Origin: Pirellulales bacterium
Lineage (GTDB): Bacteria > Planctomycetota > Planctomycetia > Pirellulales > JAEUIK01
Assembly (NCBI GenBank): GCA_965227275.1
Contig: CBDDFU010000001.1
Location: 5,050,237 to 5,114,236, forward strand
Length of the DNA: 64,000 nucleotides
Direction of reading: 5' to 3'
Shown: piece by piece, positions 1 to 64,000 of the stretch
Position numbering within the stretch: position 1 is the first letter of the stretch
Layout of the letters: each line of letters begins with the position of its first letter
Position numbers and translations under genes: made by a program
Notes under the pieces: model-generated
What the model was told of the DNA's origin: nothing
What the model saw: only the letters and a program-made list of their open reading frames with translations
Databases searched by the model: none

Positions 1-1
1 C

Positions 2-1294
2 ATCGAAACGATCGCAATGCTTCAGTACCTCAGCGCGGAGTTTGAGTGGTTGTTCATTTCTACATCTGCTAGAGGCGATCTGAGTATCACAGGCTGTCTC
101 GTCGCGGTCGCCATTCTAGTGATGTTCGTGCTAGTCAATTCGAGAGGTGCTGCCTTCTTCGCGAAAGCCAATACAGTGATCGCGTGTATCAAACTCACCG
201 TTCCGCTCATTGTCGGGCTCGCGATCATTTCCACTCGATGTGAGCTTGATAACTTTACAGCCGGAGGGTTTGCACCCTCGGGCATTGAAGGAATACTCGC
301 AGCCGTTTCCGCGGGTGGCATAATCTTCGCTCTGATTGGTTTTCGACACGCTATCGACTTGGCGGGAGAAGTGAAGAACCCACAAGTCACGATTCCTCTC
401 GCACTCACGCTCGCTATCGTGATTTGCATTGGAATCTATCTCGTGCTTCAGATCGCGTTCATTGGTGCGTTGAGCCCGTCCATTCTGTGCGGCGGTTGGT
501 CGAACATCCACTTTACACATGATCTTGGTCCGATGGCGGCCGTGGCTGCGGCCCTGGGAATCGGTTGGATGAGCTTCACCGTATACACAGGTGCCATCGT
601 CGCACCTTTCGGTGGTGGTTTGGTCGCAACAGCATCGATGGCGCGGCTGGGGTATGCCTTAAGCCAGAACGGCTTCTTCCCTGGTTGCTTTCAGAAGCTG
701 TCAAAGCGAGGAATCCCGCTACGTTCACTTTTGTTTAACCTGGTGTTTGGCGTACTTGTCGTCTTCCTTGTTCCGTTTGATGAGGCAGTTTCGATCAACG
801 CGGCTGCAATAACGCTTTCCTTTTGTGCGGGCCCACTTGCCGTAAGTGCATTACGCCATCAGATGCCTGATGTTCCGCGAGCGTTTCGATTACCCGCTGC
901 TTGGTTTGTTTCAAGAACTGGATTCATCGTCGCAACAATGATTGTCTACTGGAGCGGGTGGCATACGACTTGGCGGCTAGGAATAATCATGTTGCTTGGG
1001 CTAATGATTTTCGCGATCAAGAACAGAATAAATGGAATCACGATAGCAGATCTCGACATTAAGCAAGCATGCTGGCTGCTGCCGTTCAGTGCAGGCATCG
1101 CCGCATTGTCATACCTCGGCAGCTTTTCCGGTGGAAAAGGTGTGCTGGTGTACCCTTGGGATCTTCTAGCTGCGACGTTGCTAAGCCTGGCAACTTTTGA
1201 GCTTGCCGATCGTTCTCGGCTGCCCAACCAGGTCGCTGCCCGTTATCGCGAGCAATATCGCACACCTCCCGAGCCAGACATGGCACCGCTGTGA
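2..1294 (+). CDS. APC-superfamily amino acid permease, 5' end outside window
   Basis: ORF 17..1294 stays open to base 2 in the same frame. It is a multi-helix hydrophobic protein. The visible start aligns to roughly TM3 of APC permeases and no N-terminal TM1 G-S-G-I-F type motif is seen, so the true N-terminus is probably upstream. Confidence 0.65.
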   Translation: METIAMLQYLSAEFEWLFISTSARGDLSITGCLVAVAILVMFVLVNSRGAAFFAKANTVIACIKLTVPLIVGLAIISTRCELDNFTAGGFAPSGIEGILAAVSAGGIIFALIGFRHAIDLAGEVKNPQVTIPLALTLAIVICIGIYLVLQIAFIGALSPSILCGGWSNIHFTHDLGPMAAVAAALGIGWMSFTVYTGAIVAPFGGGLVATASMARLGYALSQNGFFPGCFQKLSKRGIPLRSLLFNLVFGVLVVFLVPFDEAVSINAAAITLSFCAGPLAVSALRHQMPDVPRAFRLPAAWFVSRTGFIVATMIVYWSGWHTTWRLGIIMLLGLMIFAIKNRINGITIADLDIKQACWLLPFSAGIAALSYLGSFSGGKGVLVYPWDLLAATLLSLATFELADRSRLPNQVAARYREQYRTPPEPDMAPL

Positions 1295-1604
1295 GCGGTT
1301 CTGCGATTCACGCCTGTTTCGCGATCTGCATATTCCCCATCCGTGAGCAGCGTTAGCGGTACGGACAACGCATATCGTGTCGCCCGATACCTCTGACGAT
1401 TCGAGGGAACTGCTGAACTCTTCGAAACACTGCCTTGGTCTCAGTTTGATTTTGGAAATCCCGTCAGTGAGATGTCTTGAAGGGTGTGCGTCTGACGATA
1501 TGAAGATAGCCCCAAGTCACCCATGGCAGCAATGACAGGCCTTCAAGCCATGCAGAAGTCAGTAACTGCGGCAAGACTGCGAGTAGAGAGCGCCTGATAG
1601 ATCT

Positions 1605-3110
1605 ATGTCCGACCGCGCTCGCAGTAGCCTCAAACATGGCGTTTCATCCGAACTGAAATTGCGACTGCTTCCATATTGGTCCACTGCAATTCTAGTTTTA
1701 CTGCTCAGCCTCACGCTTCGAGCAGACGACTCTCAGAGCCACCGATTCAACAAGCCTGCAACGAGCGTGAGTTCGGGGATGGCATCAGAAGACAGAGCAG
1801 TCGCGCCTTGGCGTTTTCCCCCGTCCGGTCATGTGATCGCAACGCAAGGGAATGGGTATCTGTTCAGTATCGGCTCCGCCGAAACGCTTGATACAACTCC
1901 GCCCATTTGCAATCTTGATGTGGAAGCGGGAAACAATTCCTTCGGCCCCGCACCATTGGATCTGGGCGGCAAATATATTCAGGCAGGGTTCAACGGGACC
2001 ATACAACTCGACACCGTGCATGATTTCGGGGCGATGGGTCTGGATCCGAATAGCCCTGTACTGCGGGAGTTTATCCCTTCAGAGATCCCGGTAGGTGGTG
2101 CGGCCGCCGAGCGAACCGACCGGACGGCCTTCAGTCCGAACCAGTCGCTTTTCGAAGCCTGGGCGCAGACAGACACCGACTACGGCCAACTCCGAGGTTA
2201 TACCAGGCTAAACTTGGCCAAATCGGCTATCAGTACTGAGTTCCAAGTCTATATGGTCTACTTGGAGTGGGGCTGGTTGAAGGGTGGTCTTGATTACACG
2301 TTGTGGTTCAATCAGGCTGCCGCACCAGACACGCTTGACTTCGAGGGCCCTAACTCGATCCCTTACGTTCGCTTTCCTCAGATTCGGCTCAAGGTCCCCT
2401 TCGAGTTCTTCAATGTTGGATCTGGGAACTATCTTTTTTTTGGATTGGAAGACGCACCAAGCGAAGTGACATTACCTGACTCGGTCCCAGATGCGAACGT
2501 GGTGAATCGCTACCCATCGATCATTGCCAAGTGGATCTACGAGCCGCAGTGGGCTCATGTCGAGTTGGCGGGCCTCTACCGCCGCCTCAAAGCCCAGGGG
2601 ACCGACTACTCATCGACAGTCGATGGCTGGGGCCTCGCGCTCAGTGGCCAGCTTCAGACGTTCGGTGAAGACAATCTCATTTTGGCAGGTGAAGTCGGTC
2701 AAGCACTTGGCGCTTACAGCCAGGATACTGATGGTCTCGGCCTCGACGCCGCACCGCGATCTGCCACTGATCAGAATCTCAAGGCAATTCCGGCTGCAGG
2801 AGCGTGGGCGGGCTATCAGCATTGGTGGAACAGTTCGTTGCGTTCCACCGCCACATACGGATTCTTCACCTTGGACAATAACTTTGATCCGACGCCCAAC
2901 CCCGTGGGTACATTTCACCAAACCCAGTACGCGTCGGTGAACATAATTTGGAGCCCCATCCCATCGATCGATATGGGGGTGGAGTACATCTATGGTCGAC
3001 GACGAGTTACCAACTCAACGGCAGTTGACGGAAACCTTGAGGGCGAGAATCATCGAATTCAGGCCACGGTAAGGTGGAACTTTGCGTATCAGAGATCGTC
3101 TGGCGACTAA
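1605..3110 (+). CDS. putative outer-membrane beta-barrel protein (porin-like)
   Basis: 501 aa with an N-terminal signal-like hydrophobic stretch (AILVLLLSLTLRADD). Gly/Tyr/Asp-rich with alternating-pattern segments. Near-C-terminal strand IQATVRWNF ends in an aromatic residue, as in beta-barrels. No specific family recognised. Confidence 0.4.
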   Translation: MSDRARSSLKHGVSSELKLRLLPYWSTAILVLLLSLTLRADDSQSHRFNKPATSVSSGMASEDRAVAPWRFPPSGHVIATQGNGYLFSIGSAETLDTTPPICNLDVEAGNNSFGPAPLDLGGKYIQAGFNGTIQLDTVHDFGAMGLDPNSPVLREFIPSEIPVGGAAAERTDRTAFSPNQSLFEAWAQTDTDYGQLRGYTRLNLAKSAISTEFQVYMVYLEWGWLKGGLDYTLWFNQAAAPDTLDFEGPNSIPYVRFPQIRLKVPFEFFNVGSGNYLFFGLEDAPSEVTLPDSVPDANVVNRYPSIIAKWIYEPQWAHVELAGLYRRLKAQGTDYSSTVDGWGLALSGQLQTFGEDNLILAGEVGQALGAYSQDTDGLGLDAAPRSATDQNLKAIPAAGAWAGYQHWWNSSLRSTATYGFFTLDNNFDPTPNPVGTFHQTQYASVNIIWSPIPSIDMGVEYIYGRRRVTNSTAVDGNLEGENHRIQATVRWNFAYQRSSGD

Positions 3111-3244
3111 TCTTCTCGTGCCATGGTTCCGCCGTGGAACCCTCAGGCGTTCGTGTCGCGGCCTCGAACGCGGACGTTCAATAGTCTAGTGGCAAGCTCT
3201 TGTTTGGAGTTCCACTCCCTAGCGGTGGTGAGGACTTTTTGGCT

Positions 3245-3265
3245 GTGCTCATATAATATGAGCAC
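3245..3265. promoter_or_regulatory. 21-bp palindrome containing a TATAAT hexamer, upstream of the decarboxylase genes
   Basis: GTGCTCATAT-A-ATATGAGCAC has perfect 10-bp arms. TATAAT lies at 3252..3257. The site is about 90 bp upstream of the ATG at 3355. Confidence 0.4.
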
Positions 3266-3354
3266 CCTAAGTGCAGCTCTCGGTGTGCGTATCACCTGTC
3301 GACCAGAACGCACGCGAATCTCACCTTCAAAGAAATATGTGAGCGGAGGCAAGC

Positions 3355-5664
3355 ATGACTTTTGGTTTTCGAGCGGTCCCAGAGGATCTCGCCAAAGCGT
3401 TTCCAGTACTGCTCGTGGCTTCGAATCCTTCAGATTCCACACTCGGTCGTATCATCAGCGAGACAGTGGATGAGTTAGAGGTCTATGGGAATCCCGTAAC
3501 AATGGCACACAGCGCCGCTGACGCACTGGCAGCGATTACGGCAAACCCCTCATTTTCAGGAGTTGTCCTCAGCCTTGATCTGGTGCTTGCTAACCACCGG
3601 CGATGGGAGAACGCGACGTCGGTCGTGCGGGCAGTGCGACAACACAGCAAGAACTTGCCAATCCTGCTTTGGAGCAATCGCGATGTACTTGGCAGTGTTC
3701 CACTGGAAATCGTAGAGCAGAGTGAGGGATATATTTGGCCGCTTGAAGATAGTCCCCGATTCATCGCGGGGCGGATTCAGGCCGCTGCGGATCGATACTT
3801 GAAGACATTATTGCCTCCGTTCTTCGGCGCGATCGTCAACTTCGATCAGCAACACGAATATTCATGGCACACCCCTGGACACTCTGGAGGAACGGCCTTT
3901 ATGAAGACCGCAGTCGGCCGGGCGTTTATCGACTTTTACGGTGAGCAGTTGCTTCGATCAGATCTCTCGGTCTCTGTCGATGAACTTGGCTCGCTAAACG
4001 ATCATTCCGGCCCTGTCGCAGAGGCAGAGCAATTTGCCGCCGAGGTTTTTGGTGCCGATCAAACCTATTTCTCAGTCGGAGGGAGTTCTGCGAGCAACGA
4101 GATCGTATTGCGCTCCGCTGTTGCAGACGGAGATATCGTTCTAGTCGATCGCAACTGCCACAAGTCACTAAATTACGCGCTCAACATAGCTGGCGCGATC
4201 CCCGTCTATCTAATGCCCCGCCGTAATCCACGTGGTGTCATCGGCCCAGTTCCATCAGAAGAGCTAACCCCCGAAGCAATCCAAAAAAAGCTGGCGGAGA
4301 GTCCGTTAGTGAAAGATCCGAATCAAAAGCCCGTGATGGCTGTGCTGACCAATTCGACCTACGACGGTCTCTGCTATGACGTCGAGACGACAACAAGACT
4401 GCTTAGCCAAAGCGTGGATAGAATTCACTACGATGAAGCATGGTTCGCGTACGCCTGCTTCAACTCGCTGTACCAAGGTCGCTACGGAATGCACCAAGGT
4501 GCTCATTCCAACGACGAGGCCACGGTGAGCGTCACTCATTCAACGCACAAGTTATTGGCTGCTCTCTCCCAGGCCTCGATGATTCACATTCGTTGTGGCA
4601 AAGCCCCCGTGAATCCGGACTTGTTCAATGAGGCGTTCATGATGCACACGTCGACATCTCCACAATACAGCATCATTGCGTCAAGCGACGTATCGACCAA
4701 GATGATGGCCGATGCGGGATCGGCACTCACGCAGGAGTGCATCTTGGAGGCCGTCGACTTCCGCCAGGAGATGATGCGGGTAGGCGATCAGCTGCGAGTT
4801 CGTAATCCAGATACATGGTGGTTCACGCCATGGAATGCTGAGCGGGTCACAGATTGCCCATTTTTGGAGGTCGAACCTAAGCGATTGGCCGAAGATGCCG
4901 AGCCCTGGTTATTTTCCAAAGACGATTCTTGGCATGGCTTCGGAAACCTAGAAAACGGATACTGCATGCTCGATCCGATTAAGGTCTCCATTCTCACTCC
5001 AGGCCTGACCCATACCGGTGAGCTTTCCGAATGGGGCATTCCTGCAGCGCTCGTTTCAACTTTTCTCGCTAGCCGAGGGATCATTGTCGAAAAGACCGAG
5101 CCCTACTCGTTTCTCCTTCTGTTCTCAATTGGCATTACGAAGGGAAAGTGGGGGTCGCTTGTCGCGGAGCTACTGAGATTCAAAGAACTGCACGACTCCA
5201 ATGCACCCCTGGAACAAGTTTTGCCGAAAGTCGTTCGTGACCACCCTGATCGTTATGGCTCAATGAGAATCGGACAACTCGTAGATGAAATGCATCAGGC
5301 CATGGAAGACCACGACATCCTAGGCAACATGGATCGGGCGTTCATGGAGTTGCCCGAAGCGTTGCTTACACCACGTGAAGCTTATGGGCGGCTGGTACGA
5401 GGAAGGGTGGAGAAAGTCCGTGCCGACGAACTCAAAGGGCGGACGTTGGCCGTGCAGGTTGTTCCTTATCCGCCTGGAATTCCTCTGCTGATGCCGGGCG
5501 AGCGATTCACAGAGAAAACCGCAGCCATAGGCGACTTTCTGGTGGGCTTGCAGGACTTCGATGCCCAGTTTCCAGGGTTTGAACACGAGATCCATGGTGT
5601 GCAGACCGTCCAGGAAGGCGACGATCCACCTTACTATACATTGTATTGCGTTCACGATTCATGA
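3355..5664 (+). CDS. Orn/Lys/Arg decarboxylase, large biodegradative type (PLP-dependent, fold type I)
   Basis: 769 aa with an N-terminal receiver-like wing domain. Motifs YSWHTPGHSGG and DRNCHKS, and the PLP-lysine motif VTHSTHKLLAALSQAS, match what I remember of AdiA/CadA/SpeF-type enzymes. GGAGG sits 5 nt upstream of the ATG. Confidence 0.9.
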   Translation: MTFGFRAVPEDLAKAFPVLLVASNPSDSTLGRIISETVDELEVYGNPVTMAHSAADALAAITANPSFSGVVLSLDLVLANHRRWENATSVVRAVRQHSKNLPILLWSNRDVLGSVPLEIVEQSEGYIWPLEDSPRFIAGRIQAAADRYLKTLLPPFFGAIVNFDQQHEYSWHTPGHSGGTAFMKTAVGRAFIDFYGEQLLRSDLSVSVDELGSLNDHSGPVAEAEQFAAEVFGADQTYFSVGGSSASNEIVLRSAVADGDIVLVDRNCHKSLNYALNIAGAIPVYLMPRRNPRGVIGPVPSEELTPEAIQKKLAESPLVKDPNQKPVMAVLTNSTYDGLCYDVETTTRLLSQSVDRIHYDEAWFAYACFNSLYQGRYGMHQGAHSNDEATVSVTHSTHKLLAALSQASMIHIRCGKAPVNPDLFNEAFMMHTSTSPQYSIIASSDVSTKMMADAGSALTQECILEAVDFRQEMMRVGDQLRVRNPDTWWFTPWNAERVTDCPFLEVEPKRLAEDAEPWLFSKDDSWHGFGNLENGYCMLDPIKVSILTPGLTHTGELSEWGIPAALVSTFLASRGIIVEKTEPYSFLLLFSIGITKGKWGSLVAELLRFKELHDSNAPLEQVLPKVVRDHPDRYGSMRIGQLVDEMHQAMEDHDILGNMDRAFMELPEALLTPREAYGRLVRGRVEKVRADELKGRTLAVQVVPYPPGIPLLMPGERFTEKTAAIGDFLVGLQDFDAQFPGFEHEIHGVQTVQEGDDPPYYTLYCVHDS

Positions 5665-5704
5665 ATCGCGAACGCTGCAACATGCCCAAACATCGGGAAA
5701 ATTG

Positions 5705-8059
5705 ATGCAATACGATCGACTCTTTCGTTTTCTCTTTGTCCACCAGGAGGTACACAATGAGACCGTCACTGGTCGACTACTCCGAGGTATCGTCCGGGCG
5801 ATCGAAGAACGCGGCTATACGGTTTCCAACGCTTTGTCGACCGATCAGGCCCGGACTGCGGTACAAAACGATGCGTCGATTGGTTGCGCACTCATCGGTT
5901 GGGACGATCAGGATGACCGATGTGATGCCGAAGGGTTCATTCGGTTCGTTAGGCATCGAGGCCTCGAGATACCCATATTTCTGGTCACGGAGCGTCACCG
6001 TCTCAAGGAGATACCAAGCACACTGTTAAAGGCTGTTTGCGGTTTCGTCTATCCGCAGGAAGACACTCCAGACTTCACTGCAAAGGTTGTCTTGCGAGCG
6101 TACAAACGCTACGTCGATAGTCTGAAAACTCCTTTCTTCGGTGGGATGATTGACTACGTTGAATCCGGCAATCAAATGTGGCTCGCGCCGGGTCATAATG
6201 GGGGAATCTTCTATCAGAAGAGCCCCATTGGCAGGGTTTTCTTCGACTACCTGGGGGAGAACTTCTGGCGAGCCGATTTCAACTTTGTCCCCGATCTGGG
6301 TGACATCTTCGGACCTACTGGTCCGTTCCGCGACGCGGAAACCGCTGCCGCTGAGATCTTCGGTGCGGAGCGAACTTACTTCGTGCTCAATGGCAGCTCA
6401 ACTTCCAATAAGATGGTCACCGGTTCACTGGTAGCGTCTGGAGATTTGGTATTGCTCGACCGCAACAACCATAAGTCAATTCCTCATGGGGCATTGATGC
6501 TTGCAGGAGGAATTCCGGTATACCTCGACGATGATCGCAACTGTTACGGAATGGTAGGACCGATTGGCATTGATGCGCTGGACGAAGCATCCATCCGACA
6601 GAAGATTCGCGAGAATCCACTGATCACCGATGAAAGCCGGTGGCGCAAGCCGCGACCATTCCGCTTGGCTGTTGTTGAGAACTGCACCTATGACGGCACC
6701 ATCTACGACGTCAAGAAGATCCTCGAGAGAATCGGTCACCTCTGCGAGTACATCCTTTTTGATGAGGCCTGGGGCGGATTCATGCGATTTCATCCCGTCT
6801 ATGCGGACCGTTATGCGATGAGCCTACAGGATCTTGGACCAGATGCTCCTGGCATCATCGCAGTTCAGTCAACACACAAACAGTTAGCGGGCATGTCGCA
6901 GGCATCTCAGTTTCATGTCAAAGATTCTCATTTGGAAGGACAATCTCAGCAGGTCAGCCACCGCCGGATCAACGAAGTGTTCATGATGCACACTTCGACA
7001 TCGCCGTTCTATCCGATGTACGCATCGTTGGATGTCGGTGCACAAATGATGAAAGGTCCAAGTGGAAGATTCTTGTGGGACGAAACCTTACGATTGGGCA
7101 TTGACATTCGCAAACAGATCCGAGGGTTGGCTAAGGAGTATCGCGAAAAGGAATCCGACCCGCGACGGCATTGGTTCTTCGAGCCATTCGTGCCAGAGAT
7201 GGTTAACACCGATGGATTCGGAGACCATGGACCACTTAGCGATACTCCCTGGGAGAATGTACCGACCGACGTTCTGGTAAACGACCCACAATGTTGGATG
7301 TTTCACGAAGGCGAGGCTTGGCACGGCTATACGAGAATCGAAACAGACTACGCGATGGTCGACCCTACCAAGATGCTGTTGCTGACGCCCGGGATAGACC
7401 GCCAGACTCTTCAGTATGAAGACTGGGGCATACCCGGCGCGATTGTTGGCAGCTACATGCGAAGCCGAGGTATCGTGCCTGAAAAGACAGACTTCAATCT
7501 CATCCTGTTCCTGCTTACTCCTGGACTGGAGCATAGCAAAGCCGGTGCGTTGCTATCGGCCCTCGTTGAGTTTAAACGATTGTTTGATGAGAACTCACCT
7601 GTCGCAGAAGTAATGCCGGACATAACCAAACAGTTCCCCGAACGCTACGACAAGATTGGCATCAGAGAGATTGCACAGGGCCTCCACGACCTGTTCGTCA
7701 AGCACGATGCCAAACGTCTACAGCAGGATCTATTCAGATGTGAGTTTCTGCCTGAGATCGCGATGTCACCTCAAGAAGCTCACAGCCATCTTGTGGCCAA
7801 CCGAGTCGATTATGTTCCGTTAGACGAAGTGAACGGGAGGATCAGCGCTACGTTAGCGCTGGTTTATCCACCGGGTATTGGTGTCGTAGTGCCCGGGGAA
7901 CGCTACTCAGAGCGATCACAGTCGGTGATCGATTACTTTCGCCTATTCGAAGAAACCGAAAATCAGTGTCCGGGTTTCGAGAACGAGATTCAGGGCGTTT
8001 ATCCCGAGCGATTGGGCAACGGTTCCGTCCGCTACTTTACATACGTTGTCCAAGAATAG
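5705..8059 (+). CDS. second Orn/Lys/Arg decarboxylase paralog (PLP-dependent)
   Basis: Start moved to ATG 5705 (MQYDRLF...), because the 5561 start would overlap the upstream gene by about 100 nt. Motifs WLAPGHNGG and DRNNHKS, and PLP-lysine motif VQSTHKQLAGMSQAS. Confidence 0.9.
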   Translation: MQYDRLFRFLFVHQEVHNETVTGRLLRGIVRAIEERGYTVSNALSTDQARTAVQNDASIGCALIGWDDQDDRCDAEGFIRFVRHRGLEIPIFLVTERHRLKEIPSTLLKAVCGFVYPQEDTPDFTAKVVLRAYKRYVDSLKTPFFGGMIDYVESGNQMWLAPGHNGGIFYQKSPIGRVFFDYLGENFWRADFNFVPDLGDIFGPTGPFRDAETAAAEIFGAERTYFVLNGSSTSNKMVTGSLVASGDLVLLDRNNHKSIPHGALMLAGGIPVYLDDDRNCYGMVGPIGIDALDEASIRQKIRENPLITDESRWRKPRPFRLAVVENCTYDGTIYDVKKILERIGHLCEYILFDEAWGGFMRFHPVYADRYAMSLQDLGPDAPGIIAVQSTHKQLAGMSQASQFHVKDSHLEGQSQQVSHRRINEVFMMHTSTSPFYPMYASLDVGAQMMKGPSGRFLWDETLRLGIDIRKQIRGLAKEYREKESDPRRHWFFEPFVPEMVNTDGFGDHGPLSDTPWENVPTDVLVNDPQCWMFHEGEAWHGYTRIETDYAMVDPTKMLLLTPGIDRQTLQYEDWGIPGAIVGSYMRSRGIVPEKTDFNLILFLLTPGLEHSKAGALLSALVEFKRLFDENSPVAEVMPDITKQFPERYDKIGIREIAQGLHDLFVKHDAKRLQQDLFRCEFLPEIAMSPQEAHSHLVANRVDYVPLDEVNGRISATLALVYPPGIGVVVPGERYSERSQSVIDYFRLFEETENQCPGFENEIQGVYPERLGNGSVRYFTYVVQE

Positions 8060-8101
8060 ACGTCACGATTATGTTTAGGATTCTGACTGAGGATATGCCT
8101 A

Positions 8102-9493
8102 GTGGGTGACGATGGTTCTCAAAAGCTAGGCCGCACAGGCTTGGTCGCCCTTGTCGCGGGCTCGATGATTGGCGGCGGAATATTCAATCTACCGCAGAAC
8201 ATGGCCGCCGGAGCTGGCGCCGGCGCGGTGCTGATCGCGTGGGTCATTACTGGCATCGGCATGTTTTTCTTGGCGAACTCATTTCGTATCCTGGCTGAGA
8301 CACGCCCGGAACTGACCGGTGGCATCTACACCTACGCCCGTTCTGCCTTTGGAAGGTTTATCGGCTTCGAAGTAGCTTGGGGCTATTGGCTAAGCGCGGC
8401 GTTTGGCAATGTCGCGTTCGCAGTCCTAATCATGGAAGCACTCAGTTACTTCTTTCCTATACTTGGCGATGGAACAAACCCGTGGTCGATCTTGGGGGGT
8501 TCAGCGTTGATATGGGGAATGGCACTTCTGGTGCTGCAAGGAGTCAGAGGGGCTGCGATACTGAACGTGATCGCAACTGTCGGCAAGCTCATTCCGTTAG
8601 GGTTTATTGTAATCGCGACTCTCTATGCCTTTCGTGTTGCTGAATTTAGATTCGACTTTTGGGGGCAACAACCACGCATCGGAGGGCTGGTGGGACAGAT
8701 CAAAAGCACAATGCTCGTAACTCTCTGGGCTTTCATTGGTATCGAGGGTGCCGTTGTCGTCTCGGGGCGTGCCAAAAAGCCAGAGCAAGTTGGACAAGCG
8801 ACAATCATCGCGCTGGTTGCATGCCTGCTACTCTACGTGCTGCTTTCGTTGTTTCCATTCGGAGTAATGCACCACGCTGAACTGGCAGAACTCAAGGATC
8901 CTTCAACCGCGTATCTATTCGCCAGCATTGTCGGCGACTGGGGAGCCGACTTCGTTAACCTTGGCGTGATCATTGCAATACTAGGCTGCTGGTTGTCTTG
9001 GACCATATTGGTCGCGGAAGTGCCGCAAATCGCGGCTCAGGATGGAACATTCCCCCGATTCCTGGCAAAGGAGAATCGCAAAGGGGCACCTTCTGCGGCA
9101 TTGGTGGTATCCAGCATCTTGATGCAGGTCATGATGTTTGTGCCCCTGATCGAGAAACAAGCCTGGCTATTTCTGTTGGGAATTACTGGTGTTATGGTGC
9201 TTCCGGCATACCTTGCCAGCGTTCTTTTCTTGAGCAAATCAGCACTACGGACATCGAGAACTTCGACCGATTCTACGAGAGAGACCAAAACAGCGCTTGC
9301 TCAACCTTCAAAGTATGGCCGAGGTTTTATGCTCTTTACCGGAGCCATGGCCAGCGTGTATGCCATCTGGTTGCTGTATGCTGCCGGTCCCAAGCTACTC
9401 GCTTTGTCGCTGATTTTGTACGCCCTTGGTATTCCGATCTACTGGTGGACCGACTCCCGAGGGAAGCACCCCAAACCTGTAAGATCCTCCTAG
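8102..9493 (+). CDS. basic amino acid/polyamine antiporter (APA family of the APC superfamily; ArcD/PotE/CadB-like)
   Basis: 463 aa with about 12 hydrophobic helices. N-terminal LVALVAGSMIGGGIFNLPQ is typical of APA antiporters. GTG start is preceded by GAGGA. Confidence 0.8.
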   Translation: MGDDGSQKLGRTGLVALVAGSMIGGGIFNLPQNMAAGAGAGAVLIAWVITGIGMFFLANSFRILAETRPELTGGIYTYARSAFGRFIGFEVAWGYWLSAAFGNVAFAVLIMEALSYFFPILGDGTNPWSILGGSALIWGMALLVLQGVRGAAILNVIATVGKLIPLGFIVIATLYAFRVAEFRFDFWGQQPRIGGLVGQIKSTMLVTLWAFIGIEGAVVVSGRAKKPEQVGQATIIALVACLLLYVLLSLFPFGVMHHAELAELKDPSTAYLFASIVGDWGADFVNLGVIIAILGCWLSWTILVAEVPQIAAQDGTFPRFLAKENRKGAPSAALVVSSILMQVMMFVPLIEKQAWLFLLGITGVMVLPAYLASVLFLSKSALRTSRTSTDSTRETKTALAQPSKYGRGFMLFTGAMASVYAIWLLYAAGPKLLALSLILYALGIPIYWWTDSRGKHPKPVRSS

Positions 9494-9771
9494 CAACAGT
9501 TCCGCTCCCCGATCTTTCCAGAAGGGACACTCTTCGAAACCAATCCAGTGAACACCCTCGATACAGCCACGCGTTCTGCCAGCAATCTACGACAGGGGTG
9601 CGATTTCTGATCGCCCTCGGAATGACAACCGTTGCAGCGATGAATGGCGGCATGCGTTCTTGGCGTGCCGAAGGGTTTGGCGTCTCTCGTAGCGTACCGA
9701 TGGTTGATCGAATACTGCGCTCCCCTGCGCCAGGTCATGGGTCTGATGAGAGATTGTTGGAACGAGGAAAC

Positions 9772-10791
9772 ATGAAGGACAAGTTCCTTACCCGAGGTGC
9801 CATCGAAGAGCATCTTGGCGATACAGCAAAGGTGCGTCGGGTCAAACTTGCGGCGTTCCTATTGGCGACACAAACTTCCTGCGTCGATGGTCGCGAAGAC
9901 CGAGCGATCATTGGTACACCCGGGGGGGACGCGGGAGAACTCATGCTCGGGCTAGCGGCCGTTGAGAAAGTGACCGGAGCGCGCGTTGATATCGCTAATG
10001 TCGGTGCACTGACGCGAGCTTTTGCGGACACCTTCGGCGGCATCTATCTGCACACCGATAACCATGCTCTCAATCGATTGGCACGCTCACTACAAGCTGA
10101 CAGTCGCTTGGCGGAAAAGGCAGCTACCTTGAAGTCAATCTACGATTGGGAGAACTTCCTAAAGCGACCTCCGCTTGACCTAAGAGATGCACTCATTGAA
10201 CACCTCATTGAGCCCGTCCACATTGGGTGCGGCCATCTGAGGTTAGCGTTGACCAACCCCGTTGGATACAAGCTCAGGCCAGAGCTTCTAACTGCCTTCT
10301 TCCGCGCGTTTTACACCGAACTGTGGGCGGGACCGTCTGATCTTGAGTGGGTTGTCCTCGGAGGAGATCATAATGAAGGTGCTGTCGTGAACGTAACCGT
10401 GGAAGGGGAACTTCACCCCTTCTCCGAAGTGGCCATGATCGCGCCATCGATTGGTGGAACTCAAATGTTTGTAAATCATCCGCAGGTGGTGGCCTACCTG
10501 CGAGATCAGACCGCTCATTTCCTTACCACGAAGGTCAACAAGCTCCTTCCGCCAGGTAGGCGCCTCGGAGAGAGTCTTTCCGAGGCAATTCCCTTGCTCG
10601 GCGTAGAACAAGCTCAAGCTACATTAGCGGCACTCGCGACCGGTTTGCCGACGTTCAACATCCATTTCTCACATGATGGCTCGATTGACGTTGTGGAAGG
10701 CGATGCCATCCCAACCGCGATTGCCGAACTTGCAGAAAGCAAGAAAAAGAGCCGAACGAAAAGCCGGAAAGCGAGCCGTAAAAAGACCTGA
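9772..10791 (+). CDS. hypothetical protein with Cys/His/Asp motifs and a Lys-rich tail
   Basis: ATG 9772 is preceded by GAGGAA. The upstream part of ORF 8998..10791 overlaps the antiporter and is rejected. Motifs SCVDGRE, HTDNH and HIGCGH. C-terminus is KKKSRTKSRKASRKKT. No family recognised. Confidence 0.55.
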   Translation: MKDKFLTRGAIEEHLGDTAKVRRVKLAAFLLATQTSCVDGREDRAIIGTPGGDAGELMLGLAAVEKVTGARVDIANVGALTRAFADTFGGIYLHTDNHALNRLARSLQADSRLAEKAATLKSIYDWENFLKRPPLDLRDALIEHLIEPVHIGCGHLRLALTNPVGYKLRPELLTAFFRAFYTELWAGPSDLEWVVLGGDHNEGAVVNVTVEGELHPFSEVAMIAPSIGGTQMFVNHPQVVAYLRDQTAHFLTTKVNKLLPPGRRLGESLSEAIPLLGVEQAQATLAALATGLPTFNIHFSHDGSIDVVEGDAIPTAIAELAESKKKSRTKSRKASRKKT

Positions 10792-10901
10792 GCAAAGTCT
10801 GTTTCCTAATAAACCGGGTAGGAATCAATATCTACAGGCTGGACGACCCGCCAGGCGTCCATCAGTAAGAGACGGAAGAGGGGTTGACTCGTCTGTACCA
10901 A

Positions 10902-10921
10902 ATGATACATTTATGTATCAT
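10902..10921. promoter_or_regulatory. candidate TetR operator (20-bp palindrome)
   Basis: ATGATACAT-TT-ATGTATCAT has perfect 9-bp arms. It is AT-rich in a GC-richer context and overlaps the start region of the TetR gene. Confidence 0.5.
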
Positions 10922-11504
10922 GATGGCACTACCCCGTTCGACGAAAGATTCTCTACTAGCAGCCGCGATCGAGGTCTTATCTATACGGCCAAGGGCGACA
11001 CTGGCCGAGATTGCGGAAGCGGCAGGAGTACGCCGAGTCACCCTGCACCGGCTACTCGGCACGCGTGATGAACTGCTGAAGGAAATCGCGATTCAGTCTC
11101 TCGCGGAAATGGACGAGGCCTGCCAAAAGGCAAGTGAAGACGCACAGTCAGCGATCGATGCTCTCAGAGCCAGCGTCGAGGCATTGGTGCCCGTTGGCGA
11201 CCGGTGCCATTTTCTCTGGACCCAGTCCGAGGTCTGGGAAGAGCCAAGTGTTGCCAAGGAAGTTGCTCGTCAGAATACAGAGCTAGCCGACCTTATCGAC
11301 GAAGCGAAGGCGGAAGGTTCGATTGCAACCGACATTCCCAACGCATGGATCATCGCCGCTATCGAAGCGGTTGTCTTCGCCGCCTTGACTACTGCTCGCG
11401 CTGGCGATGTTGCTGTGAACGATGCCGGAAAACTCGCTGCTAGAACACTATTTGCGGGACTGGAAAAACCTTCCAATAGACAACGTCGGAGACCCAAACA
11501 ATGA
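10920..11504 (+). CDS. TetR/AcrR family transcriptional regulator
   Basis: N-terminal HTH region STKDSLLAAAIEVLSIRPRATLAEIAEAAGVRRVTLHRLLGTRDELL is typical of TetR_N. The start could be ATG 10920 or 10923, and 10902 is also possible. Confidence 0.85.
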   Translation: MMALPRSTKDSLLAAAIEVLSIRPRATLAEIAEAAGVRRVTLHRLLGTRDELLKEIAIQSLAEMDEACQKASEDAQSAIDALRASVEALVPVGDRCHFLWTQSEVWEEPSVAKEVARQNTELADLIDEAKAEGSIATDIPNAWIIAAIEAVVFAALTTARAGDVAVNDAGKLAARTLFAGLEKPSNRQRRRPKQ

Positions 11505-13333
11505 GAGCCCTAGGTGCATTGACTGCTCATTTCAAAGTCATCGCGACTGCCCTCGTCGTCACAACCTCTTTTTTCAGTGGCTCGTTGTCCAAAGCCGAAC
11601 AATCCAACGAGCCAAGACTAGGTCGCAAAATTGAAGACTTCGTTCTCAGAAACGCGATCAATGGCGAGCAGTGGAAGCTGTCCGAACAATACGAACAAGC
11701 CAAGGTAGTCGTATTGTACTTTAACTCGACGGAGTGTCCTGTCACAAATCGATATCTTCCGTCATTGGAAAAATTGCGCGCGCGTTTTGTTGACGAGGGT
11801 GTTATCTTTGTGACCATCAATAGTAATCAACACGAATCGACAGAAGACATCCGACAGCACGCGCGAGAATATGAGCTGCAAATTCCGGCTCTGCATGACG
11901 CTAAGGGGGATGTTGCCCGAAGCCTCGCCGTCACTCGAACATCCGAGGCCATCGTCCTCGAACGTGATCTGACGATGCGGTATCGTGGCGCGATCGACGA
12001 CAGGTATGAGAGAGGAGTAACTCGACCCAAGGCCGACACCAACTTTCTGCATGATGCCATTCAAGCCGTCCTAAACGGGACTGCCGTCAAGATTTCCATC
12101 ACGGAAGTCGAGGCCTGCCCACTCAACCTTGCACCTGTCGAAGCGGTCAGTGAATCACCAGAGCACATTACGTACGCAGAACATGCGGCCGCCATCATTC
12201 AGCGCCGTTGTCAGGCATGCCATCGCCCCGATGGAATCGGTCCTTTCAAGCTGATGACATATGAAGATGCGAAAGCGTGGGCGGCATCGATTCGGGAAGT
12301 CGTAACTCAAGGTCTCATGCCGCCCTGGCACGCTGAAGCACCTCATGGGCATTTCTCGAATGACAGAAGCCTGACCGAAGAAGAGCGGGCCATGCTACTC
12401 GGTTGGATTGACGATGGAACAATGCAGGGCAACACAAAAATGTTGCCGGCGCAGCGGACCTACTCCGATTCTTGGAGCATTGGAACGCCGGACCTCGTGG
12501 TTAGCATGGACAAGCCTGTCAGCGTACCAGCGGAAACTCCGAAGCTGGGTGTGCCCTATAAGTACATCTGGGGTGGCAAAGCATTCCGGCGAGAATCATG
12601 GGTGACGGCAGCCGAGGTCCGCCCGGGCGCGGCGGAAGTTGTACATCACGCCAGTGTTTACATCGTTCCCGAGGGGGTGAGTATCAAACTCGTCGGTGAC
12701 GAACTCCCCGGCGGGCTACTTGGCGACCTGACTTCTCCCATCAATGACCTTCCCCACTTGGTGTCCTTTGTTCCAGGCGACAACGCATTTGTCCGACGCG
12801 AAGGCCTTGCGATGCGAATCCCTAAAGGGGCGCGACTGTTGTTCGAGATGCACTACACACCAACCGGAAAGGCAGCCACGGATCGCACGCAAGTAGGACT
12901 GAGATTCGCATTAAAGCCTCCCACGCACGAGGTGCTCTCGACTGCGGTCATCAACTATTGGTTTTCTATTCCCCCAGGAGCTTCCAATCACCGAGTGCGA
13001 GCAAAGACAGGCAGGTTCAAAAGAGATAGCGTTTTGCTGACTATGAACCCTCACATGCACTATCGAGGCAAATCTTTCAAATACGAATTAGTAAGACCAT
13101 CCGGCACGCGGTCTTTGTTGCTTCATGTGCCGAATTACAATTTCGAATGGCAGACTACCTATGTGCTTGCCAAACCGATTTCGATCCCGAAGGGATCACG
13201 CATCGAGTGCACGGCCACGTTTGATAACTCGCAGGCTAACCCGTTTAACCCTGATCCAACAGTGCGTGTGACGTGGGGCGAGCAAACTTGGGAAGAGATG
13301 ATGCTTGGTGGATTTGAGGTTTACGAAGAATAG
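11501..13333 (+). CDS. fusion protein: redoxin (AhpC/TSA-like) + c-type heme site + copper type II ascorbate-dependent monooxygenase-like domain
   Basis: 610 aa with a signal-like N-terminus. Thioredoxin-fold region VVVLYFNSTECPVTNRY. Heme c motif CQACH. Cu-ligand-like pattern HHASVY ... EMHYTP ... HMHYRG ... EEMM. Its ATG overlaps the TetR stop (ATGA). Confidence 0.75.
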   Translation: MRALGALTAHFKVIATALVVTTSFFSGSLSKAEQSNEPRLGRKIEDFVLRNAINGEQWKLSEQYEQAKVVVLYFNSTECPVTNRYLPSLEKLRARFVDEGVIFVTINSNQHESTEDIRQHAREYELQIPALHDAKGDVARSLAVTRTSEAIVLERDLTMRYRGAIDDRYERGVTRPKADTNFLHDAIQAVLNGTAVKISITEVEACPLNLAPVEAVSESPEHITYAEHAAAIIQRRCQACHRPDGIGPFKLMTYEDAKAWAASIREVVTQGLMPPWHAEAPHGHFSNDRSLTEEERAMLLGWIDDGTMQGNTKMLPAQRTYSDSWSIGTPDLVVSMDKPVSVPAETPKLGVPYKYIWGGKAFRRESWVTAAEVRPGAAEVVHHASVYIVPEGVSIKLVGDELPGGLLGDLTSPINDLPHLVSFVPGDNAFVRREGLAMRIPKGARLLFEMHYTPTGKAATDRTQVGLRFALKPPTHEVLSTAVINYWFSIPPGASNHRVRAKTGRFKRDSVLLTMNPHMHYRGKSFKYELVRPSGTRSLLLHVPNYNFEWQTTYVLAKPISIPKGSRIECTATFDNSQANPFNPDPTVRVTWGEQTWEEMMLGGFEVYEE

Positions 13334-13352
13334 TAAGTTTGCCAAGCCATCC

Positions 13353-13880
13353 ATGGTCGAGATGATGGAATCGAGCAGCAATCCGCTAGGCGGAAAGAGC
13401 GTTTCCCTGCGGAACCTCATCGCGTGTTTCCGTTGGCAAATCGTTTGCACTTGGTTCTTGGTGATCCTCGAAGCCGCGATGATGTTGACTTTTCCACTAC
13501 TGTTAGGGATTGCCATCGATGGAATGCATCGGCAGAGCTTCCTTGGTTTGTCACTGCTTGGCGGTGTGGGCGTGTTGACGGTTGTAGTTGGTTCCGCTCG
13601 TCGTTTCTATGACACACGTGTTTACTCGCGCATCTACATTGCTGCTGGAAAACAGATTGTCGAACAAGAGCGTAAACGCAATGCGAATGTGTCCGTAATC
13701 TCGGCACGCACTAACATGGTGAGAGAATTGGTTGAGTTCCTGGAATCTTCGTTGCCGGGGATCGTTGATTGTGTGATCGGGCTACTCGGCACATTAGTGA
13801 TGATTTGTTTTTTGCAGGTCAAAGTATTTGCTGGCTGCCTCATCGGTGGCCTTACCCCTTTCTTCGTCCACTTTGAATGA
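13353..13880 (+). pseudogene. ABC-transporter-type six-helix transmembrane domain protein, 3' end truncated by IS3 insertion
   Basis: MVEMMESS... has hydrophobic helices and an ABC_membrane-like loop (RRFYDTRVYSRIY...ARTNMVRELVEFLESSLP). The reading frame runs into the IS3 inverted repeat at 13874 and stops inside it. Confidence 0.55.
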
Positions 13881-14781
13881 GAGAACCTGGGGTTAGATGG
13901 CTGCTGTTCTGGAGTGAGGCCGGAGGCCGAGCGGAAGAACAGCAGCGGGCAGCAAATGTTGCAGGGGTCTGGTAACCCAACGAACTGTGTGGTCGGTAGT
14001 GGTTGTAATCGAGCCGCCAGCGGTCGACAACCCAGCGGGCATCTTCAAGTCCTACGTATAGCTCGCGGTCCAACAGCTCATCCCTGAAGCGACTGTTGAA
14101 GCTTTCCACGTAGCCGTTCTCCCAGGGACTGCCTTTGGCAACAAACAAGGTCTTCACGTGGGCTTGATCCAGCCAACGTGTCACGGCTCGGGCTACAAAC
14201 TCCGGACCGTTGTCACTCCTCAAGTTATCGGGTGCACCACGCACGGCGAACAGGTACTGAAGTACCTCGATGACATGCTGCGACTTGAATGACCAAGCCA
14301 CCTCGATCGCCAGGCTCTCGCGGGTGAATTCATCGATCACCACCAGCATCCGTAGCTTGCGGTTCTTTTCGGTGCGGTCTTCGACAAAGTCGTAGCTCCA
14401 TACATGGTTTGGCCTCAATGCTCGCTTTCGCACACAGCTGTTCTCACTACCGCCACGCGCGAGCCGACGACGTTTATGCTGTTTTCGGGGCACCTGCATG
14501 CCTTCCTCCCGCCATAGACGTTCCACTCGCTTGTGGTTGATCTTCCAGCCACGCTTGGTCAACGCATCGTGAATTCGCGGACTGCCGAATCTGGGACGCC
14601 GGGCCGCGATCCTTCGCATCTCGGCCAATAGCATCGCTTCATCAGACGGACGACGCCTCACGTGTCGCTGAGTCGATCGGGATTGGCCCAGTACCCGGCA
14701 AGCCCGGCGTTCCGAGACCTTCTCGGGCCCCAAACGACGACGAACTTCGATAACGGTTCGCCTTCGCCGTTCGGGGCTCAC
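13852..14781 (-). CDS. IS3-family transposase OrfB (DDE integrase core)
   Basis: 309 aa. It overlaps orfA by 4 nt in the -1 frame. The rve-type core has WSYDF, DNGPEF and the C-terminal YNHYRPHSSLGY motif. Confidence 0.85.
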   Translation of the reverse strand: MSPERRRRTVIEVRRRLGPEKVSERRACRVLGQSRSTQRHVRRRPSDEAMLLAEMRRIAARRPRFGSPRIHDALTKRGWKINHKRVERLWREEGMQVPRKQHKRRRLARGGSENSCVRKRALRPNHVWSYDFVEDRTEKNRKLRMLVVIDEFTRESLAIEVAWSFKSQHVIEVLQYLFAVRGAPDNLRSDNGPEFVARAVTRWLDQAHVKTLFVAKGSPWENGYVESFNSRFRDELLDRELYVGLEDARWVVDRWRLDYNHYRPHSSLGYQTPATFAARCCSSARPPASLQNSSHLTPGSLIQSGRRKG

Positions 14782-15106
14782 CAGTTTCCCTTGGAAGCTT
14801 CCTTGAGGATCTCCATGCCCAGAGCCTGCTCAGCCACCAGCTTCTTCAGCCGGGCGTTCTCTTTCTCGAGAGCCCGCAGTTGCTTGACCATCTCCGGAGC
14901 CATGCCGCCATACTTCTGCCGCCAGCGGTAATAGGTCTGCTCGGTGATCCCGAGCGTCTTACAGATCTCCGGCACCTTCTGGCCCTTACCAAGAGAAACG
15001 TCTGCTAAACGCAACTTCTCAATGATCTGCTCGGTCGTATGTCTGATTCGCTTCATCCGAAAGAATCCTCTCCGGGCTTCGCCCGGTCTGCGATTCTCTC
15101 AATTCA
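13874..15106 (-). mobile_element. IS3-family insertion sequence (IS407/IS2-like organisation), apparently intact
   Basis: Terminal inverted repeats are TGAATGAGAGAAC (13874..) and the reverse complement of ...ATTCTCTCAATTCA (..15106), the latter with one extra base. It carries the orfA/orfB pair. Ends are TG...CA. Confidence 0.75.
14778..15056 (-). CDS. IS3-family transposase OrfA (HTH)
   Basis: 92 aa. MKRIRHTTEQIIEKLR...ICKTLGITEQTYYRWRQKYGGM is typical of IS3 OrfA, with a leucine-zipper-like C-terminus. Confidence 0.85.
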   Translation of the reverse strand: MKRIRHTTEQIIEKLRLADVSLGKGQKVPEICKTLGITEQTYYRWRQKYGGMAPEMVKQLRALEKENARLKKLVAEQALGMEILKEASKGNW

Positions 15107-15171
15107 GCTGGTACGATTCAAAGGGGAAAGGCCAGTCTGACGTAATCGAAACGAAGACGGAGCAGTAAGGT

Positions 15172-18100
15172 ATGACACGCCTTTCACGAAGTGATCTCAT
15201 CAACTGGGCAGATACAAAGCCGTCAGAGGGACAGTTGCCAGAATTAATTCGTCGGCTCATCATGGCATCCAACTCGGCGGTTGAAACGATCGTTATGCCA
15301 TATGGGGACTCGGTTGGACGCTCGGGGCTTGACGGCTATGTCTACGCAAAGAGCAGTTCCAGTCATGTCCCCGAAGGTGCTTCAATTTGGGAGTTAGGTA
15401 CAAACAAGGACCACGTCAGGAAAGCCAATGAAGACTTCAAGAAGAGAACAAGCGGAACAGCGGGTTTTCGACAGAAGGAATTGAACTATCACTGTGTCAC
15501 TCCAAGGCACTGGGAGAAGAAAGCAACGTGGGAGTCTGGTCCGGGGACGGCCAAGGAAAAGATCGTCGGTCATTGGAAGGCCGTCCGCGTATTTGACGTC
15601 GATGACATTCTCGGTTGGTTAATAGATTGCCCGAGCGTCGAGGCTTGGTTTTCTCGGATGCTTGGAAAAGCAACGGCTGGCCTCAGAGATGTCGAAGGCT
15701 ATTGGAAGAATGTTTCGACGACACGTACATGCGTTCTGAAGCCAGCCGTTCTCCTCGCTGGGCGTGAAGAGTTGACGAAGACAGTCCAGTTACACGTTGC
15801 AAGTGGCGACGATAATCCCGTCCCGCTGGCAATAACCTGCAGATCCCCAGCTGAAGTCGTACCGTTTGCTGTCGCCTCGGTAGTTGATTCTGGCGACGAT
15901 GTGGCGATTGCACGCACAGTCGTCGTCGATTTACGCGTACAGTGGGAACAACTCATCACTGAAGAATCTGGCTTGGGATTAATCATTGCTCCACAAGTGC
16001 AGCTGAGTCGAGAAGAACTACAACAGGCAGCGAGCCAGAATCATCGAGTCATCTACTGTTCCACCACCGGAGACATGGGGCTGCCACGTCTCACTGAGTT
16101 TGAGGTGAGCAAAGCTCTAACTTCGTCTGGCGTAGGCGAAGCGGAGGCAACTCAACACGCGAAACAGTGTGGTGGAAACGGGCAGCTTCTACTGGATCGG
16201 TTGTTCGGGCTCGACTTGCCAGCAAGTTCGATCAGGTCAAGTCTCGATGACCGACTAAAGGCAACCTGCCTGCTTCTCGTCGGCTGGGATGGCGACAGTG
16301 CAGCCGATCGAGAGGTATTCTCGATCCTTTCGGGTCTGGCTTACGAACAAATCGAAACTTCACTCATTTCAGATTCAAACGACCCCGATGGACTCCTTTT
16401 TCGAGCTGATGGGAAGTTCAGACTTCTTTCACCAGAGCTTGCTTGGATTCGCTACGCATCGCTCATCACAAAGTCCGTGGTAGAGGATTTTGCTGATGTT
16501 GTGCAATATCTGCTGACTGACGACGATCCAACTGCAGGCATGTCGGGAGAGGAGCGGCTTACGGCTCAGTTTCTCGGTAAGCATCCAGAATTCTCACGAA
16601 CATTGCGGCATAACGTCGTGCATGCACTGGCGATCGCTAACTCAATTGGTGTCCCGCGTTTGAATCTCGATCCTTCCATGAGCCCGTCGTTTGTGGACTG
16701 GATCGTGCGGTCGACTTTGAATGGCGCGGGCTTCAGTCGCTGGGCTTCCTTTGGCAGCGAACTATCGATTCTGGCCGAAGCCGCGCCAGATCCAGTGCTG
16801 GACGCTCTTGAACGCGATCTTCACGCGGACGGACCGCTTGCAGAGGTAATGGAAAAAACTGAGACCGGTCTCTTCTGCTGGCCTGCACACACAGGCATTC
16901 TCTGGGCGCTCGAAAGACTTTGTTGGTCCCCGCAGCATCTGGAACGAGCCATCTGTATTTTGTTGCGGCTGGCCGGACTTAATCCTGAGATTAGATCAGG
17001 CAACAATCCTTCGAACTCGATTCAGGAGACTCTACAGCTCTACTGCCCGCAGACGAACGCCGACTGGCCAACCCGACAGACAGCCATCGCTCGAATGTTG
17101 AAAGAAGATGCAGGAACGGCCTTCAGACTGGTCATCGCGCTCTTTCCTTCGGGGCACTCAAGCTGGATGTGTCGTGAATTGCCAACGTGGCGAGACTGGG
17201 CTCACGGGTATAAGTCGCGCACAACATATCAACAAATCGCCGTTGAAATTCGATGGTGTGTCGAACAACTCCTAGCGATTGCTGCTGGCGATGCCGAGCG
17301 ATGGTGCGCTCTCATTGAACTCTGTGGGGACGTCGAGGACGAACAATATAGGGATATCCTTGGCAGCTATGAGTCGAAGCTGGCTGACGAAGCGTTTGAG
17401 CAGGAGGACAAACGTCTGCTTTGGGAAACGATCAACGCCATGCTGGTCGCTATGGAGTGGAGATCAGCCCGACGACGGTTGGAGAATGGTGAAGTAGTTG
17501 ATGAGAATGAACTTGAAGATTCGGAAGTTGAGTCCGTATCACATTTCCCCGGACAAGTTGATCTCTACGAGAGATTTGGACCACAATTGCGCCAATTACT
17601 CGAAGCTTCAACGCCGGAGGATCCTGTTCTTGCTGGATGCCACGCTTATTTGCAAGGACTTCATCCGAACCACTGCACTCGGCATTTCTCGGATCGCGGC
17701 AACTACGAGAAACAGCAAGAACTTATCGATGAAGCGCGAAGGTCCATTGCGTTAAGAGTCTGGCGTACCAAAGGTCTGGACGGTTTACGAAGCCTGGCGG
17801 AGATTGCTCACGTCGATGCAGACGGTGTTGGAAGAACAGCAGCAGTTACTGAAGAAGTGTCAGTCGAACTTGATGAGCTACTTCCACTCCTTTCGTCAAA
17901 GACGCAGTCAGACCGAATGTTCGCGAGCGGATTTGTCGCTATTTGGGCGTGGCAGCACAAAAATTCGCTTTCGACCAAAGTGTTTCCTCTTTTGCCGACG
18001 ATGTCCTCGGATGAGACGATTTCGTCGTATCTGCGCTGCCTCCCTCCCGTACCGGAAGTCTGGGATTGTATTGACCAACAAAGCGAGGCCGTCCAGAAGC

Positions 18101-19047
18101 TTTACTGGAAGAATGCACCAGTGCCTTGGGAAATCCCAGAGGGAAGGCTTCCGTATTTTATCAGAAACTTGAATAAGGTCGCCCGCGCGGATCGAGCGGT
18201 CGACCTGCTGACCGGTCGAAGGAAGGACATCGGCGACCGCGACGTTGATTTAGTCTTTGAGGTGTTGGAAGCGTTGCCCCTTGTCGAGCTGCATCCAGAC
18301 GAGCGACACGGCGGCAGTCTGTCGTGGAATATTCAGGAACTCTTCAGTGTGCTCTACAAGTTTGGAATGTCTCAAGTCGAACGGCTTGTTCTGTTGGAAC
18401 TGCTTTATCACCATGTGTTCGAAAGCGACGAAAGCCGGAAATTTCAGCCAAAAGGACTGCTGGTTGCGATCAGGGATTCTCCGATTCTGTTCGTCGATTT
18501 GCTCAAATATCGCTACAAAGACGACAGCGGCGCATCGACCACACCAGAGGACGAACAGACTAACGCTGTAGCGAAGCAAGTAATTGGACTGCTTCACCAC
18601 CTTGCAGAACTGCCGGGACAGTCCGAATTGTGTCCAATGAGTGGCCGGACGACTGCGGATTGGGTTACTGAAGTGATTCAAATCGCATCTGAAAATCGGT
18701 ATCTCACTGCGGTTGGACTCCTGCTTCCTGACATCATAACAAGTGGAGCATGGAACATGATTGAAACATGGCCCACGGCCGATATGGCCGAAGCCATCAA
18801 TATTCTAGCTGACGCAATCCCAGAAATATTCCCACGACATCTCGCCGTCAGCCTCTCGATCGCTCGAGGCTTTCACTGGCTTGATCCATCCGGACAGTCA
18901 GAGAAAAGCCAAGCCGAGAAACTCCGAATTCGAGCGGGCCAACTTGTACAAACCTGCCCAGCCGCATCAAGGGCACTACTGGACGTTGCACAAGGACTTG
19001 ATTCCGAGGCAAGAAGTAATGTAGAGCGTGCGAAGTGGCAGCGATGA
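15172..19047 (+). CDS. large orphan protein (1291 aa), predicted mostly alpha-helical repeat with a distinct N-terminal ~170-aa module
   Basis: Long uninterrupted ORF with a coding-like composition. No Walker A, HExxH or other catalytic motif recognised. The N-terminal module carries GLDGYVY...IWELGTNKD. Confidence 0.7.
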   Translation: MTRLSRSDLINWADTKPSEGQLPELIRRLIMASNSAVETIVMPYGDSVGRSGLDGYVYAKSSSSHVPEGASIWELGTNKDHVRKANEDFKKRTSGTAGFRQKELNYHCVTPRHWEKKATWESGPGTAKEKIVGHWKAVRVFDVDDILGWLIDCPSVEAWFSRMLGKATAGLRDVEGYWKNVSTTRTCVLKPAVLLAGREELTKTVQLHVASGDDNPVPLAITCRSPAEVVPFAVASVVDSGDDVAIARTVVVDLRVQWEQLITEESGLGLIIAPQVQLSREELQQAASQNHRVIYCSTTGDMGLPRLTEFEVSKALTSSGVGEAEATQHAKQCGGNGQLLLDRLFGLDLPASSIRSSLDDRLKATCLLLVGWDGDSAADREVFSILSGLAYEQIETSLISDSNDPDGLLFRADGKFRLLSPELAWIRYASLITKSVVEDFADVVQYLLTDDDPTAGMSGEERLTAQFLGKHPEFSRTLRHNVVHALAIANSIGVPRLNLDPSMSPSFVDWIVRSTLNGAGFSRWASFGSELSILAEAAPDPVLDALERDLHADGPLAEVMEKTETGLFCWPAHTGILWALERLCWSPQHLERAICILLRLAGLNPEIRSGNNPSNSIQETLQLYCPQTNADWPTRQTAIARMLKEDAGTAFRLVIALFPSGHSSWMCRELPTWRDWAHGYKSRTTYQQIAVEIRWCVEQLLAIAAGDAERWCALIELCGDVEDEQYRDILGSYESKLADEAFEQEDKRLLWETINAMLVAMEWRSARRRLENGEVVDENELEDSEVESVSHFPGQVDLYERFGPQLRQLLEASTPEDPVLAGCHAYLQGLHPNHCTRHFSDRGNYEKQQELIDEARRSIALRVWRTKGLDGLRSLAEIAHVDADGVGRTAAVTEEVSVELDELLPLLSSKTQSDRMFASGFVAIWAWQHKNSLSTKVFPLLPTMSSDETISSYLRCLPPVPEVWDCIDQQSEAVQKLYWKNAPVPWEIPEGRLPYFIRNLNKVARADRAVDLLTGRRKDIGDRDVDLVFEVLEALPLVELHPDERHGGSLSWNIQELFSVLYKFGMSQVERLVLLELLYHHVFESDESRKFQPKGLLVAIRDSPILFVDLLKYRYKDDSGASTTPEDEQTNAVAKQVIGLLHHLAELPGQSELCPMSGRTTADWVTEVIQIASENRYLTAVGLLLPDIITSGAWNMIETWPTADMAEAINILADAIPEIFPRHLAVSLSIARGFHWLDPSGQSEKSQAEKLRIRAGQLVQTCPAASRALLDVAQGLDSEARSNVERAKWQR

Positions 19048-19464
19048 TTCAAACAGGGCGATACCCTGAGCCACGATACCAGAGGATCCTCTCTCGTAAT
19101 TTGGTGACCACGACCAAATCACTGAAACGGCGACCGCGTCCGGGGCTGACATGTGCGCGAAAATGGGGTGCCGAAATCTGCACAGGACCGACACACCGAA
19201 GCAGACTAAGGTGGCGTGTCATTATCAGTATTCTCATGCTCGGAGTTGATCACCGTTGGGCTTATAGCATTCGCAAGAATTGTTTTGGGTTGCAATAAGG
19301 ATTTTCTTTCCCACCGAATGCCACTTGCGACTGAATGCGTCCTCAGGTCAGAGGTGGTAGCTCTTCACGGCCACGAGATTCGCATCGGATAACCCCCCAC
19401 CCCAGAAATTGCGCCCAAAAAATTGCGAGCTTGGACGGGCGGTCCACGGGGCGCGAAGATCTAG

Positions 19465-21052
19465 CCTGGATATTTCATTGGCTGAGCGGGACGCCCCTCT
19501 AGCGCGAAAGCCTTAGTTACGGTAGAAATTGGAGTTGCAACACTTCAACACCCTTACCGAACCAAGGCTTTCACGATGACACAGTGTAAACGGAAGAAGG
19601 CGACTCTGAAACGGCTGCGGCGGCGAGAAGTTGCAGCGGATTTCAACGGCGGACGATTGACCAGCGACGGGGGGTTGCTGGTGCTTCGCGAGGTCGAGCG
19701 GCGGCTCGGCTTGCTGGATGCGGTGAATGCGGCGATTCCCGATCCACGTGACCCTCGCTATACCGTGCACGAGCAACGCGAGTTGCTCGCGCAGCGGATC
19801 TTTGCCATTGCTGCCGGGTACGAAGACGAAAACGACCACGACCAACTGCGACACGATCCGGCCCTGCAAGTGGTCGCGGAGCGAGAGCCGGAAGAAGACC
19901 AGCCTCTGGGAAGTCCTTCGACACTTTGTCGCTTAGAGAATCGCATTTCACGCCAGACCGTCGGCCGTCTTCATCAGGTACTGGTGGATCAGTTCCTGAC
20001 AAGTTACGACGAGCCTCCCGATGAAATCGTGCTCGATCTGGACGCCACCGATGATCCGCTGCATGGCCAGCAGGAAGGGCGTTTCTTCAACGGCTATTAC
20101 CGCTGCTACTGTTATCTGCCGCTGTACGTCTTCTGTGGATCGCACCTGTTGGTAGCGCTACTGCGAAGCAGCAACATCGACGCCGCGAAGCACTGCCGGG
20201 CTGTCGTACGGTTGCTGGTGCGTTATGTCCGCAAACACTGGCCTCAAACGCGGATCATTCTTCGTGGCGACAGTGGATTCTGCCGCTGGAAGCTGATGCG
20301 TTGGTGCGACAAGAACAACGTGGATTACATCGTTGGGGTCGCCAGAAATCCCCGTCTCCAAGCGGCCTGCGAGCCTTTGATGAAAGACGCGGAAGCGGAG
20401 TTTGAAACCACCGGCGAGAAGGTGCGACGGTTTGCCTGGTTGGATTACGCAGCACATAGCTGGGATCGTCGCCGACGCGTGATTGCGAAAGCCGAGCGTT
20501 TGCCCAAGGGGCGAAATCCTCGTTTCGTTGTCACCACGTTGAAAGGCGATCCGCAGCAACTCTACGAAGACGTGTATTGTCAACGCGGTGATATGGAGAA
20601 TCGGATCAAAGAGCAGCAACGAATGCTCTTCGCCGATCGGACCAGTTGCCAAGCCATGCTGGCCAATCAATTCCGGCTGCTGCTCTCCGGGTTGGCTTAT
20701 ACGTTGCTCGACGCCCTTCGCCGCATTGCCTTAGTCGGCACGGAAATGGCCACCGCACAGTCAGACACCCTTCGACTGAAACTCATCAAAGTGGCCGCGC
20801 GTGTCCGTGTCACCGCACGACGAGTCGTGTTTCATTTGGCAAGCTGTTGCCCATGGGAGCCACTTCTGCGTCAAGCGCTGACGACGCTCTACGACACCAG
20901 CTAACGCACCACGGCACCTCTGCTTACCGCATGGCCCAGCGGGGAGAAAGGGGGCCTTCTGCGCTCCCTTCGACAAAATCTCGCTCCGCTGCTGAAATCG
21001 ACCGCCCCGCCCAAAAAAACCCCGGCAACAAACAACGGATGAAATATCCGGG
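19465..21052 (+). mobile_element. IS1380-family insertion sequence, copy A
   Basis: Near-identical to 28259..29845. Imperfect terminal inverted repeats: CCTGGATATTTCAT... and ...ATGAAATATCCGGG. Flanked by CTAG (left) and CTAA (right). Confidence 0.85.
19576..20904 (+). CDS. IS1380-family DDE transposase
   Basis: 442 aa. LTSDGGLLVLRE N-terminal motif, DLDATDDPLHGQQEG, RGDSGF and QRGDMENRIKE blocks resemble what I remember of ISEcp1/IS1380 transposases. Confidence 0.85.
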   Translation: MTQCKRKKATLKRLRRREVAADFNGGRLTSDGGLLVLREVERRLGLLDAVNAAIPDPRDPRYTVHEQRELLAQRIFAIAAGYEDENDHDQLRHDPALQVVAEREPEEDQPLGSPSTLCRLENRISRQTVGRLHQVLVDQFLTSYDEPPDEIVLDLDATDDPLHGQQEGRFFNGYYRCYCYLPLYVFCGSHLLVALLRSSNIDAAKHCRAVVRLLVRYVRKHWPQTRIILRGDSGFCRWKLMRWCDKNNVDYIVGVARNPRLQAACEPLMKDAEAEFETTGEKVRRFAWLDYAAHSWDRRRRVIAKAERLPKGRNPRFVVTTLKGDPQQLYEDVYCQRGDMENRIKEQQRMLFADRTSCQAMLANQFRLLLSGLAYTLLDALRRIALVGTEMATAQSDTLRLKLIKVAARVRVTARRVVFHLASCCPWEPLLRQALTTLYDTS

Positions 21053-21567
21053 CTAACCCTGGACCCCATTGCGTGACCAGAGCAACAACACCCTGGCCCG
21101 AACGAGTAGCCGAAACTCAAACCAGGCAGCGATTTCCCACAAGATTTGCTAGGCAAAAGATCACCGACGCCCAAGCTAAACCAGGGCAAGTGATCCCTGC
21201 GTACTGCAGTAGAAGCGGTGTCGCCCTCGTGAAGGGGGCCGCCTAGAGTTAATGGCCACCTTGGGTCCGGCATCTCAAGCGAAATGCCGGCCCATTCTCG
21301 GTGGCTCTGGGCGTGGAATGCCCTGTGGAAATGTTCGTTCCGCCTCTCAGGAACGAGTGCCGAGTACCGTGCACCGACTTGCACAGGTTGATTCGGCACA
21401 GGATCTGACAAATTCATCGCCATCGTTCTTCTCCTTCTGGTAGTCACAAAAAAGTGATGCCCCTACCAGCCGGGATGGCGTTGCATTGGTGTTGCGTTAG
21501 AAAGTCACTAAATGCCGTGGTTTACGGCCAAAAAAAACCTCTTTGTTGCAGCATGTGTTGAATTCGA

Positions 21568-23043
21568 TCAATCCCAATCGTCGCAATCTTCATCTGCAGA
21601 GTCGTCGTAATTTCCGTCGGCAGGGTCGCTCTCGTAGTAGGCCTCTAAGTCCCGGCTGCCATCTTCGTGGAAGGTCTGAATACCCGCCGGCAAGTCATCT
21701 TTGCTCCCGCTGAAAAGCTCGAACACTTTGTGGAACATGTGGTTTCGCTTTTTGGACAAAAACGTGTGATCAAACCCACATTCTTTCGCGATCTGTCTTC
21801 TCGAGAGAGATGTGTCATTCAGAAACAGAGCTAATGCAGCGGCAGTCCTTATCGTACTGCTGCTCAGATTTGACGCATTCGGCAGTTCACCTGCGAACGA
21901 TTCAAGGAATGGCACCTCCAACTCCGACGTCTTAAAGTGGCGGGACAATTGATCTGCACGACGCTGTAGCGCGGCAGCAACCTCCTCCCGGTGGGAATCC
22001 GAGATCATTGCTGTAATCGTTAGCTCTTGACTCTTAGGAAGAGCATCGACCGCTTCCCACACCTTGTCACGGAATTCTCTCCAAAACTCACGCTCGTTCC
22101 AGTCGGCTTCAATAAAATCGTCGATCGCGCGGTTTACGAGAGGCCCGTAGTGTTGGTCATCACCAAAGTCTAGAGCTGGGTATTCTTTGCCGCTGAGCGT
22201 GGGATCTTTTTCCTTGTGAAATAATCGCAAATCGGACAAGGCGTCGGCCATCTCATGGATTGAACTGATTAGGCATTCCTTCATCACGTGGCCTATAAAC
22301 TCAAGAATGCTGACAAGACCACCGTTTCGCACGGATTCATCAATAACTATTTGCTGACTATTTGGCCCATGTCCGATTACCTGAAAACCATCTGCATCAA
22401 CTGTGTGAATGCCATCCAACTGCAGGAGGATTTCAGCGTCACCGTATGTTAGTTTTGAGTTAAGGTGGGAGACGCAGTTCCTCCAGAACTCACTGGTTAA
22501 AGCCTTCCTCTTCTTCTTCTCGACTTGGCTCGCCAGTTGAAGGCACGCCTCCGCCTCCTTGAGAGTTTTGAGCAGCACGTCCAGCAGTGCTGAACGCAAG
22601 ATACGGACTTGCTTGTTGCCAAGCTCGGCTGCCTTGTTTGTTGGCTCCGAAGTCGCACTGTTTTCTTGATAGAAACATAATCGTGAAAAGAGTTCGTCGA
22701 GCCACACGCAGTCGACAAATCTCCCAGGGCTATAACCGTATTCACAGATGTAGCGTCGCTCTTCTCGAGTGTATTTCCTATACGCCGATATGCGATCAGC
22801 AAATTCTTTCAGCGTAAAGAATGCGCGACTCGGTCCGTCATCGATATTTGCAAAGTGGCGTGAAGCCCAGCACCGTTCGAAATCGGCGCGCTGGTTTAGC
22901 GGTAACTTTGGTGATTCACTGTTAGAAGCTGTGTCCCAAAGCCAACTAAGTTGTTGTGTATGACTGATTCTCGCGCCGCCAACCATATCTCTTAGCGGCG
23001 CCCATTTTCGGACCTTATGCAGCCAGCTGAACTGTCGCAACAC
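21568..23043 (-). CDS. orphan protein (491 aa) with C-terminal HTH-like segment and acidic tail
   Basis: Long ORF. Near the C-terminus, LSRRQIAKECGFDHTFLSKKRN is HTH-like. The tail is strongly acidic (DPADGNYDDSADEDCDDWD). No family recognised. Confidence 0.6.
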   Translation of the reverse strand: MLRQFSWLHKVRKWAPLRDMVGGARISHTQQLSWLWDTASNSESPKLPLNQRADFERCWASRHFANIDDGPSRAFFTLKEFADRISAYRKYTREERRYICEYGYSPGRFVDCVWLDELFSRLCFYQENSATSEPTNKAAELGNKQVRILRSALLDVLLKTLKEAEACLQLASQVEKKKRKALTSEFWRNCVSHLNSKLTYGDAEILLQLDGIHTVDADGFQVIGHGPNSQQIVIDESVRNGGLVSILEFIGHVMKECLISSIHEMADALSDLRLFHKEKDPTLSGKEYPALDFGDDQHYGPLVNRAIDDFIEADWNEREFWREFRDKVWEAVDALPKSQELTITAMISDSHREEVAAALQRRADQLSRHFKTSELEVPFLESFAGELPNASNLSSSTIRTAAALALFLNDTSLSRRQIAKECGFDHTFLSKKRNHMFHKVFELFSGSKDDLPAGIQTFHEDGSRDLEAYYESDPADGNYDDSADEDCDDWD

Positions 23044-23204
23044 ATCAAGCCGAGATGTCCTGGTTCAGCGTGAAATGGAATTTTACCTTACTGGCGTTAA
23101 CTAGTTGAGCGGCTGTTGCCGCGGGGTTGATATTGCGTACACGCAGACCAGGGGTGCTCATTGCCGCCCCCTGGACTCCTGGCTAGCCTCTCCTCCTATT
23201 CTTG

Positions 23205-24204
23205 TTAGGCGGCGGTTGCGTTATCTCGTTCGGCTTGGCGTCGTTGAGCACGTCGTGTTCTGGCCGCTGCTAGTTTTCGCTCGCGTTCGTCGAAGGTCGC
23301 CTGTTGGCGACCGGCCAGGCGGTTCGCGGGCGTGACGTAGCCGATCGCGCTGTGCAACCTTCGATGGTTGTAGTCGTCCACGAATCGCTCGACGAGCCCT
23401 CTGGCATCTTCCAGTGACAGGGGTACGTTGGGGCGAATACACTCGCTCTTCAGCGAACCGTGCCAACGTTCGATCTTCCCGTTGCTCTGCGGATAGTACG
23501 GGCTGGTGCGGACGTGCGTCATGCCAGCCATGCGGACGAACTCCTTGAAATCCTTGGCGATGAACTGCGGGCCATTGTCGGTGATGATACGAGGCGAGAC
23601 GCCGGGAAAGCGTTCGCGGGAACGCTCCAGCACGATCTCGACATCGCGTTCAGTCATGCTCTCCCGCAGTTCCCAGTGCACCAGATAGCGACTGCAACCA
23701 TCCAGCACGCTGATGAGATAGTAAAAAGTGCCACACACGTTGACATATGAAATATCGACATGCCAATGCTCGTGTGGCTGCATCGGTTGCTGAAACCCCT
23801 GGCCTTTGCCGCTTTCGGTGCGGTTCCACCGCTCAAAACAGCCGGCACCTTTGAGCACGCGATAGACCGTTGCGGGGCTGACCGCGACGACATCCGCGTC
23901 CATCATCATGTACGCCCATGTACGCCAGCCGGCGATAGCCTTCGTCGGAATGTTCCGCATGAAAGGCGATAATCGCCTGTTTTTCCCACTGCTCGAGCCA
24001 ATGATCCCGCGGCACCAACGCGTTGTGTTCGTTCACCTTGCCGTACCTTCGCTTCCAGTCGTAGAACTTGCTGCAACCGATGCCAGCCCACCGCAGAAGT
24101 TTCCCGACGGGCAGTTCGGTCCGCCCGCTCCACTGGCGGACGTAATCGACGACTTCGTCGCGCGTGTCGTGAGAAACCCACCGTCCATTCAGAGTTCCCC
24201 ACAC
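23205..24204 (-). pseudogene. IS3-family transposase OrfB, frameshifted by a 10-bp tandem duplication
   Basis: Fragments 23833..24204 and 23205..23960 are in different frames. The plus strand has CATGTACGCC twice in tandem at 23907..23926. Removing one copy gives a continuous GYRRLAYMMMDADVVAVS. The DDE core DNGPQF...YNHRRLHSAIGY is present. Confidence 0.8.
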
Positions 24205-24518
24205 TCTTTTTTTGCTTTGACGTTCTCCTCCATCAACTCGGCGATCACTTCATTCTTGGTCGAGAGCTTGGCCTGGAGTTGCTCGATGCGACGCTCCGCA
24301 GTCGACTTGCCGCTCGCCTTCCGCTCAAACGCGACGGCACCTCCTTCAAACAACTGTTTCTGCCACTGATAGAACTGCGTCGGCAGAATCTGATGCTTGT
24401 CGCACAGATCGGAAACGGCAATGCCATCGACCAAGTGCTGCTTGACGATCAAAACCTTCTGCTCGCCCGAAAAATGCCGCCGTTCACGCTTGGCGGAACT
24501 GTTGCTGGAACCCTTCAT
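24189..24518 (-). CDS. IS3-family transposase OrfA
   Basis: ATG 24518 is preceded by AAGGAGG. Contains FSGEQKVLIVKQHLVDGIAVSDLCDKHQILPTQFYQWQKQL (HTH) and a coiled-coil C-terminus. Confidence 0.8.
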   Translation of the reverse strand: MKGSSNSSAKRERRHFSGEQKVLIVKQHLVDGIAVSDLCDKHQILPTQFYQWQKQLFEGGAVAFERKASGKSTAERRIEQLQAKLSTKNEVIAELMEENVKAKKECGEL

Positions 24519-24749
24519 GGAATCCTCCTTCGATTCGACGTATGCTAACGCCCGCGAAGAGAAATTCCAGTTCCGACTGAGGCAGGACACCAACAGCAAA
24601 AAAAAACCCGAAACTCTTGAGCAAAACGAAGTCATTTGGTGACTACGTACTACGGAGGGCGATCTTTCGACAAGGCCTACGCGACTCATGAGTCACCCGA
24701 TGACCGAGTTGTTACGTTTCTTTACACTACTTAACAAGAAGGAGAGTCT

Positions 24750-24977
24750 ATGGTTACCGATTGTCTACCGCTGCTGGTCGACGTGAGAGAGGTGTCACGA
24801 ATGCTGTCCTGCTCTCCCAGGCACGTCTACAGGCTCGCGGATCGTGGAGCCATTCCAAAGGCCATCAAACTCGGTGGGCTCAGGAGATGGGATCGTGGTG
24901 AACTTGAGAGGTGGGTGCAGGAGCAGAATCCGTCCAACACGCGTCCACTCGGCGTCCATAGAGTACCGACGTCGTAA
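24750..24977 (+). CDS. excisionase/AlpA-family HTH DNA-binding protein
   Basis: 75 aa. LLVDVREVSRMLSCSPRHVYRLADRGAIPKAIKLGGLRRWDRGELERWV matches the helix-turn-helix_17/AlpA pattern. AAGGAGAG RBS. Confidence 0.75.
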   Translation: MVTDCLPLLVDVREVSRMLSCSPRHVYRLADRGAIPKAIKLGGLRRWDRGELERWVQEQNPSNTRPLGVHRVPTS

Positions 24978-25006
24978 AGCACCGCACAGAAAGGATTTAT
25001 TATGCG

Positions 25007-25207
25007 GCGTCCAAGACGTCCATGGAAATCCAGAAACTTATACCAGATCCGTATAGGAAATGTACTCGCCACGTATCCCTATAAACTATGAATGATTTCT
25101 TAGTGAATCTAATTCCAAAAAAAACTTGGACGTCTTGGACGCTTAGTACTAAGTCCTAATGCTCCAGGCCCTTACGGGGTCCGTAATCGGGCAGATTCTT
25201 TGGACGC
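25007..25207. repeat. iteron-like repeats flanking an AT-rich spacer (candidate replication origin or regulatory region)
   Basis: The 16-mer TGGACGTCTTGGACGC at 25127..25142 has a perfect inverted copy at 25007..25022. Each is itself two tandem TGGACG[TC]C-type units. The 104-bp spacer is AT-rich. A third partial unit TTGGACGC lies at 25200..25207. Confidence 0.45.
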
Positions 25208-25299
25208 CGTCCTGACGTCTTTTTCTCTCTCCGCGAAGAACTGTTCCACGGGGCACGGTTCGCAGGGTTGATCTCTCTTTGGCACTTGAGGAGCTAGTT

Positions 25300-27807
25300 A
25301 TGACATTGCGCAGTAATCCAGCGGCAGCGGAACGGATGTTGAAGATTCTCGGCAATGGGACTTGCGAGATCAGGGCCCTCGGCTCCGGTCAACCACTCAA
25401 CGGGTATTTCGGCGATCCGGCATCCGCTGCTCAAGCCGCCTGCGAAATCAATGAGGCACACGGCCTTCGCAACGTCTACGTTACCGTCAACGAAATTCGC
25501 GAGGGTTACCGTGAGTCTTATTCAGAGAAGCTAGAAGGAGGGACTGCTGTTAAGGCGAATGACATCATCCGGCTACGGCATCTCGTGTCGGACATCGATC
25601 CGTTGAAACCAAAGGGCGTTACCGACCCTGCGACCGAGAGTGAGCATGCTGCTTCGTACGCTGTGCGTAGGCAACTCAAGCAACACCTCACCAGCCGTGG
25701 CTGGCCCTTGCCGGTCGAAATGAGTTCAGGGAACGGCTGCTACCTAATCTACCGCATTGATCTCCCTAACAATACTGAACATGTTGAGCTGATTCGGCGT
25801 GTCTTGGCATCTCTGGGGAACTTATACGACAGCAAGGACGCGAAGGTCGATCGAAATGTCCATGATCCGGGCCGGGTCTTTCGATTGGCAGGGACGATCA
25901 ACAGAAAGGGTGATGAGAGCTCTGAGCGTCCCTACCGAGTTGCCAGCCTGATATCAGTACCTGAAGGAGATGACCTGAAGCCTGTGAGCGAGGAGCAGCT
26001 TCGAGAGATTGCTTCCAATGAGATCGAATCGCAGAAGAACAAGCCGATGTGGTATCAAGCTCTTGCCAAGGCTTCTCCCGCGGAACGCGACAAGAGAGTT
26101 GAGGCCCTAACGACTTTTCTGAAGAATCACGACCGTGTCCCTGTTTCTATCTCTGAGGAAGAGCGTTTTACGAAAATCGATCTTCCATACTGCACGCGGG
26201 GCGCGGAACACGCGGACGGGAATCCGGCGGTGTTTGTACGCCCAGACGGTACCATCGGCTACCACTGCTTTCACACGAAATGTAGCCACATCGGTTGGCA
26301 TGAATTCCAAGAAGCGCTGGGTTCCACATTTGAGGATCCGGTATTCGGAGGAATTGTTGCCTTGGCCTACGACAATCCTCGCATGCTCGCTCATCGCTTC
26401 CTGCAAGGATTCCGGGCACCGGATGATGCCTACAAGATCGCCCACTTCTTGTGCGACACGTATCGCTTCTATGACACGGTCGGTTGGCGGAAGCTCAAGC
26501 CCGGTGAACTCAACGCGGAGGTTCGGGGCTCCATTCAGGAGGCCTTCGATGAACACGCGCGGTCAACAGGCAAAGGGGCCCTGGCCAAGCCTGTGAAGTC
26601 GGCGCTTGTTGGTGACACGTTCGGAGCCATCCAAACGATCTGTTCCCAAGACGTGGCTCCCGACTTCCAAGTTCCGTTTTGGTTTGAGAAACAAACCTCC
26701 TGGGCTCCCGAGGACTTGCTGGTCTTGCAAAACGGCTTGCTCGATATCAGGAAGTACGTCCAAGGGGATAGAGAAGTGTTGAGACCGATCACCCCGAAGC
26801 TCTTCTTCCAGCATCGGGCGAAGTTCGATTTCGATCCGAATGCCCCGCAACCATCAGCGTGGCACTCGTTCCTCAACACCCTAAAGCAGGACGAAGACTG
26901 GATCGCATGTCTTCAAGAGATCATGGGTTATTGTCTCTGGTTGGGTTTTGATGTCCAAAAGTACTTCATGTTGATCGGTCCACCACGTTCAGGAAAAGAG
27001 ACGATAACCAGGGTTCTGACCGACCTCCTCGGCGGGGCCGTCTGTAGTCCGAATCTAGAGGATTTTGTGAAGGAGTTCGGTCTTGAGCAGGCACTCGGCA
27101 AGCGTCTGGCGATTGTTCCAGAAGCCGTCTCCCCAGGGCGGAACGAGGATAAAATCGTCTCGCAGCTTAAGGCAATCACCGGTGGGGATCAGATCACGGT
27201 CAATGTTAAACACCGAGCGAACTTGTCCCTTCAGCTTCGGCTGAAGATCCTGATGCAGACCAATGACTTCATCGCGCTTCCCGATACATCGGGAGCCTTG
27301 TTGACACGACTCATACCGCTTCGGTTGACCGAGTCCTTTAGGGGGGCTGAGGACATCAATCTGAGCAGTAAGCTTGCTGAGGAATACCCCGGCATCTTGA
27401 GTTGGTCCCTAGAGGGCCTGAAACGTTTGCACGAAAAAGAGGGTCGCTTCACACTACCGCAGTCCAGCAAGAATGAGCTGGAACAGCTTCAGGACGCTTC
27501 TTCACCGCTGCTGCGCTTCGTACAGGACTGCTGCTTGCTCGACTCGCGAGAAGGTGTTGAAACCACGGCACTGCATAAGATCTTCTTGTCGTGGCGTGAG
27601 CAGAATAATGACGAAGTTCCCGAAATGAATAAGTCCGCATTCAATACCTCTCTGCGAACGACTGTGCCCAAGATAAGCTCCTGTCGCGCAGGAAGCCGGA
27701 ATCCAGGGGACTTTTCCATCGTTCAAACAAAACATGACACGACAACACTGAGGCCTCAAGTCTGGAAAGGAATCCGCCCCAACCCCGAATGGTGCACTTC
27801 CGCTTGA
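25300..27807 (+). CDS. primase-polymerase (AEP-like) / zinc-ribbon / D5-P4-type SF3 helicase fusion
   Basis: ATG 25300 is preceded by GAGGAG. N-terminal motifs VSDIDP, SSGNGCYLIYRI and FRLAGTINRK are AEP prim-pol-like. A Cys/His cluster is present (CTRGAEH...YHCFHTKCSH). Walker A is GPPRSGKET. The C-terminal region resembles phage/plasmid primase P4-family helicases. Confidence 0.85.
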   Translation: MTLRSNPAAAERMLKILGNGTCEIRALGSGQPLNGYFGDPASAAQAACEINEAHGLRNVYVTVNEIREGYRESYSEKLEGGTAVKANDIIRLRHLVSDIDPLKPKGVTDPATESEHAASYAVRRQLKQHLTSRGWPLPVEMSSGNGCYLIYRIDLPNNTEHVELIRRVLASLGNLYDSKDAKVDRNVHDPGRVFRLAGTINRKGDESSERPYRVASLISVPEGDDLKPVSEEQLREIASNEIESQKNKPMWYQALAKASPAERDKRVEALTTFLKNHDRVPVSISEEERFTKIDLPYCTRGAEHADGNPAVFVRPDGTIGYHCFHTKCSHIGWHEFQEALGSTFEDPVFGGIVALAYDNPRMLAHRFLQGFRAPDDAYKIAHFLCDTYRFYDTVGWRKLKPGELNAEVRGSIQEAFDEHARSTGKGALAKPVKSALVGDTFGAIQTICSQDVAPDFQVPFWFEKQTSWAPEDLLVLQNGLLDIRKYVQGDREVLRPITPKLFFQHRAKFDFDPNAPQPSAWHSFLNTLKQDEDWIACLQEIMGYCLWLGFDVQKYFMLIGPPRSGKETITRVLTDLLGGAVCSPNLEDFVKEFGLEQALGKRLAIVPEAVSPGRNEDKIVSQLKAITGGDQITVNVKHRANLSLQLRLKILMQTNDFIALPDTSGALLTRLIPLRLTESFRGAEDINLSSKLAEEYPGILSWSLEGLKRLHEKEGRFTLPQSSKNELEQLQDASSPLLRFVQDCCLLDSREGVETTALHKIFLSWREQNNDEVPEMNKSAFNTSLRTTVPKISSCRAGSRNPGDFSIVQTKHDTTTLRPQVWKGIRPNPEWCTSA

Positions 27808-28258
27808 TCGGAAGGCCTCTACCTCTGATAAACAACTAATCCAACTCCCCCCGGAGATATTCCCATGGGATCTGTTTTCAGAAAGAAAGTCTCTCGCCCT
27901 ATTCCAAAGGACGCTCAATTTGTCGAGCGCAACGGCAAGCGAGTTGCACGTTGGAAGGGACGCAACGGACGGTCCAAAACTGCCCCAATCATACTTTCCA
28001 AGAGCGGCAAAGAATGAATTCTCGACACGGCGGCAACCTACACGGCTCGCTACCGCGATGGGCAAGGAATCGTGCGTCAGGTATCCACTAGATGTCGGGA
28101 CGCGGGTGCCGCGAAAGCTGTCTTAGCTCAACTGGAGCAACGCGCGGAAAGAGTTCGTTCTGGCATCTTGTCTGCTTCTGAAGATGCGGCAATCGACCAT
28201 CAAGCAACGCCGTTGTCTGAGCACTTCGAGAAGTACCACGAGCACCGCAGGGCGCTAG

Positions 28259-29845
28259 CCTGGATATTTCATTGGCTGAGCGGGACGCCCCTCTAGCGCG
28301 AAAGCCTTAGTTACGGTAGGAATTGGAGTTGCAACACTTCAACACCCTTACCGAACCAAGGCTTTCACGATGACACAGTGTAAACGGAAGAAGGCGACTC
28401 TGAAACGGCTCCGGCGGCGAGAAGTTGCAGCGGATTTCAACGGCGGACGATTGACCAGCGACGGGGGGTTGCTGGTGCTTCGCGAGGTCGAGCGGCGGCT
28501 CGGCTTGCTGGATGCGGTGAATGCGGCGATTCCCGATCCACGTGACCCTCGCTATACCGTGCACGAGCAACGCGAGTTGCTCGCGCAGCGGATCTTTGCC
28601 ATTGCTGCCGGGTACGAAGACGAAAACGACCACAACCAACTGCGACACGATCCGGCCCTGCAAGTGGTCGCGGAGCGAGAGCCGGAAGAAGACCAGCCTC
28701 TGGGAAGTCCTTCGACACTTTGTCGCTTAGAGAATCGCATTTCACGCCAGACCGTCGGCCGTCTTCATCAGGTACTGGTGGATCAGTTCCTGACAAGTTA
28801 CGACGAGCCTCCCGATGAAATCGTGCTCGATCTGGACGCCACCGATGATCCGCTGCATGGCCAGCAGGAAGGGCGTTTCTTCAACGGCTATTACCGCTGC
28901 TACTGTTATCTGCCGCTGTACGTCTTCTGTGGATCGCACCTGTTGGTAGCGCTACTGCGAAGCAGCAACATCGACGCCGCGAAGCACTGCCGGGCTGTCG
29001 TACGGTTGCTGGTGCGTTATGTCCGCAAACACTGGCCTCAAACGCGGATCATTCTTCGTGGCGACAGTGGATTCTGCCGCTGGAAGCTGATGCGTTGGTG
29101 CGACAAGAACAACGTGGATTACATCGTTGGGGTTGCCAGAAATCCCCGTCTCCAAGCGGCCTGCGAGCCTTTGATGAAAGACGCGGAAGCGGAGTTTGAA
29201 ACCACCGGCGAGAAGGTGCGACGGTTTGCCTGGTTGGATTACGCAGCACATAGCTGGGATCGTCGCCGACGCGTGATTGCGAAAGCCGAGCGTTTGCCCA
29301 AGGGGCGAAATCCTCGTTTCGTTGTCACCACGTTGAAAGGCGATCCGCAGCAACTCTACGAAGACGTGTATTGTCAACGCGGTGATATGGAGAATCGGAT
29401 CAAAGAGCAGCAACTAATGCTCTTCGCCGATCGGACCAGTTGCCAAGCTATGCTGGCCAATCAATTCCGGCTGCTGCTCTCCGGGTTGGCTTATACGTTG
29501 CTCGACGCCCTTCGCCGCATTGCCTTAGCCGGCACGGAAATGGCCACCGCACAGTCAGACACCCTTCGACTGAAACTCATCAAAGTGGCCGCGCGTGTCC
29601 GTGTCACCGCACGACGAGTCGTGTTTCATCTGGCAAGCTGTTGCCCATGGGAGCCACTTCTGCGTCAAGCGCTGACGACGCTCTACGACACCAGCTAACG
29701 CACCACGGCACCTCTGCTTACCGCATGGCCCAGCGGGGGAAAGGGGGCCTTCTGCGCTCCCTTCGACAAAATCTCGCTCCGCTGTTGAAATCGACCGCCC
29801 CGCCCAAAAAACACCCGGCAACAAACAACGGATGAAATATCCGGG
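28259..29845 (+). mobile_element. IS1380-family insertion sequence, copy B, inside the integrase gene
   Basis: Same ends as copy A. Flanked by a perfect 4-bp CTAG direct repeat (28255..28258 and 29846..29849). Conceptual removal of the IS plus one CTAG restores the integrase reading frame. Confidence 0.9.
28370..29698 (+). CDS. IS1380-family DDE transposase
   Basis: 442 aa, differing from the copy-A protein at three residues (D/N, R/L, V/A). Confidence 0.85.
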   Translation: MTQCKRKKATLKRLRRREVAADFNGGRLTSDGGLLVLREVERRLGLLDAVNAAIPDPRDPRYTVHEQRELLAQRIFAIAAGYEDENDHNQLRHDPALQVVAEREPEEDQPLGSPSTLCRLENRISRQTVGRLHQVLVDQFLTSYDEPPDEIVLDLDATDDPLHGQQEGRFFNGYYRCYCYLPLYVFCGSHLLVALLRSSNIDAAKHCRAVVRLLVRYVRKHWPQTRIILRGDSGFCRWKLMRWCDKNNVDYIVGVARNPRLQAACEPLMKDAEAEFETTGEKVRRFAWLDYAAHSWDRRRRVIAKAERLPKGRNPRFVVTTLKGDPQQLYEDVYCQRGDMENRIKEQQLMLFADRTSCQAMLANQFRLLLSGLAYTLLDALRRIALAGTEMATAQSDTLRLKLIKVAARVRVTARRVVFHLASCCPWEPLLRQALTTLYDTS

Positions 29846-31014
29846 CTAGGTCTCAATGCCATGCGGATCACCAATACCGAAGCTCGATTGAATCGACTTG
29901 CCGAGGAGTGCACTTTCTCCTCGTTGAAATGCCTTCGTGCGGACGCGTTAGAGTCATGGCTCGCTGAGCGTAAGAAGGAAGGGATGTCCCCAGGAACGCG
30001 TAACGAGTACCGGCAGGAACTGGTGGGCTTTGGGAATTGGTGCGTGAGTACATCGCGTTTGACCGAGAATCCCTTCTCCCGCGTAGCGAAGGCTGATGCA
30101 CGCTCAGATCAACGACGCAAGCGACGTGCCATGAGCGAGCCTGAGCTGCAACGACTGTTGTATGTGGCCGAGATGCGCCCCATTGCAGAGCGTGGCCGCC
30201 TCAAAGTGCGGAAGAAGGGACGCGGTTGGAAGTAGGCCCCGTTGGACGCCGAGAGCTTCGAGGGTGCAGTGGAGCGAGGCACAGCGGCACTGAAGGACAA
30301 TCCTGGACTGCTGGCCAACCTCAAACGCCGTGGTCGAGAGCGAGCACTGATCTATAAGACGCTGGTTCTCACCGGGCTTCGTCGAGGGGAGCTCGCCTCG
30401 ATCTCGCTGGGGCAGGTGCAATTGGACGGGCAGATTCCACATGTGATCCTTGATGCCAAGAGCGCGAAGAATCGGCAAGTAGCAGAGCTTCCACTGCGGG
30501 CGGATTTGGTGGAGGACCTGCAAAAGTGGATCGCCGAGAAACAAGTCACCAAGCCTGATGCACCGCTCTTCAACGTTTCGACCAGCTTGCTGCGGGTGCT
30601 GAATCGCGACCTGGAAGCTGCGAACATTCCTAAGCGCGATGAGCGCGGTAGGACGCTTGATATCCACGCCCTGCGACACAGCTTCGGGACGTTTCTGAAG
30701 CACATCGGGAGTGGCACCTCGTACTGCACAGGCAGCCATGCGGCACGCAAGCATTGATCTAACGATGAACGACTACACCGACCCAAAATTGCTTGATGTG
30801 CAAGGGGAGCTGCAGTCACTGCCAGCCCTGGCGATCACTCAACAGGATTCCTGCGTTGCACTCATTCCTGGCAATGTGGGTCGGGTTGGGGCAATTACCG
30901 ACAAACCCACACCTCAGCATCGAGACGAACGCGAATCGCCCACCAAAGTCGTAAGTGGTTGCGAAAACACGAAAAAAAGCCCGCTGCCATGGGCTGACAA
31001 CGAGCGTCAAATAG

Positions 31015-31087
31015 TGGAGCGGAAGGGAGTCGAACCCTCGACCTCTGCATTGCGAACGCAGCGCTCTCCCAACTGAGCTACCGCCCC
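31015..31087 (-). tRNA. tRNA-Ala (anticodon CGC)
   Basis: The reverse complement GGGGCGGTAGCTCAGTTGGGAGAGCGCTGCGTTCGCAATGCAGAGGTCGAGGGTTCGACTCCCTTCCGCTCCA folds as a cloverleaf by hand. It has a 7-bp acceptor stem with the G3:U70 alanine identity pair, a CTGCG/TGCAG anticodon stem around loop TTCGCAA, and a GGTTCGA T-loop. CCA is not encoded. Confidence 0.9.
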
Positions 31088-31253
31088 GATCTGGGCGCTT
31101 TGGCTGCTGAGGGCAGCGGAAAGCGGTGACCGATTCGCTGATTGTAAATCAGGGAGCGGAAACGGGGAAGTGGTTTTGCGATGCCGAAAAAAGAAAGGAG
31201 GCCGCCAAGATTGACGACCTCCATTCGAATTACTGTTCTATTGGCGAGATGGG

Positions 31254-31808
31254 CTATTCGGCCAGTTGCTTCTCGACCACTTCGATGACTTCCTTTGCGT
31301 CAGGCTTAGTGCGCGGCTCGAAGCGAGCAACCACTTTGCCGTTCTTGTCGACGATGAACTTCTCGAAGTTCCATCGGATCGGCTCTTCGTCATTGTTCGT
31401 CAGCACCTGATACAACTCGCACTGCCCTTTGCCCGTGACGACCACTTTCGAGAACATGTCAAACTCCACCCCGTAGTTCTCGGTGCAGAAGTTGGAGATC
31501 TCCAGGTCGGTGCCGGGTTCCTGCTTGCCGAACTCGTTGGCCGGGAAACCCAAGACTGCCAAACCTTGGTCTGAGTATTTCTCATGCATTGCCTGCAATT
31601 GTTTGTACTGCGGGGTTAGCCCACACTTGCTGGCAACATTCACGATCATCACAACCTTGCCGTGATAATCGGAGAGATCAACGTCTTCGCCTTTCAGGTT
31701 CTTCATCGTGAAGGTCAACACGTCTCGGGAGTCCTTTTCGGCGGCAGAGGCATTTACTGCGCCCACCAACACCGTGCCAACGGCTAATACGGCTGCAATC
31801 AGTTTCAT
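31254..31808 (-). CDS. glutathione peroxidase family protein, secreted
   Basis: 184 aa with a signal peptide. VNVASKCGLTPQY (peroxidatic Cys), LGFPANEFGKQEPG and WNFEKF are GPx signatures. Confidence 0.9.
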   Translation of the reverse strand: MKLIAAVLAVGTVLVGAVNASAAEKDSRDVLTFTMKNLKGEDVDLSDYHGKVVMIVNVASKCGLTPQYKQLQAMHEKYSDQGLAVLGFPANEFGKQEPGTDLEISNFCTENYGVEFDMFSKVVVTGKGQCELYQVLTNNDEEPIRWNFEKFIVDKNGKVVARFEPRTKPDAKEVIEVVEKQLAE

Positions 31809-31993
31809 CTCATGCTCCTCAATGTAGGGGTCAGATTGTTGGTGTGTTGGGGTCCGCGGGGCCTACGGATGCGATTATATCCCTAAGGGGAAAGCTCAAC
31901 TGTAATGAGATTAACACAGTGGATTCCGAGTCTCAATCAACTCGATCCTGTCGCTTGAATTGTATCCAGGCGTCAAGCGAGTGGGGTGACTTT

Positions 31994-33427
31994 CTAGGCC
32001 AAAATATCGTGCAAAACGTGGCCCTTCACGTCGGTAAGACGCATGTCACGACCGCTAAACCGGAACGTGAGCCGCTCGTGGTCCATTCCCAGCAGATGCA
32101 ACATGGTGGCGTGTAAGTCGTGCACTTCGACGCGGTTTTCGACCACGAAGTACCCGTATTCGTCGGTTTCGCCATAGACCGTGCCGCCCTGGACGCCACC
32201 ACCGGCCATCCACATGGTGAACCCGAAGGGGTTATGGTCCCGGCCGTCTGAGCCTTGTGCCATTGGTGTGCGACCGAATTCGCCTCCCCAGACCACGAGC
32301 GTCTCTTCCAAAAGACCTCGGGCTTTGAGGTCTTTAAGCAACGCTGCTACGGGGCGGTCGGTGGCATCGGCATTGTTCTGGTGGCCTTCGCGGAGTTTGC
32401 TGTGTTGGTCCCAGCGGTCGCCGCCCACCTTGGGTGGCAGCAATTCGACAAAGCGAACGCCACGTTCGATCAATCGCCGTGCCACCAGGCACTGGTGCCC
32501 GAAGATGCTTGTCTTCTTTTCGTCAAGTCCGTAAAGCTCTCGGATTGCGGCAGTTTCCCCGGACAGGTCCATCACATCCGGAACCGCGGCTTGCATGCGG
32601 AAAGCCAACTCGTAGTTGTTGATGGCCGCTTCGAGTTTGTCGGAGGTTCCGAATTGCTCGGCTGCCGATGAATCGAGTTTCTCAATTAGGCTCAGCTTGC
32701 TACGTTGCGATTGGGGCGTGTCCGTTGCATTGTCGATGTTGGCCACTGGCCGCTCGCCCGACTTGAATACTGAAGCCTGATAGGAGGCCGGCAGAAACCC
32801 GTTGGTGAAGCAACTAAGGCCACCTGGCGGGATCAACCCGCTATCGAGAACCACGAAACCTGGGAGGTCGCGGCATTCGCTGCCCAGGCCGTAGGTGGTC
32901 CAGGCCCCCATGCTGGGGCGCCCCTGTAGGCCATGCCCGGAATGCATGAAGTAGTTGGCGTTAGTATGTTCGGGGAAGTCTGCCGTCATCGAGCGAATGA
33001 TGGCCAGCTCATCCACACACTCGGCCACGTACGGAAATAAATCGCTGACGGGAATGCCGCTTTCGCCGCGGGGGCGAAACATCCAGGGCGACTTCAATAC
33101 GGTCCCCACATTGTCGAACTGGGTTGGAGGGACTTCCATCTTGATCGGCTGGCCATGTTCACGATCGAGCCGCGGCTTAGGGTCGAACGTGTCGACCTGC
33201 GATGGCCCGCCATCCATGAACAGAAAAATGACGTTCTTCGCGCGGGGCTTGAAGTGCGGCTGCCGAGGTGCCAGAGGATCAACGCTTCCATCAGCAGTCG
33301 CTGGTACTGCCCCCTGCCCTTCATCGGCCAAGAGAGATGTCAGCGCGACGGCACCGAACCCGTTGGCACATCGGCCCAACATGGCACGGCGACTCATCGG
33401 AGTTCGAATGTTATGGCAGTGGCTCAT
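31994..33427 (-). CDS. DUF1501 family protein (sulfatase-fold, Tat signal)
   Basis: 477 aa. SRRAMLG twin-arginine-like signal. It is typical of the planctomycete DUF1501 partner of PSD1 proteins. Confidence 0.8.
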   Translation of the reverse strand: MSHCHNIRTPMSRRAMLGRCANGFGAVALTSLLADEGQGAVPATADGSVDPLAPRQPHFKPRAKNVIFLFMDGGPSQVDTFDPKPRLDREHGQPIKMEVPPTQFDNVGTVLKSPWMFRPRGESGIPVSDLFPYVAECVDELAIIRSMTADFPEHTNANYFMHSGHGLQGRPSMGAWTTYGLGSECRDLPGFVVLDSGLIPPGGLSCFTNGFLPASYQASVFKSGERPVANIDNATDTPQSQRSKLSLIEKLDSSAAEQFGTSDKLEAAINNYELAFRMQAAVPDVMDLSGETAAIRELYGLDEKKTSIFGHQCLVARRLIERGVRFVELLPPKVGGDRWDQHSKLREGHQNNADATDRPVAALLKDLKARGLLEETLVVWGGEFGRTPMAQGSDGRDHNPFGFTMWMAGGGVQGGTVYGETDEYGYFVVENRVEVHDLHATMLHLLGMDHERLTFRFSGRDMRLTDVKGHVLHDILA

Positions 33428-33456
33428 GGCAGCGATGCTCGGAAATCAAGAAACGG

Positions 33457-36435
33457 TCAACGTACGAAAATAAACTCTTTGAGGTTGAAGGTTACATGGC
33501 ACAAGTCGGTCCAAGCCCTCAATTCGTTGCCTTCATGGTTTTGCAAACGTTGCTCAACGAACTCCACCGCGGCGGCCAATTCATCTTCGGCAGGTGGCCG
33601 AGAGAACGCACGTTCGTACATGGCCGTGATTCGTTCAGAAGGTTCGGTGGCGGGTGCTTGAAGAATCTGCTTCGCCCAGGCTTCAGATAGCGACTGAACC
33701 AAGGGGTTGTTCAACATGATGAGGGCCTGCGCGGGAACGTTTGAAGCTCCACGCCGCCCGATGGTGGTGAAGGGCTCGGGGTAATCGAACGCCAGCAGCA
33801 AAGGCGTGAGGAAATTCCGTCGTACGTTGATGTAGACACTCCGCCGCCCGTTGCCATCAAGCGGCCCCGATTTTCCCGGACGACCGCGACCCGACATGAA
33901 AGGTGTTAAGTACGGAGGCACACTCGGCCCAAACATCTCCAGGTTGAGTGAGCCCGACACTGCGAGGAGTGAGTCGCGAATGGCTTCTCCTTCCAGCCGC
34001 CGAATCGGCATGCGATGCAGTAGCCGATTTGTTGGGTCTCGTTCGTCCGCCGCCGCGGAAGCACGGCTCGCCATGCGGTAGGTACTGGAGAGGAGCAACA
34101 TGCGATGAAGTTTCTTCAACGACCAGCCATCGCGAGTGAATTGGCCTGCCAGGAAATCGAGCAGCTCGGGGTGTGTCGGTTCCTCGCCCAATTCGCCAAA
34201 GTTGTCGCTGGTTGCAACCAGCCCAACCCCGAAATGGTGTTGCCAAACACGGTTGACCATTACCCGCGACACTAACGGGCGACCTTCGTTGAGCATGCGA
34301 TTGGCCAGCGCCAGGCGACCGCAGTCTTCGTCGAGAGGCTGTTGGTCGTCGCCCGCCAATACGCTGAGTAAGCGACGGGAAACGACGTCGCCCAAGCGTC
34401 GGTGACTGCCGCGGATATGCACACGTTCGTCTTCCGGGGTGCCATCGGCCATGGCCGGTGCTCGGCGCGAAGGGCGCAGTTGGGTGCGAAGTTCCGCGAT
34501 TCGTCGATCGAGTTCGACAATCGCTTCGTTTTCCACGTTTGCCGATGGTGAGGACGACAGGGTCGAAGAAAAAGCTTCGACATCAATCGATGCGGCGTCC
34601 GGCGGAGGTGCAGCACCGCCAAACATCACCCTGTCGACCACGATCGATTCGCTGTTGTCATCGATGATCTCGATGTAGGCCTTGTGATCCTGGTAGTCGG
34701 TCAGGTCTTGCGAGAGCCAGGCAAACTGAGAAGGTTGATCGACCTTGAGCCGCAATGATCCGTGCAGCGGGCCGTTGACCAGCCGATGGGAATCGACCAC
34801 CGTATTGATGGTTCCTTTGCCCGTGACGCGGTACCAGACACGGGTGTGGCCGATCGTGAATGTCGGGGAGCGTATCACGCCCTGGAGTTGACCGGCATAG
34901 CGACCGCTGTCGGCCAGGCCCCCCTCGACATATCCGGACAATGACCGTCCGCTGTACAAGATCGACTCCGGGTTATTTGGACCCGGCCCGAACGCCAGCC
35001 CGGTCACGTACCAAGGCGCGAAGTCCTGTTCGTCGAATGTTGCGTAGGCTAGATAATCCGTTGGCTGCGGATCAGGCTCGACCGTCTGATTATCGCTTTC
35101 GGGTTGTCCCGCCGGTGTCTCCGTCGAACTCACCGCCTGAAGTGCCAGATTGGCTCGCTCTTCCTGAAGCCGTTGAATCTCGTCGATGATGGCCAGGTTG
35201 GGGGCAGGGTCGTCGATGAATGCTTGTTGGTACCGGCTGCTCTGCAGGAACCCGGCCAGTGCGTAGTAGTCTTCTGTGGCAATGGGGTCGAACTTGTGGT
35301 CATGGCATCGAGCGCAGGCCACCGTGATACCCATGAAGGTCTTACTTAGCACATCGATCTGGTTATCGATGCGCTCGGCTTCATCGCCCCGAATGTCGAC
35401 CGGCGAGTGTTTCCCCTCGCCGAGATGGAAAAATCCGGTGCCAAGGATCGACTCGTTAAAACCCTCGACAGGATGGCGTCGCGGCTCGCTCAGCATGTCG
35501 CCCGCGAGGTGCTCGGTCAGAAACTGGTCGTAAGGCAGATCATCATTCAAGGCGCGAATCACATAGTCGCGATAGCGAAATGCCCCTGGGATGTCGTAGT
35601 CGAACTCGTGGCCGTAGGTCTCCGCAAAGCGAACCAGGTCGAGCCAGTGCCGACCCCAGCGTTCGCCATATTGCGGGGAATCGAGCAGGCGATCGACGAT
35701 TTTTTCGAAAGCAACCGGCGAATCGTCATCGAGGAACGCTGCGACTTCTTCAGGGGTAGGAGGGAGCCCGATCAAGTCGAAGCTGACCCGTCGAATGAAG
35801 GTTCGACGATCGGCCGCTTTGGCAGGAGATAGCCCTTCTTGCTCCAGTCTCGACAGAATGAAGTAGTCGATGGGCTGTCGCGGCCAAGTGGCATATTCGA
35901 CTTCCGGAAGGGACGGGTTCAACAGTGGGTGGAAGGCCCACAAGTCCCGCTCAAGAACCGACTCGGCGGCATGGTCGTACTCAGTGGCTGGGGTTAGTTC
36001 GCCGGGCCAAGGTGCACCAATCTTCACCCACTTCACCAGCGCCGCGACCGCCTCATCCGGCAACTTCCCATCCGGCGGCATCTGAAAGCCATCGGGGCCA
36101 TATTCGACGGCTTCGATCAGCAGGCTTTCGCTGGGGTGTCCCGGCTTGACTGCTGGCCCGTTGTCGCCACCTTTGAGAATCTTCGAACGACCATCCAGCT
36201 TCAGCCCGCCCTCTTCGGCTTCAGGACCGTGGCAATCGTGGCAATGCTCGACCAGCAGAGGCCGGATCTCGCGTTCGAAGAACTCGATATCCTCAGGCTG
36301 GAATTGCGATTGCACCGTCGTGTCAGCCGTCTTCTCTGCGTTGCCCGGGGTTTCGGACGCCTCACCATGCGATGCGCAAATCACCACGATCGTGGCGGCA
36401 ATGACATTCAGGAGCCGGGGCATACTCGCGATCAC
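33457..36435 (-). CDS. PSCyt/DUF1549/DUF1553 (PSD1) family protein
   Basis: 992 aa. N-terminal planctomycete cytochrome c motif CHDCHG. FIRRVSFDLIGLPPTPEEV (DUF1549). CARCHDHKFDPI (DUF1553). Confidence 0.85.
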   Translation of the reverse strand: MIASMPRLLNVIAATIVVICASHGEASETPGNAEKTADTTVQSQFQPEDIEFFEREIRPLLVEHCHDCHGPEAEEGGLKLDGRSKILKGGDNGPAVKPGHPSESLLIEAVEYGPDGFQMPPDGKLPDEAVAALVKWVKIGAPWPGELTPATEYDHAAESVLERDLWAFHPLLNPSLPEVEYATWPRQPIDYFILSRLEQEGLSPAKAADRRTFIRRVSFDLIGLPPTPEEVAAFLDDDSPVAFEKIVDRLLDSPQYGERWGRHWLDLVRFAETYGHEFDYDIPGAFRYRDYVIRALNDDLPYDQFLTEHLAGDMLSEPRRHPVEGFNESILGTGFFHLGEGKHSPVDIRGDEAERIDNQIDVLSKTFMGITVACARCHDHKFDPIATEDYYALAGFLQSSRYQQAFIDDPAPNLAIIDEIQRLQEERANLALQAVSSTETPAGQPESDNQTVEPDPQPTDYLAYATFDEQDFAPWYVTGLAFGPGPNNPESILYSGRSLSGYVEGGLADSGRYAGQLQGVIRSPTFTIGHTRVWYRVTGKGTINTVVDSHRLVNGPLHGSLRLKVDQPSQFAWLSQDLTDYQDHKAYIEIIDDNSESIVVDRVMFGGAAPPPDAASIDVEAFSSTLSSSPSANVENEAIVELDRRIAELRTQLRPSRRAPAMADGTPEDERVHIRGSHRRLGDVVSRRLLSVLAGDDQQPLDEDCGRLALANRMLNEGRPLVSRVMVNRVWQHHFGVGLVATSDNFGELGEEPTHPELLDFLAGQFTRDGWSLKKLHRMLLLSSTYRMASRASAAADERDPTNRLLHRMPIRRLEGEAIRDSLLAVSGSLNLEMFGPSVPPYLTPFMSGRGRPGKSGPLDGNGRRSVYINVRRNFLTPLLLAFDYPEPFTTIGRRGASNVPAQALIMLNNPLVQSLSEAWAKQILQAPATEPSERITAMYERAFSRPPAEDELAAAVEFVEQRLQNHEGNELRAWTDLCHVTFNLKEFIFVR

Positions 36436-36759
36436 TTTCAGGTTCTCACGCGTTCTCTACGGTGGGTGGGGGGGCGCAAGGCAGGACACGCATTATAGCG
36501 GAAAATGTCATGAAATGCCCGCAATGACGCAGTGATTCCGGGACATAACGCGAGTCGTAAACCCAAAGCCCGCAATCGTCTATGCAACAGAGGGAAGTCT
36601 CATCGATCGGGCCTCGTAGCATTTCCGATGCCAACGCGCTTTGAATCTTAGGACGAACTCACCCTCTGGGGTGAAATCGGGGGCAGCCGCAACTGAAAGC
36701 GAGTACCGACACTTCCCGCACGCATCGGAACCAAGAGACCACTTGGCAGAGTACTGATC

Positions 36760-37590
36760 ATGTCCAGTTTTCAAATGACCGACTCACAACTTCTGCTCGA
36801 CGCTCGCTTGCCTAGCCTGATCGAGAGCACCATTTCCTGGCAACGCGATGCAGCTCAGCGGAGAGAGCAGAAGGAGCGTGCTCGCCAGATTCGAAGATGT
36901 GAACCGGTGGTTGCGTTCAACGCGAATATCGCGGCTGCCAGCGATGGTGGGGTTGCCATCCGATTCGCCGAAGAGATTGCGAACACCGCCAGCCATGCAC
37001 TTGGAATGGCGTTCAGCATCCTGGCTTCTATTCCGTTGATGGTGTTTGCCGGCTCGACCGGGTCGATCTTTCACATCATCGCTTGTGCCGTTTACGGCGT
37101 AACAGCATTGACCCTATACACGGCATCGACGCTGTACCACGCTGCGGTGGACAGTCAGCTCAAGCGAAAACTACAGCGGTTCGACCACGTCGGCATCTAC
37201 CTCTTCATCGCCGGTTCGTACACGCCGTTTCTGTTAACAGCGCTGCGAGGTCCCTTGGGCTGGACGTTGCTGACCGCAATTTGGGCGATCGCGGCAGTAG
37301 GGATTTGGGTGAAGTGCACGTCGACCAAACCATTCACCACGATGTCGGCGGTGCCGTACGTGGCCATGGGGTGGCTAGTCGTGTTCGCCATCAAGCCGCT
37401 GATTGCCAGCCTGCCGTTCGATGCCTTCGCCTGGCTAGTGGCTGGCGGGCTCTTCTACACAGCGGGCGTGTATTACTACGTCCGCGATAGCAAGCCCTAC
37501 AACCACTTCATCTGGCATCTGTTCGTGCTGGCCGGAAGCGTATGCCATTTCCTATCCATCACCGCAACGGTGACGGCAACCGCGCCGTAG
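36760..37590 (+). CDS. hemolysin III / PAQR family membrane protein
   Basis: Seven hydrophobic helices. EEIANTASHALG, YHA...D and the C-terminal HFIWHLFVLAGSVCHF motif. The conserved core begins near residue 70, so the true start may be downstream, e.g. GTG near 36907. Confidence 0.75.
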   Translation: MSSFQMTDSQLLLDARLPSLIESTISWQRDAAQRREQKERARQIRRCEPVVAFNANIAAASDGGVAIRFAEEIANTASHALGMAFSILASIPLMVFAGSTGSIFHIIACAVYGVTALTLYTASTLYHAAVDSQLKRKLQRFDHVGIYLFIAGSYTPFLLTALRGPLGWTLLTAIWAIAAVGIWVKCTSTKPFTTMSAVPYVAMGWLVVFAIKPLIASLPFDAFAWLVAGGLFYTAGVYYYVRDSKPYNHFIWHLFVLAGSVCHFLSITATVTATAP

Positions 37591-37623
37591 ACCCACGAAG
37601 CGAGGATGATGGGCTGGAGTTGC

Positions 37624-40074
37624 TTACAGCTTGCCTGTACGACTGATTCCCCAAGTGGGGATCTCTTCGCTGAAGCTGAAGCGACGGTGAGAGTAGGCCA
37701 GTTCGATCTCTCGCACCTGACGATTCTCGTCGCCTTTCACGACTAGCAGCTTGTTGAGTTCGACACCTTGGTCTTGCAGCTTGGCGATCCAGCGACTTTC
37801 GCCCACCGAGGGGAACATCAACCGACTGAAGTAGGCTCTGGTCTCCACCGCATTGAAGGGACGAAGGATCAACGCCGCGTCGGCAGCATAGCGAGCACGG
37901 CGGTTGGTGATCAGTGAGGTCGGATCACTGGTGGACGAAGAGATTGTCTCCGCGTCGCAAAGCCCGATCACCGTGCGGTCATCGCCATGGTCGCGAAGTC
38001 TTCGCAACTGGTCGATGGCCCAGTCCTCCTTCGGAGATATGGCACTTTGACTTAACGCCGCGACCGGGAGATCGTCTACCACCACGATCGCTCGTTTGAC
38101 GCAGGCGGTGGTTTCCGCGGCATCGACCTGCTGCGAAAGTTGCTCGAAGCTGGCGTCGGGGCATTCTTCGCGGTCGATCAGCACAAACCGCGAGCCAAGC
38201 TGGGTAAGCCGCTCGCGGGCCGTGGCCAGTCGATCGCGATACGTGGTGGCATGCCCGTTCTGGAGGGTTTCGGAGCGAACAAAAGTGTTCCAATCGATTC
38301 CGGCCAGTCGACACAGCACGCGAGTCATCACATGTTGCTTCGGCTGGTCGAACGAAAAACAACAGAACACGGTGTCTTGGTGCTGCGTGATCGCATCAAT
38401 GCCCAACTGGATGGCCAGGCTCAGCTTGTCGACCTGAGGACCACCGGCCAGCAGTGTAAGCCCTCGCAAACCATTCAAGTAGCGATCCAAGCTTGGCAAG
38501 GTTCGTTGAGTAAGGCCGAGGTGCCGATACCCGGACCGGCTGGCCAGCCAAGCCTCGTGTTGGGCGAGTTCATCGACCACGGGCGAGGCGATCGGTGTTG
38601 CTGGAAGCGGTCGCGGCTCGGGTTTGGGAATCGTGGTCTGGACGGGCTGAAAACGAGTTTCGCTCACGTTGGAATCTTCGTAATTGAGCATGTCGATTGC
38701 CGGGGTCACAACCGTTTGAGGTGCCCTGCGACGCAAAGAAGCCAGGCGTGAGGCCAAAGGCAATTCGCGAATGAGGACCGGCCAGAAGTGCTGATCCAGT
38801 TGAACCAGCTGAGTCTCGGCGGCCAAAGCGTCGAACTCGAGGGCTTCGATCAGGGCAGAGCGTTGCGATTCGTCGGTCCAGCCCTGCGGTGGGCGATGGC
38901 GATCCAGCAGTATTCTGGCGTGTAGGTGGAAGAGGTGCTCGCGACGCGAAAGCAAGTTTCGTTGGGCAGTGCGATCGCTTCGCAGGAACCATTCGTGCCA
39001 GGTTTCACAATCGGCCAGCAACTCAGGTTCCAGGACATGGGCTAAAGGGGATTCGGTCGACTGGACCAGTGACTCGGCAGCGACATGAAGGCTTTCGACT
39101 ACGTCGGCTTCCCGATCGATGGCCAGGGTCACTCGTTTCACACCGTGCCGAGAGAGGCCTTCCCAACGCTTGCGAGTCATTAGCGATGCCCCTCCAGCGA
39201 TGGCGGCCACGTTGCGAACGTTGCGACGATGAAGTGACACGGCTTCGACGAGCCCTTGAATCAGAATTAACTCGTTGCTGCCGCCTGCTTCGCGAGTGAG
39301 TGCGACATCCAAGCCGAAGGCAACCGGACGCGCGCCGCCACCCAAATTGAGATAGCGGCGACTGGTGTGACTCTCGTCAAAGAGTTCCAACGCGAAGAAG
39401 GTGGTGATCGGGCCCTGCGGATTGCGGGCGGGACCAATGATGCAATGGTTCAACTGGCCGTGGCACAGCAACGCCGAACGGTCGATGTCCTCCTGGCGAA
39501 AACCGGAGGCCAACAGACGTGACTGCATGTCTTCCGCGTTGGTGTAGTAACCCAGCGGGAGTTGACCGATGGCCTGGGCGTCGAGCCCGGTCAGCCGCGC
39601 TAGGTATTGGCGGGCCCCTTCGGCCGCGGCGTCTTCATCCAGCAGTCTCTTTGCAATTTGGAAGAAACGGTCGTTCAGCTTGTTGTATTGCTCACCTTGG
39701 TGACGAGTCGGTACGGTGAAGCTTTCCAGGCCGACCAGCGGCGATGCATCCACCCCAGCAAGTTCGGCCAGGTGGCGAACCGCAGAAACGTATTCGGCAC
39801 CTTGGGGATTCCGCCCACCATTCACGTAGGCCAGCCATGTCATTTCGGGGCGACCGCTGACGGAAAATCCATCTGCGTCGGGGCAAGTGACCATCTCGTG
39901 GGGTCGGCCTCCCGCTCGTACGTAGCTGTGCTGATTGTCTGCAACCCAGCCACCTTCGGTACGTCGCCAGTGAAACTCGGGAAAAGCCAGGTCGAGTCGT
40001 TCGATCAGCCTCGGTAGAACTTCGCGGTGGTAGAACTCTGAGACACTGGTGGCGCTGGTGGTGGCTACGGACAT
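37624..40074 (-). CDS. DnaG-like Toprim domain fused to DnaB/RecA-like C-terminal domain, catalytic motifs degenerate
   Basis: 816 aa. RYLNLGG...AFGLD and ELILIQGLVEAVSLHRRNVRNVAAIAGGASL align to my recollection of the DnaG core and Toprim. LAIDREAD sits where DnaG has DGDxAG. The C-terminal LTLLAGGPQVDKLSLAIQLG sits where DnaB has its Walker A, and VVVDDL is Walker-B-like. No N-terminal zinc finger. Confidence 0.55.
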   Translation of the reverse strand: MSVATTSATSVSEFYHREVLPRLIERLDLAFPEFHWRRTEGGWVADNQHSYVRAGGRPHEMVTCPDADGFSVSGRPEMTWLAYVNGGRNPQGAEYVSAVRHLAELAGVDASPLVGLESFTVPTRHQGEQYNKLNDRFFQIAKRLLDEDAAAEGARQYLARLTGLDAQAIGQLPLGYYTNAEDMQSRLLASGFRQEDIDRSALLCHGQLNHCIIGPARNPQGPITTFFALELFDESHTSRRYLNLGGGARPVAFGLDVALTREAGGSNELILIQGLVEAVSLHRRNVRNVAAIAGGASLMTRKRWEGLSRHGVKRVTLAIDREADVVESLHVAAESLVQSTESPLAHVLEPELLADCETWHEWFLRSDRTAQRNLLSRREHLFHLHARILLDRHRPPQGWTDESQRSALIEALEFDALAAETQLVQLDQHFWPVLIRELPLASRLASLRRRAPQTVVTPAIDMLNYEDSNVSETRFQPVQTTIPKPEPRPLPATPIASPVVDELAQHEAWLASRSGYRHLGLTQRTLPSLDRYLNGLRGLTLLAGGPQVDKLSLAIQLGIDAITQHQDTVFCCFSFDQPKQHVMTRVLCRLAGIDWNTFVRSETLQNGHATTYRDRLATARERLTQLGSRFVLIDREECPDASFEQLSQQVDAAETTACVKRAIVVVDDLPVAALSQSAISPKEDWAIDQLRRLRDHGDDRTVIGLCDAETISSSTSDPTSLITNRRARYAADAALILRPFNAVETRAYFSRLMFPSVGESRWIAKLQDQGVELNKLLVVKGDENRQVREIELAYSHRRFSFSEEIPTWGISRTGKL

Positions 40075-40211
40075 GGCAAAGAATCCCTTCTATGCGAATG
40101 GTTATTTGTTTTGGCAGTAGCGAACCAAGTGGCTTACTGCCAGTGCGTTGCTCGCCGTGCGGTGGCGGGCATGGAAAATGTGTCGAGGTAGGCGAATACG
40201 ATGCGGGGTGC

Positions 40212-41159
40212 TTAAGGCTTCCAAATTACTAAGAGTGCAGTGCTCAGGTCATTATGCTTTCGCCCATTGGGCGTACTGTCGTAGCGGTCGATTACAGCCA
40301 GCTTCAGGCTGATGTCCATGGGGCCGTCCAGGGCAATTTCCCAGCCGGCATTCGTATTGATACGGAAGTCGGTGAATTCAGACCATTCCGGGTAGTAGTC
40401 CACCGTGGTGCTGAGCTTCTGCGAATCGGTGATGCACCACTCGAAGTCGCCGCCAAAACTCGCTTCTGGGATGTATCTGTCGTCCGGACCACCGATTTCG
40501 CGAGACACACCAGAACCGAAGCTACCTGAAAGTTGGAGCCGCTCGGTATCGACAAACTGATACCCGACACCGGCATGCGTTGCGAGTCTGATGTCGAATG
40601 CCCGAAACTGGTCGTATTCCAAGGAGCCCGTTACGAATACATTCCAGGGAGACTCACCCAGGAACCATTCATTCCGGCCGTTAAGGATGGCCTGGTTTTC
40701 GTTTTCCACGCCATTGTTTGAACCTTTGGCGTATTGCAGTTTGAGCGAGAAGACGTTCTCTTCGGTCTTTCGCTTCGCATTAGCCCCCACCTGCATGCTC
40801 AACGTTTCGGTGTTACCTGCGGTGTTATTCAGGCCGAATTGAAAACCGAGATCCCACAGCGGCGGCAAGATCCACGTCGTGGGTTGGTACCAAATCACTT
40901 CGGGCACTGGTTCCAACTCGGCGAGCACTTCCTCCGGGTCGCCATCGTCTTCAGCAGGAGCATCCTCGGCGGGGATTTCCTCGGGCACGACTTCCTCTTC
41001 CATCGTGGTTTCCGCCACCGGGTCGACAACCGCCTCGGCAGGTGGAAGACGAAAAATGGGCCACTGGGTAACGTCCGCAAAACCCTGGCCGCGCGCATCG
41101 ACAGCAAACGCAATCAAAAACAGTGCCAAGAAAAACGAAGTCCGACTCAAATGAAGCAC
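40212..41159 (-). CDS. DUF481-family outer-membrane beta-barrel protein
   Basis: 315 aa with a signal peptide and an acidic Pro/Glu-rich linker. The alternating beta-strand pattern ends in LLVIWKP. It resembles the YdiY/DUF481 family. Confidence 0.65.
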   Translation of the reverse strand: MLHLSRTSFFLALFLIAFAVDARGQGFADVTQWPIFRLPPAEAVVDPVAETTMEEEVVPEEIPAEDAPAEDDGDPEEVLAELEPVPEVIWYQPTTWILPPLWDLGFQFGLNNTAGNTETLSMQVGANAKRKTEENVFSLKLQYAKGSNNGVENENQAILNGRNEWFLGESPWNVFVTGSLEYDQFRAFDIRLATHAGVGYQFVDTERLQLSGSFGSGVSREIGGPDDRYIPEASFGGDFEWCITDSQKLSTTVDYYPEWSEFTDFRINTNAGWEIALDGPMDISLKLAVIDRYDSTPNGRKHNDLSTALLVIWKP

Positions 41160-41423
41160 CTCTGCTGGCAGCCGTGTCTATTGAATTCCAGCGAAGCATA
41201 CGGAAATTCAATCGAGCCAGGCAAGGTCAGTCTGAGGGCTGCTAAGTTGAGTCACACCAACGCGAATGGCAGCTAGCAGTGGTTTTGCCACCCGAGGCCT
41301 GCATGTTGACCTTGTCTAGGTGTTTGAGGGCCACGAATGCGCAACCGAAACCGGTCATGAGGTTGGGCGGATTGCCCGGGCAACCGAGTGAATGCTAGCG
41401 GATTGAGGGGACTAATTGCGCTG

Positions 41424-44400
41424 CTAGCTGGGGTCGCCCACCAGCACGAAGCTGGCCCAGAAGAACGGATGGGCTGCTTCCTCCGTGGCACGGCGGCGTT
41501 CGATCACCGATAGCTGAGCTTCGCGTAGCGCATCCAGCTTCGATTTGCCTGCCGCAAGTTCCTGGTAGAAACGCTGCATCAACAGTCGCGTTTCGTTGTC
41601 GGGCACTTTGAACAAGCTGGTTACCAGTGCATGCGCTCCGGCATGGAAGAATGATCGCCGAAGACCGAACACCCCTTCCCGGGTGGAGATGTCTCCGAGC
41701 CCGCTTTCGCAAGCACTGAGCACGACCATTTCGGTTCCGTTGAGATCGAGCATGGCGATCTCGGCAGCCGTGACCCAACCGTCTTCTGCGGCGGCAGATT
41801 CCTCGCCCGATGAGATCAAGTCGTTGGCACCTGCTAGAACCAGTCCCGAGCGCATCAACGGGTCGCTGCTATTTCTAAGCCGTGCGAACCCGACAGCGGC
41901 CGCGTAGCGGTCGTCTGTGGGCAGCGTTTCTGGTGCGAATTCTGCTACTTCTTCCTCGCGTTGCTTGATAAAGAACCCGTGTGTCGCCACATGCAGCACG
42001 CGGGGGGAGTGTATTTCTTTGAACAGGTCTTCCAGGGCCGCGTCTCCGACGTGCATCTTCACTGGACCGTAGTCCGTGGATTCGACTGCCTCTTGAACGT
42101 CCGAGGCTTCTTGTTCTGCTCCTGCGAGATGCCGCCAACGCATCGACCGAGTTTCGGTACCGTCGCCCCGCATTGCCAGGGCGAAGGCTGAAGGCACCAT
42201 ATCCCGGAGTTCGTTCGCCTTGTTCACGCGATCTGCCAACAAGAGATCGTAGTTGGGTCCCGCGAATACAGCCGTACCGCGACCGGTCTCCTCGAACGTG
42301 CGGAGGAGATCTCGGCCCGTTGAAAGATGGCCAATGTGCAGGCTCTCGATCAGGTACTTTCCGTCGTTGTCGACCAATGCGGCAAACGGCACCATATGCA
42401 AAGCACGATCTGGTGCAAGCAGAATTGTGGTGGCATTGCCCAGGGCATCGGTTAGCGGCAGAAAAATCTTTCGATACAGTTCGTTGCTTAATTCGGAAAA
42501 GCCAGCTTCCAGGCCGGCTTCGCCAATGACCCGCAATCCTTGGGGTGTGTTTTCCGTTTCTTCGCGAAGTTGTTCGATGAGCGAATCGATTTCGTCCGCA
42601 TCGCCCAAGTCAATCATCTGCACCATCGGGTTTTTTGCATTGATGACAAAGGCAAAGTAATGCTCCGCGGAGAAGTAAGTGGATCCCGGGTCGTTATCGA
42701 AGACCAAGGCTCGGACAAATTCCACCAGCGCCGCTTCCTTGGGTAGTCTTTGTCGGACCTGCTCGGCATTGGGGAGTTCCGCGATTTGCGTGGAGCGCCG
42801 ATTCTGCAACGTGCGACGCAGGCTGGACTCCACCTCTTGGGCTTCTCGTTCGAGCGGTTCCTTAAGGGCCTCGATTTCTGATGGTGTTTTCCCGGCCGGA
42901 GGATTGAGCGCCAGATCGGCGATCTCCTGGCGGAGTTCTCGAAGCCGATTTGCCTCTCGAGCAATCTCGGGTTCCAGGTCGAAGACATCTTCCACGGCTC
43001 GCAGGCGACACATGGTGTCGAGCACCGCGGCTTTGCGGCGGAGTGTCCAATCGAATGCCTTACGCACGGTTGCTTCGTCGCCCTGGGTCGAAGCAGCCAT
43101 CGCAATGAGGTAGTCGAGCTTGTATGCTTGCGCCTGGTGATTCGCCTGAATGTCGCGTTCGGTAAGGGTGCTCAGCCGCTCGACAAGTTTTTGGTCGAGC
43201 AACAGGCTCTGATCCAGGTTTTCGATCGCTTCGGGGACACGATCAGTTGCGTAGCACAACTTTGCCAACCAAAAGTAGCCGCCGGCAATGTCGGTCAAGT
43301 TTTCATCCGGATTCTCAAGCTGTGCTTCGAGCGTGCTTCGGAGCATGGGCTCTGCTTCGGCGTAGTTTCCCTGTCGCACGTAAGTGCGGGCGATGAGACC
43401 TTCCAGTTCGGCGACCACGGGATGCGTTGGCCCGTCGATTTCCTGTCGAATGGCGAGCGAATTGGTGTAGAATTCGAGTGCCTGATCGAGATGTCCTTGG
43501 TTGTAATGAAGATCGCCGAGATTCCTCATCAACATCGCGGCGATCTTCGATCGCTCTCCGGACTGCTTCTGGCGAACTTCGAGAACGTGGAGCATTCGCT
43601 TCTCGGCACCCTCGAAATCCCCGGTGTCAGTTAATAGTACGGCCAGATTGCTCATGCTGTTGAGCGTGTCCGGGTCTTCCTCCCCCAGGGACTCGATTCG
43701 TTTGGTCAGTACATGCTCATACAGTTCTCGAGCCGCCTCAAAGTCTCGCAGGCTCTGATAAAAAATAGCAATCAGGTTGAGCGACTCTAGATAGTTCGAA
43801 TTTTCTTCACCCCGCAGCCGCTGGAAGATATCAGCAGCTTGCCTGGCCAAAGGCAATCCTTGACTGGGGTTGGTAATCTGGTTGTAGAGACCCGCGAGAT
43901 TCATGAGATCTTGGGCGTACCATTCGTGATTTTGGCCATAGATCTCGTTGTCAATTTCGAGTGCTAGTTTCAGGTAATGCTCTGCTTGGGCATACTGACC
44001 AAGACCGCGATACAGGTCGCCAATCTTGGTCACAATGACGGAATAGTCGGGGTGAAGTCTGCCAAGTAGCAATTCGCGTCTCTTCACTGCTTCAGCAAGC
44101 AGCGGCTCGGAAGCGGTACGGTTGCCAATCTCTGTTGCGAACTCGCTCAACTCGATCAATAGCGAAATCGTGTCGCGGTGGTTTTTACCCAGAACTTCCT
44201 CGTAGAGTTCGTAGCCCTTTTGCTTCGAGTTGAACGCTTCGTCGGGCTTGCCCTCTTCGAGCAAATCGTGCGCATGGGCGATGGCCCCGTCCGCGCGTTC
44301 CAGCTTGTCCAACTCGTCATTGTCGAGCGTTGAAAGATGCTTGATTTCGCCAAGGTTCAACTCTGCGTCTGTGAAATGCCAGTGATGGACGCCGTAGAGA

Positions 44401-47198
44401 CGTTCTTCGACAACCAACAACTGACGGCCGGCTTCCAGGGCCGCGGCAAGATTGTCTCGCTCGACGAGAATCGGGCCCAGGCTGCGAAGCGTGGAGGCCA
44501 GCAACATCAACTCGGAGTCCACGATTTCGTCATTGTTCTCGATGTACCCCTGGCATAATTCCAGCGATCTTTGCAAGGCGACGGTGGCTTGCTCTGGCGC
44601 GTTGATGCGATCGTACAGGGTGCCAATGTCCAGGAATTCGTTCGCCGCGCTGGGCGGATCTTGTTCGGCCACATGTTCGTAAACCTCGCTGGCGCGGTCG
44701 AGTAGGTCTTTGGCCTGTTCGAACTTAATGGCGTCTGCGAGCACGAAGGCATGATTGTAGAGAATGCGGCCGCAGAACGAGTCGGTCTCATCGTAGTGCT
44801 GAAGCCAGATCGAAAGCGCCTCTTCAAAGCAGGCCGCGGACTCGTCAAATTGTTCGGTTGCCGTATACAAGATGCCCAACTGATTGAGCGTGGCGGCATA
44901 CTCGGTGTGATCTTTACCGAAATAACGAGCGTCGATGTCGCGGACGCGTTCGAGTAACGGGCGAGCTTCTTCAAAACGATCTTGCAGTCGGTAGGTGGTT
45001 CCGAGTTCGTAGAGGGCTAGCGAAAGATAGTCTTCGTAGTCCGGGGCGTGCTGTTCGAAAATTTCCACGGCTTCTTTCAGCAGTGGTTCAGCCTCGGAGT
45101 AACGTTCCGATTCGGTATACAGAGATCCGAGGCTTGTGAGTCGGTCTGCATATTCAAACGCCACGGCGCCGGCATAGTCCTTGGTTACCTGCAAGGCTTC
45201 TTGCAGAAGCGGCTCGGCATGCATGTTGTCGCCCGTCCTGAGATACAGCGAGCCCAAATCATACAGGCCCATCGCATAGGACGAGGGATCGTCTTCACGG
45301 TAGCGGCGAAACAGCAGCAGCGCTTGCTTGAACAGAATTTCCGCCTGGGTATAGTCGCCCTCATCACTCTTGATGCTGCCGAGATAGCTGATGGCGTCGG
45401 CATAGTAGAGGTCGTACTCGTAGCCAAAATCGCTTTGGGAGCTGACTTCGCTCGAGAGTCGATCGTAGATCTCCAAGGCAGTTGCAAAGAGCGGCGTGGC
45501 GCGGTCGTAATCACCTGTCGAGAAAAACAGACGACCTTGGTCGGCTAAGGCCGTCGCGTAGCGGGGGTCATTATGACCAAGCACGCGACTGAAGATGGCC
45601 TCTGCCTCGCGATAGAGCGGTTCCGCTTCATCGTAACGCTCCAGGGGGAGTAGAAGATCGGCGACCTTGTGAGCCTTCCAGGCGTAATGGATGTGCTGGC
45701 GACCGTGGACTTTCTCCACGATTTGCATCGCTTGTTCTGCCTTGACCAGCGCGGCTTCGTAGTCTTGCTCTTCCTGATCGAGGCGGTGCGCCTCGTCGTA
45801 AAGGTTATCGGCCTCACGAAGTTGCGCGATCTCCTCGGGCTTCAACCCTTGTCTTTCTTTCAGGTCGTCGATTTCGACATCGAGGTTGGTTACGAGCCAG
45901 TGCGTGGGGCCGAACCGCTGAGCCCTCATTTCGTGAGCTTCAAGAAGGGATTCTAGCGCCTCGGCAAAATGGTCCTGACGGGACTCCTGTCTTGCGATTT
46001 CGATCAGGGCAGTAGCCAGGTTGGTTAGCGTGATGTCGTAGTCCAGGTTTGTGTCGCCCTCGGCAGGGCGAATGATATCCAGGGCTTCCCGGTACAGCGG
46101 CACCGCCTCGTCGTATCTCTCCGTGCCGTCATAGAGGGTGGCGAGATTGTTGATGGCCGTTGAATAGCTGGAGTGCTGGTTTCCAAAGGCCGCCTCTTGA
46201 ATCTTGATCGACCGCAAGTAGTAGGCTTCGGCACGATCGTAGTCTTCCACGTACAAGCTGTGCTCGGCCAGAAGGTCGAGCGTCCAGCCATAGTGCGGAT
46301 GCTCTGCGCCCACGGTGTTTTCCAGAATCTGGAGTATGTCCTTGAGTTGGTCCTCGGCCTGGTCGAGGTTTCTCAATGCCAGATTGCAGCGGGCAATTTC
46401 GAGAAGCATGACCGCGGTGAACATGTGGTTCCGGCCAAAATGCTTCAGATAGCCGGTGAGCGCATCTTCCCGAAATTCAATCGCGTCCAAATAGCGACGC
46501 TGATTGATCATCACCAGGGCCTGCTCTTCTGAGTCGAGCATTTGCCATCGTTCGTCCGGGTCCATGTCCTCCAAAGTGTCGAGGTAATCCAAGAAGGTGC
46601 TGTTGTCTTTTACCCGCCAACTGTCCTCCCCGAACACGGCGGTCGTGATCTTTCTAGATCGAAGCGCCGTGGCTCTGGCTTTGTCGAGCTGATCGTCGAA
46701 TGCGTAGAGATCAATGAGTGTGTCCAGGGTCTCGGCGACTTCGGCATGTTGCTCGCCATAAATGGCAATTTCGAGTTCGAGTTGTTTTTCGTGTTCCTCG
46801 ATTGCCAGAACCGTCTTGCCCTGACGTGCATATTCGGCCGCGCGTTCCTTGATGCGATCTCGCTCGGCCAGCCTGGGGTCCCTCTCCGGCTTCTTCGCAG
46901 TGGGTTTGGGCGCCGCGTCCTGCGGTTCGGCTTCGTCCGCCACCCGCTGCACGAGCGGCATCTCCACGACCCTGTTTTTCGTATCGACCTTGGTCGTGTC
47001 GGCAACGTCGTTCGTGTTGACTTGGGCGGCCCTTGTCGTCACAGGTGGAGTTTGAAGTTCGCGGGCGGTATCCGCCGTATCTACAGTCTGCGAGCACCCG
47101 CATAGCAGGGTTGGGGGCAAACTCAGCACAAGGGCGATCCCCAATGTACGGAGCAATCCAGCAAGGCCGCCGCGACCCTGTGGCCAGAGAGTCTTCAT
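41424..47198 (-). CDS. TPR-repeat CHAT-domain protease, predicted lipoprotein
   Basis: Start at ATG 47198 (MKTLW...). Signal plus lipobox-like LLCGCS. More than 1000 aa of TPR-type repeats. The C-terminal CHAT domain has catalytic-dyad contexts VLHVATHGFF and VVLSACESGLG. Confidence 0.85.
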   Translation of the reverse strand: MKTLWPQGRGGLAGLLRTLGIALVLSLPPTLLCGCSQTVDTADTARELQTPPVTTRAAQVNTNDVADTTKVDTKNRVVEMPLVQRVADEAEPQDAAPKPTAKKPERDPRLAERDRIKERAAEYARQGKTVLAIEEHEKQLELEIAIYGEQHAEVAETLDTLIDLYAFDDQLDKARATALRSRKITTAVFGEDSWRVKDNSTFLDYLDTLEDMDPDERWQMLDSEEQALVMINQRRYLDAIEFREDALTGYLKHFGRNHMFTAVMLLEIARCNLALRNLDQAEDQLKDILQILENTVGAEHPHYGWTLDLLAEHSLYVEDYDRAEAYYLRSIKIQEAAFGNQHSSYSTAINNLATLYDGTERYDEAVPLYREALDIIRPAEGDTNLDYDITLTNLATALIEIARQESRQDHFAEALESLLEAHEMRAQRFGPTHWLVTNLDVEIDDLKERQGLKPEEIAQLREADNLYDEAHRLDQEEQDYEAALVKAEQAMQIVEKVHGRQHIHYAWKAHKVADLLLPLERYDEAEPLYREAEAIFSRVLGHNDPRYATALADQGRLFFSTGDYDRATPLFATALEIYDRLSSEVSSQSDFGYEYDLYYADAISYLGSIKSDEGDYTQAEILFKQALLLFRRYREDDPSSYAMGLYDLGSLYLRTGDNMHAEPLLQEALQVTKDYAGAVAFEYADRLTSLGSLYTESERYSEAEPLLKEAVEIFEQHAPDYEDYLSLALYELGTTYRLQDRFEEARPLLERVRDIDARYFGKDHTEYAATLNQLGILYTATEQFDESAACFEEALSIWLQHYDETDSFCGRILYNHAFVLADAIKFEQAKDLLDRASEVYEHVAEQDPPSAANEFLDIGTLYDRINAPEQATVALQRSLELCQGYIENNDEIVDSELMLLASTLRSLGPILVERDNLAAALEAGRQLLVVEERLYGVHHWHFTDAELNLGEIKHLSTLDNDELDKLERADGAIAHAHDLLEEGKPDEAFNSKQKGYELYEEVLGKNHRDTISLLIELSEFATEIGNRTASEPLLAEAVKRRELLLGRLHPDYSVIVTKIGDLYRGLGQYAQAEHYLKLALEIDNEIYGQNHEWYAQDLMNLAGLYNQITNPSQGLPLARQAADIFQRLRGEENSNYLESLNLIAIFYQSLRDFEAARELYEHVLTKRIESLGEEDPDTLNSMSNLAVLLTDTGDFEGAEKRMLHVLEVRQKQSGERSKIAAMLMRNLGDLHYNQGHLDQALEFYTNSLAIRQEIDGPTHPVVAELEGLIARTYVRQGNYAEAEPMLRSTLEAQLENPDENLTDIAGGYFWLAKLCYATDRVPEAIENLDQSLLLDQKLVERLSTLTERDIQANHQAQAYKLDYLIAMAASTQGDEATVRKAFDWTLRRKAAVLDTMCRLRAVEDVFDLEPEIAREANRLRELRQEIADLALNPPAGKTPSEIEALKEPLEREAQEVESSLRRTLQNRRSTQIAELPNAEQVRQRLPKEAALVEFVRALVFDNDPGSTYFSAEHYFAFVINAKNPMVQMIDLGDADEIDSLIEQLREETENTPQGLRVIGEAGLEAGFSELSNELYRKIFLPLTDALGNATTILLAPDRALHMVPFAALVDNDGKYLIESLHIGHLSTGRDLLRTFEETGRGTAVFAGPNYDLLLADRVNKANELRDMVPSAFALAMRGDGTETRSMRWRHLAGAEQEASDVQEAVESTDYGPVKMHVGDAALEDLFKEIHSPRVLHVATHGFFIKQREEEVAEFAPETLPTDDRYAAAVGFARLRNSSDPLMRSGLVLAGANDLISSGEESAAAEDGWVTAAEIAMLDLNGTEMVVLSACESGLGDISTREGVFGLRRSFFHAGAHALVTSLFKVPDNETRLLMQRFYQELAAGKSKLDALREAQLSVIERRRATEEAAHPFFWASFVLVGDPS

Positions 47199-47388
47199 CG
47201 CCGAAATGACTGGTGGGTTGAATCTCACGGTTTTCCTGGATCATGTTTTGCGGCCGTTCGGAACTGCAAGAGGATCGGCATCCTCGCTGCAGACCAGATG
47301 GCTCAAGAAAAAACCGTGCGCCTCGCACGAGGCGAAACACACGGCTATGAATCGAATGTAGTCTAAAATGTGCCTGGGGTGGTAGAAC

Positions 47389-47892
47389 TTACTCTTCTTC
47401 CACGTAAGGCAGCAGTTCCTTGCGAAGCTCTGGCTTGCGGAAGAACGCCATCAACAATTCGTCATACAGAATCTGCGGCGTCGCGCTCGAAAGCCAGAAC
47501 GAGCTGTTGTAGTAGACGTTACCGTTGTCGGCATTCACGCTGATATTGCCCGGTTTCATGGTGTCGTTGATCGTGGCGATTCGACGCAGCATTCCTGCCG
47601 AGTGCCTGAAGCCCTCGGGCACGCTGACAATCGTAGTCCACAACCAGACGACATCAACCGGATCACCATCGTCGTCTTCCCACATGGTGCTGGTGCCACA
47701 GACGATTAATACCGCCCGATCTTCGTTGTTGATCGTTACTTTGTAGATTCCATCCTTCTCGCTGTAATCCAGTCCTGCACCATCCAGCAGGCCCTTCAAG
47801 GTGGTTCCCTGCGCCGATGCGGTGCTGGAGACGAGTGCCGTAAGACAGATGACCGCCAAGACGGCCGTGCGGCGAAACATACTCAAAGCCAT
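47389..47892 (-). CDS. secreted YbjN-like protein (tentative)
   Basis: Start at ATG 47892 (MALSMFRRTAVLAVICLTALVSSTASAQG signal peptide). About 140 aa mature, mixed alpha/beta. The resemblance to the YbjN family is weak. Confidence 0.45.
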   Translation of the reverse strand: MALSMFRRTAVLAVICLTALVSSTASAQGTTLKGLLDGAGLDYSEKDGIYKVTINNEDRAVLIVCGTSTMWEDDDGDPVDVVWLWTTIVSVPEGFRHSAGMLRRIATINDTMKPGNISVNADNGNVYYNSSFWLSSATPQILYDELLMAFFRKPELRKELLPYVEEE

Positions 47893-47947
47893 TGATACTT
47901 CCCCTGATAGTTCGTTTGAGAGGCAATACGATAGGTTACGTGACAGT

Positions 47948-49804
47948 TTATCGGATAGACCGTTCCGGAATCTGTACGACAATGATCTCGGCGACCTCGC
48001 CTTTGCGGATGCGAACGGCGATTCCTAGATCTCGGTAGAACCGATAGTTAATCTCAGGATCGTAGAGTTGTCTATAGTCATACATCAAGTCGCCCAGCAC
48101 TGCGTCCAGATCGTCGCGGGACATACCCACGCTAATTTCTTCGATTTCGGTCGCGACGCCAGAGGCTCGCAACTGCACCGCGGGGCTATCCGGTTCGGTG
48201 AGCCAGATTGCCAGCACCTGATCGGTGGCTAGCAAATCGACCGCGTGATCGGGATAGCGAAGCTTCTTGAAGAGCGTACGTCGAACGACCGGAAGCGATT
48301 CTCCTTCGCCCAAGGCCGCTTCAACTTCGCGAAGCCTTTCGGTTAGCCGGATGACTTCCCCGTCGGTTAAGGTGAGCGAAGTCACGGGACGGAAGGTCTC
48401 GGTTCTTCGCCCCTGCAATTCGGTTTCGGATTGGGCGTCGACACCCACGGCTTCGCATAGATCAACGTACTTCTTGTAGGCCAGTCCCCACCAGGCCGAC
48501 GAGGGCCCAATGGTGCGGAGGTACTGTTCGTACAGCTTGACGCCCTGCTTTTTGTCGTCGGGGTCGTTCGAGTTGGACAGCAAAGTGGCCTGCTGATACA
48601 TCAGAGAACCGGTGATGCCTGATCCCACGGCGGATTCCGAAGAAAACGACCGCTGCAGCTCTTGGGCCAACTCGAAGCGAGCATTCGCCTCGTCGGTTCG
48701 GCCTGCGGCCAAATCAGCCACGGCTGCGTTCGCTAGAACCGATGCCCGGGCGAGTGCGTCAGCGCCATTTTCTTCTTCGGCCAGTTTCGCGGCGATTTCG
48801 AAGTATTGAGTGGCTTCGCCAACTCTTTTACCCTCGGGATGTACGAGATAAGCGACACCGAGGTTGGCTGCGGCGACCATGGAGTCGGGGTTCAATCGGA
48901 GAGCTTCCCGCAGGGCCCCAACCGCCTCAAACCACAGTGATTCGTCAGGCCCCCTTTTGATCAGCTCACCCGGACGTGCGTAGAACCCACCCACGGCCAA
49001 TTGGCCGATATCAAAATACTGCAAGTCTTCGGAGCTGAGTGCATCACAGTATTCCATCAGTCGGGCGTAGCCGAGATTTGCCCAGGCTTCGGCCGAACCG
49101 GGGAACTCTTTCGTCACGTTCTCGAAACAAAAGATGGCCGCCGGGTATTGCTCGAACATGATGAAGTACACACCGTTCTTGAAGGCGCTCATCGAGCGCC
49201 AGAGGTTTTCATCATCTTCGTCGATGTAGGCGCCACGATCATTCCAGGATGGGTGATCGGCATTCAGGCCTTCGAACGAGGTGTATTCTTGGCCCAAGGC
49301 GATCATCTGCCGGATCATTCCCAGGCATTCTTTCTTGCTATATCCGGCCGCCAGAGCAAGCTCCAGGCCAAGCAAATCAGCTTCTTCCTCCTGTGCCCGG
49401 GTCGCTGCGAATTCTACCAACGGTGTCGAAGGTCGCCGCGTTCCGCGATCGACATGTTTACAGAGGATGTGCGATAGCTCGTGGCCCAAGAGGTAGGCCA
49501 AGCGATCGGGTTTCCCTTCGATCACCTTTTCGAGGATGCCCCGATAAAGGAAAATCAACGGCTGCGGTTCATCGGGGTTCTCGTAGTCGAGCGTGGCATA
49601 CGCGTTGAGAACGTCTTCGTCGATAAAGTCCAGCTTCGGTGGCCAGGCATACCCTTCCACGGGTTCGGCCACGATGAGTAGTTTTCCCCAAACTTCTTCG
49701 GCGATTTTTTGATCCCTCTCACTGATTTCGGCTTGGGCGGTGGTGGCGAATAGGGTGAGCGGAATGCAGAGCATCATCGCTCGCCAGTGTTTACGTACAT
49801 TCAT
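47948..49804 (-). CDS. M48-family zinc metalloprotease with C-terminal TPR region (BepA-like), secreted
   Basis: Start at ATG 49804 (MNVRKHWRAMMLCIPLTLFATTAQA signal). HELSHILCKH (HExxH) plus downstream QEEEADLLG, the M48 third-ligand region. TPR-like helices in the C-terminal half. Confidence 0.75.
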   Translation of the reverse strand: MNVRKHWRAMMLCIPLTLFATTAQAEISERDQKIAEEVWGKLLIVAEPVEGYAWPPKLDFIDEDVLNAYATLDYENPDEPQPLIFLYRGILEKVIEGKPDRLAYLLGHELSHILCKHVDRGTRRPSTPLVEFAATRAQEEEADLLGLELALAAGYSKKECLGMIRQMIALGQEYTSFEGLNADHPSWNDRGAYIDEDDENLWRSMSAFKNGVYFIMFEQYPAAIFCFENVTKEFPGSAEAWANLGYARLMEYCDALSSEDLQYFDIGQLAVGGFYARPGELIKRGPDESLWFEAVGALREALRLNPDSMVAAANLGVAYLVHPEGKRVGEATQYFEIAAKLAEEENGADALARASVLANAAVADLAAGRTDEANARFELAQELQRSFSSESAVGSGITGSLMYQQATLLSNSNDPDDKKQGVKLYEQYLRTIGPSSAWWGLAYKKYVDLCEAVGVDAQSETELQGRRTETFRPVTSLTLTDGEVIRLTERLREVEAALGEGESLPVVRRTLFKKLRYPDHAVDLLATDQVLAIWLTEPDSPAVQLRASGVATEIEEISVGMSRDDLDAVLGDLMYDYRQLYDPEINYRFYRDLGIAVRIRKGEVAEIIVVQIPERSIR

Positions 49805-49903
49805 CGCAGTATCTCCAGATATCGGTAAGGGCATAGCGGTCCGGCGAGCGCACGCTGGGTGCACGTCGCTGTGAGGAGCCAGGCCGAGTTTTCAATGTGC
49901 GAA

Positions 49904-50392
49904 CTACTTTCCGACGTTGTCAGAAAGGTCGAGCGACGGAATGTTCTTGAGGTCGGGCTTACTTTGCGTCTTCAGCTGCGAGACCGGTTGTAGGTTCGAG
50001 ACCTTGGCTTCGGTTCGTTTTGCGTCGCGGTCCGAAAGGGCATTCAGCGCCGATTCGTTTGGCTTTAGATTTGCCAGCTTGCTGGGGTCGGCTGCCATCC
50101 CTGCTTGAAGTTTGGGCGCTTCGAGCTTCTGGGTGCTGAGCCCCTGTTTCGGCGAGAGGTTAAACACTTGGGGGCGGAGCTGGACCACGTTCGATTTTCC
50201 CGTGGGCTGGCTATCCGCAGCCAGCGAAGAGCGGGTCTTGATGGCCGGTGCGGGGTTTGTCTCCGCGGCGGCTTCAGGCAGCGTCAACTGCTTGTTGTCG
50301 CTGGTGGAAATCTGGTTTCGCGGATCATCGCCAGCCGCTGTTTGGCCGAGTCCTGCAAGTACTGCCACGCCCAAATATCCGAGCTTTTTCAT
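49904..50392 (-). CDS. secreted low-complexity protein
   Basis: Start at ATG 50392 (MKKLGYLGVAVLAGLG signal). Pro/Ala/Gln/Lys-rich with repeated LKP/LQP-type segments. No family recognised. Confidence 0.4.
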   Translation of the reverse strand: MKKLGYLGVAVLAGLGQTAAGDDPRNQISTSDNKQLTLPEAAAETNPAPAIKTRSSLAADSQPTGKSNVVQLRPQVFNLSPKQGLSTQKLEAPKLQAGMAADPSKLANLKPNESALNALSDRDAKRTEAKVSNLQPVSQLKTQSKPDLKNIPSLDLSDNVGK

Positions 50393-50797
50393 CGTTCTAC
50401 CTTCATGCTGAAACCTAGGGAATTGTTCAATCCTAAGTCGTTCGACGCCCACACGCCACCATTCGTTCCCGGCATGGGGAGCAGTTTTCCAGAAAATTCA
50501 TCTCCCGACTCAAACCTGGGGTTCGGGCGACTCGGCCTGCTGCAAAATGGGCCGTATTGGATACCGTTTATGACGATAATTCTTGCCTAATGCCTGAAAA
50601 TGGTCAAAGCGAAACTACCGGTAGCGGGCGGCAAAACCGACACGGCGGCTAGGAACACGAAGTTTGCAAGAATTGTTTTCCATTTTCTGGTGCTATCGGA
50701 TATTGTCACGCCAGGAACGGCCAGCGACCTGCCCAGCGGTGAAGGTCGCCGAACGAGGCTCCGAATCCAATAAAATGGTTTGCGGTGCCCGGTTTAT

Positions 50798-52906
50798 ATG
50801 TCCACTGCCGAGATCCCAGTTGGCAAGGCAGCTCCACGTGCTCGAAAGCGAAGTTCCGGGCAGTTGTGGTGGTACGCATTCATGGCCCTGGCCGTGTTCA
50901 TCGTGTACGGACGCGTCCTTAGTTTCGATCTGTTGCTGTGGGACGACAATCTGACCATTCGTGGAAATCGCCTGCTCTTCCCTCGCGTTTCCTGGTCGAG
51001 TGTCCTTGAGTTCTTTCGGGGTCCTCAGTTCGGGATGTACATGCCCGTCACGCTTTGCTTCTTTGGATTGGAAGCATGGATTTCTCAGCAACTTCCGTGG
51101 AGCGATTCCGACGGGGTCGTTCATCCCTGGGTATTTCACGCTGGCAACCTGGTTCTACACACAGCCTGTGTGTGGCTCGTGTATCGGATCATATGCAATT
51201 TGAAGTTGCCCCGTCGGGCTGCTGGGGCCGGAGCGTTGCTCTTTGCGTTGCACCCGTTGCAGGTTGAGCCAGTCGCCTGGGCCACGGAAACAAAAACGCT
51301 AATGGCCGCTATGTGGTCGTTGGCGGCTATCCTTTTGTATCTGCGAATCGACGCCAGGGTTTCCAGAGTCGATGGAGTAGCGTTACCGTTGTCTACGCGT
51401 CATTGGTTCGGCAAAAGTTACTTCCTGGCCAGTGTGTGCTTTGCCCTGGCGTTGATGTCCAAACCCACGGCGGTGATTGTGCCGATACTGGTGGCTTTGC
51501 TTGCGTGGGGGTTTCAAGGCCACCATTGGAAACGTCAGGCCATGGCGTTAACACCATGGCTGGCGATGTCTCTCATGATCGCCGTGCTTACCAAGAGTGT
51601 TCAGCCCGATGCCATCGTGCATCACGTGCCAGGGGTTTTGCAGCGTTTGTTGGTTGCCGGGGATGCGATCGCATTCTATCTGGCGAGAGTTTTCGTACCG
51701 GTGAATCTGGCTATTGATTACGGAAGGACGCCGCTTTCTGTATTGTCGAATCGCTGGGCAGTTGCCGTTGGGTTTATCCCGTTGGTGTTGCTGGTTGCCT
51801 TTTGGATCTACGACAGACGGGGTTCGTACCTAGTGGCCTATCTCGTCTTTGTGGTCGCCCTCTTGCCTGTGGTAGGATTCGTTCCGTTTGAGTTTCAGAA
51901 CATCTCGACTGTAGCCGACCGCTATGTCTATTTGGGCCTGCTAGGGCCCTCCGTCGCCTTGGCGGTTCTGCTCGCACGCCACCCGGGCCGCTGGTTGAGA
52001 ACTACCGCCTATGTCCTACTGGCCGTGTTCGCGATGTGTAGCTTTCGGCAGGTGCGGTTTTGGCAAAACGACGAAGTGCTATTCGCGCGTGCCCTGGAAG
52101 TGAACCCTGATAGTCATTCGGGGTTGGTGAATCTTTCCCTGGTAAGAATGCGGCAAGCTACGATTGATCCGTCTCGTTGGAAGGAAGCGGAAGATTTGCT
52201 GGGCCGTGCGTTGGAAGTGGCCCCTACACCCCAAGTTCAGGTCGAAGACCTGTCCCGGATCTCCACGGCGTATCTATCTCAGGGCAATCTTGATGCGGCG
52301 GCCGAAAACCTCTTGAAGGCGCAGGAACTGGTGCCTGATGACCCAAGGGCTTATAGCAACCTTGGTGATGTTTTGGCCGCGGCGGAACACTATGATGCGG
52401 CGCTGCAACAGTACGATCGCGCAATTGAACTAAACCCCAACTATGCGCGGCCACAGTACCGTAAAGGTGATGTGCTACGAAAGCTTTGCCGTTACGAAGA
52501 TTCGATTGCCGCGTACGAACAAGTACTCACCTCACGCCCTGCGTTGACACCCGCGCTGCGAGGCCTAGCCCTGTGTCATGCAGACCAGGGAAACAGCCAA
52601 CAGGCAATCGAGCTGTACGACGAGGCGATCGCGAGCCAGCCACAGCAGTATGTGAACTACTACGAGAAAGGGTTGCTGCTGTTCAAAGTTGGGAATTTTA
52701 ATCAAGCCGAAAAGCTCTTTCGCAGGGCAATCCAACTCAACCCACGCGCTGCCGAGGCACATAACGATTTGGCAACCACGTTGGTCAAACTCAATCGTCT
52801 GTCGGAAGCTGTACAGCACTACCGGTTGGCGCTAAAAGTTGATTCGCAGTTGGTGGATGCCCAGCAAAACCTACGCAAAGTCGAGCAGGTGCTTAGCAGG
52901 AATTGA
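50798..52906 (+). CDS. polytopic membrane protein with C-terminal TPR domain (TMTC/PMT_2 glycosyltransferase-like)
   Basis: About 400 aa of multiple TM helices, with an early F-x-x-L-L-W-DD-N motif as in TMTC/DUF1736-type proteins, followed by about 300 aa of TPRs. Start could be ATG 50798 or TTG 50780. Confidence 0.65.
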   Translation: MSTAEIPVGKAAPRARKRSSGQLWWYAFMALAVFIVYGRVLSFDLLLWDDNLTIRGNRLLFPRVSWSSVLEFFRGPQFGMYMPVTLCFFGLEAWISQQLPWSDSDGVVHPWVFHAGNLVLHTACVWLVYRIICNLKLPRRAAGAGALLFALHPLQVEPVAWATETKTLMAAMWSLAAILLYLRIDARVSRVDGVALPLSTRHWFGKSYFLASVCFALALMSKPTAVIVPILVALLAWGFQGHHWKRQAMALTPWLAMSLMIAVLTKSVQPDAIVHHVPGVLQRLLVAGDAIAFYLARVFVPVNLAIDYGRTPLSVLSNRWAVAVGFIPLVLLVAFWIYDRRGSYLVAYLVFVVALLPVVGFVPFEFQNISTVADRYVYLGLLGPSVALAVLLARHPGRWLRTTAYVLLAVFAMCSFRQVRFWQNDEVLFARALEVNPDSHSGLVNLSLVRMRQATIDPSRWKEAEDLLGRALEVAPTPQVQVEDLSRISTAYLSQGNLDAAAENLLKAQELVPDDPRAYSNLGDVLAAAEHYDAALQQYDRAIELNPNYARPQYRKGDVLRKLCRYEDSIAAYEQVLTSRPALTPALRGLALCHADQGNSQQAIELYDEAIASQPQQYVNYYEKGLLLFKVGNFNQAEKLFRRAIQLNPRAAEAHNDLATTLVKLNRLSEAVQHYRLALKVDSQLVDAQQNLRKVEQVLSRN

Positions 52907-52960
52907 TCAGCGCGGTCGCAAGGGGCTTCCGTTGAAAACTCGTGCGGCTGGTTGGCACGC

Positions 52961-54385
52961 TCAATTCAATTGGCCTGCAGGACGGACATTGGCACCGGTG
53001 CGTTTCACGGCCGAATCGCCTAAGTCGGCTCGCGCTCTTTCGACAAGCTCGAGCATGTGCTGCATCACATCAGGGTGGTCCTGAGATACGTCCTGCGTTT
53101 CGCCGATATCCTCGACCAGATTGAACAAGGCTTGCCCGATTTCGGCCTGTTCGTATTTCGCCGGGATGCCCCCCTGCCCGCCTGGGCGGCCGTTCAGCGT
53201 GCGGTAACTATGCGGCAAGTGTAACTTCCAGGGTCCGCTTCTTACGGCTTGCAGGTGTTTTCCCCAGTAGAAATAGAGTGCCTCGTGCGGGCTCTTTGCC
53301 CCTGCTTTGCCCGCCATCAGGGGCCAGATATCCTGACCGTCGATAATCCGCTCCTCGGGCAACTCGGCCCCCGTGATTCCCGCGATGGTCGGCAGAATGT
53401 CGATGGTCATTGCCGGCTCGCTGCAGACGTGGCCCTGTGGGATATGCCCCGGCCAGCGGCAAACCATTGGTTCGCGCACACCTCCGTCGAACGTCGTGCC
53501 CTTTCCTTCTCGCAGCGGTGTGGCCAACCCGGCGTGATCACCATAGCTGAGCCAGGGCCCGTTGTCCGAGGTGTAGATGACCAGGGTGTTGTCGTCGACC
53601 TTTGTTCGTCGCAAGGCATCCATAATCTGACCAACCGACCAATCGATCTCGGTGATGACATCGCCAAACAACCCTCGCTTGGTTTGCCCGTCGTGCTTTT
53701 CGGAGACGAACAAAGGGACGTGCGGCATGCTGTGCGGCACGTAGACGAAAAAAGGTTGCTTGTGATTTCGCTCGATGAAATCCACCGCCCGTTCGGTGTA
53801 CCAGGTGGTGAGTTGAGTCTGATCTGGGTTGGACTCGATCGCTTCAGTGCCTTGAATCAGCGGGAGCGGAGGAAACCCTCCTGGGCGCTCGGGGTGATAG
53901 GGCCACATATCGTTGGAATACGGTAGCCCGAAGTATTCATCGAAGCCGTGTTGAGTCGGTAAGAACTGTGGGTGGTGGCCCAAGTGCCATTTGCCGAAGA
54001 TGGCAGTTGTGTACCCTTCGTCTTGAAGCAATTCGGCAAGCGTGAGTTCATATGCATTGATTCCGTGGCGACTCTTCGGGCCAAGTGCCCCCAGGATTCC
54101 GACGCGATTCGAATAGCATCCCGTCAGCAGGGCCGCACGCGAGGCGGAACAAACCGGTTGGGCCACATAGAAGTCGGTGAACCTCGCACCTTCCGCGGCC
54201 AGGCGATCGATGTTTGGCGTCTCGAAGCCTTCAGCACCATAACAACCCAAGTCGGCATAACCTTGATCGTCGGCGAAGATAAGCACGATGTTCGGACGCT
54301 CGTGTTCCGCCGCGTCGCAAATCGCCGCCTGGCTTGCGATGCCGATCAGTATTGCAGAGAAGAAAACGGTTGCCCGATAAAGCAT
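52961..54385 (-). CDS. arylsulfatase (formylglycine-dependent type I sulfatase)
   Basis: Start at ATG 54385 with a signal peptide. [16 protein letters not shown], the FGly motif [11 protein letters not shown], and GKWHLG. Confidence 0.9.
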
Positions 54386-54455
54386 GGTATTCTCTCGCTT
54401 GAAATTTCGAGTTCCGAGAATTGCTAGGTTCTTTGCGATTATGCCCAAAGCGATT

Positions 54456-56531
54456 CTATTCGATTGCGAATGGTGTTGAATGTGCGGTGAAACGCTTTAC
54501 TTCACCACCGGCCTTGTAGCGGCCATAGTGCACAATTCGGTAAGTGCCCGGGGGTGTTTCCTCGGTGGTCGTCCATTCGATGGTGACCTGGAATGGATCG
54601 GAAGACGTGCTGTAGGGGGGCGGCGCTAGATCGAGAATGCGGCGCTGCTGCTTGTTCTTGCTTCCATTGCCAGAGGAGATGCGGCGCCATGTTGCGGTCG
54701 TATCCCAATCGTTATCGACGCGGACGATCTTCCATTGGTCCGAGTCTCCCTCCCGTTGTTCGATTGCCAAGAACGCATCTTCGCGATCGTATTCATTGAC
54801 GGGACTGCCGGTCCAGAACGTGGCCGAAACCGTTTCCCCAGTCGAATATCGTTCTCCTAGTTCCGCCAAAGGGTCCCCGAACTTGGCGCCTTCTGGTGTG
54901 GTTTCGTCGGGGCCGTTTAGATTCGTCTGTCGGTGCGGTCTGGTGCGCATGTCGACCGGTTCGGCGCTCGACTCAACCGACTCGTCGCCCGATAAGGCTT
55001 TCGCTAGTTTCACGAATTCCTGCCGATAGGCTGCCTCGGTCCAGGGGCCGAACAAAGTATGTCCGCCCTCGTACTGCTGCAGTTGGTATTCGTGCCAGGT
55101 TGTGACGTAACCCGCCAAATCGTTTGCGTAGCCCGCAACGACGACAAGCTCAGGTGATACCCCCAAGGCGCTGCCAACAGCCGCTCGGAATCTTCGACCC
55201 GTCATGGTGGTGAATTCAGCCGGGCCGACGACCAGGACGATTTGCCCCAATTGCACAACCGAGAGCGGTAACACCTGCTCATGCATGGGTGGCTCGGCCA
55301 GTCCAGTGGCAATCAAGACTGCCTTCGGTTTTTGCCGTTCGAGAAACTCCTCGGTCGGTTTGATTTTCGGCATCACCAGCCGAATCAACGTTTCGATTCC
55401 CGGGTCGGTCTCCGTCATCCCTTCCCGAAACAATGGGTGCCCGCCTCCTTCGGCGTCAGAACCTGCCGCGAACGAGTAGCCCCAGGCCGAAGGAGATGTC
55501 TGCCGATTGCCTTCGCTTGTGAATGCTTCACTCACGCTGACCTGAGAGAAATCCACGAACCGGTGCTGAATCTTGATTGGGCCCTGCAGCCGCTGCCTGG
55601 CCGAATCACACAGTTGGCGAGCCGTCTCCGCCTGTCGAGTTCCGATCATGGCACAGCTTTCAACTTCGGTCTGACCGGGGCCCGTGCCGTCCAGGTTGAG
55701 GTTGGGTGTCGCATCGCCCGCATTGCTGTTCGCGAAGGCGGCGACAAACTCACCGAGTTGATCGCCATCGGCGTTATGCTCTTTTTCGATGACATATGCG
55801 GCATAGCCTTTGTTGTCGCTGGTAATCAGCTTCGAGTTGTAGCTGATCGACGTGGGATGAACCGCAAACCAGTTCAGCAGCCCGATGGCGCCGTCGTCGC
55901 GAACGAATTTGAGCAGGGTCATGCCTTTGTCGACGGGATGTTCGTATCGGGCGCGTTCTTCCTTCGGGTTGTTGCGGTAGGCGATGTGCGAGCGATTCGC
56001 GTTTGCGTCGAAGACTTCGCCCTGCGCCAAGAAAATACTGCCCGGCTTCAGGTCGGCATCGGCCTCGGCAATCGACTCCGCAATCCCTTCGGCCAATTCA
56101 TCGAAGGCCTCGGGAAAGAAATCCCCGCCGAGCATGCTCACCGAGAGATGGTGGTGATATCCACCGGGGGTGCCGTGCGTATGCGTGCCCGTCAAGATTA
56201 CGTTGGCGTGGTTGTAACGTTCGCCAAGTTTCTCTTGCAGTCGTTCCAAAACGGCCAGCTTCAACGTGTGGGTGACAAATGCCAATTCGCAGGTGGTGAT
56301 CGCCAAGCGAGAATTGTCTTCCGGATCAGCGATCACGAATGTCCTGGCATATTGATGCTGACGAAGCCCCTCGCTGACTTGCTGAGGGTGCACATAGCCC
56401 AGCATCTGGATGCCCCACACCGGGAGCGTGATGTCGCTCTTGGAGCGGCCGATCAAGTAATCGTTCGCGACACCTAGTTGGGCGGTAATCAATGCGACGA
56501 GAATGCCTACGAGTGACAGCTTCATTGTCAT
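54456..56531 (-). CDS. neutral/alkaline ceramidase family protein
   Basis: Start at ATG 56531 or 56525 with a signal peptide. The N-terminal block [27 protein letters not shown] and the [10 protein letters not shown]-type histidine block are typical of neutral ceramidases. Confidence 0.8.
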
Positions 56532-56819
56532 ATTCGGATCCAGAAGGTTTCTACGCTTGGGGTCATCGATATCCGGATGCGAGTCCAGGAATCGCATCAG
56601 AATCCATTCCGCAGATTGTACCCTGCCGAGCGACGCGGTTCCTCTGTTCGGCGTGCGACATAAATTTGGCGTGCCCGAGGCATTCCAGAGTCGGAACTGA
56701 GGAGAATCCTGCAATCACCATCAAAGAAGGAGCTAGCCCAGCAGGCCCCGGGGCGATGGATTTGAGGCACGCAGCTGGTGTTTTCGCCGGCTAGCAGACT
56801 TCGACATATTCAGACTTTT

Positions 56820-58016
56820 CTACTGAGGTCCACTCAACCCCAGGAGAGCGCTGTGAAGCCAGAGGAATGCGTACAAGTCGCTGGCAATCTTTGCATGGGC
56901 CATGGCCGTGGGGTGCATGGTATCCATGAACTGCTCTTCGAGCGACAAGGAAGGCTGGTGCAGACTCGGGTGTGCGTCGAACAACGGTATGCCCCGACTC
57001 TCACAAAACTCGGTAAGCAGGCACTTGTGGGGTTGGGTGAAGCGATAGGAGGGGTGAATGATGACGAGTTGGATCCCATGCTCTTCGCAAAAATCTGCCA
57101 TCTCATGAAGAATCTGCCGTCGCTCAGCCGAACTGACTCTTCTGGGTAGCTGCGACTCATCGATCTCGTCCGGCTTTCCTTCTTGAGTCCCTACGAGCCT
57201 GGGTGAGATGCCGATTTGATCTAGCTGAGATCTCAGCGTCGGGTCAATCGCACGGTCATCCTGTCCCTGCGAAGCGGCGACGTCGGCCATGCGCTGCGTT
57301 TCGATTTGATACTGGATGAACCGAAAGATCGCGGAATAGGCCAGCAAGCCTCTACTGAGCTTTCCGCTCAGCGATTCGTAAATTTCGCGGTCGGACTTGC
57401 TGAGCCCCAGTTTCTGTGTGCTCCCGGAGCTGCGATAGCTTGTCGGAAGGTAGTCGTTGAACTCGTGGTAAAACAACACCATGTCGGGCTTCAGCTTGAT
57501 CCCCCGCTCCTTGAGAAACATCAAGCTTTGAAACGAGGACCATGCCGGTACGCCCGCATTGATCACTTGGAACTGCTGTTTCGTGCCCGCCTCGGAGTTG
57601 AGCATCGCTTCGAGTCGTGCACTGTAGGTGTCGTCGTTTCCGACACCATAGCCGTAAGTTGTGCTCTCTCCCAACGACAGGATGCGGTACTCATCGGCGC
57701 GCTTGTCGAGAGAGACTTCGCGGTTTCGTAACCCCAGGCTGTTGGTCCGGTACCCGGCCGATTGATTGGCGTAGTCGTAGCGTTGCGAGGGAACCAACGA
57801 CCACATGAGGGTCGCATCTGGGCGTAGCATCCCTGCGAGTTCTTCTGGCAAGGGGATACTGCTCTTCGTGGGCCTGGTTGCCTCGGTGAGGCGAAGAATT
57901 AATTCCAAACCTGATACGAGAGCGACGGCTGGCAGCAGAGCAAAGACCGTGAACTTCAGCCACGAGCGGAAGGTGGACCGACCACTACGCAATGGATGAC
58001 TAAGGTGAGTTGACAT
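56820..58016 (-). CDS. membrane-anchored SGNH/GDSL-like hydrolase, paralog 1
   Basis: N-terminal TM helix. Block I-like ILSLGESTTYGYG, block III-like HEFND, block V-like DTMHPTAMAH. I chose the start at ATG 58016; upstream ATGs also exist. Confidence 0.6.
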   Translation of the reverse strand: MSTHLSHPLRSGRSTFRSWLKFTVFALLPAVALVSGLELILRLTEATRPTKSSIPLPEELAGMLRPDATLMWSLVPSQRYDYANQSAGYRTNSLGLRNREVSLDKRADEYRILSLGESTTYGYGVGNDDTYSARLEAMLNSEAGTKQQFQVINAGVPAWSSFQSLMFLKERGIKLKPDMVLFYHEFNDYLPTSYRSSGSTQKLGLSKSDREIYESLSGKLSRGLLAYSAIFRFIQYQIETQRMADVAASQGQDDRAIDPTLRSQLDQIGISPRLVGTQEGKPDEIDESQLPRRVSSAERRQILHEMADFCEEHGIQLVIIHPSYRFTQPHKCLLTEFCESRGIPLFDAHPSLHQPSLSLEEQFMDTMHPTAMAHAKIASDLYAFLWLHSALLGLSGPQ

Positions 58017-58467
58017 CGATAACGACCACATACGGGATGTGGACTCTGGACGGATGTGCCCAGTATCGATTTCATCCTCATGAGTCCGTTCACCTGGTCT
58101 GGCCAAGACAGGTTAAGCAGCAACAGATTCTAGCAATCGGAAACAAAGGAACAATACTCTTCGCATGCAATTCACATTCGTATACTCACGCAATTACTAC
58201 GAATGGGGGTCAGGCTAGGTCGGTGTCGTTCGAAGAGAGCCATGCGAGGTTCTTCGGCAAAGCTTTCGCTCGCATGCGCTACGGCTTGGAACTGTTTGAT
58301 GTCGAGAGCGTGCAGCGCGAGATCGTGATACCCGTTTCCTAGGCGATCTCTTGCAATAGGTTAACCACAACACGTCTTGAAGCTTCGTCTAAGGCGGACA
58401 TCGCCCTGGAGAGAATCTCTTGGGCCCCTACGCAGCCGTACCCCATCCACGCATAAGCAGGCATTGA

Positions 58468-59715
58468 TCACTGAGGATTGGAGACCGTCTCTTGCGGTGC
58501 TCCTATTTCCGGGAAGAAGCCATTGCTTCGGAGGAACGCGAATAAGTCTGCGGCAAGTAAGGCGTGGGCCGAAGCGGTGGGATGGAGATTATCGATAAAC
58601 TGTTCTTCAGAAGTTAGCAAAGGTTGATGCAAGCTTTCGTGTGCGTCGAACATCGGCACACCTCGGCTCCTGCAGAACTCGGTAAGCAGACACTCGTGGG
58701 GGTGAGTGTATCGGTAGGAAGGGTGAATGATGACGAGTTCAATGCCGTGTTCGTCGCAGAAGTCGGCTATTTCCTGAAGGATCTGCTTCCGTTCCGTCGG
58801 GCTAACCCTCCGCGGTAATTGAGTTTCGTCGATTGCGTCCGCTTCGCCTTCTTGCGCCAATCTGGGCAAAAAACCGGTATTCGCACCCATTCCAATCTGC
58901 TCCAGTTGCCAACCAAACTCTTCGTCCATCATCCAGTCCGCTTGAGTCTGCATGGCGGAAACGCTGTTCATGCGGTGCGTCTCGACTCGGTATTGGATGA
59001 AGCGAAAAATGGCGGAGTGGGCAAGCAAGCTTCGACTTAGTTTTCCGAGAAACGATTCGTAAATCTCGCGATCGGTTTTGCTGAGTCCTTGATTCTGCGT
59101 GCTGTTGGAAGTGCGGTAGCTGGTAGGAAGGTAGTCGTTGTACTCATTGTAGAGCAGCACCATGTCAGGCCTCAGTTTGATGCCTCGCTCTTTGAGGAAC
59201 AACAAACTCTGGAACGACGACCAGGCCGGAACACCGGCGTTGATTACCCGGAATTCTTGTTCGCTGCCCCCAGCGTTCAACAATGCTTCAAGCTGGGCAC
59301 TATAGGTTTCGTCGTTCGCGACGCCGTATCCGTAGGTTGTGCTCTCGCCGAGCGAGAGAATGCGGTACTCGTTGTCTTCTTTCTCGGGCGAGATTTCTCG
59401 ACTCCGCAACCCCATGCTATTGGTGCGGTAGCCCGACGGATGATTCGCGTACTCGAGGTCCTGTGACGGAACCAAGGACCACATCAAGGTTGCATCGGGA
59501 CGTAGCATGCCGGACAACTCTTCCGGCAAAGGGATGCTGCCTTTCGTTGGTCTCGATGCCTCGGTGATGCGAAGGATCACTTCCAGGCTTGTGATGAGTA
59601 CGACCGCAGGAATCAACGCGAAGATCGTGAGCTTGAGCCATCTTCGTAACGTGGACAATTTCGATTGCGACTTGGTTTGCGATGGTTGTTCGATCTGATC
59701 AGACATGGAAATCAA
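58468..59715 (-). CDS. membrane-anchored SGNH/GDSL-like hydrolase, paralog 2
   Basis: Collinear with 56820..58016 and, by eye, identical at most positions in the conserved core. It has the same ILSLGESTTYGYG and DNLHPTASAH blocks. Confidence 0.6.
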   Translation of the reverse strand: MISMSDQIEQPSQTKSQSKLSTLRRWLKLTIFALIPAVVLITSLEVILRITEASRPTKGSIPLPEELSGMLRPDATLMWSLVPSQDLEYANHPSGYRTNSMGLRSREISPEKEDNEYRILSLGESTTYGYGVANDETYSAQLEALLNAGGSEQEFRVINAGVPAWSSFQSLLFLKERGIKLRPDMVLLYNEYNDYLPTSYRTSNSTQNQGLSKTDREIYESFLGKLSRSLLAHSAIFRFIQYRVETHRMNSVSAMQTQADWMMDEEFGWQLEQIGMGANTGFLPRLAQEGEADAIDETQLPRRVSPTERKQILQEIADFCDEHGIELVIIHPSYRYTHPHECLLTEFCRSRGVPMFDAHESLHQPLLTSEEQFIDNLHPTASAHALLAADLFAFLRSNGFFPEIGAPQETVSNPQ

Positions 59716-59904
59716 CCACGCGCGGAAAGTCGACTCCGGTCGGATGGGTAAACCAGCACGAGTTCACCGTCGGAGTCCGATCGTCTGGCCCTGCCAGGCA
59801 AGTGTCAGAATTCTAGTCGTCGCCACCATGGTAGCAACAACCCTACACTACTGCATCCGGTGTACTGCGTCACTCGATCCGTACGAAAGACGGGAGTGAT
59901 TCTT

Positions 59905-61074
59905 TCAATGCCGCTGGAAAAGGGCGTTGCGAAGTTCCTCCGCAAAGCTGGCACTCGATTGCACCACGGCCTGGAACTGTTCGTTGTCCAAGGCGTACAA
60001 CTCCAGGTCGGTGGTTGCGCGTACCGTGGCGTTGCGAGGCTCGCCGGTCAATAGCGCGGCTTCCCCGAAGTAGTCTCCGCTACCCAGATTGGCCACGATT
60101 TTCTTTTCACCATCGGTCTCGATCTCCACTTCAACTTTACCTTCTCGGATCAAGTAGAAGCTGTCGCCCGGGTCGCCCTGGCGCACGATCGACGTGCCGG
60201 GTGGGTGACTTTCGAATCGCATTTGGTCGGCCACCTGCGCCAACGTTCCAGGGGTAAGGTGCTCGAACACAGGGCTCTTGCCCAGGAATTCGCAGATCAC
60301 CTCCGACTCGACAACCAGCACGTCGGAAATGATGCTGCCGTCGACCATGTTCACGATGCGATCGGCGGCGTCCAGGATTCGATTGTCGTGCGTGACCATC
60401 AGGATCGTGCTGCCATTCTCCTCGGCAAACTCACGCAGCAGGTTCACCACATCGCGTCCCGAGGCTTTGTCCAAGGCGGCGGTTGGTTCGTCGGCCAAGA
60501 TCAGCTTGGGATGATTGGCCAGCGCTCGGGCAATTGCCACGCGCTGTCGCTGGCCCCCGGAAAGCGCCGACGGTTTGTAGTCGATTCGATGCCCGAGCCC
60601 CAATCGGGTCAGCATCTCCTTGCCACGTTCGTCCATCGTTTTCGGGGAGATGTCCGTCAGCTCCATCGACATCCGGACATTCTGCATGGCCGTCAGCGAC
60701 CCAAACAGGTTGTGGGCCTGGAAGATGAACCCAATTCCCCGACGCAACTGCACGAGCTGGTTTGAACTCAGCCCCTGCAGTTCTTGCCCCAGAATTTTGA
60801 GGCTCCCCTCCTGCACGGTTCGCAATGCTCCGATCAAGGTGAGCAACGTGGTTTTCCCCGAGCCCGAGGGGCCGGTCATGATGACGATTTCGCCCCCGTG
60901 TAGATCAAGGCTGTTCTCGAACAGGACCTGTTTGCGCAGTTCGCCATCGCCGAAGTAATGGTTCAAGCCACGCACCGCCACGGTCACTTGTCGCTTCTTT
61001 GTGGAAGCAAACCCCGCCGGTGGGTTTGTGCCAGGTTGAGGTTCAGGGTTGTTGTTGGGAGTTTCGCTCATCAA
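59905..61074 (-). CDS. DevA-family ABC exporter ATPase fused to a C-terminal cyclic-nucleotide-binding domain
   Basis: GLNHYFGDGELRKQVLF...GPSGSGKTTLLTLIGALR (Walker A), LSGGQRQRVAIARAL, ILADEPT. The C-terminal ~120 aa has the cNMP-binding signature GDYFGEAALLTGEPRNATVRA. Its start overlaps the upstream gene's stop. Confidence 0.85.
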   Translation of the reverse strand: MMSETPNNNPEPQPGTNPPAGFASTKKRQVTVAVRGLNHYFGDGELRKQVLFENSLDLHGGEIVIMTGPSGSGKTTLLTLIGALRTVQEGSLKILGQELQGLSSNQLVQLRRGIGFIFQAHNLFGSLTAMQNVRMSMELTDISPKTMDERGKEMLTRLGLGHRIDYKPSALSGGQRQRVAIARALANHPKLILADEPTAALDKASGRDVVNLLREFAEENGSTILMVTHDNRILDAADRIVNMVDGSIISDVLVVESEVICEFLGKSPVFEHLTPGTLAQVADQMRFESHPPGTSIVRQGDPGDSFYLIREGKVEVEIETDGEKKIVANLGSGDYFGEAALLTGEPRNATVRATTDLELYALDNEQFQAVVQSSASFAEELRNALFQRH

Positions 61075-62231
61075 AACAGCTCCGCCGGATCGGCCGAACG
61101 AACTTTACGAATCGCTAGGAAACCCGAGGCGACACACATCGCCACGGTGAGCATCAACACAACAAACGTTCTTCCAATGGTCAGCCTCATCAGCAACCCG
61201 GTCCACGCTCCGATGCCCTGATACAAGATCGCGCTGGCAATCAGCCCGGGGATGAAGCCCAGCATGGCAAGCAAGAGCGCCTGCTGGATCACAACCGCCA
61301 AAAAATAATTGAACGAATAGCCCATCGCCTTGAGCGTGGCAAACTCAGGCATGAAGTCTTCAAGTTGCGAGAATAGAACCTGGTAGCAGATGATTACCCC
61401 GACGATAAACCCCATGACGGTGCCCATCCCAAACACCACGCCCACCGGGGTGCTGCGTTGCCAGAACGAACGCTCCTGTCGCACCATCTCGGGCTTCGAG
61501 AGCACATCCACGTCTCGAGGCAGAACCGCTTGTAGAGCGTTCACGACCGATTGCACATCTTGCCCTTCTGCGACTTGGATCAGCCCCAGGTCTACATCGT
61601 CCAGCGTAGGTGTATTTCCCGCTCGCATTGGGAAGTAACGATCAAAATTTCGTTCGCTGACAATCAGATTCCCATCGTTCATGAAGTCGGTCGCCAGATT
61701 GAACTGTCCAACAATCTTCATCCGCTTACCTGTCAGTTCGCTTTCCACCCCCGGACCGATGGGCCCATAGATCGACTTCGACTGTCGATCGCTGATGGCA
61801 GTCAGCGGTGAACTCAAGGCCTTGGCGTGGTCTTCGATCTCAGGCAGTAGCAGTACCGGCTGGCTCGTGTCGAACCCGATGACGCGAATCCATCGCGGCA
61901 AACCGTCCTCGACACTCCGCCACACGGCCAGGGTTGGTTCGAGATACAGCGGGTATGTGGTTGCCACCCCTTCGCAGGCTTCCGCCTGACGCAAACGACG
62001 AATGGAAAACCCTTCGCGGTTGACCAGCGAATAGCGATTCGTGCTCTTCAAAAAGATGTCTGCGTTGCAGCGTTCGAGTAATTCCACGGTGCTGTCCAAC
62101 AACGCGAAGTAGAACCCCACCTGCGCGCACATCAGCAGCACTGCGAAGCCGATGCCAGCGGCCGCGATTAGCAGCCGGCGTCGATCGCTGATGAGGTTGT
62201 ACCAGGCTAGTGGAACGCGTCGTCTGCGCAT
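61071..62231 (-). CDS. DevC-family (FtsX-like) ABC exporter permease, copy 2
   Basis: 386 aa. N-terminal PLAWYNLISDRRRLLIAAAGIGFAVLLM, a large periplasmic loop and a C-terminal FtsX-type 3-helix bundle. Confidence 0.8.
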   Translation of the reverse strand: MRRRRVPLAWYNLISDRRRLLIAAAGIGFAVLLMCAQVGFYFALLDSTVELLERCNADIFLKSTNRYSLVNREGFSIRRLRQAEACEGVATTYPLYLEPTLAVWRSVEDGLPRWIRVIGFDTSQPVLLLPEIEDHAKALSSPLTAISDRQSKSIYGPIGPGVESELTGKRMKIVGQFNLATDFMNDGNLIVSERNFDRYFPMRAGNTPTLDDVDLGLIQVAEGQDVQSVVNALQAVLPRDVDVLSKPEMVRQERSFWQRSTPVGVVFGMGTVMGFIVGVIICYQVLFSQLEDFMPEFATLKAMGYSFNYFLAVVIQQALLLAMLGFIPGLIASAILYQGIGAWTGLLMRLTIGRTFVVLMLTVAMCVASGFLAIRKVRSADPAELF

Positions 62232-62239
62232 GACTGCTC

Positions 62240-63373
62240 TTAAAACAAGTCGGCCGGGTCGGCCACGGTAATCTTACGTAAGGCCGCCAGGCCAGAGAGT
62301 GTACACATGGCGAGTGAAATCCCCAGCACCAGCGCCGCCCTGCCCCAGGTCATCGCAATCGGAATGTTGGCTGCCGAGGAAGTTACTCGATAAAGCATCT
62401 CCGCCAGAAGGATGGCCGGGAAATAACCCAGCACACCAAGAATAATGGCCTCTTGCAAAACGAACTTCGCCAATTGCCGGGGGCCATAACCTACGGCTTT
62501 CAATGTGGCGTATTCAGAACGATGGTTGGTGATATCGGCCGAGAGCACCTGGTAAACGATGGCCACCCCGACGATCACCGCCACAACGGTTCCCAACCCA
62601 AAGATGACGCCAACTGAGGTGGTGACGAGCCAGAATCGCCGTTCTCGGAAATTGATTTCATCGCGGGTGAGTACCCGTGTGTCCGGCGGCAGTATTTGCT
62701 TCAGTTCTTCGGCCACCTTTTTGGGATCGGCACCGGGTTCCAACCGAACGAGACCAAGGTTCACTTGCCGGATGCTTTGATAGGGAAACAATCGTGCGAA
62801 CCCTTGATCGCCTAGAAGAATGGCACCGTCGGCGCAGAAACCGGTTCCCAGGGTGAACTGCCCTGCGATCTCCACCTGTTGCCCGCCGACTTCGGTTTGT
62901 ATCCCGGGGCGTTGCGGGCCGAACTCCGGGCGGGAATTCGTGTCAATCAATACCGCGTTGGCCCGTCCCAAGGCTGCGTAGTCGGGCTTGGTATCTGCCT
63001 TGAGGTTGAACACCTCGTTCGGGTTGCGCGTTCCGAGCACAAGGATGCCGCGGCCCCGGAGTGTACTCGGGTGTCGCCAGACATTCAGGCCGATGTACAG
63101 GGGCTGAACGTCGACGACGTCCTTGAGTGCGGAAACTTGATGGAGGCGCTGACGGGGAAATGTTCCCGTCTTGCGAATATCGATGTACTCGGGCGAAGTA
63201 ATCAGGACATCGAAGCGGAGTTGGTCGTAGATGATGGTGGCCGTCGTCACGACCGAGCCCAGGAAGCCCAACTGCATGAGAATGAGCACCAGGGCAAAAA
63301 TCACCCCCGCCGTCGCCACTAGCGTGCGGCCCTTCTCGTGCATCAGGTTATGCCAGGCAAGCTGTGTTTTCAT
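62240..63373 (-). CDS. DevC-family (FtsX-like) ABC exporter permease, copy 1
   Basis: 377 aa. QLAWHNLMHEKGRTLVATAGVIFALVLILMQ. Same architecture as the adjacent paralog. Confidence 0.8.
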   Translation of the reverse strand: MKTQLAWHNLMHEKGRTLVATAGVIFALVLILMQLGFLGSVVTTATIIYDQLRFDVLITSPEYIDIRKTGTFPRQRLHQVSALKDVVDVQPLYIGLNVWRHPSTLRGRGILVLGTRNPNEVFNLKADTKPDYAALGRANAVLIDTNSRPEFGPQRPGIQTEVGGQQVEIAGQFTLGTGFCADGAILLGDQGFARLFPYQSIRQVNLGLVRLEPGADPKKVAEELKQILPPDTRVLTRDEINFRERRFWLVTTSVGVIFGLGTVVAVIVGVAIVYQVLSADITNHRSEYATLKAVGYGPRQLAKFVLQEAIILGVLGYFPAILLAEMLYRVTSSAANIPIAMTWGRAALVLGISLAMCTLSGLAALRKITVADPADLF

Positions 63374-63494
63374 GCGACGAGTGTTTCGGTTTGGCTCGTT
63401 GCAGCCTGGGGCGAAGTGCCAGCATGGCTGTGGGGAGTTCCTGCACGTGAAGATCGAACGCCATTATGCGACGATCGAATCGTGGTCGGAGTAT

Positions 63495-64000
63495 TTACGT
63501 TGAATCACTGCCCGACGGCGCCGGAGTTTCGTTCAGAGCAGCTTCCTCGGTGGGTTGATTTTCGTCCGTGTCCGATTCGGAATTGCTCGATGCTGTTGTC
63601 TTGATTGAAACGGAAACCTGAAGATTCAACAAATGCTCGACAGCGGTGCCGTCGTCGACTCGGATCAAGACTTCGACAACACGGGCGTCCGTACGGGCTC
63701 GCGTGGGGTCGAGATTCATCAGGCTGTTCTGAGCTACCGTCGAACCAATCGCCTCGACCGTACCGGTTAGCATCTCGACGGAGGTGGGAAGCGCGTCGCT
63801 GAATATTTCCGCCTTCTGGCCGACTTCGACCCAGCGAATGTCCGTCTCGTATACCTCGGCCACGGCGACGATCTCCGACGTGTCGGTCATCTGGAGCACC
63901 GGCCGCTGACCGATGGTTTCGCCCGACTTCGTGAATATCTTGACGATTCGGCCCGCAATGGGAGCCCGGATGATGCTCATTTCCACTTGCTGCCTGGCTA
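63495..64000 (-). CDS. HlyD/DevB-family membrane fusion protein, 5' end outside window
   Basis: The frame is open to the window edge. IRAPIAGRIVKI beta-barrel/lipoyl region is typical of HlyD-family adaptors. Low-complexity acidic C-terminus. Confidence 0.7.
   Translation of the reverse strand, partial: ARQQVEMSIIRAPIAGRIVKIFTKSGETIGQRPVLQMTDTSEIVAVAEVYETDIRWVEVGQKAEIFSDALPTSVEMLTGTVEAIGSTVAQNSLMNLDPTRARTDARVVEVLIRVDDGTAVEHLLNLQVSVSIKTTASSNSESDTDENQPTEEAALNETPAPSGSDST

What the first reader, a model, noticed from the sequence alone, without database searches (positions are those of the whole stretch)
13874..31087. Decayed ~17 kb integrative element anchored at tRNA-Ala(CGC)
A tyrosine integrase pseudogene faces the 3' end of tRNA-Ala(CGC). 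Leftward lie a prim-pol/SF3-helicase gene, an AlpA-type excisionase, four IS copies from two families, and two large genes with no recognisable family. That is the gene grammar of a tRNA-targeting integrative element or satellite. All mobility functions look crippled, while the two orphan ORFs and the primase remain intact, which would fit an immobilised island whose cargo is retained. By eye I found no left-hand direct repeat of the tRNA 3' end. The left border coincides with an IS3 that truncates a host gene, so the original attL may have been lost.
Basis: partly seen in the sequence, partly recalled or inferred. Interest (0 to 1): 0.6.

Follow-up and report, generated by a model that had tools for sequence, protein, structure and literature searches.

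The report
Broken mobile island beside tRNA-Ala
This is the insertion-sequence-riddled wreck of a horizontally acquired integrative element parked next to a tRNA-Ala gene. It is an ordinary kind of feature, but its one clearly intact large cargo gene looks like an unusual immune-sensor-type protein (Avs/STAND-like, with no ATP-binding loop).

Summary
tRNA-Ala(CGC) lies at 31014-31087(-). A tyrosine integrase points at its 3' end and is dead from four lesions: an IS1380 insertion, two nonsense codons and one frameshift. An intact AlpA/HTH_17 gene and an intact P4-type primase/SF3 helicase lie upstream. There are two 99%-identical IS1380 copies and two unrelated IS3-family copies. At the left edge, IS3#1 truncates an ABC-transporter gene.

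No repeat of the tRNA 3' end exists anywhere in the window. The same search recovers a 22-nt att repeat in an intact comparator element. The closest available relative (about 80% amino-acid identity) is syntenic up to about 50-70 bp past the tRNA and then diverges completely. The island genes are rare or patchy in public data and compositionally atypical.

- The junction is downstream of the tRNA terminator, not shown to be inside the tRNA.
- Both IS3 copies lack target-site duplications, so they mark rearrangement breakpoints.
- AlpA and three of the four transposases are intact.
- The 1291-aa "orphan" belongs to PHROG 18693. It has an Avs/STAND-like fold without any P-loop, and it recurs as cargo of intact tRNA-linked elements and inside a defence island.
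- The 491-aa ORF may be 5'-truncated.

Verdict: an ordinary decayed island whose cargo is moderately interesting.

The parts
13305..13846 (+). 5' fragment of an ABC transporter gene (ABC_membrane_3), cut by IS3#1. It is the last host-like sequence on the left.
   Evidence: Pfam PF13748 positions 1-140 of 237. No matching nucleotide-binding domain or remainder anywhere in the window.
13847..15134 (-). IS3-family element #1, intact. OrfA is 14778-15056 and orfB is 13852-14781 in the -1 frameshift arrangement. It has TG...CA inverted repeats and no target-site duplication (cgg versus gtc), so it marks a rearrangement or deletion junction.
   Evidence: (transpos_IS3 239 bits, cutoff 160).
15172..19047 (+). 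Intact 1291-aa gene, a member of PHROG 18693. Its fold is Avs/STAND-like: an N-terminal alpha-beta-beta-beta-alpha-beta domain with invariant D54/E74 and near-invariant K84, then an alpha/beta domain with no P-loop, a helical and winged-helix part, and ARM/TPR-like repeats. Putative anti-phage sensor-effector.
   Evidence: Homology to solo copies elsewhere is bounded at window 15152-19108.
19465..21052 (+). IS1380-family element copy 1, with an intact 442-aa transposase (19576-20904). Inverted repeats CCTGGATATTTCAT and ATGAAATATCCGGG; flanks CTAG and CTAA.
21568..23043 (-). 491-aa ORF in the lowest-GC segment (0.49-0.51). It has no close homologue and only remote relatives at 25-30% identity. 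Its reading frame is open up to the IS3#2 boundary, so it is possibly 5'-truncated.
23056..24589 (-). IS3-family element #2, different from #1. It has 44-nt imperfect TG...CA inverted repeats, orfB broken by a frameshift, and no target-site duplication (aga versus cca).
24750..24977 (+). AlpA-type HTH_17 gene (excisionase/regulator), an intact 75-aa ORF.
   Evidence: Pfam HTH_17 E 9e-13 and Phage_AlpA E 2e-5. phrog_66, excisionase and transcriptional regulator.
25279..27807 (+). Intact primase/SF3-helicase (called as 835 aa in the public record). It is full length relative to its three homologues.
   Evidence: TIGR01613 130.5 bits (cutoff 108.7), DUF5906, D5_N, Pox_D5. PHROG DNA primase families. 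PDB 7ola 'DNA primase' E 3e-7. Homologues.
27865..28258 (+). Integrase pseudogene, N-terminal part, with an in-frame stop at 28015-28017.
28259..29845 (+). IS1380-family element copy 2, a simple insertion into the integrase gene. CTAG is duplicated on both sides and the integrase frame continues across the insertion.
29850..30950 (+). Integrase pseudogene, core-binding and catalytic parts. In-frame stop at 30233-30235 and a frameshift near 30715. The catalytic Tyr motif (NDYTD) lies near 30774. The tail runs toward the tRNA.
   Evidence: Pfam Phage_integrase E 1.8e-9. phrog_1 and phrog_216 integrase. Reconstruction.
30942..31013 (-). tRNA-distal flank (a hairpin-like element followed by a T-run) that is still homologous to the element-free relative L001. 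The island/host junction lies at its left edge, about 30942-30967.
   Evidence: blastn 81.7% identity over window 31180-30967; tblastx reaches 30942.
31014..31087 (-). tRNA-Ala(CGC), intact.
   Evidence: ARAGORN. Rfam RF00005 65.8 bits.

Best explanation
Window 13,847 to about 30,950 is the immobilised, IS-shattered remnant of horizontally acquired DNA that abuts tRNA-Ala(CGC).

The tRNA-proximal 6.4 kb (24.6-30.95 kb) is the core of a small integrative element. An AlpA-type regulator/excisionase and a P4-type primase/SF3 helicase, both intact, sit upstream of a tyrosine integrase. The integrase would have catalysed site-specific recombination at or next to the tRNA. It is now dead through an IS1380 insertion, two nonsense codons and a frameshift.

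The distal 11 kb carries accessory genes. One is an intact 1291-aa Avs/STAND-like protein. I infer it is an anti-phage sensor with an N-terminal nuclease-like effector that works without a canonical P-loop. The other is a 491-aa gene of unknown function that may have lost its 5' end.

The original distal attachment site is gone. The left edge is an IS3 copy without a target-site duplication that also deleted most of a host ABC-transporter gene. The element can no longer excise, and what persists is whatever is still useful or not yet eroded.

Shown: all parts, the lesions, the absence of an att repeat, absence of the island genes at the tRNA-Ala locus of the one syntenic relative, atypical composition, and the recurrence of both the module and the cargo on intact tRNA-linked elements elsewhere.

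Inferred: that all segments arrived as one element, the exact att site, and the defence function.
For: - Parts and lesions.
- Relatives of the primase sit in the same int / HTH_17 / primase / tRNA grammar. L083 has primase, HTH_17 and a 433-aa integrase overlapping tRNA-Val. L084 has tRNA-Phe, integrase, HTH_17 and primase.
- Synteny with L001 runs from window 41753 down to about 30950 and then stops. L001 has surface-protein and glycan genes there instead.
- Tetranucleotide correlation with the right flank is 0.62-0.74 for the non-IS island segments. Size-matched host chunks give 0.85-0.90.
- Rarity: the primase has 3 full-length homologues, the 491-aa ORF has none close, and the 1291-aa gene has 41 patchy homologues.
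- The 1291-aa homologue is cargo of an intact 20.2-kb tRNA-Val element with a 22-nt att repeat (L086). Another is cargo of an int / DUF3631 / HTH_17 element (L088).
- A distant homologue lies in a defence island of reverse-transcriptase, DISARM-like, SIR2 and MmeI-type genes (L090).
- AF2 model of residues 1-740 has pLDDT 89.9. The top PDB folds are Avs3 (E 7e-7), SAMD9, Apaf-1 and Avs4.
- 14 of 31 family members hit the PADLOC PD-Lambda-4_A (Avs8A) profile, best E 9e-11.
- IS3#1 and IS3#2 lack target-site duplications, and the remainder of the ABC gene is absent.
Against: - No att repeat was found, so integration at this tRNA is inferred from the gene grammar alone.
- About 50-70 bp downstream of the tRNA is still homologous to the element-free relative. 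That is not expected if the crossover had been inside the tRNA, as it is in L086.
- The integrase is not related in sequence to those of L083, L084 or L086.
- Only one syntenic relative was available, and it is distant (about 80% amino-acid identity). Its left side shares nothing with window 1-13.8 kb, so the pre-insertion state is unknown.
- The left flank (1-13.8 kb) also has lower GC (0.534 versus 0.57) and an intermediate k-mer signature, so the foreign region may be larger.
- The 1291-aa gene occurs alone among housekeeping-like genes in L081 and L082. It therefore need not have come with the primase module.
- The defence function is unproven. The family has no Walker A or B motif, and the N-terminal nuclease assignment is below significance (best Foldseek E 0.046).
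Confidence: 0.68

Rival explanations
1. A mosaic hotspot rather than one element. The tRNA-adjacent site accumulated at least three independent acquisitions: the AlpA-primase-integrase mini-element, the low-GC 491-aa segment, and the 1291-aa cassette. IS3 and IS1380 activity later stitched and trimmed them.
For: - The 1291-aa gene is a self-contained 3.95-kb homology unit found alone in unrelated contexts.
- The segments differ in GC: 0.527, 0.512, 0.533 and 0.572.
- Each segment boundary is an IS, and both IS3 copies lack target-site duplications.
Against: - Intact elements elsewhere carry this same cargo family together with an integrase and replication genes inside one pair of att repeats (L086; also L088).
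- Contiguity next to one integrase is the simpler reading.
- No second integrase or att remnant was found in the window.
Confidence: 0.22
2. A larger genomic island. The element or variable region extends left beyond 13.8 kb, possibly beyond the window start, and includes the decarboxylase/permease cluster. The IS3 edge would then be internal, not a border.
For: - GC of 1-13.8 kb is 0.534, like the island and unlike the right flank at 0.57.
- Left-flank chunks correlate less well with the right flank than right-flank chunks do.
- None of the left-flank genes is present in the 9.6 kb downstream of the tRNA in L001.
Against: - The left-flank genes are ordinary metabolic and transport genes with no mobility functions.
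- The k-mer deviation is mild (0.72-0.80).
- No att repeat lies in 1-13.8 kb either.
Confidence: 0.08
3. An IS1380 composite transposon. The two directly repeated IS1380 copies mobilised the 7.2-kb segment between them (the 491-aa ORF, IS3#2, AlpA, the primase and the integrase 5' end) into this site.
For: The two copies are 99.2% identical, in direct orientation and 8.8 kb apart. CTAG lies on both outer flanks.
Against: - The integrase reading frame continues exactly across copy 2 once the IS and one CTAG are removed. Copy 2 is therefore a simple insertion into a pre-existing integrase gene.
- CTAG or CTAA is found at all four flanks, so it looks like a target preference rather than a diagnostic duplication.
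Confidence: 0.02

Closest known systems
tRNA-associated genomic islands / integrative mobilisable elements with a tyrosine integrase next to the tRNA 3' end
   Same: - The integrase faces the tRNA 3' end.
- An AlpA-type excisionase/regulator is present.
- There is accessory cargo and atypical composition.
- The island genes are absent from a related genome at the same tRNA.
- Decay is by IS insertion and point lesions.
   Different: - No flanking direct repeat was found.
- The host/island junction is about 50-70 bp beyond the tRNA rather than demonstrably inside it.
- The distal end is replaced by an IS3 deletion junction.
P4-like satellites and Gram-negative PICI-type islands (int, alpA, pri/rep core)
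   Same: - It has the same trio: integrase, AlpA and a P4-family primase fused to an SF3 helicase (TIGR01613).
- The helicase part matches PDB 7ola, deposited as 'DNA primase'. From memory only, I believe this is the primase-helicase of a staphylococcal pathogenicity island.
   Different: - No capsid-redirection, packaging or helper-exploitation genes were found.
- No iteron-type origin was found.
- The gene order is alpA, pri, int reading toward the tRNA.
- The host is a planctomycete with no known helper phage. Membership is not supported.
Avs (antiviral STAND) proteins, especially Avs8 = PD-lambda-4A (Mrr nuclease + P-loop STAND + TPR-like sensor; senses major capsid protein; bioRxiv 10.1101/2025.07.02.662641 and 10.64898/2026.01.04.697583)
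   Same: - The 1291-aa protein is almost the same length (profile 1283 positions).
- It has the same domain order: N-terminal nuclease-like domain, an NBD-like alpha/beta domain, a helical/winged-helix part, then helical repeats.
- Its top structural neighbours are Avs3, Avs4, SAMD9 and Apaf-1.
- A collinear weak profile match exists (residues 533-649 versus model 560-669).
- It is associated with mobile elements and defence islands.
   Different: - No Walker A or B motif occurs in any of 31 family members. The P-loop position carries a conserved Ser/Glu...Glu.
- Sequence similarity is limited to about 110 residues.
- No conserved partner gene (Avs8B equivalent) is seen.
- The nuclease fold assignment is not significant.
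IS1380 and IS3 family insertion sequences
   Same: - The IS1380 transposase scores 418 bits on the equivalog model, and the element has terminal inverted repeats and a 4-bp CTAG duplication.
- The IS3 copies have orfA/orfB with a -1 frameshift and TG...CA ends.
   Different: - Both IS3 copies lack the expected short target-site duplication.
- IS3#2 has a frameshifted orfB.

Membership tests
tRNA-targeting integrative element / genomic island | Tyrosine integrase gene adjacent to the 3' end of a tRNA gene | tested here: met
   The integrase pseudogene spans 27865 to about 30950(+), and the tRNA 3' end is at 31014.
tRNA-targeting integrative element / genomic island | Direct repeats (attL/attR) containing the tRNA 3' segment at both ends | tested here: not met
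   The longest shared word is 12 nt, and that is on the 5' side of the tRNA. The best ungapped match scores 10. The positive control L086 gives a 22-nt repeat.
tRNA-targeting integrative element / genomic island | Absent from the same locus in a related genome (empty or differently occupied site) | tested here: met
   L001 is syntenic for more than 10 kb up to about 50-70 bp past the tRNA and unrelated beyond that. This is one relative only, at about 80% amino-acid identity, and its site is differently occupied rather than empty.
tRNA-targeting integrative element / genomic island | Crossover within the tRNA gene, so that sequence just downstream of the tRNA is element-derived | tested here: not met
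   Window 31013-30967 (up to 30942 by tblastx) is still homologous to L001, about 82% identical by blastn.
tRNA-targeting integrative element / genomic island | Atypical composition relative to the host flank | tested here: met
   Tetranucleotide correlation is 0.62-0.74 for island segments and 0.85-0.90 for size-matched host chunks.
P4-like satellite / PICI | int + alpA + primase/replicase core | tested here: met
P4-like satellite / PICI | Helper-exploitation or packaging genes (capsid size redirection, small terminase, etc.) | tested here: not met
   Pfam, PHROG and NCBIfam scans of the ORFs examined in 13.8-31 kb gave no structural or packaging hits.
P4-like satellite / PICI | Induction and packaging by a helper phage | not testable with these tools
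   This needs experiment.
Avs / STAND NTPase defence proteins (1291-aa gene) | Tripartite architecture: effector, then NBD-helical-winged-helix module, then repeat sensor | tested here: met
   AF2 pLDDT 89.9 for residues 1-740. Foldseek hits: Avs3 E 7e-7 (prob 1.0), SAMD9, Apaf-1, Avs4, NLRP3 NACHT and ARM repeats.
Avs / STAND NTPase defence proteins (1291-aa gene) | P-loop NTPase motifs (Walker A GxxxxGK[ST], Walker B) | tested here: not met
   No Walker A in the query or in any of 30 homologues. The alignment shows S/E..E at the beta1-alpha1 loop.
Avs / STAND NTPase defence proteins (1291-aa gene) | N-terminal effector domain (for example a PD-(D/E)xK/Mrr nuclease) | tested here: inconclusive
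   The domain model (pLDDT 90.9) has an alpha-beta-beta-beta-alpha-beta core with invariant D54 and E74 and near-invariant K84. The best folds are Avs3, NucS, EcoO109I, Cdn1, Can2 and Cap4, but at E of 0.046 or worse.
Avs / STAND NTPase defence proteins (1291-aa gene) | Genomic association with defence islands or mobile elements | tested here: met
   L090 is a defence island. L086 and L088 are integrative elements. The gene belongs to PHROG 18693. Two of the seven contexts examined were plain chromosomal.
Avs / STAND NTPase defence proteins (1291-aa gene) | Anti-phage activity triggered by a phage protein | not testable with these tools
   This needs experiment.
Avs8 / PD-lambda-4 | Full-length match to the PD-Lambda-4_A profile, plus a partner gene B | tested here: not met
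   Only residues 533-649 match, at E 2e-6. 14 of 31 members match, best E 9e-11. No conserved neighbouring gene across L081, L082 and L086-L090.
IS1380 family | IS1380 transposase, terminal inverted repeats, short target duplication | tested here: met
   NF033539 418 bits (cutoff 180). Inverted repeats CCTGGATATTTCAT and ATGAAATATCCGGG. CTAG duplication at copy 2.
IS3 family | orfA/orfB with a -1 frameshift, TG...CA inverted repeats, 3-5 bp target duplication | tested here: inconclusive
   The ORF arrangement and inverted repeats are met for both copies, although orfB of #2 is frameshifted. The target duplication is absent at both copies.

The most novel reading that the evidence does not exclude
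The 1291-aa gene represents a family (PHROG 18693; about 40 members in Planctomycetota, Gemmatimonadota and Armatimonadota) of STAND-derived immune sensors. They keep the Avs architecture and a nuclease-like effector but have lost the P-loop entirely. They would therefore oligomerise or fire without nucleotide binding or hydrolysis. They spread as single-gene cargo on tRNA-linked integrative elements. The gene's survival intact in an otherwise dead element would reflect selection for defence.
Probability: 0.3. Interest if true: 0.6.

Novelty: new member of a known kind. Interest (0 to 1): 0.33.

Why it matters
The decayed island is routine genome archaeology. It illustrates how IS activity both kills an element's integrase and erases its borders, so that att-repeat-based island finders would miss it.

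The more useful outcome concerns the 1291-aa gene. A large "hypothetical" gene with no Pfam match can now be placed with the Avs/STAND-type immune receptors on four grounds: structure, weak profile similarity to Avs8, defence-island context, and repeated carriage on integrative elements. It lacks the nucleotide-binding loop that defines the superfamily.

If it is active, it would extend the known mechanistic range of bacterial NLR-like sensors. It would also give a first candidate defence gene for Planctomycetota, a phylum with almost no phage-host data.

Tried and rejected
- Exact-protein look-ups of window genes (GSHPx, DUF1501, the 1291-aa ORF) found no record. The source genome's neighbours could not be pulled that way.
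- The single genome-contig scan (GSHPx) gave only one syntenic relative, L001. The other 79 loci lack the tRNA linkage; 16 were checked.
- Both metagenome scans were empty: the primase protein, and the tRNA 3' end plus conserved downstream 31-mer.
- A viral-contig scan with the reconstructed integrase was empty.
- tblastn of the integrase, AlpA, the 491-aa ORF and the left-flank genes against all fetched loci gave nothing useful.
- PDB sequence and profile searches for the 1291-aa and 491-aa families gave nothing.
- Searches for iterons or tandem repeats near the primase, as a replication origin, found none.
- Joining the two flanks of IS1380 copy 1 did not restore a convincing gene.
- The composite-transposon reading of the IS1380 pair was rejected, because the integrase frame is continuous across copy 2.
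- A prim-pol (AEP) domain in the primase N-terminus could not be confirmed by Pfam, even at E of 5 or less.


Full report
**Observation**

ARAGORN and Rfam both find one genuine tRNA in the region, tRNA-Ala(CGC) at 31014-31087 on the minus strand. Its 3' end therefore faces left, toward the finding.

The features to the left of the tRNA, from 13.3 kb rightward, are:
- a 191-aa ORF (13305-13880) matching only positions 1-140 of the 237-position ABC_membrane_3 model;
- an IS3-family element at 13847-15134 with canonical TG...CA inverted repeats and intact orfA/orfB in the -1 frameshift arrangement;
- a 1291-aa ORF at 15172-19047 (+);
- an IS1380-family element at 19465-21052 with an intact 442-aa transposase;
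- a 491-aa ORF at 21568-23043 (-), in the lowest-GC kilobase of the window (0.49);
- a second, unrelated IS3-family element at 23056-24589, whose orfB is only 34% identical to the first over 94 aa and is frameshifted;
- an intact 75-aa HTH_17/AlpA gene at 24750-24977 (+);
- an intact 842-aa primase/helicase at 25279-27807 (+) with TIGR01613 above its curated cutoff, DUF5906, D5_N and Pox_D5;
- a tyrosine integrase on the + strand from 27865 to about 30950.

The integrase is unambiguously a pseudogene. Removing the second IS1380 copy (28259-29845) and one CTAG restores a continuous reading frame across the insertion point. That frame still carries in-frame stops at 28015-28017 and 30233-30235. 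It also needs a frameshift near 30715 to reach the RHxxxxxxxxxY catalytic end, with NDYTD near 30774. The two IS1380 copies are 99.2% identical.

**Search for the missing attachment site**

I looked for any direct or inverted copy of the tRNA and 70 nt of flank across the whole window. The longest exact word shared outside the locus is 12 nt and lies on the 5' side of the tRNA. The best ungapped local match scores 10. The same script recovers the 22-nt att repeat of an intact comparator element, L086. The negative result is therefore meaningful: there is no attL within at least 31 kb.

**Borders**

The single scan of species-representative genomes produced one syntenic relative, L001, a Planctomycetaceae MAG with flank proteins 70-88% identical. 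It is collinear with the window from 41753 down through the glutathione peroxidase gene and the tRNA. Homology then continues a further 47 bp (blastn, 81.7% identity over window 31180-30967) to 72 bp (tblastx, to 30942) past the tRNA 3' end. This stretch includes a hairpin-like element followed by a T-run. Beyond it, nothing matches.

L001 carries a 2123-aa malectin/Ig surface protein and glycan-synthesis genes there instead. The right border of the variable DNA is therefore about 30942-30967. That is next to the tRNA but not demonstrably inside it. In L086, by contrast, identity between the att copies stops right at the tRNA 3' end.

The left border at 13847 is not an att site. IS3#1 has no target-site duplication (cgg versus gtc). 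The C-terminal two-thirds of the ABC gene it interrupts is nowhere in the window. IS3#2 also lacks a duplication (aga versus cca). Both IS3 copies therefore sit at rearrangement or deletion junctions. IS1380 copy 2, by contrast, is a clean simple insertion.

**Is the DNA foreign?**

Non-IS island segments correlate with the right flank's tetranucleotide profile at 0.62-0.74. Size-matched chunks of the flank itself give 0.85-0.90, with minima of 0.75-0.85. The IS copies look host-like.

The genes are rare:
- The primase has only three full-length homologues (about 40% identity) among 5.8 billion clustered proteins.
- The 491-aa ORF has no close relative. An exhaustive HMMER pass found 55 remote ones at 25-30% identity, none with a Pfam, PHROG or PDB assignment.
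- The 1291-aa protein has 41 patchily distributed homologues.

One caveat applies. The left flank (1-13.8 kb) holds amino-acid permeases, a porin, two Orn/Lys/Arg decarboxylases, a TetR regulator and an AhpC-cytochrome c fusion. It also has lower GC (0.534 versus 0.57) and an intermediate k-mer signature, so the variable region could be larger.

**The mobility module**

The primase's homologues supply the missing context.
- In L083 the order is primase, HTH_17, an intact 433-aa integrase (not called in the public record), and tRNA-Val(TAC). The integrase ORF runs 41 nt into the tRNA complement.
- In L084 the order is tRNA-Phe, integrase, HTH_17, an integrase fragment and the primase.

The AlpA/primase/integrase trio is thus a recurrent tRNA-linked integrative module in these bacteria, and the window holds a dead copy.

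The integrases themselves are not similar between the window and these loci, so the target specificity cannot be transferred. The trio is also the hallmark of P4-like satellites and Gram-negative PICIs. However, no packaging or capsid-redirection gene and no iteron origin was found, so membership in those families is not supported. The 'prim-pol' label for the primase N-terminus rests only on DxD and sGxGxY-like motifs, and Pfam finds nothing there even at E of 5 or less.

**The 1291-aa cargo gene**

This is the most interesting part. The protein has no Pfam or NCBIfam hit, but it matches phrog_18693 end to end (E 3e-81).

An AlphaFold2 model of residues 1-740, built with 30 homologues, is confident (pLDDT 89.9, pTM 0.84). 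Its best PDB neighbours are all STAND proteins: Avs3 (E 7e-7, prob 1.0), SAMD9, Apaf-1, Avs4 and NLRP3-NACHT. Armadillo-repeat proteins follow.

PADLOC gives a weak, collinear hit to PD-Lambda-4_A (residues 533-649 versus model 560-669 of 1283; E 2e-6). 14 of 31 family members reproduce it, with a best E of 9e-11. PD-lambda-4A has been renamed Avs8A. It is described as an Mrr-nuclease plus P-loop STAND protein that senses phage major capsid protein (bioRxiv 10.1101/2025.07.02.662641; 10.64898/2026.01.04.697583).

Neither the window protein nor any homologue has a Walker A motif. The beta1-alpha1 loop carries a conserved S/E..E instead.

The N-terminal 170 residues fold as alpha-beta-beta-beta-alpha-beta, with invariant D54 and E74 and near-invariant K84. 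Their weak fold neighbours are coherently PD-(D/E)xK nucleases (Avs3, NucS, EcoO109I, Cdn1, Can2, Cap4) but are not significant, at E of 0.046 or worse.

Genomic context supports a defence or accessory role:
- A 70%-identical homologue is cargo of an intact 20.2-kb tRNA-Val element bounded by a 22-nt att repeat (L086).
- A 36%-identical homologue sits in an int / DUF3631 / HTH_17 element beside ParE (L088).
- A 26%-identical homologue lies in a Gemmatimonadota defence island, among reverse-transcriptase, PLD+MZB+helicase, SIR2 and MmeI-type genes (L090).
- Another lies directly after a tRNA-Met (L087).
- Two others stand alone among ordinary genes (L081, L082). Their homology to the window is bounded at 15152-19108, so the gene also moves as a single-gene cassette.

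I therefore read it as an Avs-like sensor-effector that has lost the P-loop. This is an inference, and the protein fails the defining STAND feature.

**Mechanism and history (inferred)**

An AlpA/primase/integrase element carrying accessory genes integrated at or just downstream of tRNA-Ala(CGC). IS1380 then inserted into the integrase gene, and point lesions accumulated. Two different IS3 elements mediated deletions or rearrangements. These removed the distal end, along with most of a neighbouring ABC-transporter gene, and possibly the 5' end of the 491-aa gene. That gene's frame is open up to the IS3#2 boundary, and its remote homologues carry about 30-40 more N-terminal residues.

The 1291-aa gene, AlpA and the primase remain full length. 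Only 37 bp now separate the 1291-aa start codon from IS3#1, so its present transcription is uncertain.

**Rivals**

- A mosaic of independent acquisitions at a tRNA-adjacent hotspot is plausible, given the cassette behaviour of the 1291-aa gene and the IS-bounded segments.
- A larger island extending left is possible, given the composition of the left flank.
- An IS1380 composite transposon is rejected by the continuity of the integrase frame.

**Verdict**

As a class this is an ordinary decayed genomic island: a new member of a known kind. The P-loop-less Avs-like cargo family is worth a follow-up experiment.

Noticed in passing
window 17-9493: An acid-resistance-like cluster: an amino-acid permease, a porin-like protein, two tandem Orn/Lys/Arg decarboxylases (3355-5664 and 5561-8059) and a second amino-acid permease. 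Its GC is 0.534, against 0.57 for the right flank, and its tetranucleotide signature is intermediate. It could be part of a larger variable region.
   Followed up: partly
window 62094-62191: ARAGORN calls a 98-nt tRNA-Ala(GGC) here, but Rfam's tRNA model does not, and the site lies inside ORF 61071-62231. It is probably a false positive.
   Followed up: partly
window 56951-57542 and 58620-59223: Direct repeats at 73-75% identity that correspond to two neighbouring paralogous genes (56820-58106 and 58468-59715, both on the minus strand). This looks like a tandem gene duplication.
   Followed up: no
L086 2809-23088: An intact 20.2-kb integrative element at tRNA-Val(TAC). It has a 22-nt att repeat (2863-2884 and 23060-23081), an integrase overlapping the tRNA 3' end, a family-A DNA polymerase, a 70%-identical homologue of the 1291-aa gene and a 2497-aa dockerin/Big_5 protein.
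   Followed up: yes
L090 1-24086: A Gemmatimonadota defence island: RVT_1+Trypsin_2, PLDc_2+MZB+helicase (DISARM-like), SIR2_2, an MmeI-type methyltransferase and SNF2. It surrounds an HTH_3-fused distant homologue (1361 aa) of the 1291-aa protein, which is followed by a co-directional 424-aa gene that is also conserved in L091.
   Followed up: partly
L083 9444-10745; L086 2842-4233; window 30711-31076: The integrase reading frames run into the complement of the adjacent tRNA. The C-termini ...GDEGLEPPTS(T/S)V in L083 and L086 are encoded by the tRNA-Val 3' half, and the window's frameshifted integrase frame reads ...ERKGVEPSTS through tRNA-Ala. The 433-aa integrase of L083 is not called in the public record.
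   Followed up: partly
window 8998-10791: A 597-aa ORF (TTG start) overlaps the end of the amino-acid permease gene and has no Pfam hit. The real gene probably starts later, and its function is unknown.
   Followed up: no
window 19461-19464, 21053-21056, 28255-28258, 29846-29849: All four flanks of the two IS1380 copies read CTAG or CTAA. This suggests a palindromic CTAG target preference for this IS rather than informative duplications.
   Followed up: partly
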